Source of the DNA: a virus
DNA: 64,000 bases
Virus record (IMG/VR): IMGVR_UViG_3300023196_003068
Coordinates: 10,409 to 74,408 of that record
Strand: one strand, 5' to 3'
The notes below the pieces were generated by a model. That model had not been told where the DNA came from. It saw only the letters and a list, made by a program, of their open reading frames with translations, and ran no database searches. Below are positions 1 to 64,000 of the stretch, in pieces; positions within the stretch are counted from its first letter, which is position 1, and every line of letters starts with the position of its first letter. The translations under genes and the position numbers were made by a program.

Positions 1-1
1 T

Positions 2-526
2 GATACATTAACTACAATTGAACCACCTAAATTTAATTGGAGAGCCTTTGTGAAACGCTTTATAGGAACATCGACGCGAGTAGATGTAAAAAAGACAAGA
101 AGAAAAAAAAGTAAGCGGTTTAAAGACATGGCGGGTTCTAGAGAACAATTCTTTTCTAACATTCTTGTAGCTATAGATACTTCTGCATCTGTAAATGAAG
201 CAGAACTTATAGAGTTTCAAAATGAATTACACCATATGCATAAGACTGGTCATGATATAGAAATCATTTTATGCGATACTCAAATACAAGACCAATTCAA
301 ATTTAATCCACGAAAGCCTTTAAAAGTAACAGGGAGAGGTGGTACAATATTTCAACCTGTTATAGATGTCTATAACAAGAATATAAGAAAATACTCCTGC
401 TTAATCTATCTTACAGATGGTGAAGCACCATCCCCTGAAAATGCTAGGGGAAATATATTATGGGTTCATTCAAGTCATTCAACAATTAATGATGAACTCC
501 CAGGAAGATGTATAAAGTTAAACTAA
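2..526 (+). CDS. VWA-domain protein (DUF2201-like metallopeptidase-associated VWA), 5'-truncated by window edge
   Basis: Frame is open from base 2 (DTLTTIEPPKFNWRAFVKRF...). MIDAS-like VAIDTSASV, GRGGT and YLTDG motifs. Directly upstream of a MoxR-type ATPase. Confidence 0.85.
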   Translation, partial: DTLTTIEPPKFNWRAFVKRFIGTSTRVDVKKTRRKKSKRFKDMAGSREQFFSNILVAIDTSASVNEAELIEFQNELHHMHKTGHDIEIILCDTQIQDQFKFNPRKPLKVTGRGGTIFQPVIDVYNKNIRKYSCLIYLTDGEAPSPENARGNILWVHSSHSTINDELPGRCIKLN

Positions 527-542
527 ATAATTTTTATGTACT

Positions 543-1781
543 ATGAGTAAATCAATCGTATCACAAGTAAACATCAAACAGTTAGAAGAAGTTTTAACTC
601 ACATGATTAATAACAATAATACAATACAACACAACGGCCAAACACCTGTAGCAATGAATGTAGTAGGTGCAGCTGGATTAGGTAAGACAAGTGTAATAAA
701 ACAAGTTGGAATAGCAAAAGGTTTTAAACCTGAAAATATTGTAAAGCTATCCCTATCTACATTTGAAGAAATAGGCGACCTTATAGGAATACCTGTTACT
801 GAATTCAAAATGGCTAAAAAGAATCCCGAAACAAAAGAAAAGAAAGCTACATACAGCACTCTATGGGTTAAAGAACAAGCAATCAATAGCTTTGAAAAAG
901 CAGGATACCTTGTAACAAATGAATCCAGAATGAGTTACTCAGTTCCTGAATGGATTGCAGGAAAGACAGGCCCCGGTATTTTAATATTAGATGATTACAC
1001 TAGAGCATCGCAAAGATTTACTCAAGCCGTAATGGAGTTAATCGAATGTCAAGAATATGCTACATGGAAATTGCCTGAAGGATGGACTATCTTACTATCA
1101 TCCAATCCAGACGACGGCATATACAATGTAACAGATCAAGACCCTGCACAACGCTCAAGATATATGAATGTATCACTAAAATTTGATGCTGAAATATGGG
1201 CTGAATGGGCAGAGAAGAATAGAATTGATTCACGATGCATAAACTTTATACTCTTAAATAAAGAGTTAGTTAAAGAAGAAGTACCCGAAGTTAACGCAAG
1301 AAGTATCACAAAATTCTTTAATTCTATATCCAGCATTAATGATTTTAACATTCCTAAAAACTTAGAGCTAATCCAATTACTTGGAGAAGGTTCACTTGGG
1401 GTTGAAGCAACAACAATGTTTACAGCATTTATTCATAATAAAATGGATAAGCTTATAACAACTCAAGAGATTTTAGATACTACCGTTCCTTTTAAAGACA
1501 TAGAAAAGAAATTACAGAAGCTCATTAAAGGGAAGAAAGATAATTACAGAGGGGATATCGCATACGTAATATGCTCCAGACTCATAACATATGCTCAATT
1601 CCATCTAACTGAAGATAATGTAACTGATGAAATTATAAAACGCATTGAAGAGCTATTATCTACAGACAGCCTTGGTACAGACCTTAAATTTGTATTAGGA
1701 AAGAAGATAACCAATCTTGATGTTCAAGCATTTAATAAGCTATTAACATCAGACGCAGTACTTGATAATATTTTAGAATAA
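543..1781 (+). CDS. MoxR-like AAA+ ATPase
   Basis: Walker A GAAGLGKT, Walker B ILILDDYTR, LSSNP sensor and DPAQRSR arginine-finger region; paired with the VWA gene. Confidence 0.88.
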   Translation: MSKSIVSQVNIKQLEEVLTHMINNNNTIQHNGQTPVAMNVVGAAGLGKTSVIKQVGIAKGFKPENIVKLSLSTFEEIGDLIGIPVTEFKMAKKNPETKEKKATYSTLWVKEQAINSFEKAGYLVTNESRMSYSVPEWIAGKTGPGILILDDYTRASQRFTQAVMELIECQEYATWKLPEGWTILLSSNPDDGIYNVTDQDPAQRSRYMNVSLKFDAEIWAEWAEKNRIDSRCINFILLNKELVKEEVPEVNARSITKFFNSISSINDFNIPKNLELIQLLGEGSLGVEATTMFTAFIHNKMDKLITTQEILDTTVPFKDIEKKLQKLIKGKKDNYRGDIAYVICSRLITYAQFHLTEDNVTDEIIKRIEELLSTDSLGTDLKFVLGKKITNLDVQAFNKLLTSDAVLDNILE

Positions 1782-1798
1782 CATAAATCTATATGTAA

Positions 1799-1825
1799 AA
1801 GGGGAGGAGAAATTCTCCCCTTATT
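1799..1825 (+). terminator. Hairpin, possible weak intrinsic terminator
   Basis: AAGGGGAG (1799-1806) pairs with CTCCCCTT (1815-1822); short T-tract. Confidence 0.5.
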
Positions 1826-2254
1826 ATGATGAACAAGCCTATTTTAAATAAGAAGCGATATAATCGCATGAAACAAATGATGAAAGGAACTGATGAAGAC
1901 CTTAAACTTATCATAAACATCATTGATAATTGTAATATTGAAGAATCATTATTATATATCCTTGCATTAATACCCCATCGTTATGATGAAAAAAAAACAA
2001 TGGCTACACCCATAACAAGGAGTTATAAATTATTTACCTTCCTATCAGATCTAGACCCCACCATTGGAAGATTTGTGGGAATTCAATATGATCTAAATAA
2101 GTTAATAGATGTTTGGAAAGCTCATTGCATTAGAGAAAACAAGAATCCAACACAAGGAAGTAAATTCTTAGCTATGGAGTATATTGAACCACCAAAAAAT
2201 CTTAACGTTAAATCCACAATACCAAAACTCAATCCTAAAAGAAAACAAAGATGA
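1826..2254 (+). CDS. Hypothetical protein
   Basis: 142-aa ORF filling the gap; ATGA overlap with the next gene. Confidence 0.7.
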   Translation: MMNKPILNKKRYNRMKQMMKGTDEDLKLIINIIDNCNIEESLLYILALIPHRYDEKKTMATPITRSYKLFTFLSDLDPTIGRFVGIQYDLNKLIDVWKAHCIRENKNPTQGSKFLAMEYIEPPKNLNVKSTIPKLNPKRKQR

Positions 2255-3306
2255 ATACACCAGAAAAAGATACATTAAAACAAGAGAAAGAATTCCAAGA
2301 AGAAAAATTTTACTTCAGCTTTAGTTCATTAGTAAAACTACTAACTGATCCAAGAGTATTTTATAGAGATTACATATTAAAAGAACGAGAAGAATTAAGT
2401 GCGAAATACTTAGACATAGGAGAATTAGTACATTGCTTTGTTTTAGAACCTGAAAACTTTGAAGACAAATTTGTCCTTATGTCAAAAAAAGTACCAGGAG
2501 GAAAGCTAAAAGAAGTTATTGATGATGTATACAACAAGTCATTCCCTTCTACTGACGTTCCTTTAGATGATTTAAGTATGAGAGATTTAATAATCTCTAC
2601 ATTAAAAGAGTGCGATTTATATCAGGGACTTGTAGACTCTAAGAAAGAAGTTAATGGTGTAAAACCAACTGGCGATGATAAAAGATTAGAAAAGGCTGTT
2701 ACCCCGGAAACGATTGAATACTTTAATGTATTAAGAGAAGGAGAAACTAAGACTATTGTAGATATAAACACAAGTATTATTGCAAAAGAAAAAGCCAATG
2801 CGATACTTAATAACAAAACAGCTATGTCCCTATTGGAAATAGCAGAAGAAGATCAGGATTTACATATAGAAATACATAAAGAAATCGAACTTAAAGCTGA
2901 ATTAGATAGCTATGCATTTGGATTGAAAGGTATTATTGACTGCGTAAAAGTTGACTATGAAAATGATACCATACATATTATAGACATAAAAACAACATCC
3001 AAGACTCTAAATGATTGGACTAAAGGTTTTGGCACCTCGCCCTATAAGTATTGGCTACAACCAATTGTATATAAAGAACTATTGTTATCTCTTATTCGCA
3101 GGAACGATAGAAAAGAATGGAAAATGAAGGTTCATTATGTAGTTATTGATAAAGACAACCAGGTATATTGCTACCCAGTATCTACAGAATCCTTACGAAT
3201 ATGGGAAAAAGAAGCTAAAGAATCTTATGATATCGCCAAATGGCATTTAGAAAACAATAACTTTGAATTACCATACAACTATGCAAACAATTTTGTAGAA
3301 CTATAA
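2251..3306 (+). CDS. PD-(D/E)xK exonuclease (RecB/exonuclease VIII-like)
   Basis: FSFSSL N-terminus, GELVHC, LKGIID...IIDIKTT, YWLQPIVY motifs. Confidence 0.85.
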   Translation: MNTPEKDTLKQEKEFQEEKFYFSFSSLVKLLTDPRVFYRDYILKEREELSAKYLDIGELVHCFVLEPENFEDKFVLMSKKVPGGKLKEVIDDVYNKSFPSTDVPLDDLSMRDLIISTLKECDLYQGLVDSKKEVNGVKPTGDDKRLEKAVTPETIEYFNVLREGETKTIVDINTSIIAKEKANAILNNKTAMSLLEIAEEDQDLHIEIHKEIELKAELDSYAFGLKGIIDCVKVDYENDTIHIIDIKTTSKTLNDWTKGFGTSPYKYWLQPIVYKELLLSLIRRNDRKEWKMKVHYVVIDKDNQVYCYPVSTESLRIWEKEAKESYDIAKWHLENNNFELPYNYANNFVEL

Positions 3307-3322
3307 GACTTTTATATATTTG
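3292..3322 (+). promoter_or_regulatory. Bacteroidota housekeeping-sigma promoter (-33/-7)
   Basis: TTTG at 3292-3295, 19-nt spacer, TATATTTG at 3315-3322 matches TTTG-N19-21-TAnnTTTG; 15 nt before the ATG at 3338. Confidence 0.65.
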
Positions 3323-3337
3323 AACTAAATAAAATTT

Positions 3338-3751
3338 ATGCCAAAAGAAATCAACAACAACGCAATTGGGAACATAATGCTTATTAAAAGTTCGTTCCAA
3401 CAAGAACAAATGGAGAAAGCAGTAGATAATTTCTCAGGAGTTCCAATGTCTACAGACTCACCCTTTGTAGAGATAATTTGGGATCCTGTAAGATACACTC
3501 TTGCTATTATCAGCAAAATTAAAAAGGAATCTTTTCATTTCTTACCTAAGTTAAATGGTAGTGGAATTCCATTACCAAACAACAACAAACAATCAGCTGC
3601 TCAAGTGCCATATCAGCAAGAAAGAGTGCTTATTGAAACATTCCATGAATACTTCATTGAAGATTTGGATGATGTTAAAAAATTCTTAACTGTATATGCC
3701 TACAATCAAGATTTTGATTGGGATGCCTTTGTTGGTAAGAAGAAAGAATAA
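3338..3751 (+). CDS. Hypothetical protein
   Basis: 137-aa ORF between a promoter match and a terminator. Confidence 0.8.
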   Translation: MPKEINNNAIGNIMLIKSSFQQEQMEKAVDNFSGVPMSTDSPFVEIIWDPVRYTLAIISKIKKESFHFLPKLNGSGIPLPNNNKQSAAQVPYQQERVLIETFHEYFIEDLDDVKKFLTVYAYNQDFDWDAFVGKKKE

Positions 3752-3770
3752 TAAAGAAGCCTTTAATATG

Positions 3771-3799
3771 AAGGGTACTCAAACGAGTGCCCTTTTTTT
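3771..3799 (+). terminator. Intrinsic terminator
   Basis: AAGGGTACTC-AAAC-GAGTGCCCTT followed by a T run. Confidence 0.8.
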
Positions 3800-3811
3800 A
3801 TCTCATAACAT

Positions 3812-5872
3812 ATGAAAAAAACATACATACATGACTATGAAACAATAAAGAACTGTTTCCTTGCTGTTTATATAAACATTAAGGACACGAAAGAAATAAT
3901 AAAATTTGAGGTATCCACTTATGAAAATAAATTCACTCAATATATAGCATTCCTTGATGAAATCATGGAAAAACATTACCTGGTTTCATTTAATGGACTA
4001 AACTTCGATTCTCAAGTAGCATTATATTGTTATAAAAATAAAGATGCATTTTTTAAATGGTCTGGAGAAGAAATAGCTACAAGCATATTTGAATTTGTAC
4101 AAACGCTTATAGAGACAAAGAACAAAAAAGGATATCCGATATACTATATTAAAGAACTACCCTTTAGAGAGATCGATTTAGCTGAGATTAACAATTATAA
4201 CAATCAGCAAAAGTTTGCATCTTTAAAATGGTTGCAATACAATATGGATTGGCACAATATCATGGACATGAATTGTAAGCCAGACAGTATTCTTAATATG
4301 AAAGAAATCATAGAGCTCACCGTCTATTGTATCAATGATTGCCTTTCGACTAGAGAACTATTAACCCGAAATATAGAGCTAATTAAGGTAAGAAAGGATT
4401 TATCTAAACACTTTAAAATAGACCTTCAAAATTTATCTGAACCTAAGCTCGTCAAAGCTATCCTACTTGATTTATTAAGTAAGGATATGAATATTGATAA
4501 AGCCGAATTAAAAGAAATGAAAACATATAGGAACGTCATCCACTTAGGAGAAGCAATACTTCCTTATATTGAATTCATCACAAAACCTTTACAAAACACC
4601 CTACATAAGTTCAAGCAACTAAAATTAGATGCGGATAATTTAAAGGGAAGTTTTAAGCATAAAATCACATACAGAGGGTTGCAGTTATCTTTTGCTCTTG
4701 GAGGAATTCATGGTGCTAAAAGAGGCTTATATAGGCATAGTGAAGATATGATTATTAAATCATTTGATGTCAAATCATATTACCCAAACCTATGCATACG
4801 TAATAAATGGAGCCCAGCACATCTTCCTGCAGATATTTTCTGTAAAAGATATGTGTGGTTCTATGACGAAAGATTAAAATATCCTAAATCAAATCCATTA
4901 AACTATCTATATAAGATTGTGTTAAACTCAGCGTTTGGCTTAAGCAATGAAAAGAATAGCTTTTTAAAAGATAGCATGTTTACAATGCAAATAACGTGTA
5001 ATGGACAACTGCTGCTAATACAGCTATTGGAAAAGCTTTGTGAAAATATACCAGGAGCAAGGCCCATTATGGTTAATACAGATGGAGGAGAAATAATATT
5101 TCCCAAAGAACATGAATCTCAATATGATTTGATATGTAAGCAATGGGAAGAAACAACTAACTTAATATTAGAGTATGAATACTATGAAAAACTAATTATA
5201 TGGGACGTAAATAATTATATTGGAATATTCAAGCCTTATGAAATAACTGAAGATGAGGCTAATGATATGTTTAAGAAAACATACCCAAAACCTTTAATAA
5301 AGAAAACGAATGGTAAATTTTATCACTATCCGGTTAAGCTTAAGGGAAGGTTTGATATCAATAAAGAGTTACATAAAAATAAAAGCTATAGAATAAAAGC
5401 TATAGCAATATACAATTACTTTATACACAATGTAAGTCCAGAAAAGACAGTTAATGCCTGCAAAAATATATATGATTTTTGTGCAGGTATCCGGGCTAAA
5501 GGTGATTGGAAGATAATACAAACATGCGTTGAAGACGGAGATTTATATAATTATAACACACAAAAAACAATGCGTTATTATATAGCAAATCGTGGATGTA
5601 AATTAATCAAAGAACAGCGCACTGTTATTGAAAAACCATTAGACATAAAAAATACAAAGGGAGATGTAGTTAAGCATTATAAAAAAGGAGATGTTGTAGT
5701 AAAACAAATCAAAGTAGAAGCATCTAATGTAATGGAGCAAGTTGCTATAAAAATCGATCCCGATAAAAAGTTTGAAGATTATGACATTAATCTCGCATAT
5801 TATTTACGCCTAATTAAAAAAGAAATAGAAACAGTAGAACCCTTAAACAAAACTAAAAGTTTATTCTCATGA
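3812..5872 (+). CDS. polB: Family B DNA polymerase with 3'-5' exonuclease (crAss-like type)
   Basis: ExoI HDYET, ExoII SFNGLNFD, ExoIII YCIND; polymerase motifs DVKSYYPN, YKIVLNSAFG, NTDG. Confidence 0.93.
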   Translation: MKKTYIHDYETIKNCFLAVYINIKDTKEIIKFEVSTYENKFTQYIAFLDEIMEKHYLVSFNGLNFDSQVALYCYKNKDAFFKWSGEEIATSIFEFVQTLIETKNKKGYPIYYIKELPFREIDLAEINNYNNQQKFASLKWLQYNMDWHNIMDMNCKPDSILNMKEIIELTVYCINDCLSTRELLTRNIELIKVRKDLSKHFKIDLQNLSEPKLVKAILLDLLSKDMNIDKAELKEMKTYRNVIHLGEAILPYIEFITKPLQNTLHKFKQLKLDADNLKGSFKHKITYRGLQLSFALGGIHGAKRGLYRHSEDMIIKSFDVKSYYPNLCIRNKWSPAHLPADIFCKRYVWFYDERLKYPKSNPLNYLYKIVLNSAFGLSNEKNSFLKDSMFTMQITCNGQLLLIQLLEKLCENIPGARPIMVNTDGGEIIFPKEHESQYDLICKQWEETTNLILEYEYYEKLIIWDVNNYIGIFKPYEITEDEANDMFKKTYPKPLIKKTNGKFYHYPVKLKGRFDINKELHKNKSYRIKAIAIYNYFIHNVSPEKTVNACKNIYDFCAGIRAKGDWKIIQTCVEDGDLYNYNTQKTMRYYIANRGCKLIKEQRTVIEKPLDIKNTKGDVVKHYKKGDVVVKQIKVEASNVMEQVAIKIDPDKKFEDYDINLAYYLRLIKKEIETVEPLNKTKSLFS

Positions 5873-7287
5873 ACAGACCCAATTATTACAAATATTGTAC
5901 AGAAGAATTCTTACGAAATGTAGAATTACCAAAGAAAACAAAATCATACACGCCAATTACACATGGCGAGATAATAGATAAAGTTAACGCAGAACTAAGT
6001 AATGCCGGCTTTATTATAGAGAAAAGCGAATACATATATACCTATGACGGTAAAATTGTAGTATCAAAAATATATATTAAATCAGATAAAGATCCAGAAA
6101 TGGGAATGCTATTTTCCTGGGCTAATTCATACAACAAAATGGTTAAATTTAGTTGTGGAATTGGAGCATTTATATACGAAAATAAAGCATCATTCTTTGG
6201 AACTGAAGGATTATCCTGGAATAGAAAACATACAGGTACCGCTAATCAAGAGGCGTTTACTATTATTGAACAAATAGTTGATAATGCGGATGCACACTTT
6301 ACCAAAATTATTGAAGAAAGAGATCAAATGAAAAGGAATCCCATGTCTATTGAACTATATGGACAATTGATGGGAGCTTTATATTTTGAACATGAAATAC
6401 TAACGTCATCACAAGTATCGTTTACTAATCATGAATATAAAGACAAAAAATCCACAGCTACTGATAAAGAAAACCTTTGGGGCTTATATAAATTATTAAT
6501 GTTTGGAATGGAAGCTGCAATTATTGCTAAATGGCAAACATCTCAGCAAAAGTTACATCATTTAATAATGACTGAATATGCCATTGCTACAGACGATTAT
6601 TTATCAATTGCAGTAGGTACAACAGCACAATCAGACAATCCAATGCCAACGATTGGAGAAAATGCTGGAATAAATAAGGAAGCTCCTTTACAACCAGGAG
6701 AACTTAGAGAAACCGATCCTCCCGAAGTAATACCTGCAGTATTTGTAGATAACAACGATGATAAAATAACAGCTGTAGAAGAAGGTTTAGACCATTATAC
6801 GGGAGATGAAGATCCATTCAAGGATGAATTAAAAGTAGCTGAAGTTGACTTTGAAGATGATGGCAGACCAGTAGCTACACCTGAGATACCTGTAGGTGAT
6901 ACTCCAGAAATTACAGGGGTACCTGACGGAAATGTGTTATCTGATACAGAAGAAGACATAAATATATTAACTGTAAATGAACATCTAACACATGTGCCAG
7001 ATTCTGAATTAGAGAACCTATTTCCGGAAGATGATGAAAAAGAAGCTTTATTAGATGCAGCTGCAGCTATTAAAGATCCAGTTCCAATCATTGATCCGGT
7101 AAAAGAAACAGAAAGTTTCTTAGATATTAAGGAGCATGATGTTCCAAAAGAAGTATCTAAAGAAGATACGGCAATAGAAAAGAAAATGAAAACATTATTT
7201 GGCTCAGTTCAACCATATACAATAGAAGAGAACGATACTCAAATAAACGTCATTTTAAACGAAACAAAAGAATGTTTCTTTGTTTGA
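5869..7287 (+). CDS. DUF932-like protein with long acidic low-complexity C-terminal tail
   Basis: LPKKTKSYTPITHGEII, NSYNK, RKHTG and LWGLY motifs in the first ~240 aa; D/E/P-rich remainder. Confidence 0.65.
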   Translation: MNRPNYYKYCTEEFLRNVELPKKTKSYTPITHGEIIDKVNAELSNAGFIIEKSEYIYTYDGKIVVSKIYIKSDKDPEMGMLFSWANSYNKMVKFSCGIGAFIYENKASFFGTEGLSWNRKHTGTANQEAFTIIEQIVDNADAHFTKIIEERDQMKRNPMSIELYGQLMGALYFEHEILTSSQVSFTNHEYKDKKSTATDKENLWGLYKLLMFGMEAAIIAKWQTSQQKLHHLIMTEYAIATDDYLSIAVGTTAQSDNPMPTIGENAGINKEAPLQPGELRETDPPEVIPAVFVDNNDDKITAVEEGLDHYTGDEDPFKDELKVAEVDFEDDGRPVATPEIPVGDTPEITGVPDGNVLSDTEEDINILTVNEHLTHVPDSELENLFPEDDEKEALLDAAAAIKDPVPIIDPVKETESFLDIKEHDVPKEVSKEDTAIEKKMKTLFGSVQPYTIEENDTQINVILNETKECFFV

Positions 7288-7452
7288 GAAGGGGTAAGGT
7301 GTAAGGAGATAAAGCTCGTCATTGCGGAGACGAGGAAAATAATTTAATCATGCTATTAGTTATTGTCCTTCCCTAGTGTGAATAAGTAACTATGTGCACA
7401 AACCTTTCCTTACGGTAAAGTACATTGAGGAATGATTAAAAACGCGGTGACT
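7288..7452 (+). ncRNA. Candidate structured RNA in non-coding gap
   Basis: Several complementary pairs: CTCGTC/GACGAG, TTTAATCAT/ATGATTAAA, TAGTTAT/GTAACTA, ATGTGC/GTACAT; ends at a terminator. Family not recognised. Confidence 0.3.
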
Positions 7453-7480
7453 AGCCCCCTACCATAGTGGGGGCTTTTTT
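7453..7480 (+). terminator. Intrinsic terminator
   Basis: AGCCCCC...GGGGGCT stem followed by TTTTT. Confidence 0.85.
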
Positions 7481-7498
7481 ATTATAAAATACTTAACA

Positions 7499-7696
7499 AT
7501 GAGTAAAAAAAGATACGATGTAATATCACCAGACGGGATTCCAATTAGATATTTTAATTGGAAGACTAAAAAAGAAGCTCAACAAGGATTACTTACTTGG
7601 ATGGAGCGATATGAAACACAGGGTTATTATAGCTCTAATCAAGGAAGGATACCCTTAGATAAGTTAGAATCACAATGTAAAATTATAGAAATTTAG
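7499..7696 (+). CDS. Small hypothetical protein
   Basis: 65 aa, A-rich leader, 1 nt before the next ATG. Confidence 0.75.
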   Translation: MSKKRYDVISPDGIPIRYFNWKTKKEAQQGLLTWMERYETQGYYSSNQGRIPLDKLESQCKIIEI

Positions 7697-7697
7697 T

Positions 7698-8774
7698 ATG
7701 ACACAAGAATCAATTACATTATCGTACCAGCAGGGTACGTCAGACAAAGTGTATAACGCAGAATTAACAAAACAACCAGAAGGTTGGGTAGTCAATTTTG
7801 CATATGGAAGGAGAGGTAACTCCTTAAATACAGGAACAAAAACCAAAGAACCAGTTACATATGAAGTAGCTAAAAAGACTTATGATAAATTAGTAAAATC
7901 CAAGACAGCTAAAGGATATAAAACTAATGGAGCCAATGGGTCTTCCATAAGCGTAATTACAGATAAAGAAGATAGCGGAATCTATCCTCAATTATTAAAT
8001 GAAATTACAGAAGAACAAGCAATGCTTTTTATTAACGATCCTAACTATTGTATGCAGGAAAAATTTGATGGCAAACGTAGGTTGATTATCAAAAATAAAG
8101 ATAACTCAATACAGGGTATTAATAAAAAAGGAATAGTTATAGCCTTAACAAAAGAAATAGAAGATATTTCTAAAGGGGTTAATGGTCCATATATCATAGA
8201 CGGAGAAGATATGGGAGATGTAATAATGTTATTTGACAACATAACTAATCCTGATGAAGCTTATATGCATAGATATCATAAACTATCTAAACTAATAGGC
8301 TCTCCAACCAATAATATACCACTCAAAGTAGTAACAACAGCTTGGGATAAAAATGCCAAGCTCAACACTTTTTGTCGATTAAAACAAGAAAGAGCTGAAG
8401 GAGTTGTATTTAAACATATCTCAGCATTTTACTCAGCCGGAAGACCAGCATCGGGAGGTAGTCAATACAAGTGCAAATTCTATGAGACAGCATCATGTAT
8501 AGTAGAAAGCATAAGTTCTGTCAAGAACTCTATAGGACTAAAGGTTTATGATGATTCACATCCTGTATCATTAGTAGGAGTTCCTGTAGGAAATACAACA
8601 CTTTATCCTAATTCTCCTAAAGTTAAAATTGGAGATATAGTAGAAATAAAGTATCTATACTATAATGAAGGAGGTTCTTTGTACCAACCGGTACTGCTTG
8701 CTGTAAGAGATGATGTGGATACAGATGAGTGTCTATTATCTAAACTTAAAAGAAAGAAAGATGAAACTCCTTAA
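7698..8774 (+). CDS. WGR-domain-fused ATP-dependent DNA ligase
   Basis: N-terminal SDKVY...YGRRG...KTAKGY WGR pattern; adenylation motif QEKFDG, IIDGE, EGVVFK, KCK; C-terminal OB-fold VEIKY...LYQPV..VRDD. Confidence 0.88.
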   Translation: MTQESITLSYQQGTSDKVYNAELTKQPEGWVVNFAYGRRGNSLNTGTKTKEPVTYEVAKKTYDKLVKSKTAKGYKTNGANGSSISVITDKEDSGIYPQLLNEITEEQAMLFINDPNYCMQEKFDGKRRLIIKNKDNSIQGINKKGIVIALTKEIEDISKGVNGPYIIDGEDMGDVIMLFDNITNPDEAYMHRYHKLSKLIGSPTNNIPLKVVTTAWDKNAKLNTFCRLKQERAEGVVFKHISAFYSAGRPASGGSQYKCKFYETASCIVESISSVKNSIGLKVYDDSHPVSLVGVPVGNTTLYPNSPKVKIGDIVEIKYLYYNEGGSLYQPVLLAVRDDVDTDECLLSKLKRKKDETP

Positions 8775-9414
8775 AAACAAATGGGAAATAAAACCTCTGC
8801 TTCTTAATGAAGCAAGAGGTTTTGTAGAAGAACATCACTATGCTCATGGATGTGGTAAAGTTGCTACAGAATGCTATGGGCTATATTTTAAAGGAGATCC
8901 TTATACGTTACATGGTGTAGCTATATGGAATCCTCCAGCTTATGGAGCAGCCATTAAAGCTCACAATGATTTTGCAAATGTACTTTCATTGACCAGGTTC
9001 TGCTTAGTTGATGAACGTCCTGAAAATGCTGGTTCATTCTTAATAAGTAATAGTGTATCAAGAGTTCAACGTAGATACCATACCTTATTAACTTATGCAG
9101 ACACAGCTCTTAATCATAATGGAGGGCTGTATAGAGCATCTAATTGGAGTTATGATGGATTAACTAACCCTGCCCCTAGATGGTGGGATCCTGTAGAAGA
9201 ACGATTAGTATCTCAAAAACGTGGACCTAAGACATATAACAAACAAGAAATGTTAGATATGGGTAACGAGTATCTTGGTAAATTCCAGATGCATAAGTAT
9301 CTGTATCCACGCTTTGGTCAAAGAAAGAATATAACTATAACACCAAAATCAATGGAACTTGATTTTATTCAAACAGAATTAACATTCACTAAAGACGGTA
9401 AATTAAGAAAGTAA
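8761..9414 (+). CDS. Mom-like (GNAT-fold) DNA adenine modification enzyme
   Basis: HHY, LTRFCL...NAGSFLIS, LLTYADTALNHNGGLYRASNW are phage Mu Mom-family signatures. Start moved from 8710 to the ATG at 8761. Confidence 0.8.
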   Translation: MKLLKNKWEIKPLLLNEARGFVEEHHYAHGCGKVATECYGLYFKGDPYTLHGVAIWNPPAYGAAIKAHNDFANVLSLTRFCLVDERPENAGSFLISNSVSRVQRRYHTLLTYADTALNHNGGLYRASNWSYDGLTNPAPRWWDPVEERLVSQKRGPKTYNKQEMLDMGNEYLGKFQMHKYLYPRFGQRKNITITPKSMELDFIQTELTFTKDGKLRK

Positions 9415-9416
9415 AC

Positions 9417-9590
9417 ATGAAAGAGTCTATTATAAATAAAGAAGGAAAAAAATTAATTGGTGCAACAGCAGTTGCTGATATGATTAAAACCGTAGTCAAC
9501 TCATTAAAGGAGGGGCAAAAAGAAGAATACTTAAAAACAATAGTTTCAGAATTAAAAAAAGAATATGGCAGTAGATTTAAGATGTCCTGA
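9417..9590 (+). CDS. Small hypothetical protein (57 aa, not in ORF track)
   Basis: MKESIINKEGKKLIGATAVADMIK...FKMS*; starts 2 nt after the previous stop. Confidence 0.6.
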   Translation: MKESIINKEGKKLIGATAVADMIKTVVNSLKEGQKEEYLKTIVSELKKEYGSRFKMS

Positions 9591-9705
9591 TTGTGCAGAC
9601 AATTTAGGAAAAGACGTAGAGAACCCTAACCCCGCATATTGTGGAAATTGTGGTGAAGATAATATTAAAAATCCTAGAGGATATAAAGAAGAAGAAGATG
9701 AGTAG
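9565..9705 (+). CDS. Small Zn-ribbon protein (46 aa, not in ORF track)
   Basis: MAVDLRCPDCADNLGKDVENPNPAYCGNCGEDNIKNPRGYKEEEDE*: two CxxC pairs. Confidence 0.7.
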   Translation: MAVDLRCPDCADNLGKDVENPNPAYCGNCGEDNIKNPRGYKEEEDE

Positions 9706-9922
9706 AATACTAATAGAATACTTACCACCCATATCAGAAAAAGGTATGGAAATAATACAAGAAAACATAAGCCCATCTATGACAAGCTCAGATGGAGAAT
9801 CTAATCAATACGATTTAGATATTGTCCTAAAAGATATAGGACACGAATTACCACACAATGATAAGGAATACCTTGGGGGTATTCATAATGAAGACGTACC
9901 AGTAGAATATATAGAAATGTAA
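9698..9922 (+). CDS. Small acidic hypothetical protein
   Basis: Start likely the ATG at 9698 (MSRILIEY), overlapping the previous stop, rather than 9641. Confidence 0.65.
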   Translation: MSRILIEYLPPISEKGMEIIQENISPSMTSSDGESNQYDLDIVLKDIGHELPHNDKEYLGGIHNEDVPVEYIEM

Positions 9923-9923
9923 T

Positions 9924-10229
9924 ATGAAACTAACAAAGATAAAAGATACCGGAGTATACAATGGCCACAGCAATGGAGCCAAAATACAAGAAATAATTCT
10001 AAAGAATGAAGACAAAGTTAAGTATAAGATATATATTAACTCTGAATCATTTGTTAGACAATCCTATGGAAGATTATCTAAATGGGATGATGAGAAAGGA
10101 TGGAATGTAATAACGACTATTAATCCTAAAACAGATTACAACATTGATATTTCCTATGGAAATGGACATAGAACGGATGCCTTTGAACCTATAATAAAAG
10201 ACTTCAAAGAAATGATTAAACACTTCTAA
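9924..10229 (+). CDS. Hypothetical protein
   Basis: 101 aa, tightly packed. Confidence 0.75.
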   Translation: MKLTKIKDTGVYNGHSNGAKIQEIILKNEDKVKYKIYINSESFVRQSYGRLSKWDDEKGWNVITTINPKTDYNIDISYGNGHRTDAFEPIIKDFKEMIKHF

Positions 10230-10231
10230 CT

Positions 10232-10417
10232 ATGAAAAAAACTTTAACATATAGAGTTACGTATTACGACAACCAAGGAAATATAAGTCTATGGGGATAC
10301 CATACAGATGAAGGTTTTAAAAAATCTATTGAAAAACATAATCAAGATTTTAAAAAAGGTGAAGATACACTTCTTACAAAAGATGATTTTGAATTTGAAC
10401 CTTTTACAATAGACTAA
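10232..10417 (+). CDS. Small hypothetical protein
   Basis: 61 aa, tightly packed. Confidence 0.7.
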   Translation: MKKTLTYRVTYYDNQGNISLWGYHTDEGFKKSIEKHNQDFKKGEDTLLTKDDFEFEPFTID

Positions 10418-10419
10418 CT

Positions 10420-10578
10420 ATGAAAGAAGCCAATTGTGTAATATGTAGAAAGAAAATAGAAGGTATCGGAAACAACGCAATGCCCTTTAAAAGGGGCGTG
10501 TGTTGTGATAAATGCAACCTTACCAAGGTCATACCTAAAAGAATGGAACAAACAAAGATTACTATCATCAAACCATAA
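10420..10578 (+). CDS. Small Cys-rich putative Zn-binding protein (52 aa, not in ORF track)
   Basis: MKEANCVICRKKIEGIGNNAMPFKRGVCCDKCNLTKVIPKR...: CxxC...GNN.P...CCDxCN pattern. Confidence 0.72.
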   Translation: MKEANCVICRKKIEGIGNNAMPFKRGVCCDKCNLTKVIPKRMEQTKITIIKP

Positions 10579-10582
10579 CAAC

Positions 10583-11176
10583 ATGAAAAACAAAATCCAA
10601 CAAGTAACACAGCAAGAGTATCAATTATTAGAAATAAAAGCAGCATCTGAATTAGAGTTAGACCTCAAAAACATCAAATACTTTGCAGGACACGATGGAA
10701 TGCAAGGAATTAATGCTGACCTATACCATCAGGGTAAAAAGTTTGCTCACGCTTATGACGATGCATATGGAGGAGAAATGGACATATCTCCAATAGACAG
10801 AGAATCGCGTTCAGTCATAGATTTAATAAATGCCAAACTAAATGGATATCCAGAGTATGAGTATATATTTGAACAAAGTAATGGAAAACCAGTTGGCGGT
10901 GATCCATTTACTATGAATTCTAAAATATCCTTACGCGGAATCGTAGATGCTCTTGCTTACAAAAAAGCAAAAGATAAGACAGACAGAAAAGGTATTGTAT
11001 ATCTAGAAAAAAATGAAGAATATACTATATCCTGGGGATCCAGCCTTAAAAAGTTCATTCAGAAATATCCCACAAAATCAATTCCAACGATACAAAAAAA
11101 GTATGATGATTTAAAGTCAAAAAATCATACTATTTTAAATACAGAGTATCTAGCTGAAATAGGAATTAAAATATGA
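10583..11176 (+). CDS. Hypothetical protein
   Basis: Start likely the ATG at 10583 (MKNKIQQ); contains LKNIK...ADLY...DDAYGG. Confidence 0.7.
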   Translation: MKNKIQQVTQQEYQLLEIKAASELELDLKNIKYFAGHDGMQGINADLYHQGKKFAHAYDDAYGGEMDISPIDRESRSVIDLINAKLNGYPEYEYIFEQSNGKPVGGDPFTMNSKISLRGIVDALAYKKAKDKTDRKGIVYLEKNEEYTISWGSSLKKFIQKYPTKSIPTIQKKYDDLKSKNHTILNTEYLAEIGIKI

Positions 11177-11376
11177 CAAGCGAAGAATTTATGAAGAAAG
11201 TCCTCATGGAGTGTAATAAACGTTCCATGATGACTTATTCATTTAAAGACAAAGAATATAGCAAGTTTAGAAATTGGTTCTTTAGATATGCAAAAAAACA
11301 TATGGGCTGGAATAAATGGAAGGCCCGAACAGAGTTTGAACAATTTGCGAAAGCATTTAAAATAACTATTAAATGA
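11173..11376 (+). CDS. Small basic hypothetical protein
   Basis: 67 aa, ATGA overlaps on both sides. Confidence 0.7.
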   Translation: MTSEEFMKKVLMECNKRSMMTYSFKDKEYSKFRNWFFRYAKKHMGWNKWKARTEFEQFAKAFKITIK

Positions 11377-11672
11377 AGCTTATAGAGTTTTTAACAGAAG
11401 ATGAGATACATATAATCAATCATCAGATACTTGAAGGAGAATCAATGCGGCACATTAGTAATGCATATCCAAAACTTACTGAAATAAAACGAGCTGTATT
11501 GTGGAATCATATGCGATTAATAAGATTCCCTCCACCAACAAAAATACTTGGTTATAAAAACGAACCATATCAAGATGAGGACCAAATTGGCAAAATGCCA
11601 AAATATACTTGGGAGTCATTATCTAAAGAAGAAAAAGAATTTTATTATATAAACCCCCAAACAAAATGGTAG
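11373..11672 (+). CDS. Hypothetical protein
   Basis: 99 aa, overlapping neighbours. Confidence 0.7.
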   Translation: MKLIEFLTEDEIHIINHQILEGESMRHISNAYPKLTEIKRAVLWNHMRLIRFPPPTKILGYKNEPYQDEDQIGKMPKYTWESLSKEEKEFYYINPQTKW

Positions 11673-12124
11673 GAAAACAAATAAGTAAAACACATTTAGA
11701 ATATGTAGGCGGAAATTCATTCAAAGAATACAATGTTATAGTGACAAAGACCTCTAAAATTAATGGCCACTTCTATTATAACGTATATGGGCTTTATGGC
11801 CGTATTGGAAACAACTTAGTTGAAGTTGAAAAAGCATCCGGTGTGAATAATTTACACGCACTAAGAGTTGCAGATGATCTTGTAAATTCTAAAACAAAGA
11901 AGGGATATTCTATTATAACAGAAGATTCTGTGTCTAAATTCGATAAGGACTATGTTGAAGAATTAACACAAAGAGCTGCAACATTAACTGCTGAAGGACA
12001 ACTTGAGAGAAATCACTATTCAAACCTTAAATCAATGCTTACTTCACCAGACGAAGAAACATTAATAATGGCAGAAAAGATAATCATTGAAAACGAAGAG
12101 AATACTGTCGCTAACTCTAATTAA
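11666..12124 (+). CDS. Stand-alone WGR-domain protein
   Basis: SFKEY...YGRIG...LVNSKTKKGY aligns with the WGR domain of the ligase at 7698. Confidence 0.75.
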   Translation: MVGKQISKTHLEYVGGNSFKEYNVIVTKTSKINGHFYYNVYGLYGRIGNNLVEVEKASGVNNLHALRVADDLVNSKTKKGYSIITEDSVSKFDKDYVEELTQRAATLTAEGQLERNHYSNLKSMLTSPDEETLIMAEKIIIENEENTVANSN

Positions 12125-12130
12125 CATATT

Positions 12131-12688
12131 ATGACTAAATCCAAAATACTAGAAGAATTCACAAAGCACAGGCACGATCATAAAAGCTATGTGTTTTTAT
12201 ATCCCTTACTACAATTACCAAAAACAATTCTCAAACCTCTAAATACATTTCTATACTTAAATAAAAAGGAAGTGTATAAATATAAATATCTATTTGCATT
12301 ATATCACGAATCATTAGAAAAGATAGAAGAAGCTATGCATATTATAGAGGACAATAACTTTTTTGATTTTAAACTAACAGATAGAGATGGTTATATTATA
12401 GTTGTATTTATGCTAGAAAACCACTCTATCTATTTTGACAAAATCATGAAAGGAGAATATTCAAAATTAGAGCCTCTTGAAAAGTTATTATTAAATCAAG
12501 CGGGACACCCAATAGCGGCAATAGGTACAAACCCACAACACTTCTATAGGGATTATGCAGACGATATGGACATATCCGAAAGCGACATAGCAGAAGGGGC
12601 TAACTTAATAAACCCTCCTAATATGACTACTGAAATTTTACAAGTAGATAAAAAAGTAATGTCTGACTTTTATAAATACACTAATTAG
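12131..12688 (+). CDS. Hypothetical protein, last gene of the + strand module
   Basis: 185 aa (KSYVFLYPLL, GEYSKL); its stop overlaps the stop of the convergent gene. Confidence 0.75.
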   Translation: MTKSKILEEFTKHRHDHKSYVFLYPLLQLPKTILKPLNTFLYLNKKEVYKYKYLFALYHESLEKIEEAMHIIEDNNFFDFKLTDRDGYIIVVFMLENHSIYFDKIMKGEYSKLEPLEKLLLNQAGHPIAAIGTNPQHFYRDYADDMDISESDIAEGANLINPPNMTTEILQVDKKVMSDFYKYTN

Positions 12689-15600
12689 TATGGGAAGGCT
12701 TGTTCGCTTTCAATTCCATCTGCTGGAGATATTAAATTTCCATTATAACCAAGCAGCTTACTAAGAATAGCATGCGTCCATTTCGTCTCCTCAGATTGCT
12801 GAAAGGTATAGGGACCGGCATTTTGTTTAATCTCGGTATCCTTACCTTCAGCCATCTCTTTCATAAGTTGAATAATCAACATTATATCTTTATAAGCCCC
12901 CTCTTGTGCTGCATTTTTCATCATTAACATATCGCCCATCAGCATAAACCCACGAAAAGGATTAAATGTTTTATTTTCTCTTTCCACCCTTAGACTCAAT
13001 CTTAAAAATTGAAGTTTCCAATAATCTGTCCAGTCCATATCTGCCCAGGGATGAGCATCTGCTCTACGAGCATCTGCTATCCAGGGAAGATTTGGCAAAG
13101 ATGTTGTATTTTTTAAATCCATTATCATACCATCTCTATCTTGTCCTTCCACTAATTCACCATCTAAATTATAATAATTATAAGTAAAAGCTCTATCGTC
13201 ATCATCATCATTAAACCTTAACCATAAATGAAACTGATCAATAAGCATATTTACAATACTTGCCATTACAACCTGCATAACAGCAGTTTTACGCCCTTGA
13301 TTTCTCCAAATAGAAGTCAAACGAGAACCTGTAACATTTCCTTGAGATATATCTTTAAGACCAAAAAGCAAATCCCTACCGGCTAAAGCCGCCTCAATAA
13401 ATTGACCATATTCTGCTGTTTGAGTATACCAATCAAATCTTCTCTGAAACCTATCCCTCTTACTTGTTTGTTGAGATCTAGTTCTAACTTGATAACGATC
13501 TAGAGTCATACCCGGAAGAAATCGCATTACAGCAAACGCTGCTTTACCCGTTAAAGTTCTATTAACAAACTCAGATTCAGCAGACAGACCAGCAATACCT
13601 GTTGTTTTCTTAAGATAACCTTTATGATGTTTAATAATCTGCTGTATTTTTTTACCTAATACAACACGCCCTTCTTTATCATAGGTAATAGAATATTCTT
13701 CTGGAACTCCAGCCTTTGTTTGTATCACACCATCAACAAGTTCTATAGCATTATCTAGCGTAGTAAACCTATCAGAGCCCTCCATCTTAAAACGATATTT
13801 CTTATTATCAAGAAGAGCATACATAGCAGTATAGTTTGCTTCATTCTGTAGATAAGCCCTTATGCCAAATCCTACACGAAGCGTTACCACATCTATGACA
13901 GATGTACGAGATCCACGCTCTCCAACACTTTGAGCAAGTCTATCAGGACTTGCATCCATAATATCTAAAAATTGCAAGGTAATAGGTTTTGCAGAAGCTT
14001 TATATTGTTGATAAGTAACTACACCAATAGCCCTCTTAGCCTTTAACTTTCCAACTAAAAGATTTTTAGCATTAAAATGACGAGTATCTGTAATTTTATA
14101 AAGAAATTGAATATTAGCACTCAAATAGTTTGTTACATCAGACATCCAATTAAACATAAACCACTTCCTACTTGAGAGTTTCATGAATTTACTAAGAATA
14201 ACAGCTCTAGCTTTTCTAGATGAATCTTTCTCCCATCGAGATGACAATCTAAGACCTGAAAAATATTGTTCCAAAATATTTCCTACAGCAAATGCCCTGT
14301 TAGATATTGTATTATCTCTACTCATTTGTTGTAATGTTTTCGTTCTATTCTTAATTCTAGCAACAGTTGGATCTTGAATTTGATCCTTTACTATCTGATT
14401 AAGAGATTGTGCCAATGAATTTATCTCACCAAGAGATTTAAAAATCTCTACCGAATGTTGATACTTACCTATACTACTAATGATATCAGTACTAACTTCA
14501 TTGACATCAATATCATACATACCGGTAATTGGTCTTGTTAAGGTCTGCATTTGTGCATTGGGAACTTTCAATCCTTGAGCCAAATGATTATAACCATACT
14601 CAACATCATCCCTTTGAATTCTCCAAATATTTCGAATAGACTCAATTAGTCTATTTGTACCAATGCCCCTTAAAATTTTGCTAGACGTGGAATCACCCTT
14701 AGCATATCTATTATAAACAGCACCAATACCAATACCCTCTACAAATTTCTTACGAGTTCTAGGGAAATGCAATCCTAATTTTTGAGAATTAGAAAGATTT
14801 GCTTGATTATCCAGATGATGGTTCTTTACATACTGTAATAAATCCCATTTAACACGATTCTTTTCAAACAAATCAAAATACTCCTGATTTATGAATCTAT
14901 CATCCTTTGCTCCATTCTCTACAGTTTTAGGCAACCACTCCCCTTTATTATTTATAGTCGCCACAACAAGTTTACCGTTATCATCTACATAATCTCGTTC
15001 TATTTTTTTAGTAAGAAACTCATCTTTTACTTTTCGGACTTGATAATTTGAATTAGGAACCCTAGGTACACCATCAAATTCTAATAACCCAGTAACATTT
15101 CCGTCTGAATCCTTTAAAGGGAAGGCTTTGTAAAAATTATCATCAGTTGGACGTGTATATTGCCAAATAGAAGTTTTCATATAAATAATGGTTGGCTTTC
15201 CCTTATCTATAGTACGCTCTGCTTCGTAATGGTTATCGTCAAACCATTGTTTAAACATACTATTTTCTTCTCTAATTATATCAAGCGTACCTCTAAAACC
15301 ATCATCTGATAATATAGACTCAAATATATCATCACTTACAATATCTCCACTCTCCCTATCGATATTATATCTCTGATACACCTCATTATCAAACATCTTT
15401 TTAGTTTTATCATTGGAATCTATGATTTCTAAAAACCTATCTCTATAGAATCCAGTAGAAAAACTTCTTGCCAGTCTACCTAACAAGGTATCAATTTCTT
15501 GAAGTCGAGCGGCAGACGCTTCACTAATGCCAAGAGATGTTAATCCTTTAGCTAACTGCCTAACAAAGTATTTATGCGCTAAAGCATCCTCATTATTTTT

Positions 15601-18585
15601 ATGTTTCCCATGCTTATCATAATAAGAACTAAGATATGCTAACTCGCTGAGTTGATTTTTTGTTAAGCCTAACTTTGTATATAGCTCACCCCTTGCTTCT
15701 TCAATTTTTTCATGAAGATTTCTAATCTTTATTTGAACATCCCTAGTAAGAGTATTACCATTAGAATGGCCCATCGACGTTCTTGCAGGTTTAGATAACT
15801 CATATATCTCCTCATACAAGGGAGTAAGATCGGTTATCTCTATATTCTTTTGTGTAAGCGGTTCAAGAATTTCTGAGCGTTCATCAAGTAGTTGCTTACG
15901 TTCATCATACCATTTATCATCAACCTGTACTATAGTATTATGCTCAATCCACGTATCTATTGCATTTTGAAAAGCCTCTGTTCCTGGAGAAAGCTTAGGA
16001 TTTTTTTCAAGAGATGCAATCATATTATCATAAGCATCTTGAAACTTTTCATCATTTGTTGTAGATTCATAAAATGGACGTTGTTTTTCACGAAACTCAC
16101 GCAGCCTCTCTGCTATAGCAAGGGCTTCTCCTGTTTTTTTATTTCCTAACTCATCCGTTAAGCTAAATAAATACTCATACTCCCTCCATTTTTCCTGAAG
16201 AGCTTCAGCATTTTCGACATTTATATGGGCATCAAGAGCAACATCGGCTAACTCATCAGCTTCTTCATAAAACTTATCCAAAGCCATACGTGCTTTTATA
16301 CCAATATCATCTCTAAATAGTTTCCTAACCTCATATACTTCAGAAACATTAGTTTGGTTCATGAAGTCTGTCTTAAAATCTTCAAGCTTTCCTCTGGCAA
16401 TGATATATTCTCTGTGGTTTTTTACCTTCGGATTTCTCCTATATTCTTCCTTAGCGTTGTTAACTTCTTGTTTCAACAACTTTTCTGTATAATGATGGCT
16501 ATCTTGACTCTTTTTGCCATTAAAAGCATTTTGAAATTCCCAAACTTCAAAATTTTCTACCTCTCCTTTATCATTCTCTCTTCCATAATCTGTAACTTGA
16601 CCTAACGCTCTTCCTAAATTCCCCTGGCCTACCCATCGTTTAAAATTCCAACCAGTAGCTCTGAAGTGTTCTTTCAAACCATCAAGAAACTCCGCTTCAT
16701 TCTTATTGATATTAGCATTGGCCTCATTTAACTTATTCTCTAGAAATGAGAAAAAACTACCCACTATTTTATCCTGAGAATTATTATACCCTTCATAATA
16801 TACATTAACCCAGCTAGGATCTAAGGCCCCTTCCACGAGTATTCTTTTAAAATCCTCTATGTTAGGCTTAAACGCCTCCAGGGCCATGTTAGAAAGTTCT
16901 ATAAGCTCATTCTCTTCGGGTGTGGATAATTTCTCATCAACTTTTGATAACCTATTTTGTTTACGCTCAAGTACATCTTTACGATTAAGCTCATCAACAG
17001 TTAAGCCATAATATTCTTTATGCATCTGATTGTATTCAGCGTAATTAGACTCCTTTAACCTTTCTAATTCATCTAAATACATCTTATCGGCATTTCCCTG
17101 AGCTTCAATCATTTGAGAATAAAGTACATCAGCCACACCATCAATACGCATAACATCAACCTTCTTCTTAAGAGCATAAATCTTACTCTTTAAGTCAGAT
17201 AAAAATTCACGTAAGCTACCTTTACCTTCAGGTAAAATCCCTTTTGTTTCTTCAGCAATTAAGTTATCGATATAGTTATACCACTGGTCTACATACTGAG
17301 CAATCCCAAACATTGTATCAATACTAGCAGGATCTATAAGTTTTGTTTTAGGAAGAGAATCTATCTTAGCACCAAAAGCATCCATTACAGTATCCACTTC
17401 TGTTATTGTATTAACAAACATTTGGATTCGCTTTGAAACAATAGAAGCCGCATCTCCATTATTAAGTGCTGCAACATACTCGTCGGTAAGCCTATCCATC
17501 CTTGGTATTGCTTTACGGTCATTAGTATCTGAAGCAAATTTCTCAGCAGCTTGCCTCATTTTTTGTAGAATACCGGTATTATCTTCAGTAACAAGACCTT
17601 CTGCAAATCTCTCATAAATAGTCCCCTCCCTCATGTTGGCAACCTGAGATTTAATAACAGTATTAAGATCATCCATAATATCTTGAGCCTTTGAACGAGA
17701 CTCTTTATTCTGGGCATCCATCATCTTAGTAAACTCCTTTTGAAGCATGATAACATCATCCTTCTTTAAAAGCTCTACATTTAACTTAAAATTCTCACCC
17801 TGATTAAGCATATCAACAAAATCATGTAATGATGTATCCCCGGATAGCTTTGCTACATTAACAGACCTACCAAATTTCTTACGTAAAAATTGTCTGATAT
17901 TGTATATTAATTTATCAAACCAGCTCTTACTTTTAGTTAAAGACTTATCGTTTATATGAGTTAATGCTCTAACAATAGCCTCTTCCATAAAAAGATTATG
18001 ATCCTCAACCTTCCCATAGTAAGAATCCTTCTTAAGTTCTTCAACAATAATATTCCCAAAATCTTCTTTAAGGAGATCGGTATATAATTTTTGCATCAGC
18101 TTTGGATTGCTTTTAGAGAGAGCCTTTATTATAGGATGGGAAAATTCATGGAAAATAGTTTCCGGAGTAAACTCCCCTTCAGTAAAATAAACGGTTCCTG
18201 CTTGATAAAATCCTTTAACATCTATAGAACTATTTCTTAAATCCTTAGACTCTTTTGCAGATACAATTCTATAATCAATCCCTAATTGATTTGAAAAAGC
18301 CTCCATTGCGGACATACTCTCCTTAGTATTCCTTTGAATAATTATCTTTTCAAGATCCCTAATAATGTCCTCCTCTGTTACTTTAGGAACATCTTGAGCA
18401 GTATCCAGGATTTTTGGAATATCTACATCCATAAATCGATCATTGATTTTTTTCAACACAACGCTTGGTGGACGAACCACTCCGTCTTGTTCAAAATAAT
18501 CACGTTCAGCCTCCCTTTCTCCTACAACAGAAGACAGCTTTTTAAATCTATCCTGGTCTACTTTATTTATAATGCAAATTCCCAT
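12685..18585 (-). CDS. Large virion cargo protein with N-terminal zincin-like metallopeptidase domain
   Basis: 1966 aa; KGFY...TIFHEFSHP...MEEAIV (HExxH at 18136-18150); mostly helical; in the RNAP cargo operon; only Cys is C4. Confidence 0.75.
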   Translation of the reverse strand: MGICIINKVDQDRFKKLSSVVGEREAERDYFEQDGVVRPPSVVLKKINDRFMDVDIPKILDTAQDVPKVTEEDIIRDLEKIIIQRNTKESMSAMEAFSNQLGIDYRIVSAKESKDLRNSSIDVKGFYQAGTVYFTEGEFTPETIFHEFSHPIIKALSKSNPKLMQKLYTDLLKEDFGNIIVEELKKDSYYGKVEDHNLFMEEAIVRALTHINDKSLTKSKSWFDKLIYNIRQFLRKKFGRSVNVAKLSGDTSLHDFVDMLNQGENFKLNVELLKKDDVIMLQKEFTKMMDAQNKESRSKAQDIMDDLNTVIKSQVANMREGTIYERFAEGLVTEDNTGILQKMRQAAEKFASDTNDRKAIPRMDRLTDEYVAALNNGDAASIVSKRIQMFVNTITEVDTVMDAFGAKIDSLPKTKLIDPASIDTMFGIAQYVDQWYNYIDNLIAEETKGILPEGKGSLREFLSDLKSKIYALKKKVDVMRIDGVADVLYSQMIEAQGNADKMYLDELERLKESNYAEYNQMHKEYYGLTVDELNRKDVLERKQNRLSKVDEKLSTPEENELIELSNMALEAFKPNIEDFKRILVEGALDPSWVNVYYEGYNNSQDKIVGSFFSFLENKLNEANANINKNEAEFLDGLKEHFRATGWNFKRWVGQGNLGRALGQVTDYGRENDKGEVENFEVWEFQNAFNGKKSQDSHHYTEKLLKQEVNNAKEEYRRNPKVKNHREYIIARGKLEDFKTDFMNQTNVSEVYEVRKLFRDDIGIKARMALDKFYEEADELADVALDAHINVENAEALQEKWREYEYLFSLTDELGNKKTGEALAIAERLREFREKQRPFYESTTNDEKFQDAYDNMIASLEKNPKLSPGTEAFQNAIDTWIEHNTIVQVDDKWYDERKQLLDERSEILEPLTQKNIEITDLTPLYEEIYELSKPARTSMGHSNGNTLTRDVQIKIRNLHEKIEEARGELYTKLGLTKNQLSELAYLSSYYDKHGKHKNNEDALAHKYFVRQLAKGLTSLGISEASAARLQEIDTLLGRLARSFSTGFYRDRFLEIIDSNDKTKKMFDNEVYQRYNIDRESGDIVSDDIFESILSDDGFRGTLDIIREENSMFKQWFDDNHYEAERTIDKGKPTIIYMKTSIWQYTRPTDDNFYKAFPLKDSDGNVTGLLEFDGVPRVPNSNYQVRKVKDEFLTKKIERDYVDDNGKLVVATINNKGEWLPKTVENGAKDDRFINQEYFDLFEKNRVKWDLLQYVKNHHLDNQANLSNSQKLGLHFPRTRKKFVEGIGIGAVYNRYAKGDSTSSKILRGIGTNRLIESIRNIWRIQRDDVEYGYNHLAQGLKVPNAQMQTLTRPITGMYDIDVNEVSTDIISSIGKYQHSVEIFKSLGEINSLAQSLNQIVKDQIQDPTVARIKNRTKTLQQMSRDNTISNRAFAVGNILEQYFSGLRLSSRWEKDSSRKARAVILSKFMKLSSRKWFMFNWMSDVTNYLSANIQFLYKITDTRHFNAKNLLVGKLKAKRAIGVVTYQQYKASAKPITLQFLDIMDASPDRLAQSVGERGSRTSVIDVVTLRVGFGIRAYLQNEANYTAMYALLDNKKYRFKMEGSDRFTTLDNAIELVDGVIQTKAGVPEEYSITYDKEGRVVLGKKIQQIIKHHKGYLKKTTGIAGLSAESEFVNRTLTGKAAFAVMRFLPGMTLDRYQVRTRSQQTSKRDRFQRRFDWYTQTAEYGQFIEAALAGRDLLFGLKDISQGNVTGSRLTSIWRNQGRKTAVMQVVMASIVNMLIDQFHLWLRFNDDDDDRAFTYNYYNLDGELVEGQDRDGMIMDLKNTTSLPNLPWIADARRADAHPWADMDWTDYWKLQFLRLSLRVERENKTFNPFRGFMLMGDMLMMKNAAQEGAYKDIMLIIQLMKEMAEGKDTEIKQNAGPYTFQQSEETKWTHAILSKLLGYNGNLISPADGIESEQAFPY

Positions 18586-18586
18586 A

Positions 18587-19693
18587 CTAACAATCTTTTC
18601 TTTTGCGTTTAATTCTACTTAAATCCTTGTCATTAATGTCCTGGCTTAAATCTTTTGATGGATCGTGTGGCCACTCTGTAGCTGTGTCTTGCTTTTCTGC
18701 GGTTGATTTATAGTTGTCTGGATTAGAGATATCATTCTTAGCAAAAGCCTCTTTTTCGAATTTTCTCACACCATCCACTATTAAACGTTGAGCTTCTGAT
18801 ACTAAATTACTCCCCTCAATTGTTTTGAGTAACTCATCAAGCCTCCCTCTGATACCTCTTACATTCTCTATACGGTCTGAGACTGTCTTGTCTTCTTCCT
18901 TTAGTGCTGCGTATTCTTTTTCTTGTTTTGAGAGTTCTCGACTGGTAGACTTTTTGTGTTGGTCTTTTTGGATGCCGCTCATATCTCTAACACGCTCAAT
19001 GTTTTCTATTAAATAGTCTATTGTGTTGTTATGAACTTCATCAATAGGACTGCGCAACTTATTTAACTCCTCTATCAATGTCCCATTACGAATGCTTATC
19101 GAATTAACAATAATATCAAAATCAAGAAGCTTCCTATATAGCTTAACATCTGGTCTGTGGGGTTTTTCTTCTGCTTTTTGAGATTCTCCACTCCTAACTA
19201 TAGCTCTAGAAGGGTGAACACTCTGCTCAATCTCCCATTCATTCTTATAGTAGTCAGCATCAGATTGATAATCTCGTTTTTCTTGATCCAGCAATGCGGT
19301 ATCGCCTTTAAAAAAAGCAATGTCTCTTTTGAAATCATCAAACTCATCATTTACTTCTTCAAGATCCTTATCGCCATACTTAACCCTCCAGGCTTGCACT
19401 AGGATATTCGGAGTAGAAATAGTAACCTCAATTGAATCAACCAATGTATTATTAATGGAAGTCCATCCTTGAGCAAACTTCGGCCCATACATGGCTCCCA
19501 TTTTTTTAGAAACCCTTTCTGCATTCTTATTAGCAATATGCCATAATTTAGATTTATCAAACTTATGACTAACCGGCATCAATATTACACCAGGCTTAAT
19601 TTCACGAAAGGATGTAGACTTCCCCTTAAATGCCTGAATTGCATTATATGTACTTTGTTCTACTCTCTCGTCTAAACTACAATCGTTAGCCAT
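18587..19693 (-). CDS. Putative cargo/linker protein
   Basis: 368 aa between giant cargo genes; only Cys are C5 and the terminal C368. Confidence 0.7.
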   Translation of the reverse strand: MANDCSLDERVEQSTYNAIQAFKGKSTSFREIKPGVILMPVSHKFDKSKLWHIANKNAERVSKKMGAMYGPKFAQGWTSINNTLVDSIEVTISTPNILVQAWRVKYGDKDLEEVNDEFDDFKRDIAFFKGDTALLDQEKRDYQSDADYYKNEWEIEQSVHPSRAIVRSGESQKAEEKPHRPDVKLYRKLLDFDIIVNSISIRNGTLIEELNKLRSPIDEVHNNTIDYLIENIERVRDMSGIQKDQHKKSTSRELSKQEKEYAALKEEDKTVSDRIENVRGIRGRLDELLKTIEGSNLVSEAQRLIVDGVRKFEKEAFAKNDISNPDNYKSTAEKQDTATEWPHDPSKDLSQDINDKDLSRIKRKRKDC

Positions 19694-19696
19694 AAT

Positions 19697-22600
19697 TTAA
19701 CATATTTCATCTGGTAAACTGTCTATATCTTCTTGAGTAAGAGCCGTTCCCTTATCTTTTTGTTGATCTGTTATATCTATTGTTCTCGAAGGTGCCTTTG
19801 GCATTCCTTCAGTTATATCAGATGCTCTCCTAAAAGTAAGAGTTATTGTGTAATCTTTAACCACCCTTCCGTCAGGAAGAGTAATAGGAGGCAAATTATT
19901 TCCTTTTGTCGGTGCCATAGGTGTATCATGAGCCATTTCAAATCTTCCTTTTCCATCCATTCCAAAAGTATAAATAGTTCCCGATTTTGTGGGAATTTCA
20001 GTTTTTCTACCCGTCTCAGCCCAAGAAGCCAGGCCAGTAGGATTGCCATTTTTATCTATATCCTCATAAATATTAATAGCATTCCCTACACCAATGGTAT
20101 ATACAACCACCCCATAGTTTCTTGCAGTTTCACTTTCTGTAGTATCTCTATGTGTAGAAATCTTATCACCAGGTAAATAAATATTACCAATAACAGCATC
20201 ATAATTGGACATATCGATTCCTAAAACTTGCTCCACTTCATCAATTATAGGTTGTAATACAGACAAACCAGGTAATGGATTTCCCTTTTGATCTAAACCA
20301 TGATACGCATATTTGAATCCTGTGGATTTAGTAATACCCTTTCTTTTCATTTCTGCAACCTCAGCATCTCTTGATCTTTTATCATATGAATTAATTTCCA
20401 ACTTAGGATCAGCATCCAATTCAATACGTGTCCATCTTAATCCAAACTGAAACATTAGATTGGCTCTCGCACCTATATTCTCTTTAGTTGCTTGAGCTAG
20501 AATTTGAGGCTGAATAAGCTTAATAAATTCCTTCTCCTTTTCTATGGAAGGGTTTGTCTCTGCAACATTCACCCCATAGGCATCAGATATAACTCTTACT
20601 GGGGTCTTAGGTAGCTTTTTCTTGTATAGATCAAGAATATCCTTCCTATTTCCATCAGTAGCTCCCCACTTCATTTTTTTATTAGATGTAAGAGAGATAA
20701 TATTTTCCTTTGGAGTTACTAAATATTTAGCACCTTTATAAGCAACCTGAATAGCTTTAGAATTTAATGGAGTTAAATTTTTCTCGCTAAAAGATTTTTT
20801 AGCCTTAGCACCTTCTTCTTTTAAATTAAGAACTTGCCATGTTCCATTAGTATTTTTCTTAACAGCAATGTACGTAATTCCTTTGGAGTCTTTAACATAC
20901 CTACCAACTTCTACAGACAGTTTGTCTTCACTAGTTGTAAGCTTACCTTTAAATGTTGCTTTATATACATCCCTAATAGCTTCTTCTGCATTAGCAGACA
21001 TGCCTCTACTACCAATAGCTGCAAAATTATTAGTCAAAATAGGTGTATCAATTGACACAAATTTAGAACCATCCCAAGTATACCATCCTTGTGGTAAATG
21101 TGAATCGGCTTTTTTATTAGGATCATTATACACATATACAGGTTTTCCAGCTTGTATAGCCATTTCTACAGCATACCCAGTACCGCCTTGAACAGACTCA
21201 GATTTGCTAATTTTTCTTTGCTTATCTTCTGGTTTATATGCATCTTCACTCCAAGTATCCCCCTTTTTTCCAATCGGAGCAACAGCAAATACAGCTTCTG
21301 AATTAGCAACTTGTGCCCAATTTCTTATTAATCTTGAATCAGACATAGTTTTATACGCATAACCCCACATTTCTTTAGCGGCACTAGCTACTTTTGTCTT
21401 GCCATCCGTTTCAATTTGTGTATTTGTTATATCTACATTACCATAAGGTGCATTTGTTTTAGAAACTTTACCTAAATAATAATGATTGAATTTAATAGCA
21501 CCAAATTCCTTAGCTATATCATCCCATATTTTATCTGCGCCAAGAGCTCCACCTGAATGAGCTGTAAAATCTTTAGGATTATTTGTACCCTCCGGTCGGT
21601 CTGCTACAACTTTATTATAAGCATTTATTAATGTTTTTAGAAAATGATTCCCTTTATCTGAAGTCCACCATGTACCTTCTCCTTTTTGATAAGCTTGAGC
21701 ATCATCTTTTTCATCGTAAGTATGAATAGATTTTTCCAAGAATTCAAGACCGCCCCGCTCTATTATTTTATCAACTAAGAAAGGATACTGACGTAGCTTA
21801 GCCTCTATAAGATTAGTAATAAGTTCAAGATTTCTCGAAGTTGTACCTCCTTTGCCTTCTTCTCTTAAATCAAAATAAGCTTCTTCTACGTCTAAGTAAG
21901 GCCTTCCTAGTGGATTACCAGCATAGTTAAGACCTTTATCTAGCTGTAGATAAGTTCCTATAAGTTTACCCTTAGATTTTGAAGACTTTCCTCTAGGATT
22001 ATAATGAGTAGGATTAGTAAGAGCTGCTCCCAATGGATCATTAGAACCACTAAATATATTTACACCCTTAACACTAGTTGATTGGGAAGGTGCTACATCA
22101 TTAATAAAATAATCCAATACAGTAGCGTGAGATGGGCCACCAATATTTTTATAATATTCAATTGGTAAACCTCTTAACTTTCCTTTCTTAAAAGCCTCTA
22201 ATAAAGCCGTTCTATACTCTTGCTCCATAGTTGTATGCATTGTGCCTTGAAGCCACCCTATAAATTCTTGAGCTCCTCTTCCTGGTTTATTAGGATCCGC
22301 TGATATCGGATTTCCTATAGCGTTATACTGTTGAAATGATTTTAAGAAACCTAATTTCTTATTAACCCTAAATGCAGTAACAACTTTTTTATTCCTAGTA
22401 TTTTTAAAAATCCTTAAATGACCTGTTGTTTCATCCACTCCTTCTACAATCACAACCTTTCCGCGAATAGTCTTACCCCCAAGCTTATTCCATACTTCCA
22501 TGATTTTAGCAGAAAACTTGTCCTTTCCTACAGAAATACTCTTTTGATTTTTAAGTTTTGCAATTTCGGTATTTCGATAAACAGTCCTAACTTCCATTAA

Positions 22601-25600
22601 GACCTTCTCTAACATTGTAGAATATGGACTAACACCTATTTCTATAGGCCCATCAGTATTTGCAAGTCGATCAAAGAAGTCAGATTTTTTGTCACCATGA
22701 TTCTTGAATTTATCCTTTACCTTTTGCTTCATATCATTAGCAACCTCAATAATAGATTCATTCGTTATAAGATCATCAGCTGACCTACTGTTTATCTCTT
22801 TTGAAAGAGCCTCATTAAACAAATAATCTAAGCCAAGATAATCCAACTTAACAGGAGCCTTATTAGGATCAAATAAATTATTTACTGAAAGATCTTTGTC
22901 ATTTGTCCACTCCATGTACTTACCAATTGGAGCATATCTAGGAATCGCTACCCAGCCTTTTTCTTTAAGAAAGTCAGACGCTAATTGCTCAATTCCAGAA
23001 TCTTTAAGACCTATATTAAAACGAGCCCCGGCTTTCATGGCTTTTTTAATTTTAGGTAAATAGTGTGTCTTAAACACTGCTTCAATTTCTTTTTGATACC
23101 CCTCTTCCTTAAGATCATGGGCTTCTTTAGCTCTAAACGTATTGTTACCAAACACCCAAACAACATCCTCTGAGCTAAATTTAGTTTTACTATGAGCTAA
23201 TCGCTCCTTATAATCCCCTGCTTCAATTATTCCTATATATTTAGAAGTAGTACTTCTTGGTATGCCCGAAAGCTCAACATCTTTCCCAATAGCTACTGTA
23301 GAAGCATTAGCCATTGCTTCATCTCTAGAAGTATCCTTTGCTCTTGCTCCCTCGATAGTCGCTATAGATATATTATCTGGTGTTTGACCAAGAGATAGAT
23401 CAACGAGATATGGAACTGATTTTCTATTGTCTATACCAAATTCAGTAAGTAGCATTTGATCAAGTTCTTCTTGAATAACACCCTCCGGAGCATCTATTTT
23501 TCTATCTAGAATATATATCTCCTCTCCTTTTAGTTCTTCTATAAAATCCAAATCAAGGCTATTACCTTTAAACCATTGATGATCATAAACCTGAATTGAA
23601 TCAGACGGCAACTCATTAAAATTATTTACAATCTGAACATTATTATACGTCAGAGATTTAACAACATGAGTCTCAATTGTAACACCCAAATCATCTTTCA
23701 TGTAATTTATACCCCTACTCATTATCCTTGAAGCATTCTCCTTGCTAAGAAGCCCATCATATATTGCAGTAAATAGGTCTATATACCCTATGGATTCTAA
23801 AGGAGTTCCGCTTGCCTTAGCTTTCTCTGCCGCCTTCAATGCTCGAATTACTCTCTCTGCTTTAATCCCTTCCTCAATAACATTCCAAAGCTTATATTGG
23901 TTGATGATTTTTGTTAACGCATATTTAGCACCAGTATTTAAACCAGTTTGCATTATAGCCATATTCCCAAACTTATTAAAAAAATCAGCAACAGCTGGTA
24001 TTCTATGAGCTTTAAGTGCAATAAGATTTTCACGATAAATTCTAGCCATATCTGCATCCTTAATATCGGAAAGGAATATATTAGTTTTGCGAAGATCTAT
24101 GGCATAATCAAAACGCAAATCTTGTATTAAACTAAAATTTTCACGCAACTCAGGATGCTTTTGCATAAGCCTTCTTAATATTGATGCTCTGCCCATTCTG
24201 AAATCAAACATTGCTACAGGATCATCGGACCGATATAATGCTGCTTTATATAAAAGTGCAACTCTAGTAAATGTCCCACTAGAATAACTATTAAACTGGT
24301 ATAAATGTTTTTGAACCTCCTCATTGCTCATATCTTTAGTTTCCTCCTCTAATTTTGCAAACTCTATTGAGAACCGAACAAATTGATTTCTACCTCCCGG
24401 TGGAAACATTTGGGATAAATCTGAAGATATATAATCCGCACCAAAAAGAATAGTACTAACTCTTTGTTGCGCTTCATCCATCCACTTACTTCCAAAGGTA
24501 ATTTTTTTATCCACCTCATTAATAACCAAAGGATCTGAACTCCCCTGAACTTCTTCTAATGCATACCCATCATAGCTTTCTGAATTAAATAAAGAGTTCT
24601 GATATAAGAATAGTGTGAAATCATTCTTAAACTTATTTCTAGTGACTTGTGGGATAATGCCTGGCGGGGAGTTTATTTCAAATGACTTCTCGATAACAAT
24701 AGGATTGTTACGTAAAGCAAAATATTTACTAAACAACTCTATTATAAATTGATCATTATCAAAGATACCAACAGGAGAAAATTCTATTTCGTCAAACCAT
24801 AGATTAGGAATAGCTGATTGCTTACTTTTAAACTTAGTAGTTCTTGTTATGCGGTTTGTCGCTTCAGAAATACTCCTTATTTTTTGAGTGTCAAACTTTG
24901 TTAAATCTTGAAATGTCTGAAGGTCTAATGCCAAATCTTCAATCTCAAGATAATGAGAAAATATCTTAAACTGTTCAAAAGAAAAAGCTCCTTTACCATC
25001 TACTGCTTTAAGCCCCTCATCCAACAAGTCTTTAATTACACTAAAGTCTAAATTACCATCTAATAATGCACTAACTTTCTTGTATTCAGATGCCTTCCAT
25101 TCTCTTTCATCTTTAAAACCATCTCCCTCTTTAAACCAATCAAACATTGCATACCGAGCCTTGCTTAATATTTTTGACCTCTCCACAATAGGACTCACTC
25201 CAAACTCATCACTAAGATTACTAAAGACACCAGAAAGCTCTGCCTTTATTTTGTTATACTTAACAATCATTGGCATCGAAACAAAGTATGCAATATCCTT
25301 AATACTCATTCCGGCCATAACCATAAGCAAAAGCTGTGGAGTATTCTCTTTATTTCCTTGAATTTTAAATATCCATGGGTTAGTTGCAACATCTACATAC
25401 CCATTAACTAATTGCCCAAGAACTTGTGATATAGGTAACCCGTCCATATTCTTAGCCATAGCGAGTGATATTGCACCATTCGCCTTATTGTGCTTAAACT
25501 TAATGGTATAATCAGTAAACTCAAATATAACCTTATTGGCAATATCTATTTGAGCCTTTGTAGATTTATCATTTTCTAATACCTCAATAGCCTTTGCGTG

Positions 25601-28600
25601 TTCTCGCTTTTCTTTTTCAGTAGCAGTATTAAGTGTTGCTCCAAATCTTGTAAATAAAGCATAATATGTCGTAGCAATAGCGGCTATACCCAGAGCATCT
25701 ATTCCTATAGAATTATCTTGTTGTTTTTGTAGATTCATTCTATAGTCTAAGACAGTAGACCTTGCTATATCTGTTCCTGCTTCTTTATCTAATCGGTTGA
25801 ATTCATTAAAGCTTTTTTCTATAAGGGCATATGCCTGGTCAGCTAAACTTCTTAAATCAGTTTCTTCTTGAGCTTTAGTTTTACGCTTTTTCTTTTTTGT
25901 CTTACCCTCTACCTTCTCTTCAGTCTTTCCTTCTGTAAATAGATCGGTTTTATTTGGACGAATAAGAGCTTCAAAATTATTACTCATAGTAATTCTATCC
26001 TTGAAAGATTTTAAAAGCTCATTTTCTAAGCCTCCCATTCCTTTATTAAATAGCTTTCTTAATACTCTTCCCTTTTTAACTTTAAGATCTTCAGCTTTAT
26101 CATATAAACCATTAATCTCCGCTCTATAATTATCTTTAATCTTTTCAATTGTTGCGGTTTCCTCTGAAGTAAAAACTATTTCAGCTAGAGCTATATCAAG
26201 TCTTTCATCAAATACGGCAATACCTTCATCAATAGCCTGTTGTATCTCAGAAATACGCGATGATGTATATGCATGCACATTTCTTTGTTGCTTACGAGTA
26301 TAATTTTTAAAATTACCTACACTATTATAAACATCACTTGCATATTGCAAAGTCTCCACCATTTGCATCTCAAGCTTCTCCATTTGAATAGCATACTGCG
26401 GGAATTTAGCTCTTATAATCCCCTCAATATCTTTAATACTTTCATTAACCTTCTTTAGCTCATTTATTCTTCTTGTTTTAGCATCCTTTATCTGATCATA
26501 AACATCATTTATTTTAGTAGAGTATCCATCAATACTTTTCCCTAACTTCTCAAAACTTTCAGAAACCTTTTTGTGTACCTGCATTTCAACACTTCCATTT
26601 ATTGAAACTATATTTGGAAACATTGTAAACAGCTTATCAAAATCAAAATCTGAACCTGTTTTTGCGACTATCTCTGAAGGGACAACAACGATAGGACCAA
26701 CGGACTCTGGTAAGAACTGCTTAACTACCATTGCCTCTAGTGTGTTTTCTTCTGCTGTAGGTATACGTGGCCCTGCAATAGTAAGCATATCTTCATACTT
26801 AGCGAACCATTCCTTGTCACGCAAAGCACTATTTAATCGAGCTAAAGAAGCCTGACTATCTATAATGTCCTTGCCTGACTTAGCATCCTTTACTCTTACA
26901 GTAATATCTTGACCATCGGGATGCTTTAATTTTAATAGATGCTTGAATTTACCTTGAAGGCCAATCTTAACCTCCATCTTAGATATCTTATAATCAGCCC
27001 AAGCTCCCTCTCTTTCGTCTTTTATAAAGTTCCCATCTGCATCTTTTAAGTAGTAACTCTTAAGATCTCCGGCACTTAATATATCTCCAAATTTTTCTAT
27101 GTCTTCTGCTGTAGGCCCTTCAAAAGATTCCTGCATTGCTCCAGTAACCTGAACCAAAGGCTCACCATTAACCTCTATTCCCCGAAGCTTCTTGTCAACC
27201 ATTACTGTAAGAATCTTCTCTATTTTTTCAGCAACCAAAGAAATAGATAAATCATCTATCATTTCTCCACTACCATCCTGTTTTGATATAAACTGAACCT
27301 CTTCTGGAAGTAAATCTTCTTTCTCTAATTGTGATTGAATATAGATTAATAGCTTTTTTGTATCCCCTTTATAAGTTTTTTTCTCTTTACCTTCAACCCA
27401 GGTAATTTCTTCTTCCATTCCTATATCAAAAAGTAAATCTTCTTTAAGTTTTACTTCCATCCGATGAAGAATATCCTCATAGTTGGTTAACCACTTGTAA
27501 TTTGGAGATTTATTCTCTTGTTCTTTTTCAGATAAACTATCCCAATTTTCCTCTATAACTTTCCATTGCTTTGCAGTACCATTAAAATCAGTCGGCACAC
27601 CACCCTCCATAATGCCCAATAGAACTAATTTTCTCCATTGTGTTGGCAGTGTAGTGTAGCCCTTATATCCACTCTGAGTTCTAATCTGATCCCTAAGCCA
27701 CCTAACATGAATTTTATTTATAGTAAAGGGAGCATCTGTTATTTCTCTTTCTTTGTTGTAAACATCATCAGCCTTAGCATCTTCTATCGCATTTTTATTT
27801 ATACTACCATCTGAATTTTTTCCTTTTATAGTTACAATAGTGGAAAGTTTAGAGCCTGTCTCCATGGTAACATAATGAACACCATCTTCCATCATTTTTT
27901 CATGAAGCTTTTCTAATTTAGTCCCTGCATAAGCAGTAGGAATGATTGGTGCTAATGAGTACTTATGAAAGCCCCTCATCTGTAGACCATAATTATTGTT
28001 ATCTTCATTTGAGATGTTCCCATTGTATTGAAACTTCCTAACAGGAAACGTAACCTTTAAGTCTGCCGGCTCAAGAGTCTCTCCCTTAAGGATTTTTTGA
28101 TAAACAGACTCCTGGCTAGCCTCACCTGTAGTCGTCCAATTATTAGAAGCCATCGATAGGATCCGATATGTATCAAATGTTATCCATCCTTGAGCATCAG
28201 CCTCCTCTATTCCTTCATAATTTTCTTTTTTAGTACCACCCAGTTTTTCGTATTGGTCTTTAAAATAAGAATCATGCTCAGACTCTTTAATTATTCCTGT
28301 ATTTAAATGACCATCAAACGTAGTCTCCTTAAATGTTTTGCCAATTGCCTTCATGTGCTTTTTGGCAAACCCATTCATTTCAAATACATTATTTTTCTCA
28401 GTGTTTATATAGTTATACCAGCTTTGATCAAACCGAAACATGTCTCCTGTAGAGATAACCCCCGCATTACGTTTGTGGAAATTTCCAGCTGCAACTTCAT
28501 AAATGGCTAAATCTCCAACAAACATTGTAACATAGTTAACATTGTTGATGTAATTGTTTATGATCATTGCCCTAAACATCCTCTCCTTAGTAGTGGCTAC

Positions 28601-31600
28601 TTCTTCTTTATCATTTTTTCGATACTCTTCAATCTTATTTTCTGCAATTTTAACGTCTCCCTTCTCCTTAAGTAGCTCCTCAGATCGTTTTTCAAAATAT
28701 CTTTTTAAGTCTTTTTCAATTTCCTTTTTTTCCGAAAAAGAAAGCGTAGAATCTAATGTAAAAGATGTATCAATATTTCTTTCCAAAAGTCTCTTTTGTA
28801 CATCATCGCTTAACAATAAATCAAACATGTGAAGATCCTCTCCTCTTTCTAAAAATCCCTTATCAAACTTAACGGTCTCACCCTTTTCAATACGAGCCTT
28901 GATAGCCTTAATGCGTGCTATACGAACTAACTCCCCCTCCAGGTGTCCTTGAAATTGATTATATAGTATTAATGAATTAATCGGACTCTTAAGGTCGTCA
29001 TACTCTTCAGAAAAAATATGATTTATCTCATTCATACTTACAACCAATCCTTTTCGTGGATTAATTTCTCCTTTAACTTTAACCGGAGCAAATACAGTAG
29101 CAGATGTAGCCTTTGCTTCAGATCGTGGTATCTCCTGACGAGCCGCCAATGTTAAATACATATCAGATATAAACTTGGTATTCTCATCTGATGAAATAGC
29201 CTCTATTCCTTTTTCTTCTCTTCCATACCTTACCTTAGAGCCTGATAAAGTTTCATGTGTAATATTAATAGCTGGATTACGCTCCCCTCTTTTATCACCT
29301 TCAATATCCAATTGAAACATTTGAATAAACCAAGTATTACCTGCTATAGCCGGATTAGTTTCAACATTAAATCCCTCCATACCAGGAATGCCTATTAATT
29401 CATCATAACTCTTTGCGTTATTTAAGGTAGCAGCCTGGATTGTCATCGATGAATGCTTCGTCTTTTCAGACATGCGTTCATTATTTGCATTGAATTCAGT
29501 AAAATTTACATACTCATCAGAAAGATGTTGTGCTAACTGTACGATTTGTTCATAATACCCACTAACATCTGGCTGTGTTCGCTTCTCATTATTGGGGTCT
29601 ATATAATCAAATGATTTAAAAAGACTCTCAAGGTCGTATATACGAGAAACTTTCTCCGAAGCAAACTCACCTCGTAACTTAATGGATTCTATAATATAGT
29701 GAAGAACCCCCTTACCAATTCCCAATTCCTCATACCCTTTTTCAAGAGCATCTCTTACCTCAATGGTTTCAGGTAACTCAATTCCTATAATCTTTAATAA
29801 AGGAAAAGGATCTGCCAACCATTGTTTGCGATGAAAAGGTTCGTAATCATAATTTACATCTTTTTCTTTGTGAAACAACTCACCAGATGCATTTATAGGA
29901 ACATGAACCATAGTTTCAAAGCTCTCTATTACACCCATTAAATCATAAGTTTCTAGGTATTGACGATTATCTGCTTCATCTGTTGCGTAAATAGACCATT
30001 CGTTTATTTCAGATTGATTTCTAAAGTTATCCCGCCATTGTCCTTTAATGATTGCAGCATTCCCTTTTGGCTTACCTACAATTGACTCCCATCGAACACT
30101 CTCAGTCGCTTCATCTTCTATCTTTTCTAATGAATGATAAGTAAGACGATTTGTTGCTTTAGCTATAGATTGCCACAATGCTCCCCACTGAACTTGCTCA
30201 ACTGTTTTAATATCCGCAGATTGCAAATCACCCATTACCTTTAGCACCTGTCTTATTTCATGGTCAAACTTTGCTGCTTCTTTAAGTGCGTTATAAATAT
30301 CATCTGCATCTACGCGATTTCCTACTATTTTAACAAGCTTCCCTAATATTGTCTTAAAAGGGAGTGGCTGCGGAAGACCCAGGCGATTTGGTTTATATTT
30401 ATCACTTCTTCCTTGTCTTTTATATGAAGGAATCCCACTCAATAAATGTCGGGTAAGATCATTTGCCGACTCAGTAATTGAAAATTCAGCTCCCGTCCGA
30501 TCAAAAACATGTCTTAAGCGAGCATCTGTTTCATCATCCGTAAGCTCCTCAATATTTTGAACCTCCTCATTGAAAGTGTAAAAATCAGCATAGTTGTTTA
30601 GGAATAGTCCAATTATTGTATTATTGTCATCTTTAAAAGTATTAATCGAAGCTTCGGTATCTCCAAAAGAATCTAAAATTTTATCCAATAATGCCACCTT
30701 CTCAGCTTCCACTATAGATAAAACATTCATCCCGTTCATGTATATTTGTCGCTTTGTTTTAAATACATTCTCCATGTACTTAAAAGCTGCTGCTAAAATA
30801 GAAGGCTCTTGCACAACTCTTAAATATCCAAGACCATTCCTAATACTAGTCTTTCCCAGGTGACCATCAAGTAACTTATTTGCTTCTTTATAGTTTTTAT
30901 TAAACTCAGGATCGCTTACATCTAAAGATGATAACTGGGTAAGCAATTCAATCGCTTTTAGATTTGACTCAGGAGTAGCTCCTGTATTTAATGCTGTTAC
31001 TACAAATCTATGCATCAATGCTTTCATTGATGTCATGGTTATATTAACATCATCAAAACTTAAATCTACATCCTTCCCAAGCTCAAAGCTAGAGTAATAT
31101 GTTTCCGGATCATTGGGAATCTCAAATTTAGATATATCAATATTTCCTTCGTATAAATCTTTAAAGATGGCATTAACTTTTGGGCCAAACTTATTAAGAG
31201 TAGTAACTTCGTTTACTGTTGTTTTACCAAAGAATTTTTTTAATTGAGCCAACAACTTCGCAAAGAACTTAGCAACTTTAGATTTTGGCTTTTTATTAAA
31301 GGCACTACGATTAGTAGCATATTTACGAAATTCCTCTGCTAAATACTCTTCTATTTCTAAATCTGTAGCATCTTTAAAGTTTAATGTCTTAGCCTTTCCT
31401 AAAACCGTTACTGTAAATTGACCACCAAGACCCCTAACCTCTTTATAAATTTCAGCAACTTCCTCTTTAGTTAATATGGAATCAGTAAGACCATGCCATG
31501 ATTCATGGTATATATCTGTTTTTTGCGAACCAGAATATAGTGTAATTAATCCCGCTATATAATCAGCCACATATTTTGGTCCCTTTTCATGAACCTTATC

Positions 31601-33490
31601 CTTAATTTGAAGGCGTATAACTTTTCTTAAAGGATTATCTTCTGATTTCCACCATCTATCTGCAGCATCATCTTGTTCTTTAGTAGATTTTCCTCGTTTG
31701 TTATGCTCCGATATTGTTCTAAAAAGTAAATCTTTTGCTTCTTCGTCGGTTTTTTCTTCTATCTCCGTAGATGCCTCTATAGAGGAAAATGATAAATAAG
31801 AACCATGGCCTCTAATCTCTCCTTTATCATTGGGAACTTGTGTAATATAACCATTATCACTAATAAACGCTGCTCTATCTTTTTCGACTATTGTTATTTC
31901 ATTATCCTTAATAGAACCTACAACCCTAACCTTATCTGTTAATGTTACCCCACGATATAAACCAAAATTAATTTCTGGTTTACGAGCCATCATTATTCTA
32001 TCCCCATCTCTAAATATTTGATTATGAAAGGTTACATTCTCTAATCCATTTACAAGCTCATAATCTTTAGGAAGATCTTGATGATAATCAAATGGTACAA
32101 GCTTTTGCGTCCACTCAATAAAGGTTTCTTTAAAATTCTCAAAATTAACCGGAGAACCATTCCTGAACACGATTGCCCTAGAATCACCCAGGACTACTGA
32201 TGTAATTCTTATGCCATCATCTTTAATTGTAAAAGGTATCTCGTGTTTTATATTGCTACTCGCTCTAAACTGAATAAAATTAGTAATAAGCCTTTTCCTT
32301 TCAATTAATGGCAAAGGATTACCATCTATTTTTAAATCAGGATTTACTATTAGCTCTGCAATATAATCAAGTTCCTTTTCGGATAACTGATCTAAAGGTT
32401 TATTGTGTATTCTAGCAGGTGCCGATGATCTAGGAACTTTCAGTACTGGAAAATTGGATTTACCTATAGATGCAATAGTCAGCACAGTCTCACTAATATT
32501 TCTAATACTCCCTATAGGAGTTTGTGTATTGTGATCCCTTGCAACAAACCCGATGCTACTAGCATTCATGTTTAAATGAAAGAATACATTTTTCTCAGCC
32601 AAAAGCTTTCTTGAAGTATTCAACATTGCGATATGATTATCTATCTCTGCATTAACAAGTTTTGATGCATCCTCCGGGCTTAATGGTTCTTCTTTTCTAT
32701 TCACAAGTGAATCAATTTTAGATTCAATAGTTACCTTATACTCAGCCTTGCTTACTCTTATAGGAAAAGCAGGAATCTTACCATTAACATCAGGGTTTCC
32801 TTGTTCATCGAACTTAACTATATTGCCATCCTTATCAACTAACACCATCACCGGGCGAGACAAATCATCCTTTGGATACTTATAACTAATATCAGAGTTA
32901 AGATTAGCTTGTTCAATGGTCATCATTTTAAACCTATACCCCTTGCTATTGTTAGAATTAATTACAGAAGTCTGAACAGCAATTTCAAATACCTTTTCCT
33001 GGTCTGGTACATTCTTGGAATATTGAAAATCTGCATCCCACTCAGACTCCTGGCTAATAGTCTTAGCAAAAGAACGAGATATTGCGTTATACGAAAGAGG
33101 AGCCATTGGTGCTACTGTAATGCCGCCAACTCCTAGTGAGCTAACTATACCAGTAATTATGTTCTGAAAGTCCTCTTTAGATGGTTGTTGAGAAGCCTTA
33201 TATATCTCAGTTCTTTTTTTGTTTATCTCTCCAACAAGAGTCTTCTCATTAATTGCCGGGTTCTTTAGGATATACTGCGTAAGTATTTCAGGCAGAATTG
33301 TGAAGTGCTGAATAAGAGTTTCTTGATTATCAAGCTTAGTCTCAGATAGATTAAAATCCTTAAGGGCTTTCTGATAAAGTTCTCTTTGAATTTCATCATA
33401 CGTCTTCTCGTTGGAAATTATATTCTCCAAATTATTTGTGAAGTAAGTCCCAAAAAGATTAATTGACCTAGAAGTTATACAAACATTCAT
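19697..33490 (-). CDS. Giant virion-packaged DNA-dependent RNA polymerase (crAss-like two-barrel RNAP) with zincin and C-terminal accessory domains
   Basis: 4597 aa; RIPT...LP...P.EIVAKTGSDFDFDKL (DxDxD at 26636-26650), KRNAG, DAQGW, YVDVA motifs; HESWH...EEYLAEEF zincin at ~31330-31510; SLOG/NADAR/AlkB-like tail. Confidence 0.9.
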   Translation of the reverse strand: MNVCITSRSINLFGTYFTNNLENIISNEKTYDEIQRELYQKALKDFNLSETKLDNQETLIQHFTILPEILTQYILKNPAINEKTLVGEINKKRTEIYKASQQPSKEDFQNIITGIVSSLGVGGITVAPMAPLSYNAISRSFAKTISQESEWDADFQYSKNVPDQEKVFEIAVQTSVINSNNSKGYRFKMMTIEQANLNSDISYKYPKDDLSRPVMVLVDKDGNIVKFDEQGNPDVNGKIPAFPIRVSKAEYKVTIESKIDSLVNRKEEPLSPEDASKLVNAEIDNHIAMLNTSRKLLAEKNVFFHLNMNASSIGFVARDHNTQTPIGSIRNISETVLTIASIGKSNFPVLKVPRSSAPARIHNKPLDQLSEKELDYIAELIVNPDLKIDGNPLPLIERKRLITNFIQFRASSNIKHEIPFTIKDDGIRITSVVLGDSRAIVFRNGSPVNFENFKETFIEWTQKLVPFDYHQDLPKDYELVNGLENVTFHNQIFRDGDRIMMARKPEINFGLYRGVTLTDKVRVVGSIKDNEITIVEKDRAAFISDNGYITQVPNDKGEIRGHGSYLSFSSIEASTEIEEKTDEEAKDLLFRTISEHNKRGKSTKEQDDAADRWWKSEDNPLRKVIRLQIKDKVHEKGPKYVADYIAGLITLYSGSQKTDIYHESWHGLTDSILTKEEVAEIYKEVRGLGGQFTVTVLGKAKTLNFKDATDLEIEEYLAEEFRKYATNRSAFNKKPKSKVAKFFAKLLAQLKKFFGKTTVNEVTTLNKFGPKVNAIFKDLYEGNIDISKFEIPNDPETYYSSFELGKDVDLSFDDVNITMTSMKALMHRFVVTALNTGATPESNLKAIELLTQLSSLDVSDPEFNKNYKEANKLLDGHLGKTSIRNGLGYLRVVQEPSILAAAFKYMENVFKTKRQIYMNGMNVLSIVEAEKVALLDKILDSFGDTEASINTFKDDNNTIIGLFLNNYADFYTFNEEVQNIEELTDDETDARLRHVFDRTGAEFSITESANDLTRHLLSGIPSYKRQGRSDKYKPNRLGLPQPLPFKTILGKLVKIVGNRVDADDIYNALKEAAKFDHEIRQVLKVMGDLQSADIKTVEQVQWGALWQSIAKATNRLTYHSLEKIEDEATESVRWESIVGKPKGNAAIIKGQWRDNFRNQSEINEWSIYATDEADNRQYLETYDLMGVIESFETMVHVPINASGELFHKEKDVNYDYEPFHRKQWLADPFPLLKIIGIELPETIEVRDALEKGYEELGIGKGVLHYIIESIKLRGEFASEKVSRIYDLESLFKSFDYIDPNNEKRTQPDVSGYYEQIVQLAQHLSDEYVNFTEFNANNERMSEKTKHSSMTIQAATLNNAKSYDELIGIPGMEGFNVETNPAIAGNTWFIQMFQLDIEGDKRGERNPAINITHETLSGSKVRYGREEKGIEAISSDENTKFISDMYLTLAARQEIPRSEAKATSATVFAPVKVKGEINPRKGLVVSMNEINHIFSEEYDDLKSPINSLILYNQFQGHLEGELVRIARIKAIKARIEKGETVKFDKGFLERGEDLHMFDLLLSDDVQKRLLERNIDTSFTLDSTLSFSEKKEIEKDLKRYFEKRSEELLKEKGDVKIAENKIEEYRKNDKEEVATTKERMFRAMIINNYINNVNYVTMFVGDLAIYEVAAGNFHKRNAGVISTGDMFRFDQSWYNYINTEKNNVFEMNGFAKKHMKAIGKTFKETTFDGHLNTGIIKESEHDSYFKDQYEKLGGTKKENYEGIEEADAQGWITFDTYRILSMASNNWTTTGEASQESVYQKILKGETLEPADLKVTFPVRKFQYNGNISNEDNNNYGLQMRGFHKYSLAPIIPTAYAGTKLEKLHEKMMEDGVHYVTMETGSKLSTIVTIKGKNSDGSINKNAIEDAKADDVYNKEREITDAPFTINKIHVRWLRDQIRTQSGYKGYTTLPTQWRKLVLLGIMEGGVPTDFNGTAKQWKVIEENWDSLSEKEQENKSPNYKWLTNYEDILHRMEVKLKEDLLFDIGMEEEITWVEGKEKKTYKGDTKKLLIYIQSQLEKEDLLPEEVQFISKQDGSGEMIDDLSISLVAEKIEKILTVMVDKKLRGIEVNGEPLVQVTGAMQESFEGPTAEDIEKFGDILSAGDLKSYYLKDADGNFIKDEREGAWADYKISKMEVKIGLQGKFKHLLKLKHPDGQDITVRVKDAKSGKDIIDSQASLARLNSALRDKEWFAKYEDMLTIAGPRIPTAEENTLEAMVVKQFLPESVGPIVVVPSEIVAKTGSDFDFDKLFTMFPNIVSINGSVEMQVHKKVSESFEKLGKSIDGYSTKINDVYDQIKDAKTRRINELKKVNESIKDIEGIIRAKFPQYAIQMEKLEMQMVETLQYASDVYNSVGNFKNYTRKQQRNVHAYTSSRISEIQQAIDEGIAVFDERLDIALAEIVFTSEETATIEKIKDNYRAEINGLYDKAEDLKVKKGRVLRKLFNKGMGGLENELLKSFKDRITMSNNFEALIRPNKTDLFTEGKTEEKVEGKTKKKKRKTKAQEETDLRSLADQAYALIEKSFNEFNRLDKEAGTDIARSTVLDYRMNLQKQQDNSIGIDALGIAAIATTYYALFTRFGATLNTATEKEKREHAKAIEVLENDKSTKAQIDIANKVIFEFTDYTIKFKHNKANGAISLAMAKNMDGLPISQVLGQLVNGYVDVATNPWIFKIQGNKENTPQLLLMVMAGMSIKDIAYFVSMPMIVKYNKIKAELSGVFSNLSDEFGVSPIVERSKILSKARYAMFDWFKEGDGFKDEREWKASEYKKVSALLDGNLDFSVIKDLLDEGLKAVDGKGAFSFEQFKIFSHYLEIEDLALDLQTFQDLTKFDTQKIRSISEATNRITRTTKFKSKQSAIPNLWFDEIEFSPVGIFDNDQFIIELFSKYFALRNNPIVIEKSFEINSPPGIIPQVTRNKFKNDFTLFLYQNSLFNSESYDGYALEEVQGSSDPLVINEVDKKITFGSKWMDEAQQRVSTILFGADYISSDLSQMFPPGGRNQFVRFSIEFAKLEEETKDMSNEEVQKHLYQFNSYSSGTFTRVALLYKAALYRSDDPVAMFDFRMGRASILRRLMQKHPELRENFSLIQDLRFDYAIDLRKTNIFLSDIKDADMARIYRENLIALKAHRIPAVADFFNKFGNMAIMQTGLNTGAKYALTKIINQYKLWNVIEEGIKAERVIRALKAAEKAKASGTPLESIGYIDLFTAIYDGLLSKENASRIMSRGINYMKDDLGVTIETHVVKSLTYNNVQIVNNFNELPSDSIQVYDHQWFKGNSLDLDFIEELKGEEIYILDRKIDAPEGVIQEELDQMLLTEFGIDNRKSVPYLVDLSLGQTPDNISIATIEGARAKDTSRDEAMANASTVAIGKDVELSGIPRSTTSKYIGIIEAGDYKERLAHSKTKFSSEDVVWVFGNNTFRAKEAHDLKEEGYQKEIEAVFKTHYLPKIKKAMKAGARFNIGLKDSGIEQLASDFLKEKGWVAIPRYAPIGKYMEWTNDKDLSVNNLFDPNKAPVKLDYLGLDYLFNEALSKEINSRSADDLITNESIIEVANDMKQKVKDKFKNHGDKKSDFFDRLANTDGPIEIGVSPYSTMLEKVLMEVRTVYRNTEIAKLKNQKSISVGKDKFSAKIMEVWNKLGGKTIRGKVVIVEGVDETTGHLRIFKNTRNKKVVTAFRVNKKLGFLKSFQQYNAIGNPISADPNKPGRGAQEFIGWLQGTMHTTMEQEYRTALLEAFKKGKLRGLPIEYYKNIGGPSHATVLDYFINDVAPSQSTSVKGVNIFSGSNDPLGAALTNPTHYNPRGKSSKSKGKLIGTYLQLDKGLNYAGNPLGRPYLDVEEAYFDLREEGKGGTTSRNLELITNLIEAKLRQYPFLVDKIIERGGLEFLEKSIHTYDEKDDAQAYQKGEGTWWTSDKGNHFLKTLINAYNKVVADRPEGTNNPKDFTAHSGGALGADKIWDDIAKEFGAIKFNHYYLGKVSKTNAPYGNVDITNTQIETDGKTKVASAAKEMWGYAYKTMSDSRLIRNWAQVANSEAVFAVAPIGKKGDTWSEDAYKPEDKQRKISKSESVQGGTGYAVEMAIQAGKPVYVYNDPNKKADSHLPQGWYTWDGSKFVSIDTPILTNNFAAIGSRGMSANAEEAIRDVYKATFKGKLTTSEDKLSVEVGRYVKDSKGITYIAVKKNTNGTWQVLNLKEEGAKAKKSFSEKNLTPLNSKAIQVAYKGAKYLVTPKENIISLTSNKKMKWGATDGNRKDILDLYKKKLPKTPVRVISDAYGVNVAETNPSIEKEKEFIKLIQPQILAQATKENIGARANLMFQFGLRWTRIELDADPKLEINSYDKRSRDAEVAEMKRKGITKSTGFKYAYHGLDQKGNPLPGLSVLQPIIDEVEQVLGIDMSNYDAVIGNIYLPGDKISTHRDTTESETARNYGVVVYTIGVGNAINIYEDIDKNGNPTGLASWAETGRKTEIPTKSGTIYTFGMDGKGRFEMAHDTPMAPTKGNNLPPITLPDGRVVKDYTITLTFRRASDITEGMPKAPSRTIDITDQQKDKGTALTQEDIDSLPDEIC

Positions 33491-36400
33491 TAGTTCTTAC
33501 AGTTATTAAGTTCTTCTATAATTGACGCGTTCAATTCTTCAGGTGACATTTCCGATACATCTTTTGTAGATTTTGCTAAATTCCCAAATATCTTACTCAA
33601 TGGTTCAGCAAGTTCATTAACATCTTCTTCCGCAATAGTTGAGTCAAATTTCGATGGATCATAATCTGTTCCTTCCTCAAGAACTAATTGAGCGGTTCCA
33701 ATAAACGATAGGGGGTTCATGGAAACGATACCCCCATCGCTATAGCGTTGCATGGTTATTCGCATATCATTTGATGGTAAAATTCTCATTATCCCGTCTT
33801 TAGTTTCAACAGCCTTATAATGGAAGTCTGGATTTTGAATTGCTATATGAACTTCATTACTTAGCATGGCTCTTTGTTTATCACTAAAATTAGGATCATT
33901 AATCAGAGAAGTTATAGCTATCAAATCTTTTAATGATGTTGATTCCTGGATATAACTTCGAAGTGATTTTGCATACCTATATATTTCAGTTCTGCCTACC
34001 ACCTTTTTTGAGCTCTCATAAACAACATCATCTATTGCTTTAACCCTTTCTTCTGCCTCTGCCACCGCGTTCATCTTCCTATACAACTTCATTTCTGCCT
34101 CTGTAAGAGTTGAAACATCTCCATGAAATGCCCCATTAGCAATTAGAAACATATTTGTTTTCTCATACAACTCTCGATCCTGGGCTTTACCTTCAACTTC
34201 TCCCAATCCTTCGGGCGAAGTATAGAAATCCATTTTATTAAAAGATAAAATCTCCTTCTCCATTGATGTTACTAAATGATCTTTTAAATTAGATACAGTT
34301 GCGTAGTCCTTTAGGATGGTGCTTACACTTTTCTTAATGTCGATACCCAAGGCAGTTATCTGTTCCAATTGCTCATCATTAAAGATACTATTAATAATAT
34401 CTCCTACGGACTTAAGTTTAGAATTTTTAGCAGTATAACTTCTCGTCTTTTTGCCCGGCACAGCATTCGGATGTATGTCAGTATTTTTAAGAAAGTTATA
34501 TACCATATAATCTATTGAAAGATTATTTGAAATGGCCCCAGTTGGATGGCCAAAATGCTCTTCTAGTTTCTCGGTAAGTGTTTGAGAATCCGTCTTCTTA
34601 TCTTTAATTGTTGGATCTTTTTTAAATACTCTATAAGATACTTTATCTGTAGCTGTTTTATATCTTTCAATTCTAAAAGGCGATTTGCTTTTTTTAAGTG
34701 ACGCATTAATAGATCGCGCTACCTCAGTGGACATTGTTTTTTTATCAAATGTTTCATCTAATAAGTCCCTAATTGCTCCCTTGTCTTCGGTATCTATATT
34801 TAATCCATCTTTCTTTATGGACTTATTAAGATTATTGATTTGCTTATAAAACTCATATGCATCATTTATGAATTCTTCTTTTGGCTTTAAGGCAGAGGTT
34901 GGCCATTGCTGTAGGAATAACTCCCAATTTGATTTCGGTATCTTAAATCTTACAGGAACTTCTACATCATTGCCTGCATAAACTAACTCTTCGTCTGAAC
35001 TCAACAGCTCTAAGTTTGCGTTAAACCTATCTTTTGAACTCTTAGCATCTGCATCTTCTTTCTTTTCTGATTCCTTTTTCTTTTTATGATATTCCTTTGC
35101 TATGCTTTCTAAAAGAACCGACGGATCATCGCCAATAGTAATGCTATTTAGTATATCTAATCTATTTTGAACTACTTTTTCTGAAAATAATTCCGTAAAC
35201 CCTGGGAAAAAATCATTGAGATTTTTAGCTGTAAACTCTGTACCTGGATTAAAGAACTCACGCTCTCTTTCTTTAAGCTCTTGATTTATACGATCAAAGG
35301 TATCGCTTCCGTATTTATTAAATTTCGGATCCTTTCCTTCATGATGCATCTCAATAAACCATCCATTTTTAGCAAAGCCTAAAAGCGGAACCCATTCACC
35401 CTTTGATTTTTTATTGCCCTCTCCAACAGAACGGTACATTAGAAATCTTTTGCCATTTGCAAATACATCAATAACCAAACGACCATCAATAACTGCACGT
35501 AACTCTCCATACTCCCAATCAGAACCCGCTTCATCAAGCTCCTTGCCTAAAGCAACATATTTTTTTAAGTATGCCAAACTTTTTGGATCGTTTCCATCTT
35601 CAACATCAACTACCCAATTATCCAAAGCACCTATAGCATTACCAGAAGTTATTACATGAGGTGCCACTTTGTTTTCATCTGCCGAAGGAGGTGGTGAAGG
35701 ATTATCTACTTTTTTAACAGGATCATGGGCTTTTTTATTCCACTCACTCATTGCTTTAATATACTTCCCAGTAGACATCTTACTTTCTATGGCTTTAACA
35801 TCTTCTTCAGTTAAGCTTTCCACTCTAGCCATAGGACTTAATACAGGGGGCTCTGAATCAAAATCTTTATTTGCCTTAATAGCCTTATCATCATCATCTT
35901 TTTTAGGCTTCTGTTTATGATTGGGATCTATTTCTTGAAGATGGAATTCTGCAAAAACTTGTTGAAGTTCTTCTGGAAGTTGGTAGAATGAAGTCTCATT
36001 ATCAATTATGATATTTCCACTGGAATCTGTATCAACTTTTGTCTGAACTTCAGAGCCTGGTTGAATAGGTATAGAATCATCTACTGCAATATCCTCTTCA
36101 ATCTTAATCCGTCTTTCATTAAGTTCTGCAATTTTTAATTTTGCGTCTTCAATCTTTTTCTTTACGCGATTGCGCTGTCTCCAAGATAAAATTCTAGATA
36201 CATCTTTCGTACTTTTAAGTTCTGCCCTTAATTTTGCAAGTTCTTCTTCTAGAACGGGAAGAGTCTTATTAATAACCTCAAGTTCGTTCTCTACAATTGG
36301 GGGAGTTTCATCTTTGCTAACTTCCTTTGGATCTTCTTCTTTTGGTTCTTCAACAACTTCTTCTGTAGGACTCTCTTGTGGTTCTACAGGAGGTTCAATT

Positions 36401-39400
36401 GGTTTTTCCTGAGAAACAACTTCATCTATATTCTCATCGGTAAGTGTTAGGAATGCTAAGTCTAATGCTCTATCCAATACGGAGCCATCGAAATTTCCCC
36501 TGAGCATATCCTCAACTTCTTTTTTAAGAGACTTCCACAGATTCCCACCTTCAACATCTGAAATATCTTCCACGCGAGCCATTACATCTTGTAATGATTT
36601 GTTGTTTAAGCTCTCAGATAAAAATACAGCTACACTACTAAAAATAGGATGCTGGTCAAGCTCTTCTTTAGTCCACTCTTTAGAATCGCGCTTAAGAAAA
36701 GCATGCTTAGTATCTTCCATAAGGTCTTCAACATCAGACTTGAGACTTGGATTAGCCTCTATCTTTTGATTAAAGTAGTTTTGTAGCAACGCAGAAATTG
36801 CAAGATATTCAAACGCTGTCTCACCTCCCTTATAGTCTTCAGCACTAAAGCGAACATCTATTACTATGTCCCCTTTATCGTTCATGTCTATTGGGGCATC
36901 TCCAGAATCAGTAAGAATAACTCTCGTGTCGTTAACCCCTCCCAACTCTATAATCTCAGATAATATTGCCCTCTCAGTCTGGTTTAATTTTTTGCTTCGC
37001 AATAGCTTCTTAACGAAAGTTGAAAGAGTTGTACGCTTATTCTTCCCATTGCTATAATCTTTGATTAGTTCATTGGCATTTCTTTTATCGGACTTACCTT
37101 TCTTCTTTCCCCTCCATCCTTTACCAGGAGCTGTAATGGTTTTACCTGTAAGTTTTTTATAACGCCTCGATACTATGTTTTGTGCCTCTCTTAGCCTCTC
37201 CCCTGTAAGCTGCTTTTTGGTTTTAATATCAAAGAACTGTGAAGGCATGATGCCTCTCTTAATTAAATCATCAACTTGACTTAAGTTAAATATTATACCC
37301 TCCTTTAGCAGGTCACTTATAGCATCATCTGAAGCTTTCTTTTCATAAAATAACTTTAGGGAATTCTCAATGATACGCTCCTTCTCTTCTTCATGCTCTT
37401 CAAGAGATTTTTTTATACGATCTATATGTGTTAATGAAGATACCGGATCTTTCATGGTATTAATAAATCTTTGTAATACCTTTGATTCTCCACGAAGATT
37501 CATATAATCCCAAACTTCTTGAAACTTCTCTTTATTAACAATCTCCGCTGCTTTAGAGGATTGAGTATCAGTTGTTAAATTATAAAAGTCATTAAATGCT
37601 TTAAACATTTCATCAAAAACATCTTCGGTAGCTTCTAAGTTATCCGTTAACTTCTCATACTTTTCTAAAGCCTCATCGTACTTTTTTAATGCTTCTAATT
37701 CCCCCTTTTTTTTAATGGATGTACCAACTTGATATTCTTCTGAAGCAGCTATATCAGTTTCTAATGACTTTATGCGCTTCTGGATATCATCTCTAGAGAG
37801 AATATCATTAAGGTCTGTTGTTGAAAATTTTTCATCCGTAACATAATAATACAAAGCATCCATTCTACCTGACAATTCATGCATCCTGTCTTCAGAAAAA
37901 AGCAACTCTCTTTTAAGTTCCTTAGTAGCATTATATAAAAGCTTTTTCTCCATAAACTCAGGATCATCTACCTCTAATGCTTGAATATTTATTGGTTCTA
38001 TAACATCCTTTTCTATACGATCATATGTTTCTTTAAATAACTTTATACGACCTACATACTTATCAACTTTTGTTAGAAATTCTCCTTTGTTTTCTGTAGT
38101 AATATCTGTTCTACCAAAAGCTTGATTTAATTCTTCAGCTGTATAGTTATGCGTATCCTTTAGGAAATCGATGAGCTCCTCTTCCATGCCAGACTCCATC
38201 AATGTTTCCAAACCTAATCGAAATGCTTCGGCCCTCTCATCCTCATGGCTCTTTCTATCTCCTTCCTCAGCAGAAGTGGCCATTTTTTCTCGCGCTATAG
38301 ATTGAGCGAATAAAGGATGATTTGCAAAATCACTCCAGCTACCACTATCGTTAAAGAATTTGGTTAACTCTTTAGCCTTTACTTTAGCAGTTTCATAACT
38401 CCTTTCTCGCGCTTGATGGAATTCTTCATTTGCAGTAAATCTTTTATAACCACCCCCCTTTGTAAAACTATTAACAGCAGAAATTGATGCACCAAAAGGA
38501 GATGCAAAGGTACCCATAAGCATACCCGAAGCAAATGAATGCCATGAGGCATCCCCTATTGAATCAAAAAACGCATCCCAATATGCTCCCTGTAAATGAG
38601 AACCTCCTCCAGCATATCTTTTACCCGCACCAGAAATAATATCCTGTCCTACCTCCTGAAAACCCTCCATTGAATTACCTAGAGTTTTCTTAGCGGTTCC
38701 TGCCCAAGTTAGCGAGCTAATTTTTTTCTTTAGATAATTGCTAACAACTTTTTTTGGATCTACTGCCTCAATCACACTCCTTCCCCCAACCCTCTTAGCT
38801 GTAAGCTGTAAAGATCGATGCATTCCAAATAGCTTATTAACAGAACGCATGCTTTTAAACATACCATTAAAAGTAACAGCGTTTGTTGCATATATTAATC
38901 CAAAATTTCCAGAGTAAGTAGCGTCATATGCAACTTGAGCATCGGCATTTATACCATCTAACATGGTATCATCCATTGTTTTCCCAATATTGGTTGCATT
39001 CCATTCTCTAATTTTTTCTTCTCTATACTCATCCCTAGCAAGATTAGCCTCTAATCTGGATTCAGCATGTGACATATAAAACTTACGACCATCTCTAGCA
39101 AGAGCTCCGGCACCCTCTAAAACCTTTGCTAATCCATTCAGGTCTTTGAATTTATCAGCATTTCTTACATGATCAAAGGTGTTACTTAAAGGCAATAGGC
39201 CTCTAAAATATTTACCTGTAGAACCAACTCCGGAGGCAAGCCTGGCATTTTTAATATTCTTAGTGAAATTAATTGCATCAATCATCCTATCGAACCCCTT
39301 GACAATTTTTTGAGCTCTATGTAAGTAATTCATCCCTCTTGCTCCAACAGCCACGCCTTCGGCAACGGTTAATGGTGCTCCCGCGCCTCCCGTTAATGCT

Positions 39401-39999
39401 GTAGCTCCAGCTAATAAAAGTTCCTCAGAAGCAATAGCCCCCATGATACCTACAGTATATCCAGACGATAGCATTGTGTTGGCAAGAAAACCAGCAGTTC
39501 CCTTTCTAGTAGATCCATAGAGATCCATTGTTTCGGCAAATTCTTTATGAATGTTCTCATTGCCAAATGCACCAAAGCCAAATGTATCTCTCCAGCCTAC
39601 ACCTGCTAATTTCCACAACCCCGTCCAAGCCCTTTGTACATCAGCCGATGCGCTTGTATTCTGATTATAAAAGGAAGAGTTATCTCTAAAGGGGTCATAG
39701 CCTAACTTACCATAGGTCTCACTACCATAGGTGAGATATCTATCAATATCTTTTCCAGCAAAATCATAAGCCGCACCAAATCCAGCCATACCAAATACCC
39801 GATCTCCTTGTTGAGCAATAACACTATTTGCTACATGATGTGGGGTTATGACATCATCTGGTATATCGTCTGGATCTGTAATGTTATCTACATTACGGCG
39901 ATGCTGAATACTATTTGCTACATCATAAGGATTTGTAATACTATTCGCTACATCATGCGGAGTTATAATATCTGTGGTGGATTCTTCTTTTTTCGCCAT
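33490..39999 (-). CDS. Large virion cargo protein with Gly/Ala-rich hydrophobic N-terminal segments (possible ejection-channel component)
   Basis: 2169 aa; TVGIMGAIASEELLLAGATALTGGAGAPLTVA and SFASGMLMGTFASPFGASISAV; coiled coils; only Cys is C2167; TAATG overlap with the RNAP gene. Confidence 0.75.
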   Translation of the reverse strand: MAKKEESTTDIITPHDVANSITNPYDVANSIQHRRNVDNITDPDDIPDDVITPHHVANSVIAQQGDRVFGMAGFGAAYDFAGKDIDRYLTYGSETYGKLGYDPFRDNSSFYNQNTSASADVQRAWTGLWKLAGVGWRDTFGFGAFGNENIHKEFAETMDLYGSTRKGTAGFLANTMLSSGYTVGIMGAIASEELLLAGATALTGGAGAPLTVAEGVAVGARGMNYLHRAQKIVKGFDRMIDAINFTKNIKNARLASGVGSTGKYFRGLLPLSNTFDHVRNADKFKDLNGLAKVLEGAGALARDGRKFYMSHAESRLEANLARDEYREEKIREWNATNIGKTMDDTMLDGINADAQVAYDATYSGNFGLIYATNAVTFNGMFKSMRSVNKLFGMHRSLQLTAKRVGGRSVIEAVDPKKVVSNYLKKKISSLTWAGTAKKTLGNSMEGFQEVGQDIISGAGKRYAGGGSHLQGAYWDAFFDSIGDASWHSFASGMLMGTFASPFGASISAVNSFTKGGGYKRFTANEEFHQARERSYETAKVKAKELTKFFNDSGSWSDFANHPLFAQSIAREKMATSAEEGDRKSHEDERAEAFRLGLETLMESGMEEELIDFLKDTHNYTAEELNQAFGRTDITTENKGEFLTKVDKYVGRIKLFKETYDRIEKDVIEPINIQALEVDDPEFMEKKLLYNATKELKRELLFSEDRMHELSGRMDALYYYVTDEKFSTTDLNDILSRDDIQKRIKSLETDIAASEEYQVGTSIKKKGELEALKKYDEALEKYEKLTDNLEATEDVFDEMFKAFNDFYNLTTDTQSSKAAEIVNKEKFQEVWDYMNLRGESKVLQRFINTMKDPVSSLTHIDRIKKSLEEHEEEKERIIENSLKLFYEKKASDDAISDLLKEGIIFNLSQVDDLIKRGIMPSQFFDIKTKKQLTGERLREAQNIVSRRYKKLTGKTITAPGKGWRGKKKGKSDKRNANELIKDYSNGKNKRTTLSTFVKKLLRSKKLNQTERAILSEIIELGGVNDTRVILTDSGDAPIDMNDKGDIVIDVRFSAEDYKGGETAFEYLAISALLQNYFNQKIEANPSLKSDVEDLMEDTKHAFLKRDSKEWTKEELDQHPIFSSVAVFLSESLNNKSLQDVMARVEDISDVEGGNLWKSLKKEVEDMLRGNFDGSVLDRALDLAFLTLTDENIDEVVSQEKPIEPPVEPQESPTEEVVEEPKEEDPKEVSKDETPPIVENELEVINKTLPVLEEELAKLRAELKSTKDVSRILSWRQRNRVKKKIEDAKLKIAELNERRIKIEEDIAVDDSIPIQPGSEVQTKVDTDSSGNIIIDNETSFYQLPEELQQVFAEFHLQEIDPNHKQKPKKDDDDKAIKANKDFDSEPPVLSPMARVESLTEEDVKAIESKMSTGKYIKAMSEWNKKAHDPVKKVDNPSPPPSADENKVAPHVITSGNAIGALDNWVVDVEDGNDPKSLAYLKKYVALGKELDEAGSDWEYGELRAVIDGRLVIDVFANGKRFLMYRSVGEGNKKSKGEWVPLLGFAKNGWFIEMHHEGKDPKFNKYGSDTFDRINQELKEREREFFNPGTEFTAKNLNDFFPGFTELFSEKVVQNRLDILNSITIGDDPSVLLESIAKEYHKKKKESEKKEDADAKSSKDRFNANLELLSSDEELVYAGNDVEVPVRFKIPKSNWELFLQQWPTSALKPKEEFINDAYEFYKQINNLNKSIKKDGLNIDTEDKGAIRDLLDETFDKKTMSTEVARSINASLKKSKSPFRIERYKTATDKVSYRVFKKDPTIKDKKTDSQTLTEKLEEHFGHPTGAISNNLSIDYMVYNFLKNTDIHPNAVPGKKTRSYTAKNSKLKSVGDIINSIFNDEQLEQITALGIDIKKSVSTILKDYATVSNLKDHLVTSMEKEILSFNKMDFYTSPEGLGEVEGKAQDRELYEKTNMFLIANGAFHGDVSTLTEAEMKLYRKMNAVAEAEERVKAIDDVVYESSKKVVGRTEIYRYAKSLRSYIQESTSLKDLIAITSLINDPNFSDKQRAMLSNEVHIAIQNPDFHYKAVETKDGIMRILPSNDMRITMQRYSDGGIVSMNPLSFIGTAQLVLEEGTDYDPSKFDSTIAEEDVNELAEPLSKIFGNLAKSTKDVSEMSPEELNASIIEELNNCKN

Positions 40000-40000
40000 C

Positions 40001-42442
40001 TTATTCTACTGTGAATTTATCTGCGTTAAGATCATCCCATTCTTTTAAAATACTCTTTGATATATCCATCGCTCTTTCAATATCAACTAAAGCATTGGCA
40101 CCTAAAAATAATTCATAATCTTCATAGCCCATAGCGGGTTCTTTAACATTCAAAGTTTTCATCATTAAATATTTAGCACCATGCTTGTCTATTATTTTAT
40201 AGTCTTTAGATGCCTTATATTTTCCATTCCATCCAGAAATATCCCACCCTCCGGAAAGTTTATAGGCCCAATCTTGAGGAGTGTCATAACTTTCTACCGC
40301 ATATTGTTCTTTAGCAGCTTCTGCAGCTTTTGTATCAACATAAAAAGTAAAACTAGTTGGCTTTTTACCTTTAGTTGTAACAACATAAGCCGATTTTCCG
40401 GGTATAGAAGATAATCTAGCAAATCTAACATCAAAACCAAGTCTATTATCCATATTGAAAAGCTTTTTAACTGCCTTCTGTTTATCTTCTGAAGATATTT
40501 TTTCAAGATCTGCTTCTTGTATATTCTGACTATACTCTCCTAGAGCAACGTAACCCGTACCCCCATCCTGAACGCTTTCCTTTATCAAATTAGCAATTGT
40601 CTTAAAATTACTACTCTTACCGCCATTATCATCTTCATGCAACTTAACATTGTTGTGTCCAACAAGAGTCGACCTATTGCGCCCCAAACCTAATGTTCGC
40701 GTAGACTCTATAAATATTTCATGAGGTGAGAGATCATTATAATCTATTTGATATTCATCTCTCATCTCATCATAAGCATCTTTCATATCAGCCCAGGTAT
40801 ATGCCGCAATGTTACCACCAACCGTTTCTCCTGGACTACGATAACTAGGCCCTTCGCCACCATAACCACCACTAGGGATTCTTTTTGTGGGTTCACGATA
40901 ATTACTTTCATACATAGTCCCAGTATACCCCCTTCTAGTACTTGGATGTGTCTTTCCTTCTTTGCGAAATTTTGCTAATACATCACTAAACTCTAACAAC
41001 CCTCCCGCCTCATCAAACATAGTACGCCTTATCATTTGTTTTGGGACACTATATCCTGATTTTGTTTTAAGTAAGAATTCTGCTACAGCCTTCTCTTTTA
41101 ATCTATCAAATACTTCATCCGATTGATCCTGGTCTTTGAGTAAATTTTTATATATATTATCCCATGCAATCTTTTCATTTTCTCCATTTGTGGTGGAATA
41201 ATAGTCAGAATTAAAATCATCGGAGTACTTGTTCATAAGATTTTTCTTTCCATAATAACCCATTCCTCCAATAAGTTTTTTTATATCCCGCCTATTCTCA
41301 TATATAAACTTTTGCCTACTTTCATTATTAGCAGGAAGCTTATTAAGTCCCTCTAATAATTCAGCTGCCTTTGATTTAGCTGCCGTACTAGTTGAAGGAT
41401 CATTCATCCCCCATTTTTGAATATGTTCCAACCCGGCAATACTTAAATTTTTAATAAGTTCTTTATTATTAAAACTACTTGTAGCTCCACCTCCAAAATC
41501 AGATTTTGTATAATTACCAAATCCAAAGTCTAACCAACTATTAATTATAGGAGTCATAGCATTTTTATTAAGCTGCTCCTTCATCTCTCCTTTTGTAGTT
41601 TTAATTTTATTGAAAGTACGTTTTGGATCTGTAATATCTTCAGTATGCGTAGGTATTCCTCCTTCCCAAATTTTCTCTACTGCGAATGGAAAACTCGCTG
41701 TAAGTGATGACTTCCAGGCCATGCCCCACAATGATGTGTAATCTTCTGATACTATATCAGTAGAATATTTATCCTTATCTGCCCCATGCAACGTACTCTC
41801 AATTATCATTTGTTGTGATATCTCTGGAATTTTTTCTGAATCCATTAGCTTCCAACTGCTAGGGCCGCTATCTGAGGGCACAAATCCAATATCAAAATCC
41901 CCACCTTTTACACGCACCACGTCCTGAAAAGCACGAGATTGCTCAAGAAATTGTTTTCTTAGCTCATCTATCTTAGCAAAGTCCTCATCACTTGAGGCAC
42001 TCTTGGAAAGTTTAGCCAGCTGCCAAGAAGTTAGTCCTAGAGCCTTAGATGAACCCTTTAGGGTTGCGGGATCATCCTCATCTGCCTTTATATGACTTAA
42101 AGCAACTTTGTATTGACCATTAAGAGAGTTCATGAACATATCATTCATATCATCATCCCCAAACTTTAAAAAATCCTCTCTCGGCATTTGTGATACTTTC
42201 TTCGTATCTATATCTTCTACGGAGATAGTTCCCATTTTATCAAACCCCCATTGTGGATCACTCCAATTAGTTGTGGGGGGTTCTTCTTCAATAGCCGCCT
42301 TAATCTTAGATACTGCCGATGTTCCGGCACGCAAACCTAATCCCACACCTATCCCTCCACTCGCATCCTTATCACTAGATTTAACAGTCTTGGTAATTGG
42401 TTTAGTTGTGGTAACACCGCTTTTATCATCATCCCCCTTCAT
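40001..42442 (-). CDS. Putative virion cargo protein
   Basis: 813 aa, Cys-free, in the cargo operon. Confidence 0.65.
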   Translation of the reverse strand: MKGDDDKSGVTTTKPITKTVKSSDKDASGGIGVGLGLRAGTSAVSKIKAAIEEEPPTTNWSDPQWGFDKMGTISVEDIDTKKVSQMPREDFLKFGDDDMNDMFMNSLNGQYKVALSHIKADEDDPATLKGSSKALGLTSWQLAKLSKSASSDEDFAKIDELRKQFLEQSRAFQDVVRVKGGDFDIGFVPSDSGPSSWKLMDSEKIPEISQQMIIESTLHGADKDKYSTDIVSEDYTSLWGMAWKSSLTASFPFAVEKIWEGGIPTHTEDITDPKRTFNKIKTTKGEMKEQLNKNAMTPIINSWLDFGFGNYTKSDFGGGATSSFNNKELIKNLSIAGLEHIQKWGMNDPSTSTAAKSKAAELLEGLNKLPANNESRQKFIYENRRDIKKLIGGMGYYGKKNLMNKYSDDFNSDYYSTTNGENEKIAWDNIYKNLLKDQDQSDEVFDRLKEKAVAEFLLKTKSGYSVPKQMIRRTMFDEAGGLLEFSDVLAKFRKEGKTHPSTRRGYTGTMYESNYREPTKRIPSGGYGGEGPSYRSPGETVGGNIAAYTWADMKDAYDEMRDEYQIDYNDLSPHEIFIESTRTLGLGRNRSTLVGHNNVKLHEDDNGGKSSNFKTIANLIKESVQDGGTGYVALGEYSQNIQEADLEKISSEDKQKAVKKLFNMDNRLGFDVRFARLSSIPGKSAYVVTTKGKKPTSFTFYVDTKAAEAAKEQYAVESYDTPQDWAYKLSGGWDISGWNGKYKASKDYKIIDKHGAKYLMMKTLNVKEPAMGYEDYELFLGANALVDIERAMDISKSILKEWDDLNADKFTVE

Positions 42443-42448
42443 TGTTTC

Positions 42449-44329
42449 TTATTTAATAATTACTGCCTGCGTATTTAGTACGTCTATAAAATTAGCATCA
42501 GTAACTCGTTTATATCCACTAGGCCCCACCTCTCCAAATTCGGGACCTTTATGCCAAGTATTATTACCATCTTTGTAATACGTAGCATCTGTCTTATCAC
42601 CAAGCTGCATTACTGCATAATATTTTTCTTTTGAAATTACAGCCCCTTTTGGTTTACTCAAATCACTCATATCCATATTTTTCTTTCCTAATTGAACAAC
42701 AAGATCGTTGTATACGTCAGTAGTTATATTTTCCCAATGAATGTTTCTATTTACTTCATCCGTAGATTCAGCTCCCAATGCTTCCAGAAGTTGTATTGCC
42801 TCTAAGTTTACTTGAGATTGTAATCTATGCTTTTCTGCAACAGCATCCTCCATCGCTTTTCTAACTTTAACTTTATCCCCCTGCTGCGCTGGGTCATTTA
42901 ACCAGGCTACTATTTCCTCCAAACTCGCATTTTGCACATAATTCGACTCACCCTGACCCATTGCTTTCTTCACCGCATCCTCCACGTCATAATTTAACAA
43001 AGCTTTCGATGCTACATCCAATTGAGTACCTTTCTCAGAAATATCCGTATCAACAGTGCTGCCATCTCCATATAAAGCCTTATATCTTGCAACAGCCATT
43101 GCATTTTCTCCTTGTTGTCTTATTTGAGCCATTCTATGCGCAGCCTTAAGATTCTCAAGAGCAAAATCATCTGCTGTCATAGTTATCTCCATGTCACGAT
43201 GAGCTAGAGTTTTTGATGCCTTTAGTAAATCACTATTAAGATAATCCATAGCAAGAGATTCATCTATCATACTAGCTATGGCATTCATGTTCCTTTGGTT
43301 ATACTTGTTCTTTTGAGCACTCTTAATCCTATCGGTAGCCTGCTTTGCCATCATTGCTTGCCCAAGTAATTCATTAAGATCATTTGCCTCTTTAACTTTT
43401 TCTGTATCCTTATCAGTATATACTCCGTTGTCAAAATCCTTTTTAAGAGCCTTAAGCTTCCCCTCTATAGAACTTACATCTAAGTCAACACCATTTGCAA
43501 TTTCTTCAGCATTGGCAATTATCCCTTCTCCTTGTTGTTCAATATAACCAAGAGCCGCATCCTCAAGAGTATTAAACTCTCCGGACTGTACCGCCTGGTG
43601 CGTCCAATCCTTTCTTTTGTTATAAGCCTGAACCTTATACATATCATAATACTGAGGGTTGTCTCTAAAAAGAGCACCAAACATTTCAGTAAGAGGGGAG
43701 ATAACATTTTCGCCATTTACAGTACGGTATATATACTTTCCGCTCGGCTTGTCTAAGGTAACCTTAAGGCCTGCTTCTTCTGCATATTCAATAGCCTTAT
43801 CCATCATGTTATTATATGGTATGAACCTAACGTTGCCCATACCCATGGATTCATCATTAGAAGAATTCTTAAACTCTTCTCGCTTGTAGTTCATATACTT
43901 CATGCCTTCGTCCCAATATTGACCACCACATTTTTCATAATCCTGACAATTCTTAAAACCTTCGGCACGCTGTACTTCACTTTGATAATTTTTAGTCCAG
44001 ACCATATCCTTAACTAAATAATCATTTTCGTAAATCTGATTGAATACATGCTGCGCTTGGGATACATTAGAGTCTAATGATAAATCTAATCCTGCAACTT
44101 TTCTTAAATCGCTATCAATAAGCTTGAAAAATTCTTCACGCGACTCAATATTAATATCCCTGGTAAGTCCCGAATTAAGAATCTTACCATACATATCACT
44201 AAGCTTCTTATGACCAGCATCATATTTAGCCTGGCGAGTAGAGAGTAATTGTGCCTCAAACTGCCAATTAGTTTGAGGTGGTCTAACCGTTGCTACCTTA
44301 TCTTGTACGTTCTGTATATAAGTTGCCAT
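42449..44329 (-). CDS. Putative virion cargo protein (helical)
   Basis: 626 aa; MATYIQ...QAKYD...LDLS N-terminus; position between the C1-like gene and the giant cargo genes. Confidence 0.7.
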   Translation of the reverse strand: MATYIQNVQDKVATVRPPQTNWQFEAQLLSTRQAKYDAGHKKLSDMYGKILNSGLTRDINIESREEFFKLIDSDLRKVAGLDLSLDSNVSQAQHVFNQIYENDYLVKDMVWTKNYQSEVQRAEGFKNCQDYEKCGGQYWDEGMKYMNYKREEFKNSSNDESMGMGNVRFIPYNNMMDKAIEYAEEAGLKVTLDKPSGKYIYRTVNGENVISPLTEMFGALFRDNPQYYDMYKVQAYNKRKDWTHQAVQSGEFNTLEDAALGYIEQQGEGIIANAEEIANGVDLDVSSIEGKLKALKKDFDNGVYTDKDTEKVKEANDLNELLGQAMMAKQATDRIKSAQKNKYNQRNMNAIASMIDESLAMDYLNSDLLKASKTLAHRDMEITMTADDFALENLKAAHRMAQIRQQGENAMAVARYKALYGDGSTVDTDISEKGTQLDVASKALLNYDVEDAVKKAMGQGESNYVQNASLEEIVAWLNDPAQQGDKVKVRKAMEDAVAEKHRLQSQVNLEAIQLLEALGAESTDEVNRNIHWENITTDVYNDLVVQLGKKNMDMSDLSKPKGAVISKEKYYAVMQLGDKTDATYYKDGNNTWHKGPEFGEVGPSGYKRVTDANFIDVLNTQAVIIK

Positions 44330-44344
44330 CTATTAACTTTTTAT

Positions 44345-44352
44345 CAAAAATA
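44345..44352 (-). promoter_or_regulatory. Possible Bacteroidota -7 promoter element
   Basis: TATTTTTG (TAnnTTTG) 15 nt upstream of the ATG at 44329; no clear -33 box. Confidence 0.35.
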
Positions 44353-44377
44353 CTAATTCGTATTAACTATATTTTAG

Positions 44378-46429
44378 TTAACTATTAAAACCAGTATTAT
44401 AATTATCCGCATATGGAGGATTTGTATCTCTTTTACGAACTTCGTATTTACCTGAATGTATTGCCAACGCCATATCTGTAATCTCTTTTTCTGATGCTTC
44501 AGGAAGTTTTCGTCTAAGGTCTGCCCATGTTGTGGCTATTTCTTTTTCCTGAGTACCAGCAGCAGGAGTGTCTTTCCCTCTAATAAACCCATGAACCCCT
44601 GTGTCTGGATCAGTAGCATATTGCTCACCGATAGTAGACTCTAGGTTTAATCTATTTCTGCGCTCATCCCACATTGCAATTTCATTCTCCACAATATTAT
44701 TATCAGCAATTTTTCTAGCATTAGCATATTCTTGCTGGAGAATTGTAGTTTTATCGTGATGCCCTTCAATTGCTTTAGATAATCTTTCCGAAGCTCTGTT
44801 TGCGATTTGTGTATTTGTCAGGTTCTCCCTATTGTAAGCAGCTACATTCTTATCTTCATACTGTCCAACAAGCTTGCCCATCAACTCAAACTGTTGACCA
44901 GCAAGGAAATTAGATACCTGTTGTTGTTGTGGAGCAAACATAGCCTGCTTAGTCCCCGCATCGCTTGTCATTGATTGCATTGAAGCAATTGCTTGGTCAG
45001 GGCTATAATAAATTTGATCCGCATACGTAGTATCTTCAATCGGAGTAAAGGGAGATAGTCGTGGAATATTTGACTTATTCTTTATAGCCTGATGTAACGC
45101 TCGCTTATGATCCCAGCGATAGTCCATGTTGCGCTCCTTTGGTTGAGCATCAATATGGTCAAGATCGCCCCAATTGAATTCTTTATCTAATATCTTTGGG
45201 TCTGGTTGAACTCTCTCAATAGAACCATCTGGATTAAAACGGTATGCCTCATATTCTCCATCGCCTTTCCATAAATACCAATTTCCATCACTCGCTTCAA
45301 TTCCTTTTTCCTTAATATCACTCTGTAATAAATCGTACTTTTCTTTATCCTTGATATCAGTGATATGACTCCATGGTGCGCGATAGTGATAAAGTCCATC
45401 TTGAAATCCTTTAATGATATAATCATCGTCTATAGCCCCGCTTTTATAATAATCCTGAAGCTCCTTGTTCGTGAAATCTTTACCATTCTTCGGAGTGAAT
45501 CCCTGCTGCTTCATCTTCTTTTGAAGTGCCGTATTAGGTCTATGCGACTTTTTTACGCCCTCCCAATTAAGCATGTAATCAACAACGATGTCAGGCATTT
45601 CGGATGCCTTAGCCTGCATTTCTACAATCTTACTATATATCGCCTTACGATCTTTGAACTTATTTTCGGGCAATGCTTCCAACTCTAAACGCTCAAGAGT
45701 TTTATTAAGAGATATAAGCCCCTCTCTTAGATAGGCATCCTTTGGTTTTCTAGGATTAGTTTTCCCCCAATCGTGAGGATGCACATGATACTCTCCTCCA
45801 ATAGTTGCTTCAGGTAGTTCGTCAAACCCTACTTCAATACCATTTTCCGCAAGCAATGGTTGAGAATCACCAGCCTCTCCCTGTTCAGTAGTACCAAACA
45901 GTTGGTCATAATTAATCCCCATTCTTTCCATGAATGGTTCAAAGTGTTTAGAATGTTCATCAGGAGAACCCTTCTTCTCATGAAACTCTTGTATAGCAAA
46001 CAACGCACTCAGCTTAAAGTTGCCATCATCAAGATTTTTCTCAAGAGAATCATTAGTTATCCTATCGTTATTCTCATCTTCAAGTTCCTCCTGCCATTTA
46101 GTAATATCATATTTCTTTGATACCTGAGCAAAGGTCTTAGGCTTCTTTCCGCTTTCATTGAAAAACTTTAGGATGAGTGGGTCTTTAATCTTAAGCTTAT
46201 CTGAGTAAACAATAGTACCATCTGGAACATCCAAAGGAGTTCCCCCTTCACTATGCTTTTTACCACCAATAGCAACAATTTTCTTTTGATTGCTGACACC
46301 ATCTGCAGTAATCATTGTTTCACCCTTCTCCGCTTCTATATTAGCTTCCTCTCTAGGCACGCCTTGATTGGTGTGCATTCCCTCCTGTTCGTCAGGAGTT
46401 TTTTCTATACGAAACTTCTTTTCGCCCAT
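44378..46429 (-). CDS. Cargo protein 1-like virion protein of crAss-like phages
   Basis: ANIEAEKGE...GGKKHSEGGTPL...VYSDKLK motif; downstream of the muzzle gene; Q/N-rich helical C-terminus. Confidence 0.7.
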   Translation of the reverse strand: MGEKKFRIEKTPDEQEGMHTNQGVPREEANIEAEKGETMITADGVSNQKKIVAIGGKKHSEGGTPLDVPDGTIVYSDKLKIKDPLILKFFNESGKKPKTFAQVSKKYDITKWQEELEDENNDRITNDSLEKNLDDGNFKLSALFAIQEFHEKKGSPDEHSKHFEPFMERMGINYDQLFGTTEQGEAGDSQPLLAENGIEVGFDELPEATIGGEYHVHPHDWGKTNPRKPKDAYLREGLISLNKTLERLELEALPENKFKDRKAIYSKIVEMQAKASEMPDIVVDYMLNWEGVKKSHRPNTALQKKMKQQGFTPKNGKDFTNKELQDYYKSGAIDDDYIIKGFQDGLYHYRAPWSHITDIKDKEKYDLLQSDIKEKGIEASDGNWYLWKGDGEYEAYRFNPDGSIERVQPDPKILDKEFNWGDLDHIDAQPKERNMDYRWDHKRALHQAIKNKSNIPRLSPFTPIEDTTYADQIYYSPDQAIASMQSMTSDAGTKQAMFAPQQQQVSNFLAGQQFELMGKLVGQYEDKNVAAYNRENLTNTQIANRASERLSKAIEGHHDKTTILQQEYANARKIADNNIVENEIAMWDERRNRLNLESTIGEQYATDPDTGVHGFIRGKDTPAAGTQEKEIATTWADLRRKLPEASEKEITDMALAIHSGKYEVRKRDTNPPYADNYNTGFNS

Positions 46430-49400
46430 TAGTGTAATTGTGTTAAACTATATCCTGCTTTTTCTAAAAGCCTTCTTTGTTTATTAGTCATCGTATGCTC
46501 AGAACCTTTCTCCATTCCGGTAGCACCTTTAATTAATCCTCCGTATTTAGCCCAATTATCATTCATTGGACCTGTATAATTATAAAATTGACCTTGATTA
46601 AATGAGCCAATATCTCCCGTTCCTGGAAGAACGTTCGCTCCTCTCTTATAAGGAATATCCTTTCTTAGATTATAAGCATGATATCCTTCATCCATATCCT
46701 TTTCGTGGCGCGTTAGATTTTCAAGAGCCCTTTGCTTAGCAGCTTCTGGACTATTTGCATCTCGATATTCATTCATTTGATCTAAAAATCCTTTGAATTG
46801 ATGCCCAAAAGGTATTAATCCTTCTCGCGTAAATTGATCCATATTAAAATCCCATCCACCTTGGTCTGAAAATTCACCACCACTATTAAACTTCAAGCGT
46901 TTAGGATCCCATTTAAAAGGACTTCCATATATTTGACCGCCATAATATTTCTTTTCTAAATTAGGCTCCCAATTAGGGTAATCGTAAGGGCTATATCCTC
47001 CCTCTGGCGATGCTTCTTGATTAATATAATCATCTACGGCATCTGCTAAAGCCGGGTTGTTTAAATAATCCTGCATTGTTGTATTAGTTTCCAATAAAGC
47101 TTTTTGTAAAGCTTCTTCTGAATTTGGATTGGTTCGCTTTGGATTCATGGTGCTTGCTCCCGGCTTTGATGGGGGTTGTCGAATCGCAGGATCAACATAT
47201 TGACCACTTGGATATTCTTCTCCTGGTTGTAATTGAGATTGATTATTTTCATCAGCCCAAACAAACCCATCACCAATTGGAATCTTACGTCTAGTATCAC
47301 TTGAAGGAGCTTGATTTGCTCCCTGACGCATTGGGTTTTCGGCATTTCTTGCCCTTCTCTCATCTCCACGCCTACCAAGATATCGCCGCTGTCTAGATTC
47401 AGGCTGTTGTTGTTGCTGTTGTTGCTCTTGAACATTAGATACCTCTTCAACATTTGTATGTGGATACTCTTTAGCTTCTGCTTCACTTGCCGTCATTTGC
47501 TCTTTCCCTCTTGGTGTTGTAGCGATTACCATTTGTTCTTGAGAACTATTAGTCGCGACATTAGGATTATTAACGGGAACGTCAAGATATCCATCAAACA
47601 TTGGAATTCTTTCCATTTGTTGTTCAGGAGCATTTGAAGGATCCTGTGGTTTATTTGGGTCTTGAGTATCCCCTGGTCGTTGTATAAGACGCGTATTATA
47701 ACGAGTTCCTATTTGCTTTTTGTTTCCAAAGATGTTAACCTTGTCTTGACCTTTACGTCTTCCGAATCGTTTCTGCTTCCATAAAGGATCTTCAGAAACA
47801 ATTTCATGAGTCTTTCCTATTGCACTTCTGAATTCTTCAAACGTTTTGTCTGAGAAATCCCCAATCCCTTTAAAGCTATTCCTAGAATTTCTACTGAAAG
47901 CCCCAAGCATATTGGCAGCTGGTTGCATTCCCCACCGTTGATTATAATATCCACCTGACCTAGGGCTACCATGTGCATTCCATCCTCTATAGTATTGATC
48001 TCTATTATTATTATACCCTTGTTGATTTCGTATATCATATACATCATTTGGATCCCAAGAACCAAGATTACGATTCCTTCTCATGTAATCTTCATATTCG
48101 GCTTGTTCCTCTGGAGATACTTCTCCTCTACTAAGTCTAGCACCGTATCGATCTTCTGGGCTCCAATGGCCGCGATTTGGATCATAGTGCTTATATTCCT
48201 GCCCCTCATAAGCCATAGGTAAGTCATACTCACCACCATCAGCATATGAATCAATCTCTCCTCCATAAACTTTTTTTCCGGGAGAGACTATGCGATGGCT
48301 AGGGTTGGGTTGTAAAAATTTAGCAATTGCTTCTTTTTCTTCTGGACTATATCTAGTATCATCCACAAAACCAACATCCTTTTTAACTATATTCGGATCG
48401 TTCCTTAAGTCTCTTTCAAGTCTTGATATTTCAGAAGGAGTATATGTATCTGCCTTGCTTTGAACATTTTTAAAATTAAGCAGCTTATCAAGCTCTTTTT
48501 TGCTTGTACCATACTTGCTACTTAAGGCATCATCTAAATTTTCTGCCATTTCTTTAAAGGTTTTACTTCCATAAAATTCTTTAAAGCCTTCATCCTTTAT
48601 AAACCAATTTTTATTATTATGGGTACTAGAATGACCTCCATAAACTTGCCATTTACCTCCCGTACCTTTCTTTGCCCAATTTGTTGATTTATAAAACATC
48701 TCGGAAGAACCATCAGGCATTTTTACTTCTACAATCGGCCTTCCTTTATATGTGCCATGATACTCAATTAAATCTTTATGCAACAATTGTTTTCCAGAGG
48801 CTCCCGTTTTATCCCACATTTGACCCCTTAATTTTAGGCCTTCTAATACTTCAGGAACATCATCGACATGGGCACTCATTGGTCCAGAAAATGAAACACC
48901 TTCTGAAACACCTTTACTTTCTGCAACTAAAAAATCATCAACAAGAGCTTGTCGTTTCATTTGTTTAGCTAAAAACTTATCAATAACAGATTGATCAACC
49001 TTTGGTGACTTAGCCGCATCATCTCCACCAGCTAAAAAATCATCAACAACAGATTGCTTAACCTTTGGTGACTTAACTGCATCGTCTCCTGCAGCTAAAA
49101 ACTTATCAATAGTAGATTGCTTAACCTTCCCTGATTTAAGGGCATAGTCAATACTCCTAGCATCAAGTTCTCCCGGATTCTCTAAAAACTTTGCAATTGT
49201 TTTTTGTTCTTTAGGACTAAAACCCTTGAGAGGGTTTCCTGAAAATGGATTGGGTAGACTCCTAGGTTTTAAACCTTTCAAAGCCTGATTGAAAGTTTTA
49301 GCCCCCCTCCCTATATTTCCTAAAAAAGGAATAAGATTTAATCCTGCTGTAAGATAGTCCCCATCTTTTGTTGCTAAATCAGCGTTACTAGCCCATTTTA

Positions 49401-51078
49401 AAGGGTTGCTCATTTCATTAGCAAAAGTAAGTGGATTATACTCTGATCCAAATGGTGTATGTCCTGCATGAAGCATCGCATTGTAATTAGAGGGCATATT
49501 CCCTATCCCCCCACCTGAAATTGAATATTTAGCAGCAGCCATTGGGTTAGTAATAATATCTGTAAATCTTTCCCAACCATCTCTTTCTGGTGCAGTTTTT
49601 ACACTTCCTCGATTTGCATCAAAATGAGATTGAGTATCGTAATACTTAGCCAAATCCGCATCACCTATAATAGTACCTTCCTTTGTTAGGCCTCCAGGAT
49701 CTTGCCACTTACCACTAGCAATCTGATTACGTGCTATTGCGGCTTTTGAATATTGTTCAGCCATGCCAGAATGTATAGGGTCTGCTTCTAATAATGGCGG
49801 TGTAATACTTGTTGATTCAGATACAGCTGTATAATCTGAATCTAAATAAGGGTCTTCTCTATTTAAAAGTTTATTCTTTAAATAGGATGAGGTCTTTGGT
49901 TTTTTTACCAAAGGTCTTGAAATACTAGCACCTTTAAGTCTTCCTTTTCCTTTCTTTTTCTTTTCATCCTCTTCGCCCCCATCAGCATATGCTTTAGGTT
50001 CAAACATACCTTCTGATTGGCCGTAACTATTTGTAAGATTATTTTTAACATAGTTAGCGTGCATGTATTTTGTAATAGCATCGCTTAATCCATTAGCATA
50101 TCCCACAGTACTAGACTTATCCAAAGAGCTTTCGTCTGTTTTTCCTCCTGCCTCATATGCCTTAATTCTCTCCCTCTTTATCTTATTGAAGTCCTTCTTC
50201 ATTCCACCAAGCATAGCCATTTGCAAACCTTCGGGATGTCCATCTGTACCTAAATTATCTTGCTCATTCTGAACAGCAGTTGCCATTTCTTGAACCATCG
50301 TTTTCTGCTCTTCAGGCTTTGCCTTTTTAAGAGCATCCATAATCTCTTCGGGCTTTACTCCAGATATTTGAGAAAATGCTATAATTAATTGCTTTAGCTG
50401 TTCCTCTTGAGACTCACCGCTTATTGTTTGAGACTCACCGCCTTGTGCCATCATGGGGGGCTGGCCTCCTTGTTGAGGGGGAGCACCTTCCTGCCCTTGA
50501 CCACCTTGCATAATTTGTTGCATAACCTGTTGAACTTGTTCTTCGGGCATGCCTAATTGAACTAAAACTTGGGCTACTGCTTCAGGGGGAACACCTTGCT
50601 CCATTAAAGCTTGAGCTATCTGCATAGGGTCTGCTCCCTCTTCAGCCATTTGTTGAGCCATCTGCATTACTTGTTGCATTGGATCACCACCACCTTGAGG
50701 TTGACCCTCTGGAGCTTGGCCTCCATTAGCCATTTCAGAATCAGCCATAACACTTCCATCCGGCATCTGATGATGTCCTTCGGGAACACCCCCTTCTTGT
50801 GGGGGAGGCCCTCCTTCTTGTTGTGCGCCCTGCATAACTTGTTCCATAACTTGCATTACCTGTTCTTCAGGTATACCTAGCTGTGTAAGAACTTGAGCCA
50901 CTATCTCTGGAGGGAGTCCTTGCTGTAGTAAAGTTTGTGCAATTTGCATAGGATCGGCACCTTCTTCTGCCATCTGCTGTGCAGCTTGCATAACTTGAGC
51001 TAATTGATCCTCTCCACCTTGAGGCTGCCCTTGAGGTGCCTCCATTCCTTCCTGTGCTTTTTTTAACTTTCTTTTCAT
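46429..51078 (-). CDS. Modular low-complexity internal virion protein with many xxGG motifs
   Basis: 1549 aa; duplicated Q/M-rich helical unit, MANGG/MAQGG/YEAGG/YADGG/YYGG/FNSGG/AKYGG motifs, internal repeats; no Cys seen. Confidence 0.7.
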   Translation of the reverse strand: MKRKLKKAQEGMEAPQGQPQGGEDQLAQVMQAAQQMAEEGADPMQIAQTLLQQGLPPEIVAQVLTQLGIPEEQVMQVMEQVMQGAQQEGGPPPQEGGVPEGHHQMPDGSVMADSEMANGGQAPEGQPQGGGDPMQQVMQMAQQMAEEGADPMQIAQALMEQGVPPEAVAQVLVQLGMPEEQVQQVMQQIMQGGQGQEGAPPQQGGQPPMMAQGGESQTISGESQEEQLKQLIIAFSQISGVKPEEIMDALKKAKPEEQKTMVQEMATAVQNEQDNLGTDGHPEGLQMAMLGGMKKDFNKIKRERIKAYEAGGKTDESSLDKSSTVGYANGLSDAITKYMHANYVKNNLTNSYGQSEGMFEPKAYADGGEEDEKKKKGKGRLKGASISRPLVKKPKTSSYLKNKLLNREDPYLDSDYTAVSESTSITPPLLEADPIHSGMAEQYSKAAIARNQIASGKWQDPGGLTKEGTIIGDADLAKYYDTQSHFDANRGSVKTAPERDGWERFTDIITNPMAAAKYSISGGGIGNMPSNYNAMLHAGHTPFGSEYNPLTFANEMSNPLKWASNADLATKDGDYLTAGLNLIPFLGNIGRGAKTFNQALKGLKPRSLPNPFSGNPLKGFSPKEQKTIAKFLENPGELDARSIDYALKSGKVKQSTIDKFLAAGDDAVKSPKVKQSVVDDFLAGGDDAAKSPKVDQSVIDKFLAKQMKRQALVDDFLVAESKGVSEGVSFSGPMSAHVDDVPEVLEGLKLRGQMWDKTGASGKQLLHKDLIEYHGTYKGRPIVEVKMPDGSSEMFYKSTNWAKKGTGGKWQVYGGHSSTHNNKNWFIKDEGFKEFYGSKTFKEMAENLDDALSSKYGTSKKELDKLLNFKNVQSKADTYTPSEISRLERDLRNDPNIVKKDVGFVDDTRYSPEEKEAIAKFLQPNPSHRIVSPGKKVYGGEIDSYADGGEYDLPMAYEGQEYKHYDPNRGHWSPEDRYGARLSRGEVSPEEQAEYEDYMRRNRNLGSWDPNDVYDIRNQQGYNNNRDQYYRGWNAHGSPRSGGYYNQRWGMQPAANMLGAFSRNSRNSFKGIGDFSDKTFEEFRSAIGKTHEIVSEDPLWKQKRFGRRKGQDKVNIFGNKKQIGTRYNTRLIQRPGDTQDPNKPQDPSNAPEQQMERIPMFDGYLDVPVNNPNVATNSSQEQMVIATTPRGKEQMTASEAEAKEYPHTNVEEVSNVQEQQQQQQQPESRQRRYLGRRGDERRARNAENPMRQGANQAPSSDTRRKIPIGDGFVWADENNQSQLQPGEEYPSGQYVDPAIRQPPSKPGASTMNPKRTNPNSEEALQKALLETNTTMQDYLNNPALADAVDDYINQEASPEGGYSPYDYPNWEPNLEKKYYGGQIYGSPFKWDPKRLKFNSGGEFSDQGGWDFNMDQFTREGLIPFGHQFKGFLDQMNEYRDANSPEAAKQRALENLTRHEKDMDEGYHAYNLRKDIPYKRGANVLPGTGDIGSFNQGQFYNYTGPMNDNWAKYGGLIKGATGMEKGSEHTMTNKQRRLLEKAGYSLTQLH
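48925..49130 (-). repeat. 63-bp coding tandem repeat (about 3 copies)
   Basis: KVKQSTIDKFLAAGDDAVKSP / KVKQSVVDDFLAGGDDAAKSP / KVDQSVIDKFLAK. Confidence 0.85.
50505..51030 (-). repeat. Duplicated ~67-aa Q/M-rich domain
   Basis: QPQGG.D...QVMQ.AQQMAEEGADPMQIAQ.L..QG.PPE.VAQVL.QLG.PEEQV.QVM.Q.MQG occurs twice. Confidence 0.9.
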
Positions 51079-51143
51079 ATCTACTCTCTTATATATAAGA
51101 TACTGAATTTTATCGAACTTTATTAACTAAAAAATGTTTAGGA

Positions 51144-52406
51144 TTATGTGAGTGTCCAAATACCATCTGCGTTTTGTTTCCATTCTCCTCCTTGAGAAAA
51201 GGGTTCAAATTTTTGAGGAGGAGGGAATGTTTTATTTTGTTTAGCCCAAGCTTCTCTTTCTTTCGTGTTTTTAACTCCTGGATAATCAGCAGGAACTACA
51301 GCTTCGATCCAAGAGTTAGTTTTAGCATCCCAAAACTTAGCCTTACTGTAAAGATCATCCTGGACTATAACACTATTATCTGGAGCTGTAGGTTTGGCAT
51401 ATATAGGATAAACATCCGTAACTCCCGCAAATTCAGTTCTATATGTATCAGGCTTATATCCTTGAGTATAACGCTTATCATCAAACTCACCCGATCCTGT
51501 GTAGTCTTCCTTTCTGGGGATATATGTATCAGGATTAGTTCCGCCAGGTCCAAGCGGAGAGAAGTCTTCATTGTCCAAATCTTCATACCAACCCCATTTG
51601 CTATTATAGTTATTTGTTATGTATGTAGGGTTATTTCTGCTCATCTCAACACTATTCTTTATGTCCTCATCTGTAATGTTTGGGTATACAGATTTTATGT
51701 AATCGTAATCTAATTCGTCCTCGATAAGAGATGTCCAAGGTTTCTTCCATTTACCTCGATTATAATCTTGACTATACCATCTGGAGAAGAAATCATCATA
51801 TATCTTACCTGATTCAAGATACTTAATAGGAACATACTTATTCCATGATTCATCAGGCCTTTCTAAGCTAAACTTATAGTCTTTTCGAGTTACAGGAAAA
51901 TTCCTCAAGCCATGCATACTCACACCTCTATCTCTAAAATATTGTTCGACTTGATCACCAAGACCTTGACTCTCCTCAAAAGAAGATACATATCTATTAA
52001 ATCTAGGGATACTGTAAGATTTTTTGTTGATTTCGGTGCTCAGGTAGGGGAAATTTTCTGGGCGTAAAATGTAATCTTCCCTTTCTTTAGCATCAAGGTA
52101 ATTATCATTTTCGTTAGTATACTCTTTTAATTGTTCTTCATAAGCTTTACGTCTAGGATCGTTCTTGTTTAACTCATCAAATGTGGTAGACCTAGGTGTT
52201 GTTTTCTTTAAATCGGTCTCATCATACTTGTTGATGAATGACTTTTTAAGTTTTCTATCTCTACGTCTTTTACCTTTACCATGCTTCTTGCCCCCATGAG
52301 GATATTTATCCACATCTTGAGTCCAAATACCATCTGCGTTTTGTTTCCATTCTCCTCCGTTAGGATACTTGCATAATGGCGCGAATACTTTTCTGTTCAA
52401 ACTCAT
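51144..52406 (-). CDS. Hypothetical putative cargo protein bracketed by GGEWKQNADGIWT repeats
   Basis: 420 aa; TAATG overlap with the muzzle gene; YPNGG, YPHGG and FSQGG motifs. Confidence 0.7.
   Translation of the reverse strand: MSLNRKVFAPLCKYPNGGEWKQNADGIWTQDVDKYPHGGKKHGKGKRRRDRKLKKSFINKYDETDLKKTTPRSTTFDELNKNDPRRKAYEEQLKEYTNENDNYLDAKEREDYILRPENFPYLSTEINKKSYSIPRFNRYVSSFEESQGLGDQVEQYFRDRGVSMHGLRNFPVTRKDYKFSLERPDESWNKYVPIKYLESGKIYDDFFSRWYSQDYNRGKWKKPWTSLIEDELDYDYIKSVYPNITDEDIKNSVEMSRNNPTYITNNYNSKWGWYEDLDNEDFSPLGPGGTNPDTYIPRKEDYTGSGEFDDKRYTQGYKPDTYRTEFAGVTDVYPIYAKPTAPDNSVIVQDDLYSKAKFWDAKTNSWIEAVVPADYPGVKNTKEREAWAKQNKTFPPPQKFEPFSQGGEWKQNADGIWTLT
51154..51191. repeat. 38-bp perfect direct repeat, copy 1
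   Basis: GTCCAAATACCATCTGCGTTTTGTTTCCATTCTCCTCC, identical to 52321-52358. Confidence 0.95.
52321..52358. repeat. 38-bp perfect direct repeat, copy 2
   Basis: Identical to 51154-51191; offset 1167 bp = 389 codons. Confidence 0.95.
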
Positions 52407-55400
52407 TATCTTGGGCTTATTTGAACTTTCGTATTAGAAAGCAATAACATCATTTTTTTATTTCCGGATACAGTCCTTCTTAATAATAACCTTGTGTTAT
52501 TATGCCTAAACTTTTTACGTTGAAACTCATGCTTGACATAATTTAAGTTATTAGGATTTAAGTCAGTAACATAACCATTAGGTTTTGTATACCAAATAGT
52601 ATTATTTGCAATGCTATATTCACCCCGATCTTTAGTAACATCCCAAAATTGGTTGAATCTATATTTCTGCTCCTCCTTTGAGTAAAGAATATCAATATTA
52701 TTTAATCCTACTATAGGATATTCCACTAAGCTTGATACATTATTCTTTGGCTCAAGATTTAACTTTAACAATCCAGAAACCTGTTCCGAGTTATATATTA
52801 TTGCTTCATCAAAATTGAAATCTAATACATGAAACCTATCCCTACAGTTTTCTGAAAACTCATAAGCCTGCATTAAGTATTCAACATTACGCAATGTAAC
52901 AACCGTTGGTGTAGTATCTACCTGAAAGCCCACCTCAAACGGATAGTCTTCCCCATAGAAATTACAATAACTATCGCATCGATCATTATGCCTCCATATA
53001 CCATCATCCTTTATAGTAAGGAATGTATTCTTTCCTGACATGTGTAGATTTGGATGCCAATCGTGATGTGAGATATATTCACCAGTATCTGCATCAAAAC
53101 TAACAGTCCATGAAGCATCATCGAAGTATAAAGGATTTCCTATTTGCACATTTGTAATCTGATCGACTACAAAAATACCATTCCCCTTGTAAACCATCTT
53201 GTTTAACCATTCGGGTTTTGCCCTAAAGTCTCGTTTACAAAAGTAAATAAAGCCCCACTCGTTATCATATATCGTTTGACATCCGACACCGGAGACAGGA
53301 TTATCTAATAAATCGTAATCGGGAAAATTAATTAGTATCTGATAAGGCAGGTACTGATTAAACCAATACTTGTTGTGCTTTACTGTTAGCTCCTGTAGAG
53401 CTTTACCAACTTTAAAAACCTTCCCTTGTTCCTGACTTATATAGAATAAACCATGAGGTGTATTTACAGCACCCCTCCTACTTTGACATGAACCATATTC
53501 TAATTCTTTATCAGTATTTGATATACGTTGCATTTCTCTAGCAAACAAACCTCCATCACCAACTGTTATGGTTGTGCCGCTTTTAAGTTGTAGCTCATCA
53601 GTTCCTGGATACATTCCAGGCGCTTGATTCTGAAATAGAATCATAATTCCTGTAGAGCTTACAGCCTTGATTGTAGTAACATTACTTGCAAAGTCTTTGA
53701 AATTATTACCTAAGAATGCACTCCAATTATCTCGCTTCAACAATGTTTGCTGTGGAAGTGAGTACTGTAACCTTCTTGGATAATACGTATAGCATGTTTC
53801 AGCCTTTTGAGGATTGTACTCACGATCTTGCATCTGCCCCCAACTAACTTTGCTAAATGGAAGAGTATAAACCGATAAGCTCCTATCTAAACTGTAATAG
53901 TTACCAGCCCTAATGTTTTTAGGATGAAACATTGCTCTTAAATCCTGCAATGCTGCCCAATGCTTTTTCTCATTATCATCCTCCCAATCACGCATATCAA
54001 TATTTAATTCCGACTCAACAAAGAAATCTCTTACGCTTGAGTGGAATAAATAAATAAAGGATTCTTTTGTGGTAAAAAATCCTCCTGCTGGATTACCATA
54101 ATCATAAAGTTTATCAAAGCATGCTTTATCTGAAGGAGTAACTAAATTTTGGAAAAATGCCGCCATACCTCCTCCAGTAAACATACCACTAATTGAGTTT
54201 ATAACACTATTGATAAATTCTGTTGTATCAAAAGGTTCTGTATCCATCCAAAATGCCGTATGCTGCAGGGCATCATATAAATGATAATTAAACTCAGCAC
54301 GATCCTTCTGCCCTAAAAGCCATTGATAGAAATGATAAAAGGTATTTTTCTCCTGGTATCTGCCAATATAGATATCACCTCCAAAAATTATAGGTGTATT
54401 TACTTCCTCAATAGGAATAACACAATTACTTGCCGGTATCTGTTGTACGCTATACACCTGACCATATTGACTTCTTAATCTACTTTTAAATGCAACATAA
54501 TGACTTGATGCATTCTTTACAAACTTATTAAGATAATTTGTGTTTCCTAAATCTGATATTCGTATGCCTGACATTGTAGTATCTGTCAAACCGCCTGTTA
54601 TATTTTGAGCATTTATAGTGGTTTCAAGGGCTACAGTATTAGGTCTTAATACATTATTAATAAGACGATCATCCTTGAAATTCTGCATATCGCTTCCCAA
54701 GTATATAGCTTCATCTATAATGCGTCGTCTACAATCTAGATAAGGATGTGCAAAGTTTTCATATCCACAATGAGCTTGATACTGTAATGCAAATTGTCTT
54801 GTACTACTGGCCTTACTGATAATGTCCATGGTAAGATCCGCAGCCTCTGTTACATCGGCAACAAAAGCAGGAATCCTTTCTATTGCTTTTAATATATCAG
54901 GGATTTGTGTTCTATCGACTCTTCTTACTTCTCCACCACCTGTAGTAATACCAGATCCCTGGTTGCTATTCTGACCATGAGCTGTGTCAAAAAGTGCCTC
55001 TTCTTGTATATTTCCTGTTTCTGATCCTATTACAGCATCAACACCATCAAGACCTTGACTTCTATTTTCATCCCCTAATACTATTTGATTATCAATATTT
55101 TGAACACTGACTTGCGATCCTGGTGGAGGAAAATTAGTATTAGCAGTTTGACTTGTATAACCATATGCATAGGAAGAAGTATTACCACCTCCTATAATTT
55201 GCGGATACTGATAAAAAGTAGGTCTTCCCCAAGACTTTTCAACTATCCCTGAATACTTTGTTATAGCGTATCCAACGCCTATGATTACACCAACTATAAA
55301 CGCAATGTCAGTAACAAATACATGTTTTGGATGCCCATCTACTTCTAAATAACCAGCCTCAGCTTTCCCAAATGCAATGCCCGAAAATTTTAATTCCTTC

Positions 55401-57421
55401 TGTCCCAAGAAAGGTTTGTTAAACATTGTGTCTGGAGAATGGAATGTAAACTGATCTGGACTAACTCCCGTTAATGGTATATAATTTAGATATCTATTTT
55501 GATTAGTTATTGTACTTGAATTACCAGACAAAGGCTCATAGCTAGTTTCCTCAGAAGAATTAAACAAATCAGGAGTTATGCCATTAAAAGGATAATTAGG
55601 ATAGAGCCCAACACGACTACTTATAGAATCATCAATCGGAAACTGACGCATGTTATTTATAAGCCCCTTATAGAGAACAGTTCTATTGCCATCCCTACTG
55701 CCGCGAAGTATCTCATAACCGATAATACCAGGAATAGGATTATCATAATTATCTACAGGAGGCTGTACATTTTCAAATGCAACAGCCATTATTCTAATCT
55801 TATTCACACCTAAGACAGTCGTATAATGATTGGTAAGAGCATTAACTCCTGTGCCTGCATATAATGTGTTTTCGGGAAATCTATGATGCCTTATTCTATC
55901 CCCACATAAGTCAAAATCTTGATTCGTTGTCCCTCCTACAGGCTGTCCTGTATTCGGATTAATATATGTAGCATTCCATATCTCAGGAGTTTGATCGGGA
56001 TAAAACTCATCCGACTCCCAAAAACCCATCTCTCCCTCCCCAACAAGAATACCCCCATCAGGTTGAGCAACAGATGTTCCAGTACCGTTTGCAGTATTAA
56101 ACATCTCGAATACTTTAGAAGTAAGCCCTTGTTGCTCTTCAATATTATTATTCTCAACTACAAGATAGTCTTCATCTTCATTCATCTGAATAGCAGGGCC
56201 TGGTGCAGCAATGGGTATCTCATAAGGTTGCGAAACTCTACCGGGTATATGATAACTAGGAGTAACATCTCCTGTATGGTATCTAAATCTTATAAAGAAA
56301 GCATATACCTCATCTCTCATGTACCCTATATTACTTCCTCCATCTTTATAATAATTCTCTGGATACTCAACAAGCTGCCACTTCGTTCTAATCTGATTGG
56401 CATAAGGCTGGTAGTTAAAGTCAAATTTTCCAGTAATCCCCGTTCTGAATAAATACTTTCCTACATTAAATATACCCTCTGATTTATCAGCGATTGGGTT
56501 TGTTATAATAAGAGAATCGGGATCTACACTTACAAGAGTTGGGTCAACTAAATCTACTGTAACTTTATCTTGATTAGTGCTATAAATACCAAGTTGTTTT
56601 ACAGACATCTTATTAGCAATATGCTGTACTAATACTATTTCATACTGATCGAAATTATTTGTATCAAGATCGTCTACGGTAATATCTAAAGATGCATTAG
56701 TTTGGTCATGCTCAAATATGTGTTCTACATTTGACATTGGAAAATAATCAGTTACTCGTTGGCTATTTACCACATATGCTATGTGTACATAATAAGAACC
56801 ATTTAACACCGTCCCCCCTTGCGGACCCCTTTCAATTCTTGGGCATGGAGGGAGCATAAATATTTCAAGACGTATTTTATCACAATCTAACTCGTCTGTA
56901 TTCTCACAAATAATACATCCCGATGGATCTGGATTACAAATTTCTACCCATGGCACATCCCCCCTATCTATTGTTCTGTCTGGATTTAGATTATCCTGCC
57001 AATAAGCTCTATCTGAACAATCCCAAGTTGGACGACTTGCCCCTGTTATAGGGTGTGTACTTCTAAATCCAAGGCAGGGATCATTTGCCACCACCTCGTA
57101 AGTACAATCCTTTTCGTCAAATATTCCTATTTCACTACCGTTAAAATCATCTCCGGAAAATATCCACCATTTAGTTCCCACCATATGGAAGGCTCCAATA
57201 ATTTTATAGGGAGCTGACTTACAGAATTTATTGGATGGCTCATTCCCTATAGAATATAGGTCGCCTATATGAGAATTGTTTATAGCATTCCGAGCTCTTA
57301 CCCACGATCTTTTATCTAAATGAAAATCTCTGACATCGGTATTCAATCCTTTATCAAAAGTATTTACAGAACCTTGCATAGCACTAGGACTAGCAGAGCT
57401 TTTTTTTCTACTCTTAGCCAT
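52406..57421 (-). CDS. Tail muzzle / stabilization protein (P22 gp10-like) of crAss-like phages
   Basis: 1671 aa; FDKGLNTD N-terminal motif, YWQDNLNPDR, GYMRDEVYAF, IRHHRFP, FGGDIYI, WTVSFD...SHHDWHP; beta-rich; follows ring-protein genes. Confidence 0.82.
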   Translation of the reverse strand: MAKSRKKSSASPSAMQGSVNTFDKGLNTDVRDFHLDKRSWVRARNAINNSHIGDLYSIGNEPSNKFCKSAPYKIIGAFHMVGTKWWIFSGDDFNGSEIGIFDEKDCTYEVVANDPCLGFRSTHPITGASRPTWDCSDRAYWQDNLNPDRTIDRGDVPWVEICNPDPSGCIICENTDELDCDKIRLEIFMLPPCPRIERGPQGGTVLNGSYYVHIAYVVNSQRVTDYFPMSNVEHIFEHDQTNASLDITVDDLDTNNFDQYEIVLVQHIANKMSVKQLGIYSTNQDKVTVDLVDPTLVSVDPDSLIITNPIADKSEGIFNVGKYLFRTGITGKFDFNYQPYANQIRTKWQLVEYPENYYKDGGSNIGYMRDEVYAFFIRFRYHTGDVTPSYHIPGRVSQPYEIPIAAPGPAIQMNEDEDYLVVENNNIEEQQGLTSKVFEMFNTANGTGTSVAQPDGGILVGEGEMGFWESDEFYPDQTPEIWNATYINPNTGQPVGGTTNQDFDLCGDRIRHHRFPENTLYAGTGVNALTNHYTTVLGVNKIRIMAVAFENVQPPVDNYDNPIPGIIGYEILRGSRDGNRTVLYKGLINNMRQFPIDDSISSRVGLYPNYPFNGITPDLFNSSEETSYEPLSGNSSTITNQNRYLNYIPLTGVSPDQFTFHSPDTMFNKPFLGQKELKFSGIAFGKAEAGYLEVDGHPKHVFVTDIAFIVGVIIGVGYAITKYSGIVEKSWGRPTFYQYPQIIGGGNTSSYAYGYTSQTANTNFPPPGSQVSVQNIDNQIVLGDENRSQGLDGVDAVIGSETGNIQEEALFDTAHGQNSNQGSGITTGGGEVRRVDRTQIPDILKAIERIPAFVADVTEAADLTMDIISKASSTRQFALQYQAHCGYENFAHPYLDCRRRIIDEAIYLGSDMQNFKDDRLINNVLRPNTVALETTINAQNITGGLTDTTMSGIRISDLGNTNYLNKFVKNASSHYVAFKSRLRSQYGQVYSVQQIPASNCVIPIEEVNTPIIFGGDIYIGRYQEKNTFYHFYQWLLGQKDRAEFNYHLYDALQHTAFWMDTEPFDTTEFINSVINSISGMFTGGGMAAFFQNLVTPSDKACFDKLYDYGNPAGGFFTTKESFIYLFHSSVRDFFVESELNIDMRDWEDDNEKKHWAALQDLRAMFHPKNIRAGNYYSLDRSLSVYTLPFSKVSWGQMQDREYNPQKAETCYTYYPRRLQYSLPQQTLLKRDNWSAFLGNNFKDFASNVTTIKAVSSTGIMILFQNQAPGMYPGTDELQLKSGTTITVGDGGLFAREMQRISNTDKELEYGSCQSRRGAVNTPHGLFYISQEQGKVFKVGKALQELTVKHNKYWFNQYLPYQILINFPDYDLLDNPVSGVGCQTIYDNEWGFIYFCKRDFRAKPEWLNKMVYKGNGIFVVDQITNVQIGNPLYFDDASWTVSFDADTGEYISHHDWHPNLHMSGKNTFLTIKDDGIWRHNDRCDSYCNFYGEDYPFEVGFQVDTTPTVVTLRNVEYLMQAYEFSENCRDRFHVLDFNFDEAIIYNSEQVSGLLKLNLEPKNNVSSLVEYPIVGLNNIDILYSKEEQKYRFNQFWDVTKDRGEYSIANNTIWYTKPNGYVTDLNPNNLNYVKHEFQRKKFRHNNTRLLLRRTVSGNKKMMLLLSNTKVQISPR

Positions 57422-58359
57422 TATGCAAACATTTTATAATACTTATTAAACATTGATGTCCGATTCATGCTCCATATTTCATGTAACTCTTCAAAATCAG
57501 GAGTATTAACTATACCATTTGCGACTACCCTTGCCTCTCTATACTTCCCCATAATAAGTTTAGCAAAGCCGGCATTCACTGTTTCGTTATTACCCATGAG
57601 TATTTCAAGTATTCTTTCCTTAAAGGCATACTCATAATATTCATTAATTAATGGATGATCCAAAACAAGTAAGTTGCCATCATCATCCTCCATTAATCCT
57701 TGATAATTTAAATATAACGTTCCGCTTTTAAAGGATAAGAAGACATGGCCCTCACGAATAAAGCCTCCTTCTTTTGACATCCAGGATTTATTGGGACATA
57801 ATGGATCAAAATAATTATCATCACCCGTAATTTTAATCTTATAAAACTGAGACCACTTTCTAGTTTGATACTTAATTTTCTGAATCAATTGCATTTCATC
57901 TCCCTTACAATTAATCCAAGTGCTACAATTACAGGTGTTGCAACCACAAGGCTCTGGAGCCTGACAAGGATCGGGACATTCCGGATCGGGTGGACAAGGA
58001 TCGGGTGTCGCACAAATATCAATACTCTTTACACCAGGCTGATAGGTTGGAGCATTTAAAGGAACCTCTTCAACATGCGTGCCTTGTGGGAAGGCAGTTA
58101 CTGTTTCAAAATTCCCCAACATATAGGTATAATTTAATACTAAAAAATCATCGGGAAGTTTAGCTTTCCCATTCTCAACATCTAAAACAACATTCTTAGT
58201 TTTATGTATCCTCAATCCCAAGTCATAATTAACTCTTTTAACTACCTTAATTAACTGATGAGGTTTAATTAAATCCTCAAGATTATATGCCTCAAAATCA
58301 CCTTTAACTGAAGCCAATAGTTGATCGAAAGTTCTGTATTTTAAAGTATAGTTGTTCAT
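57421..58359 (-). CDS. Tail ring (tubular) protein with Cys/Pro-rich insertion
   Basis: KAKLPDDF, SFKSGTLYLNYQG...DDDGN.LV.DHP...EYYEY; immediately upstream of the muzzle gene. Confidence 0.78.
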   Translation of the reverse strand: MNNYTLKYRTFDQLLASVKGDFEAYNLEDLIKPHQLIKVVKRVNYDLGLRIHKTKNVVLDVENGKAKLPDDFLVLNYTYMLGNFETVTAFPQGTHVEEVPLNAPTYQPGVKSIDICATPDPCPPDPECPDPCQAPEPCGCNTCNCSTWINCKGDEMQLIQKIKYQTRKWSQFYKIKITGDDNYFDPLCPNKSWMSKEGGFIREGHVFLSFKSGTLYLNYQGLMEDDDGNLLVLDHPLINEYYEYAFKERILEILMGNNETVNAGFAKLIMGKYREARVVANGIVNTPDFEELHEIWSMNRTSMFNKYYKMFA

Positions 58360-58363
58360 GTCT

Positions 58364-59035
58364 TTATCTTAAAATGTTTTGTCCATCATCTGCGCCATCA
58401 TCCGGAATCTTAAATGTTACTCCAAACTCTTGTTCAGCCATCTGTTCTACCTCTGCAAATAGGTACTCAGGTAAAGGGAAAGGCCTATCTTGCATTGATG
58501 CACAATTATCATCATTGAGAGTACAAAACCCATCAAGAACATCCTCCCATAATGCTTCAATCATAACAGCCTCTACTTTAGTATCTGGAAAATACAAATA
58601 TCCATTGCGATACCAAAAATATTTTGCCTTATTATACTTAAGGCATGTGTCCATGGATATAGAAATGTATTGAGCTGCAGTAGTTTTATAAAAAGTCTCT
58701 GAGCCATCTACAGAATAAACCTTTCGTATCAGTGGCCCTTTTACCCCATTAAAAACTTTAGGTAGTTTGATCTCTGTTTTTTTAATCGTGCAGTTAGTTT
58801 TAATCGGAGCACACTCAGCCTCTATAGTATTTGTATCTACTAAGTCCACAAAAGATAACATCTCAAACAAATCATCATGCCCCATTAGTTTTTTCTCATT
58901 CTGCTGTCTTCTTAAGGCAACCTTTGCATACTTTGATATAATGCTATATATAAAACGATCTGTAAGAAACGCATCTTCTTGTGATGCTTTCATTATTCCC
59001 CTAACTCTAGAAATAGATTCTCCTATTGTGGTCAT
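58364..59035 (-). CDS. Tail ring protein
   Basis: TDRFI, LPK, YFWYRNGYLY, FPLPEYL...IP.D motifs; conserved position in the crAss-like tail block. Confidence 0.7.
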   Translation of the reverse strand: MTTIGESISRVRGIMKASQEDAFLTDRFIYSIISKYAKVALRRQQNEKKLMGHDDLFEMLSFVDLVDTNTIEAECAPIKTNCTIKKTEIKLPKVFNGVKGPLIRKVYSVDGSETFYKTTAAQYISISMDTCLKYNKAKYFWYRNGYLYFPDTKVEAVMIEALWEDVLDGFCTLNDDNCASMQDRPFPLPEYLFAEVEQMAEQEFGVTFKIPDDGADDGQNILR

Positions 59036-59039
59036 CTTG

Positions 59040-59546
59040 TTATTTTAAAATAGAATTAATACTAATGCTTTTATTGTCTACATAAATATACTTTGCCCAA
59101 AGCTTTCTATAAATACTAGAAACCTTTTGCTTAAAGCTTTTTGTAGCAGTGAACCCCCATAAGTGACTATATCTAACTGAATGTTTTCCTGTATAATATA
59201 CAATCTTCCCTATCCTATCGTCTGTATCTAAGTTTCTATAATATGTTAATACTCCGGTCTTATTAGATTCCCCAAAATTAATTGCCCTTTTTTTCTTACT
59301 TCTAGGAAAGGACATAATTAATATGTGCCCTATAAGTTCTGGCAAAGCTATTCCATTTCTGCTAATAGATATTTCCTCAACAATATTCTTATTAAACTGC
59401 TTTATTATAGTATTAAACTCAGTGAGCGTGATCTCTTTATATTCTGGATACTCCTTCTTAAATTCACTTAATGAAGCTGCGTTCATTATTCGTGTTGCTT
59501 TTCGCTTTACTCTAGACTTATTTATGTTTGGTGTTTTATAGCTCAT
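59040..59546 (-). CDS. IHF/HU-like basic protein
   Basis: IIKQFNKNIVEEI...GIALPELIGHI...INFGES; very basic; typical position beside crAss-like ring genes. Confidence 0.65.
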   Translation of the reverse strand: MSYKTPNINKSRVKRKATRIMNAASLSEFKKEYPEYKEITLTEFNTIIKQFNKNIVEEISISRNGIALPELIGHILIMSFPRSKKKRAINFGESNKTGVLTYYRNLDTDDRIGKIVYYTGKHSVRYSHLWGFTATKSFKQKVSSIYRKLWAKYIYVDNKSISINSILK

Positions 59547-59620
59547 ACCTTAATATAATATAGTGATAATTAATGAGGTTTACAATACCACACTCACCTT
59601 CAAATGTAGGCATTTATCAC

Positions 59621-59650
59621 AAAAAACCCTGATTGATTTCTCAACCAGGG
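59621..59650 (-). terminator. Intrinsic terminator after the collagen cluster
   Basis: Minus strand CCCTGGTTGA-GAAA-TCAATCAGGG-TTTTTT. Confidence 0.85.
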
Positions 59651-59695
59651 CCTAGTCAGCCACAAAGAAACCAACCAACTGTGACATCTTTAATA

Positions 59696-60352
59696 TTACG
59701 AATCAAGTTGCTGTACAAAAAACTGCGCCTGCTCTAATACCATACCGGCACCTGCATTTTTTGTTTTAAACTTTAAACTAACTGTTTCTCCGTCGGCTAA
59801 TGTTAACTTTTTAAATATTGATATATTCTCCGGAATCAATCCCGTTGTAAATTGAAACTCCACTGGTCTATTATTGGGCGTAGTTATCACTGTTTCAGTA
59901 GTGGTTTGATTTACCGGCAACCCCGTATTATCCATCAATAGCCCTATAAGAGCAAATGGTCCTTCGTGTTGCCATTCTATAGTATCAATACTATTGGTAG
60001 TTCTTATAATAGCACCGTCAACCCACAGATTTACTTCATTCTGCAAGAGTGTTGTAGATTGAGCATCCCATGTAGCTTGGGCAAATACTACAAGATCGGC
60101 TCCTGTATTATTTGTATAACTTAAAGTTTGATAACCAACTGAAGGAAACATATATACATCATATGGTCCGGGAAGTAATCCTAAATCAACTGACTCTATA
60201 TTTTCAGCATAACTATTTATCTTATTCACAACGCCACTTCCTTCAGGCCCTTCTGGACCAGGGGGGCCTTGTACTCCAGGAACTCCCTGAAGTCCTCTCT
60301 CTCCTTTTTGGGAAGAAGAACAATCGCACCTACAATTACATTTACAACTCAT
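59696..60352 (-). CDS. Short collagen-like fibre protein with Cys-rich N-terminus
   Basis: MSCKCNCRCDC...GERGLQG, about 7 Gly-X-Y triplets, beta-rich C-terminal head. Confidence 0.8.
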   Translation of the reverse strand: MSCKCNCRCDCSSSQKGERGLQGVPGVQGPPGPEGPEGSGVVNKINSYAENIESVDLGLLPGPYDVYMFPSVGYQTLSYTNNTGADLVVFAQATWDAQSTTLLQNEVNLWVDGAIIRTTNSIDTIEWQHEGPFALIGLLMDNTGLPVNQTTTETVITTPNNRPVEFQFTTGLIPENISIFKKLTLADGETVSLKFKTKNAGAGMVLEQAQFFVQQLDS

Positions 60353-60368
60353 ATCTTTTTCTTAATAA

Positions 60369-61253
60369 TTAAATAGCATCAAAAGCAGCTTGAATATCTA
60401 CAATTGATGTTGTTAGTGGAAGATGGTATTGGAAATTAAAATAAACAGAGCATCCTCCAAAATCATATCCATCACTCATATTTACATCAAATTCAATTGC
60501 TGTTGCAGAGGCAATCGTTTCCCTATTATCTGTAGCCACTGTAAATCCACTTCCATAAGTAAAATGATCAGGAATAAAGTCACCGCTACTAAATATTGAA
60601 CATTCCTCTAACAAGTGGGATGGGATACCTAAAGCTGGATCTCCAAGTCCTTGTCTTTCTTCTGCAGTACCAAATCCAAATTTACCATCTGTTGTTAAAT
60701 AGGAGTATGGAGATAGTGCTTTTAGAGTATATCTTTTTTCAGTATAGTCTGTTGTTAAAGCTACAGTCCTATACAGATGTCCTCCGGTCTGTTTATTAGC
60801 ATAAGTAAAAATCTCAGGATGTAATGTAGGAGGAAGAATTTGAGTATGTGATTCTATTCTTCCTGCAGGTATTTTTGTATATCCCCCATCGGAACCTCTA
60901 TATAAATCAGCATACCAAGAGTTTGGATAAGAATCTTCATTTGCATTTAAATTTAATCCATCCGGTGTACTAGATAATGGTAATTTATAAATACCATTAA
61001 TAGTTACAACTCTATCTACAATTCTAAATTGAGGAATACTTGCTCCTATTACTATTGGAGCTATACCATATCCATTAACAAGGGTATATATAGGGAGATT
61101 CTTCCAACCGCTATCGTATTGAACACTATCTGAACCATCGTTTCCTGGTAGACCTTGGATGCCCTGTGGTCCTTCAGGGCCTTGAATACCCCTTAATCCT
61201 CTCTCCCCCTTTTGAGGTACACAACATCTACTATCTCCACAATTACAACTCAT
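60369..61253 (-). CDS. Short collagen-like fibre protein with Cys-rich N-terminus
   Basis: MSCNCGDSRCC...GERGLRG, about 9 triplets, then YDSGWKNL...QFRIVDRVVTING tail-fibre-like domain. Confidence 0.8.
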   Translation of the reverse strand: MSCNCGDSRCCVPQKGERGLRGIQGPEGPQGIQGLPGNDGSDSVQYDSGWKNLPIYTLVNGYGIAPIVIGASIPQFRIVDRVVTINGIYKLPLSSTPDGLNLNANEDSYPNSWYADLYRGSDGGYTKIPAGRIESHTQILPPTLHPEIFTYANKQTGGHLYRTVALTTDYTEKRYTLKALSPYSYLTTDGKFGFGTAEERQGLGDPALGIPSHLLEECSIFSSGDFIPDHFTYGSGFTVATDNRETIASATAIEFDVNMSDGYDFGGCSVYFNFQYHLPLTTSIVDIQAAFDAI

Positions 61254-61264
61254 AATTCTTTTTT

Positions 61265-62008
61265 TTATGTTAGCGTTGGAAGTAATCCTCCTGCTAAATT
61301 TGCTTTAATAACTAACCACTCCTCGCCTCCTATATAAAGAAAGGTGAAGCAATCCTTATAATTTGTAGGGGCAAGCTGCAATAAGGGGCTTCCCGGATTA
61401 GATCCATTTGCACCAATAACAGTGCTGAAACCAACATTTGATTGAGACCCATTCATTTGAATAACCTGATTCTGCATGACTTCTACATGCCATTCGGATG
61501 TTCCTATGGAGCCATATATATTTATAATATCGCCTACAACAGGTGTAATGGCAGTCCAAGCGCCCGAAAGCCTATACCATCTTAAGCCATTGTTTCTTAC
61601 AATACGTGTCTGATTAACATTTATATTAGAAGTGCCTATAATTGGAGGCACTGATGCAAAGGGGAATTCATCCAAAAAAGGATTTTGAGCATCTACAGCA
61701 TCGCTCCCTCTAGCCCCATCAGTACCGTTAGTGCCATCTAATCCGGGAAGTCCTTGATCTCCTTGCGGCCCTTCGGGGCCATCTGGTCCAGTAGGGCCCG
61801 TTATAGGAATATTTGCATCTGGCCCAGGATCTCCTTGAATCCCTATTATTCCATCAGGCCCAGGACTGCCTTGCCCTCCTTGATTTCCTTGATTTCCTTG
61901 TTCTCCAATTTCACCAGGAATACCATCAATTCCAGCAGGACCTGCTAATCCAGAGAAACCTTTTTCTCCGTCAACACAATCACATGGTATGGGATTACAA
62001 TCATTCAT
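61265..62008 (-). CDS. Collagen-like fibre protein
   Basis: [17 protein letters not shown], about 30 triplets with one interruption, C-terminal GDIINI...YKDCFTFLYIGGEEW domain. Confidence 0.82.
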   Translation of the reverse strand: MNDCNPIPCDCVDGEKGFSGLAGPAGIDGIPGEIGEQGNQGNQGGQGSPGPDGIIGIQGDPGPDANIPITGPTGPDGPEGPQGDQGLPGLDGTNGTDGARGSDAVDAQNPFLDEFPFASVPPIIGTSNINVNQTRIVRNNGLRWYRLSGAWTAITPVVGDIINIYGSIGTSEWHVEVMQNQVIQMNGSQSNVGFSTVIGANGSNPGSPLLQLAPTNYKDCFTFLYIGGEEWLVIKANLAGGLLPTLT

Positions 62009-62685
62009 TATGAAAAATAAGGTATACTATTATTAGCAAATATGACATCCGTCATAATCCATTTTCCTGTTCCATCTGCAATCAAATGTATTACATCAGA
62101 ATAATTACTTGCCAATAAAACAACTTCTCCACCAGGACTTGTTTCCCAATCATATGCCGTTTGATTTGTTAACTGTATAGTATCAGTTCCTAATGCTACT
62201 AATTTCCATCCTCCTGTACCCTGAATAGTTCCTGCAATAGAAATAACATCTCCGAGTAATACCCCTAAAGGAAGTTCTATTGTTACAAAATCTGTATTCT
62301 TTAGGATTAGCCCTGAGTTTCCTACAGGCGTAAGTGTTGTAGGAACTGCTGAAGTATCTATACTCCAAGTAATTCGCCCTTGACCGTTTGCTCCAGGAGC
62401 TCCATTGGTTCCGTTAGTTCCATTTGGACCTTGTATTCCTTGTATCCCTTGTGGACCAACCGCACCCGTTGGTCCTGCGGGGCCTGTAACATTAATACCG
62501 TTAACTCCCGGAGGGCCTTGTAAACCTTGATCTCCCTGTATGCCTTGTAATCCAGGGATGCCTTGTAATCCAGGGATACCCGGAGGCCCTTGATTACCTT
62601 GAGCACCCTGAGAGCCTTGTAACCCTTGGTCACCCCTTGGCCCTCTTTCGCCATCCTTACAACCACATTCATTACAATGTCCCAT
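62008..62685 (-). CDS. Collagen-like fibre protein
   Basis: [18 protein letters not shown], about 30 triplets, C-terminal TIELP...GDVISI...GGW...[12 protein letters not shown] domain similar to the 61265 gene. Confidence 0.82.
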
Positions 62686-62686
62686 C

Positions 62687-63520
62687 CTAGTTTAGTTTAT
62701 TCAAATACATTACTGCCTTTTTTAATACTACTTGATCTGCGCCCAATACAAGATTATCAGCAAAAATCTCAAAAGACATTGGCGTGGTCAAATCATAAGT
62801 AGTTGTAAAAGTTGCAATGGTTGTAATAGAGAAAACCGGGCCAACTAATGTTTTAGTTACATCTTCTATTGTCCATAATTGACTCGCTGAATTAATACGA
62901 GCTATTTTGATCTTAATAAAACGAATATCATTATTAGCATTTTGATAGCTATATGAATATCTATTAGCTGCATTCATATCGAATATGATATCTACTGTAT
63001 CACTAGCAAAGTATTCTGTATGAATAAATAGCTCAAGCTCATCCCCGTTGTTAGATAAAGTATTTCCTACAATATCCTGACGAAAAAGCAAAGTTTCATC
63101 ACCAATAGCATCAGAATTTCCAATTCCTGTTGTATCGTTATATGCTCCTAAGATATATCTACCAATGCCCGCAGCTCCAGTTAAACCAGTTGGGCCTTGT
63201 ATTCCCTGTATTCCTTGAGCTCCTGGGCTTCCATCAGCTCCAGCTGCACCATCTGACCCCGGACTTCCAACAGGCCCAGGAATCCCCTGAGTACCATCCA
63301 CCCCAGGAACCCCCGCATGACCCGTAATACCTTGAATACCCTGATCTCCTTTATCGCCTTTATCTCCTTTCAACCCAACAGCCCCAGCTAAACCCTGCAA
63401 TCCTTGAGGCCCCTTAGCCCCCTGTGCTCCTACAGATCCAGAAGTACCAGTATCTCCCGTTGTTCCAGGCAACCCTCTAGGTCCTCTTTCTCCATCTTTG
63501 CATCCACAATCACAACTCAT
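62687..63520 (-). CDS. Collagen-like fibre protein
   Basis: [16 protein letters not shown], about 36 uninterrupted triplets, beta-sandwich-like head. Confidence 0.82.
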
Positions 63521-63554
63521 TATTAATATATTTAGTTAAGTAACTTTTATTTGT

Positions 63555-63998
63555 TTATGCATATACCTCTATTCTAATATTAGCATTACCCATCATATCA
63601 TCAGCAAGAGTTCCTGTAGCATCAAAAGTTCTTATTTGAACAGTATCATCCGTAAGCCTTGTCATTTGTAAAAATCCAGCTACTGTAAGAACAAAACCTT
63701 GAGTTAATATACAAACAACTGTTCCTGTAAAAGCACCTACTAAAGTTCCAGTATAAACTCCTGTAGAATCATAATTCCAAGATATAGTACCTATACTATT
63801 ACCATTTGTTGGTGTGGTCAATATTGGAGCAGCTCCTCCTGTCTGACTAATTAATCCTGTTAAAAACGTATCATAAGTTTGAAGGGCAGTAACATCAGAC
63901 TGCAGGGTTGTTATATCTCCTTGAATGGTAGTTACATCCCCTTGAATAGTAGTAATATCTCCTTGTATGGTAACTATGTTTCCTTGGATTGTAACAAT
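63555..63998 (-). CDS. Coiled-coil fibre protein, 5'-truncated by window edge
   Basis: Frame is open to the window end: heptads IVTIQGN-IVTIQGD-ITTIQGD-VTTIQGD-ITTLQSD-VTALQ, then SQTGGAAP...GVYTGTLVGAF...IRIEVY head. Confidence 0.8.
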   Translation of the reverse strand: MVTIQGNIVTIQGDITTIQGDVTTIQGDITTLQSDVTALQTYDTFLTGLISQTGGAAPILTTPTNGNSIGTISWNYDSTGVYTGTLVGAFTGTVVCILTQGFVLTVAGFLQMTRLTDDTVQIRTFDATGTLADDMMGNANIRIEVYA

Positions 63999-64000
63999 GT

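Follow-up and report, generated by a model that had tools for sequence, protein, structure and literature searches.

Among described systems, the one closest to the arrangement reported here is the pre-ejectosome of cyanopodophage A4 (Anabaena phage A-4L), whose cryo-EM structure (PNAS 2025) contains a disulfide formed by a Cys pair of gp27 and gp26, with the C-terminal helix of gp27 sitting in a cleft of gp26 (PMC12002296). The link was described only as stabilizing the pentameric ring around the portal barrel—that is, it staples a folded ring and is not a demonstrated train—and the paper proposes neither a general rule nor a chain nor redox release (PMC12002296). The A4 sequence puts both residues near protein ends: the sole Cys of gp27 is C1715 of 1717 aa, and the sole Cys of gp26 is C5 (MSKHC) of 1114 aa. 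For crassviruses, the phi14:2 and crAss001 orthologues of the proteins considered below are virion proteins by mass spectrometry, and their ejection after partial unfolding is expected (10.1101/2020.03.07.982082; PMC10172136). The crAss001 atlas does not resolve the cargo. It places the RNA polymerase (RNAP)-related proteins, for which a folded, alpha-helical state is predicted, in the capsid cargo zone, identifies the protein poised in the tail as gp45, and describes inter-subunit disulfides in the virion tail (hub-hub, hub-ring, R1-R2 and the gp57 dimer) (PMC10172136). Those structural disulfides belong to tail and capsid proteins rich in Cys rather than to cargo, and neither the phi14:2 preprint (Drobysheva et al., 10.1101/2020.03.07.982082) nor the atlas (Bayfield et al. 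2023, PMC10172136) mentions the cargo Cys that concern us. Finally, the ejection operon of the Schitoviridae (N4 gp50; DEV gp71, gp72 and gp73) suppresses Cys, which has been attributed to passage across the periplasm (PMC11445570). None of the 3491 residues of N4 gp50 is a Cys, and T7 gp15 and gp16 likewise have none.

How do podophages with huge internal proteins choose their cargo, count it and deliver it? To our knowledge, these questions are largely open. Here, we describe one locus, in a window of 64,000 nucleotides (the whole stretch of viral DNA that was analysed), where four neighbouring genes make up the virion RNAP module of a marine crAss-like phage (Table 1). The earlier note on this DNA had drawn attention to the Cys of these four proteins—six in 9100 aa, at the gene junctions, with a tail Cys only in the first protein, a head Cys only in the last and both in the middle two—and a recount bears out every coordinate and count as well as this distribution. 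About 112-135 Cys would be expected, and all six lie five residues or fewer from a terminus that faces a neighbour protein.

Table 1. Positions in the window of the genes, Cys codons and motifs discussed in the text. "Alignment A4" is an alignment label, distinct from cyanopodophage A4.
Feature	Position	Strand	Remarks
2169-aa first protein of RNAP module	33490..39999	(-)	sole Cys C2167
C2167 tail codon TGT	33499..33501	(-)	2169-aa C-terminal end ...ELNNCKN
4597-aa virion-type RNA polymerase	19697..33490	(-)	Cys are C4 and C4597 only
RNAP head codon TGT, C4	33479..33481	(-)	MNVC
RNAP tail codon TGT, C4597	19700..19702	(-)	C-terminal end ...PDEIC
RNAP catalytic region, residues 2200-2400, TGSDFDFDK loop	26291..26893	(-)	alignment A2
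368-aa lineage-specific middle protein	18587..19693	(-)	Cys are C5 and C368 only
368-aa head codon TGT, C5	19679..19681	(-)	MANDC; invariant, alignment A4
368-aa tail codon TGT, C368	18590..18592	(-)	C-terminal end ...KRKDC; invariant, alignment A4
1966-aa last protein, gp65/gp49-like, zincin HExxH motif	12685..18585	(-)	sole Cys C4
1966-aa head codon TGC, C4	18574..18576	(-)	MGIC
HEFSH (HExxH) metal-binding motif, residues 146-150 of 1966-aa protein	18136..18150	(-)	
Five Cys-poor genes (813, 626, 683, 1549 and 420 aa)	40001..52406	(-)	

The depletion is not a property of the window at large, whose other proteins, as the earlier note had said, use Cys freely: their 1.49% Cys predicts 135 in 9100 aa, and the probability of six or fewer is 5e-50. 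Nor is it a property of the DNA, in which in-frame TGY occurs six times against 112 expected from position-specific base frequencies and off-frame TGY occurs 139 and 472 times. Were six Cys placed at random, they would all fall within the 30 facing-end positions with a probability of about 1e-15. The start codons that define these termini are supported because the N-termini of relatives are homologous (MNICIT in locus L012, MKVCIS in L013, MSIC in L003 and MSCS/MACS in 202-aa homologues of the 368-aa protein). AlphaFold2 (AF2) gives low confidence to residues 1-4 and 363-368 of the 368-aa protein and to residues 1-3 of the 1966-aa protein, consistent with flexible ends.

What are the four proteins? 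The first is homologous to proteins upstream of RNAP in eight IMG/VR loci (L028, L012 and L038 among them) and is by position the counterpart of phi14:2 g067 and crAss001 gp47; the earlier note had its chain led by a protein with membrane-like segments, but a Kyte-Doolittle scan at 1.6 or above shows no such segment in this lead protein. In the second, residues 1-3000 match phi14:2 g066 and p-crAssphage gp44 by tblastn, and the catalytic loop has the DFDxD motif of two-barrel RNAPs: G80, D82, F83, D84 and D86 are invariant in alignment A2 (this RNAP and six named crassvirus RNAPs), and TGSDFDFDK fits the G-DFD-D common to the seven sequences. A phmmer search of PDB sequences with this RNAP gave no match. 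Its extensions are long at both the N- and C-terminal sides, and residues 3973-4126 form a DprA-like stretch. The last protein matches, by blastp, cr118 gp15 and the C-terminal part of p-crAss gp44; C4, H146, E147 and H150 are invariant in 13 homologues of 18-54% identity (alignment A3), and residues 80-270 form a predicted core (AF2, pLDDT 80-90). The AF2 model of its residues 1-450 found no Foldseek match at E <= 0.001, with zincins appearing only weakly (E > 0.1). For the 368-aa protein, AF2 predicts an N-domain with confidence (residues 6-115) and both termini with low confidence (model pLDDT 55); the model has no fold match above Z 7, its comparisons being dominated by a low-confidence helical insert, and neither tblastn against phage records and IMG/VR scans (no match) nor the ESM Atlas (no usable match) identified a counterpart. 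PHROGs and Pfam returned nothing for the 2169-, 368-, 1966-, 813-, 626-, 683-, 1549- and 420-aa proteins.

In gene order, RNAP catalytic loop, zincin-motif last protein and terminal-only Cys, the module is like phi14:2 gp67-gp66-gp65 and crAss001 gp47-gp50-gp49. It differs in the size of its RNAP, 4597 aa as against 2180 (phi14:2) and 2412 (crAss001), and in the added 368-aa middle protein, a type present only in a few marine relatives. All three junction pairs are retained among the few relatives (about 41-57% identity), the first in L012 and L013, the second in L002 and L003, and the third in L003. At junction 1, the first protein ends in ...ITKCK (L012) or ...KTCK (L013) and the RNAP begins MNIC or MKVC, respectively; the RNAP tail reads ...LPKDCE in L003 (a 1016-aa fragment) and ...NIENCN in L002 (a 271-aa fragment), with the sole Cys of each fragment in that position; and the 202-aa homologues of the 368-aa protein (P0002, P0003 and an L003 ORF) contain one head Cys, one terminal Cys and no other.

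The pattern persists far beyond these relatives, in homologous operons whose genes are split or fused, which is where the earlier note had proposed to look for it. Across 80 IMG/VR loci, both the tail and the head Cys are present at 112 of 114 junctions (including four at which the single tail Cys is 19-24 residues before the end), neither is present at two, and one alone is present at none. Internal Cys number 100 in 429,108 aa, and the tail Cys lies anywhere from -1 to -24 relative to the C-terminus. The same rule is found in named crassviruses of three families (phi14:2, crAss001, p-crAssphage, cr3_1, cr11_1 and cr118_1) and in IAS virus. In Cellulophaga phage phi14:2, the series is g067 C1797, g066 C3 and C2179, and g065 C3, in 5398 aa otherwise devoid of Cys; in crAss001, it is gp47 C2339, gp50 C5 and C2404, and gp49 C5. 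On these loci and genomes, facing tail and head Cys behave as reciprocal pairs across Crassvirales. One case counts against coupling: the tail Cys of p-crAssphage gp47 (C856) is an orphan, for gp46 lacks a head Cys. A split of IAS gp055/gp056 is likely a record artefact, since a single ORF of 2979 aa is found in an IAS-like IMG/VR locus.

Fusions remove the pairs. There is no Cys near the fusion points of cr118 gp14 and p-crAss gp44, and the fused forms of 4100-4700 aa in L026, L066, L068, L071 and L083 have no internal Cys at all. Where the first protein is fused to the RNAP, the Cys that are lost are the tail of the first protein and the head of the RNAP, and the order of the chain is the order of fusion in relatives. 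Small middle proteins from three unrelated families have exactly one head and one tail Cys apiece.

The observed pattern, which is conserved, reciprocal and lost on fusion, is best read, we think, as head-to-tail disulfide coupling of the four proteins, a reading that we consider probable. This is the central proposal of the earlier note, that the C-terminal Cys of each protein bonds to the N-terminal Cys of the next, and it has gained from the reciprocal conservation, from the A4 precedent and from the presence of disulfides in the crAss001 virion (PMC10172136); the bonds themselves are suggested, not proved, by A4. As in the window, the A4 partners are encoded by neighbouring co-oriented genes, the upstream protein having its sole Cys at the C-terminal end and the downstream protein having its Cys within about six N-terminal residues. 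Unlike the window, with its three facing pairs in four proteins, A4 has one link between two proteins in a 5+5 ring and no RNA polymerase, and its bond is seen in the particle, those of the window being predicted from sequence. A4 gp27 and gp26 have no phmmer match at E <= 0.01 to the window proteins or the named crassvirus cargo proteins, which makes this a likeness in mechanism rather than in family.

Like other phage proteins that are ejected, the four have been purged of internal Cys, and one Cys is retained at every end turned towards a neighbour. Under head-to-tail coupling, C2167 and C4, C4597 and C5, and C368 and C4 would each form an intermolecular disulfide in the mature particle, which would join the four proteins 1:1:1:1 and in gene order as a single linear chain of some 1 MDa. 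Because the links would lie within a few residues of the termini, the chain would have the topology of a single polypeptide, which agrees with the finding that, in some relatives, adjoining members are encoded as genuine fusions. Its purpose may be equimolar co-packaging, stabilization of a cargo core or pre-ejectosome, ordered delivery or some combination of these, and the links may be reduced in the host cytoplasm. The earlier note also had the chain threaded through the tail in fixed order; the crAss001 atlas lends this no support, since the RNAP-related proteins are assigned to the capsid cargo zone and gp45, the protein poised in the tail, is outside the Cys chain (PMC10172136). Two facts of biology count against any disulfide here. 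Virions assemble in a reducing cytoplasm, so that oxidation would need to be late or after lysis, and gut crassviruses live in anoxic habitats, yet they keep the pairs.

Might the disulfides be real but only structural, stapling a folded cargo core or pre-ejectosome in the capsid, as in A4, with exit order and redox release playing no special part? The published role of the A4 link, ring stabilization at the portal barrel (PMC12002296), speaks for this, as does the assignment of the crAss001 RNAP-related proteins, predicted to be folded, to the capsid cargo zone (PMC10172136). A pure staple, however, could be anywhere on a protein surface, whereas every link here is terminal and keeps a threadable linear topology; nor would it account for a chain order that repeats the fusion order of relatives. 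We consider this explanation unlikely but far from negligible, and it has the same chemistry as head-to-tail coupling, from which it differs in purpose only.

A further possibility is that the terminal Cys bind other partners: a shared metal ion, a portal or capsid-interior protein, or a second molecule of their own kind (dimers joined tail to tail or head to head). A bridging metal site could indeed be served by one thiol per terminus, and sequence by itself cannot tell partners apart, but the both-or-none behaviour at 114 junctions and the joint loss of a facing pair on fusion would then be unexpected, no conserved His, Asp or second Cys adjoins the terminal Cys, and the A4 pair is a plain disulfide (PMC12002296). 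All of this makes other partners improbable. A role in processing or regulation is more improbable still: the Cys might be a cleavage or recognition signal for a zincin protease or, as a cysteine switch, might keep the zincin of the last protein latent. The HExxH and the head Cys of that protein are equally invariant, and the phi14:2 preprint suggests cleavage of fused polyproteins (10.1101/2020.03.07.982082); yet the fused forms, which alone would need cleavage, have no Cys at their fusion points, head and tail Cys are also found on RNAPs and on three unrelated protease-less small proteins, and the PRCGxPD context of the matrix metalloproteinase (MMP)-type switch is absent from the 1966-aa N-terminus (MGICIINK).

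We give very little credence to a scheme in which each middle protein is closed into a ring (C4-C4597 and C5-C368) and the single Cys of the two end proteins pair with one another; head and tail Cys are equal in number, which makes the pairing arithmetically possible, but the Cys lost when the first protein fuses to the RNAP would belong to different pairs, and A4 shows inter-protein pairing of gene neighbours (PMC12002296). As for artefact, although neighbouring genes touch or share a single base, with TGT close to every start and stop, we reject chance, base composition and a nucleotide-level junction signal such as translational coupling as having almost no probability, given the depletion and placement statistics and the abundant off-frame TGY, the variation in both codon (TGT or TGC) and distance from the terminus, the junction of the 813- and 2169-aa genes, which has no Cys, and crAss001 gp47 and IAS gp058, first genes that lie on the opposite strand, away from the RNAP start, and still retain the tail Cys, so that the signal is one of protein, not of DNA.

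How much of this is new? The earlier note knew of no such coupling, but the single A4 link had already been published (PMC12002296), and the Cys purge itself had been described for N4-like phages (PMC11445570). These phages are like the window in having a giant virion RNAP and co-ejected proteins almost without Cys; they have no terminal Cys pairs, and crassviruses keep exactly the facing terminal ones. The new part is generality; our literature search found no paper stating a terminal-Cys rule across Crassvirales.

If the head-to-tail links are real, a simple rule that can be read from sequence would explain how the RNA polymerase of crassviruses is packaged and delivered together with its partners. 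It would also predict which small proteins act as injected effectors and might offer a route to load foreign cargo. One can imagine going further, to a Crassvirales terminal-Cys code in which a head and a tail Cys would couple any protein to the virion RNAP in a covalent chain resembling a polypeptide, the chain would set the identity, ratio and entry order of the cargo, cytoplasmic reduction would release it, and the three small middle-protein families, the 368-aa protein included, would be cargo recruited by gaining both couplers. We offer this wider code tentatively, as possible but on balance doubtful.

The Cys-poor block extends beyond the four genes of the earlier note. The five genes upstream (4091 aa) have three Cys, C128 and C134 of the 626-aa protein and C12 of the 420-aa protein, none of them in a terminal junction position. 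They sit between a muzzle-like 1671-aa gene (phrog_37948) and the RNAP module, the place where gp45/gp46-type cargo genes lie, and we presume them to be further cargo outside the Cys chain.

The IMG/VR record holding the window is linear, 74.4 kb long and has a completeness estimate of 63%, with the window at bases 10409-74408; four genes that abut on the window's minus strand have products of 2169, 4597, 368 and 1966 aa. A scripted count of their cysteines (table below) bore out all the positions in the earlier note: each lies at an end that faces a neighbor, and the outer ends of the set, MAKKEEST... at the start and ...EQAFPY at the end, have none. How far from chance is this? From the remaining window proteins, which are 1.49% cysteine, 135 would be predicted rather than six (P(<=6) = 5e-50), and six random cysteines would all land in the 30 facing-end positions with a probability of ~1e-15. 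TGY occurs 6 times in frame across the four genes, where position-specific base frequencies predict 112, and because it is abundant off frame (139 and 472), the depletion acts on protein. The five upstream genes (40001-52406, 4091 aa) are also nearly cysteine-free, and none of their three cysteines is placed at a junction as in the four-gene set.

Cysteines of the four abutting genes, in gene order, from the scripted count
Protein	Coordinates	Strand	Cysteines
2169-aa protein	33490-39999	minus	C2167 only
4597-aa protein (RNAP)	19697-33490	minus	C4 and C4597 only
368-aa protein	18587-19693	minus	C5 and C368 only
1966-aa protein	12685-18585	minus	C4 only

What are these proteins? A tblastn search matched the 4597-aa protein to the catalytic subunit of virion RNA polymerases from crAss-like phages (phi14:2 g066, p-crAssphage gp44), and its loop TGSDFDFDK lines up with the DFDxD loop that is invariant in six named crassviruses. 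The gp65/gp49-type partner is the 1966-aa protein, with matches to cr118 gp15 and to the C-terminal portion of p-crAss gp44; IMG/VR loci give 22 homologues, and its HEFSH motif and C4 are both invariant in 13 homologues. The 2169-aa protein is homologous to RNAP-upstream proteins at eight loci. Family assignment searches with the 368-aa protein gave none, and only three proteins, each of 202 aa and from marine metagenomes, are related to it (~50-55% identity). They lack the low-confidence helical insert that AF2 places in the middle of the 368-aa protein, whose N-terminal domain (residues 6-115) is predicted confidently; no match stood out in a fold search with the model. The window differs from others in having a four-member chain, an RNAP larger than any other of the named set, and a middle protein family not seen elsewhere. 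In the C-terminal extension of the RNAP, residues 3973-4126 form a DprA-like Rossmann stretch (phrog_768, E 1e-6) and residues 4376-4458 give a weak, sub-threshold 2OG-Fe(II) oxygenase match; because the RNAP of a relative (L002) ends in another domain, one without family assignment, the tail of the ejected RNAP seems to carry variable modules.

The arrangement recurs across Crassvirales. In phi14:2, g067 has only C1797 (its final residue), g066 only C3 and C2179, and g065 only C3; in crAss001, gp47 has only C2339, gp50 has C5, C2404 and one internal cysteine, and gp49 only C5. The pair between first protein and RNAP is present in p-crAssphage, cr3_1 and cr11_1, and that between RNAP and last protein in cr118_1. 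Among the window's own relatives, the 2169-aa/RNAP junction is retained in L012 (...ITKCK, then MNICIT...) and L013 (...KTCK, then MKVCIS...); the RNAP/368-aa junction in L003 (...LPKDCE, then MSCS...) and L002 (...NIENCN, then MACS...), where the tail cysteine is the sole one in RNAP fragments of 1016 and 271 aa, respectively; and the 368-aa/1966-aa junction in L003 (...RNRNIC, then MSICIP..., sole cysteine in 711 aa).

An IMG/VR scan with catalytic-loop alignment gave 80 loci for analysis (30 clusters at 70% identity). Both facing ends had a cysteine no more than 12 residues away at 108 of 114 evaluable junctions, and at four more the upstream protein's single cysteine stood 19-24 residues from the end; two had cysteine on neither side and none on one side only, so the conservation and reciprocity on which the earlier note's proposal turned do hold in homologous operons. 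Internal cysteines numbered 100 in 429,108 aa. The outer ends lack cysteine in the window and in all seven named phages checked, and usually in the automated IMG/VR tally, whose exceptions are taken as tallied. The named gut phages (L005-L011, compared with the window and L002-L004) tolerate a few internal cysteines (for example, 7 in p-crAss gp44 and ~12 in the IAS-like RNAP), whereas marine phi14:2, the window and most IMG/VR loci have none; habitat oxygen may be the cause.

We consider it reasonably likely that, once the particle is mature, a disulfide joins the two cysteines of each facing pair and so links one protein to the next. The four proteins would then be strung in gene order, at 1:1:1:1, into a linear chain of ~1 MDa, a covalent counterpart to the polyproteins encoded by some relatives. 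Such a chain might serve equimolar co-packaging, stabilization of the cargo core, ordered exit or release by cytoplasmic reduction. The small proteins inserted in the chain, of which the 368-aa protein represents one family, come from at least three unrelated families, each with exactly one head and one tail cysteine. Could the cysteines instead pair within one protein, or mark a cleavage signal? Gene fusion removes the pair, which argues against both: there is no cysteine near the fusion point in cr118 gp14 (first protein plus RNAP) or p-crAss gp44 (RNAP plus last protein), and several fused IMG/VR forms of 4100-4700 aa have zero internal cysteines. A junction-level nucleotide signal is excluded, since the first gene of crAss001 and of IAS virus retains its tail cysteine although it is encoded on the strand opposite the RNAP gene.

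For the disulfide there is a solved precedent. In the cyanopodophage A4 cryo-EM structure, gp27 places its C-terminal helix in a cleft of gp26, where a Cys1715-Cys5 disulfide secures it (PMC12002296). In the A-4L genome, gp27 (1717 aa) and gp26 (1114 aa, MSKHC...) have no other cysteines, so in this one case the same sequence signature, sole terminal facing cysteines, is a real disulfide; we found no sequence homology of the A4 proteins to crass proteins, so what is shared is the mechanism, not the family. Cysteine depletion like that of the four proteins is already known from N4-like phages, where the DEV paper reports a purge across the whole ejection operon and puts it down to periplasm passage (PMC11445570); we counted none in N4 gp50 (3491 aa) or in T7 gp15 and gp16. 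In T7, the internal protein gp14 has just one cysteine, at residue 2 (MCW...). Crassvirus particles do contain such bonds, since the crAss001 atlas shows tail disulfides; of cargo cysteines it makes no mention (PMC10172136); the phi14:2 RNAP preprint is likewise silent on them (10.1101/2020.03.07.982082), and our literature search found no statement of a terminal-cysteine rule for Crassvirales. The earlier note had the chain threaded through the tail, but the same atlas assigns the RNAP-related proteins of crAss001 to the cargo zone of the capsid and names gp45, which is outside the chain, as the one poised in the tail (PMC10172136). The note also had the chain led by a protein with membrane-like segments; a Kyte-Doolittle scan at 1.6 or above gave none in the 2169-aa protein.

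Against the disulfide stand assembly in a reducing cytoplasm, the persistence of the pairs in phages of the anoxic gut and an orphan: p-crAssphage gp47 (4787-7360, 857 aa) has a single cysteine at -2 (...KQSCR), the next protein, gp46, has none, and the gp47 homologues in cr11_1 and cr110_1 lack the tail cysteine. This one is outside the pairing rule. A few kb from the RNAP module, p-crAssphage (BK010471) encodes a putative thioredoxin and a truncated thioredoxin (30177-30455 and 31175-31444); that they might help reduce cargo disulfides is pure speculation.

The window has no tRNA genes. Five consecutive small minus-strand genes (59696-63520; 218-294 aa) match collagen-like tail-fibre families, and all five proteins have a cysteine cluster in the first 11 residues, which may knot the chains together by disulfides or anchor them to the tail hub. 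A 312-aa virion structural protein (57421-58359, minus; phrog_34036) packs 9 cysteines into residues 116-151, its gene adjoining the muzzle-like 1671-aa gene (52406-57421; phrog_37948; 21 cysteines). A divergent plus-strand block (genes 8710-9414, 7698-8774 and 2251-3306) codes for a Mom-family protein (PF25680, E 5e-21), a WGR-domain protein whose match to an ATP-dependent ligase falls slightly under the Pfam cut-off, and a PD-(D/E)XK nuclease.

Follow-up and report, generated by a model that had tools for sequence, protein, structure and literature searches.

The window analysed here, a stretch of 64,000 nucleotides of viral DNA (positions 10,409 to 74,408 of IMG/VR record IMGVR_UViG_3300023196_003068), carries on its minus strand a giant open reading frame (ORF) of 4,597 residues, of which the last ~1,260 form the tail under study. 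From the N to the C terminus of the protein, its features are:

19697..33490, minus strand: giant ORF, 4,597 aa, a predicted crAss-like virion RNA polymerase, extended at the N terminus and bearing a putative effector tail at the C terminus
31493..31507, minus strand: HExxH (H-E-S-W-H), residues 662-666, a zincin-type metallopeptidase motif
26612..28561, minus strand: stretch collinear with gp66 by BLASTP, residues 1644-2293, ending at the catalytic GSDFDFD
22496..23488, minus strand: module A+B, residues 3335-3665, a lineage-specific, predicted Rossmann-like alpha/beta domain with a helical subdomain
22091..22357, minus strand: DUF4326 domain by profile homology, residues 3712-3800, GNP (3726-3728) and His3788 kept
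21581..22078, minus strand: predicted NADAR-fold domain of a divergent phage type, residues 3805-3970, with Glu3869, Arg3876 and His3923
20942..21574, minus strand: SLOG-like unit, residues 3973-4183, PHROG 768 'DprA-like', with HSGGALGAD, RNWAQV and GGTGYAVEMA...KPVYVY
20615..20917, minus strand: module F, residues 4192-4292, a recurrent unit of ~100 aa
19781..20605, minus strand: AlkB-like 2OG-Fe(II) dioxygenase, residues 4296-4570, with His4447, Asp4449, His4521 and Arg4554-Arg4555
19700..19762, minus strand: C-terminal peptide ending in Cys4597, a terminal Cys conserved in relatives

Judged by homology, the ORF is a relative of the characterised crAss-like virion RNA polymerase gp66 (g066) of Cellulophaga phage phi14:2. 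BLASTP aligned residues 1644-2293 with gp66 residues 865-1373 at 9e-18, and the homology reaches the catalytic DFDxD loop, where TGSDFDFDK in the ORF is aligned to TGSDFDIDK in gp66. The catalytic GSDFDFD itself occupies residues 2279-2285 (nt 26636-26656). With tblastn, the ORF also matched crassvirus RNAP subunits, including those of Carjivirus (gp44, 3e-8). The original prediction had called this protein a virion RNAP, and the gp66 homology together with the catalytic motif identifies it as a genuine crAss-type polymerase. The phi14:2 polymerase is packaged in the virion and translocated into the host (bioRxiv 10.1101/2020.03.07.982082; PMC10172136), behaviour known for crAss-like polymerases only from phi14:2 and PhicrAss001; RNAP-associated proteins are capsid cargo and are partly unfolded on ejection (PMC10172136). 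The ORF shares with gp66 (PDB 6VR4) and with the PhicrAss001 cargo proteins gp47, gp49 and gp50 a homologous catalytic core with DFDxD, and a gene position among giant-protein genes downstream of the virion and tail genes. However, gp66 has 2,180 residues and no comparable tail, whereas the 4,597-residue protein adds an N-terminal extension, module A+B and five further modules.

Module A+B has a fixed place behind the polymerase core in one subclade of relatives. Part of it, at ~22940-23350, had been read as a degenerate SLOG-like unit. The AF2 model of residues 3381-3560 (pLDDT 80) shows a five-stranded alpha/beta domain with a helical subdomain, for which Foldseek found no match at E<=0.001. 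The best VIA score (Z 5.1) went to generic Rossmann methyltransferases, SLOG chains were absent from the top 50 VIA matches, and hhalign against the SLOG-like unit at residues 3973-4183 reached P 0.29-0.45 only. The SLOG identity is not supported: on modelling, module A+B appears to be a generic Rossmann-like domain that is not demonstrably SLOG.

Behind it lies a unit for which the DUF4326 assignment was borne out by profile comparison, though the cysteines of the family are gone. Searched against 5.8 billion proteins, its profile matched a bona fide family member, P0134 (83.5 bits to PF14216), at 6.8e-9, and hhalign aligned the unit to a bona fide member at 98.6% over 84 columns; the Pfam DUF4326 model (PF14216) had no match in the window segment or the genome. 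The CxC...CH of the family reads YYK...SH here, with only the His retained, and the cysteines are replaced in 6/6 aligned members of this unit's type. Lacking every family cysteine, this copy may be non-catalytic and inactive.

The neighbouring unit appears to be a NADAR fold with the phage-type His, an identity confirmed by both structure prediction and profile. Among 48,161 chains compared by VIA with its AF2 model (pLDDT 89), the top three were the NADAR structures 2b3w (Z 8.7, rmsd 3.1, 123 aligned), 8bau (Z 8.6, rmsd 2.6, 119 aligned) and 8bat (Z 5.9), followed by a fourth chain at Z 3.7; Foldseek likewise ranked 2b3w first. By hhalign, the unit matched the relatives' Pfam-positive NADAR (P0006, 41.7 bits against a cut-off of 35.1) at P 2.7e-5 and a probability of 74%, the sole match among 21 domain pairs, the other 20 having P of at least 0.075. 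The Pfam NADAR model (PF08719) had no match at E<=10 in the window segment or in 10 family members. Across 121 proteins, this unit (module D) and canonical NADAR are mutually exclusive (27 versus 22, P 0.002). Glu3869 and His3923 do not vary across the family, and position +7, Arg3876 here, is Lys in most relatives. Mapped by sequence alignment and PMC11543638, the Glu/Lys(Arg) spacing and the His fit the description of 'phage NADAR'. NADAR removes DarT1 ADP-ribose from DNA (PMC11543638, PMC11825919) and phage NADARs defeat DarTG1 (PMC11825919); the K95R mutant of E. coli C7 NADAR is active in vitro and did not rescue cells (PMC11543638). With AdfN and DarG1-type NADAR hydrolases (PMC11825919, PMC11543638), the unit shares, by prediction, the fold and, by alignment, the conserved Glu followed at position +7 by a basic residue. 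In contrast to them, and as read from sequence alone, it has a His in place of the catalytic Asp/Glu, leaves the Pfam model unmatched and is fused rather than free.

For the SLOG unit, what stood was membership of PHROG 768, a large phage family annotated 'DprA-like' (4.8e-10), along with SLOG-type motifs; the searches connected it neither to DprA or YpsA nor to a PDB chain. A 40-sequence profile of the unit matched no PDB chain, hhalign against E. coli Smf gave P 0.33, Smf does not match PHROG 768, and the Pfam YpsA and DprA models were silent on the unit. We consider it a putative SLOG and call it SLOG-like. It also occurs inside an N4-like vRNAP, and about 350 stand-alone proteins carry modules of this tail. 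The small unit that follows, module F, is a real and recurrent module (17/121 giants), for which family searches found no known family.

The last unit is confirmed as AlkB-like at the level of profile homology: hhalign aligned it to E. coli AlkB at 94.5% (P 7.9e-8, 139 columns), placing the invariant His4447, Asp4449 and His4521 on H131, D133 and H187, so that HxD...H is intact. Pfam PF13532 scored 22.1 bits on the window's unit against a cut-off of 31.2, which the relatives P0004 and P0006 exceed (32.5 and 32.3 bits). In the 2-oxoglutarate-binding motif RxSxTxR, Thr stands at the first Arg position, and the second Arg is retained and aligned with that of AlkB (Arg4554); the residue after it, Arg4555, is invariant. 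Replicase polyproteins of plant RNA viruses also carry AlkB domains, a likeness in that an AlkB-type dioxygenase is fused to a viral polymerase-containing polyprotein. Here, in contrast, the virus is a DNA phage of unrelated lineage and its enzyme would be virion-delivered.

The original prediction thus placed its six units accurately, to about 30-60 nt, and named three of them (DUF4326, NADAR, AlkB) correctly; the small unit exists, the SLOG unit stays putative, and the 'degenerate SLOG' was not supported. Its nucleotide-repair label suits the AlkB unit and does not fit the others. The broader idea of a counter-defence tail gains from the homology to a packaged polymerase, the conserved C-terminal Cys and a shuffling of modules like that of polyvalent proteins.

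This shuffling became apparent on comparing tail architectures: 95/120 giant relatives share the polymerase core and their tails are permuted. Across the 120 relatives the same modules occur in every order, some N-terminal to the core and some far from it. The relatives' precomputed Pfam lists, which record presence anywhere in the protein, add ART-PolyVal, a RecD-like helicase, a kinase and RNase H. In these architectures the tail resembles in its behaviour the effector portion of polyvalent proteins, a class that includes N4-type vRNAPs (PMC5512222). We found a large protein, several unrelated effectors and shuffled architectures, as in that class; virion association we infer from the gp66 homology. 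Among polyvalent proteins, N4-like virion RNAPs are fused to a zincin peptidase, ART, lysozyme or RNase (Iyer et al. 2017, PMC5512222). The protein here resembles them as a giant, presumably virion-delivered chain in which a number of independent enzymes adjoin a virion RNA polymerase, and further in its conserved HExxH, the ART-PolyVal-type matches in relatives and the shuffling. It differs in that its polymerase is of the two-barrel crAss type whereas that of N4 is T7-like, and its effectors (NADAR, DUF4326, SLOG-like, AlkB) are none of those named in PMC5512222. A precedent for these is the DUF4326-NADAR-SLOG trio, a module already known from phages whose predicted role is the processing of ADP-ribose derivatives (PMC9503650). 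Phage fusions and neighbourhoods of DUF4326, SLOG, Macro and NADAR (Iyer et al. 2022, PMC9503650) likewise set DUF4326, NADAR and SLOG side by side; the prediction for them is early deployment to counter host immunity that relies on ADP-ribose. They are mostly stand-alone proteins or small fusions, whereas here the trio is embedded in a virion polymerase, its DUF4326 is Cys-less and AlkB is added.

We consider it probable that this is the gene for the polymerase that a marine crAss-like phage packages in its virion, with a C-terminal tail of polyvalent-type effectors delivered along with it. The computed homologies, the intact NADAR and AlkB key residues and the shuffling among relatives underlie this reading; packaging and injection of the tail, and all activities and substrates, we infer. 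Weighing against it are the HExxH motif with its scope for proteolysis, the cysteine loss in DUF4326, the NADAR Arg at a position that is Lys in most relatives, the missing first Arg of the AlkB motif, the silence of the Pfam NADAR and DUF4326 models on the window's sequence, and a SLOG assignment that stays putative. The C-terminal ~900 residues (3712-4570) would be independent enzyme modules behind the polymerase core and the lineage-specific module A+B. The polymerase would be synthesised late, loaded into the capsid and injected together with the DNA into the next host, so that its tail would bring in ready-made enzymes ahead of all phage gene expression. The His-type NADAR could hydrolyse ADP-ribose from guanine of DarT1-modified ssDNA, or cleave signals derived from ADP-ribose. 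Such derivatives may be bound or processed further by the SLOG-like unit and the Cys-less DUF4326, and the AlkB unit may remove lesions of the 1-methyladenine/3-methylcytosine type from single-stranded phage DNA or first transcripts.

Delivery of the tail presupposes that it stays on the polymerase, and here the ends of the protein are informative. Its only cysteines are residues 4 and 4597; nearly all relatives likewise have cysteines at the two ends only, internal ones being almost absent, and 134/143 giants have one within the last 8 residues regardless of tail content. That the C-terminal Cys is conserved whatever the tail holds argues that the tail is retained on the mature protein, and the kept end and near-absence of internal cysteines point to selection on the whole polypeptide, including its end. 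In addition, N4 vRNAP is packaged unprocessed. These points weigh against removal of the tail before or during packaging, by the HExxH peptidase or a prohead protease, after which the tail would either work in the producing cell alone, for instance by cleaning the DNA that is due for packaging, or be discarded. We judge such cleavage quite improbable, even with the HExxH conserved in 89 relatives, which allows proteolytic removal or release of the tail; Pfam peptidase models, including MPTase-PolyVal, do not match the protein. Also in favour of cleavage, phage heads commonly mature by proteolysis, which has been raised as a possibility for gp66, and it has been proposed that the metallopeptidase of polyvalent proteins processes them.

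A retained tail could instead be a regulatory or sensor region, in which the SLOG-like unit, the Cys-less DUF4326 and perhaps NADAR bind host signals derived from NAD+ or ADP-ribose and switch the tethered polymerase on or off, catalysis being partly lost. The missing DUF4326 cysteines agree with this, as do the SLOG clades described as non-catalytic sensors and the proposal that phage SLOG fusions regulate nucleic-acid enzymes (PMC9503650); moreover, gp66 is packaged self-inhibited and its activation is unexplained. Nevertheless, NADAR and AlkB retain catalytic residues that are invariant across the family, and modules in any order on either side of the core fit independent effectors better than an allosteric device, which makes a sensor unlikely. 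The placement of modules on the N-terminal side of the core, and at a distance from it, also bears on whether the enzymes act in cis, with NADAR and AlkB clearing ADP-ribose and methyl adducts from the single-stranded bubble template and nascent RNA in a transcription-coupled manner. The substrates of DarT and AlkB are indeed single-stranded nucleic acids (PMC11543638), and with the SLOG-like unit also found in an N4-like vRNAP, two virion polymerase types of unrelated origin have such fusions. Yet the stand-alone proteins suggest that the modules need no physical link to the active site, and together with the scattered placement they leave action in cis improbable.

Beyond delivery of polyvalent-type effectors, a joint reading can be offered as a tentative and rather doubtful whole. 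In it, the polymerase end would be a hypervariable effector cassette, with more than 10 enzyme families swapped in and out to record host defences. The full set of injected giants, here of 2,169, 4,597, 368 and 1,966 aa, would be linked end to end by the only cysteines they have, so that one ordered chain enters the cell with effectors tethered close to the polymerase that transcribes first. DUF4326, too, would have lost its conserved cysteines to selection against internal ones.

Crassviruses are among the most abundant phages known and, to our knowledge, functions have been assigned to only a minor share, by mass, of the giant proteins that they inject. An injected, modular counter-defence tail, if true, would explain part of this mass. 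It would also provide compact natural variants for biochemistry, namely a His-type NADAR, a Cys-less DUF4326 and an AlkB without the first 2OG-binding Arg, and a comparative read-out of the host defences that matter in Bacteroidota-infecting phages: ADP-ribosylation, ADP-ribose signalling and base alkylation. Finally, it would carry the concept of polyvalent proteins beyond the T7-like polymerases of N4 to a two-barrel polymerase unrelated to them, which would be a case of convergence.

Within the window, the giant gene belongs to a run of very large minus-strand genes and lies downstream of small open reading frames (ORFs), in a linear, 74-kb IMG/VR virus record with a completeness estimate of 63%. 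Residue i of its product corresponds to nucleotide 33490-3(i-1).

19697-33490, minus strand: giant ORF of 4,597 codons, its 3' end encoding the tail

The giant contains one copy of a DxDxD motif, GSDFDFD, at residue 2281. Searching by tblastn with residues 1400-3380 returned the annotated RNA polymerase catalytic subunits of numerous crassviruses, Carjivirus communis among them, aligned around GSDFDFD, as well as g066 (gp66) of Cellulophaga phage phi14:2, a virion polymerase whose structure and function have been characterised (bioRxiv 10.1101/2020.03.07.982082). By BLASTP, the giant and g066 are collinear across residues 1644-2293 (E 9e-18), with the catalytic loop forming the final columns. 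Judged by sequence, the giant is a crAss-type RNA polymerase. Pfam scans of the whole protein and of its segments gave a sub-threshold AlkB hit as their sole match, and phmmer searches of the PDB with the giant and its two large neighbours gave no useful match. A PHROG scan of ten neighbouring ORFs produced weak tail-fibre or virion-protein matches in three small ORFs only. At window 59696-63520, we observed five adjacent small minus-strand ORFs (218-294 aa), two with weak tail-fibre matches; all five encode a Cys-rich N terminus with Cys at positions 3, 5, 7 (9, 11), for example M-S-C-x-C-x-C.

Residues 3381-4597, used as a query, matched 179 giant proteins, 120 of them among the matches listed. 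Comparing tail architecture among these relatives, a check suggested with the original prediction, revealed shuffled modules on a common core: the polymerase core is present in 95 of the 120 listed giants at 23-35% identity, and coverage collapses past residue ~3250. We delimited the tail modules as independent families by iterative searches within a 121-protein set of giants.

Occurrence of tail modules in the 121-protein set
Module G (AlkB-like, residues 4296-4570): 104 proteins
Module E (SLOG-like, residues 3973-4183): 51 proteins
Module D (NADAR, residues 3805-3970): 27 proteins
Module C (DUF4326, residues 3712-3800): 21 proteins
Module F (small unit, residues 4192-4292): 17 proteins
Module A (within residues 3335-3665): 9 proteins
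Module B (within residues 3335-3665): 1 protein, the query only

Modules occur in every arrangement, mostly behind the core and at times ahead of it, and precomputed Pfam lists of the relatives also include canonical NADAR, ART-PolyVal, DUF7831, RecD-like helicases, kinases and RNase H. Module F is a recurrent unit, and a Pfam scan of its family members returned zero matches. Most of the tail (window 19600-24600) is matched at 95-99% identity by short contigs from metagenome runs of hydrothermal vents (three) and sediment (one), which indicates that close relatives exist in independent samples. None of these contigs bridges a junction between tail domains, and no RNA run was among the matching sequencing runs listed.

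Three of the units named in the original prediction, an AlkB-like dioxygenase, a NADAR-like unit and a DUF4326-like unit, were borne out. The Pfam AlkB model scores unit G at 22 bits in the window, below threshold, and exceeds its cut-off in two giant relatives, P0004 and P0006. Using hhalign, a 107-sequence G profile matched E. coli AlkB (94.5%, P 8e-8), with matched and invariant residues at HxD, at the distal His and at the second Arg of RxSxTxR, whose first Arg position is Thr. When the D, E, F and G profiles were run against PDB sequences, neither NADAR nor DprA nor AlkB was matched, the sole exception being a weak match to a 2OG oxygenase (5xeg, 0.021).

Unit D gave no NADAR match by HMM-to-sequence methods (Pfam on the window and on family members; profile against PDB sequences). 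By hhalign, the D family matched the relatives' Pfam-positive NADAR family (P 2.7e-5), the sole signal in 21 pairwise comparisons of tail families. AlphaFold2, given 35 viral-contig sequences, produced a model with pLDDT 89; compared with 48,161 PDB representatives, this model had the three NADAR structures at ranks 1-3 (Z 8.7, 8.6 and 5.9; next chain 3.7), and Foldseek also ranked YbiA first, weakly. An invariant Glu, a basic residue seven positions on and an invariant His are consistent with the published NADAR active site; His is reported at the catalytic position in phage NADARs (PMC11543638). D and canonical NADAR never occur in one protein of the 121-protein set (P 0.002), and a DUF4326 unit can precede either.

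The Pfam DUF4326 model had no match in the window sequence, and scanning viral contigs with a single-sequence C+D segment found none. A six-sequence profile of unit C matched a 102-aa protein in a 5.8-billion-protein database (6.8e-9) that is itself a clear DUF4326 member (83.5 bits), and hhalign aligned the two over 84 columns at 98.6%. Unit C retains the GNP motif and a histidine, with every cysteine of the family's CxC...CH substituted. On one viral contig (L047 925-1668), a DUF4326 match is split in two halves with a D match between and overlapping both, which may represent a domain-in-domain insertion.

The proposed SLOG unit, unit E, has motifs that resemble SLOG and matches PHROG 768, 'DprA-like' (4.8e-10), but none of the comparisons connected it with DprA, with YpsA or with any solved structure: E. 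coli Smf connected with neither unit E nor PHROG 768, Pfam YpsA and DprA models reached at most 8 bits, inside the copy in Klebsiella phage Pylas, and the E profile found no link among PDB sequences and zero matches in the E. coli K-12 chromosome. Pfam scans of D and E family members likewise gave zero matches. About 350 stand-alone homologues of unit E (~200 aa) carry no Pfam domain. The domain also lies in the N-terminal third of the N4-like (T7-type) virion polymerase of Pylas (L073 9001-9555) and, in gut crassvirus cr113_1, at the C terminus of a protein of 4,328 aa (L074 6001-6558) for which 'DprA-like' is the sole annotation. The same module therefore occurs on two unrelated types of virion polymerase.

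The supposed degenerate SLOG found no support. That stretch is part of a ~330-residue module, A+B (residues 3335-3665), seen only in giant relatives at a constant position behind the core. As modelled (pLDDT 80), the module combines helices with a Rossmann-like domain of generic type; no specific structural or profile match to it was found, and unit A had no significant match in BFVD. The helical part (window 22496-22870, residues ~3540-3665) has a VIA Z of 4.1 to YbiA (2b3w), and hhalign pairs its terminal helix, which ends LMEVR, with the last NADAR helix (P 0.02, 20 columns). These values are too weak for us to claim a second NADAR remnant; the helical part may have decayed from a second NADAR, or the resemblance could be chance.

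Whether the tail stays attached is addressed by an unusual distribution of cysteines. The giant has two only, at residues 4 and 4597, matching the median of two across 143 giant relatives; Cys falls within the last 8 residues in 134 of these and within the first 12 in 119. Four consecutive minus-strand genes (window 12685-39999) encode proteins with cysteines almost confined to their ends, and Cys content of plus-strand genes is 1%.

2,169-aa protein, minus strand: one Cys, 2 residues from the C terminus
4,597-aa protein (giant), minus strand: Cys at both ends only
368-aa protein, minus strand: Cys at both ends only
1,966-aa protein, minus strand: one Cys, at residue 4

Such placement would allow a head-to-tail chain of the four neighbours. 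Because terminal cysteines are kept in relatives, selection appears to extend past the tail to the polypeptide's extreme end, which argues against routine tail removal; the same selection on cysteines would explain the Cys-less DUF4326. The N-terminal extension carries a putative zincin-type HExxH at residues 662-666 (window 31493-31507), strictly conserved in 89 relatives as YHE[AS][WF]H, and Pfam peptidase models did not match this region.

Polymerases homologous to the giant travel in the capsid together with their neighbours and leave it in a partly unfolded state, either before the DNA or along with it (PMC10172136). Virion polymerases of the N4 type have already been assigned to the polyvalent proteins, with effectors and a zincin peptidase (PMC5512222), beside which we note the giant's conserved HExxH. 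DUF4326, SLOG and NADAR are known to occur together in phages, where their predicted role is the destruction of signals or toxins derived from ADP-ribose (PMC9503650); NADARs reverse DarT1 ADP-ribosylation of DNA (PMC11543638, PMC11825919) and serve phages as anti-DarTG1 factors (PMC11825919). The concept behind the tail is already known, and within the literature searchable here we found no description of these tail domains on a crAss-type polymerase. Together, the capsid-cargo homologues, the polyvalent N4 polymerases and the known domain trio make it the most economical reading that the giant's tail comprises effector modules, with individual roles that we infer, which would be injected with the virion polymerase.
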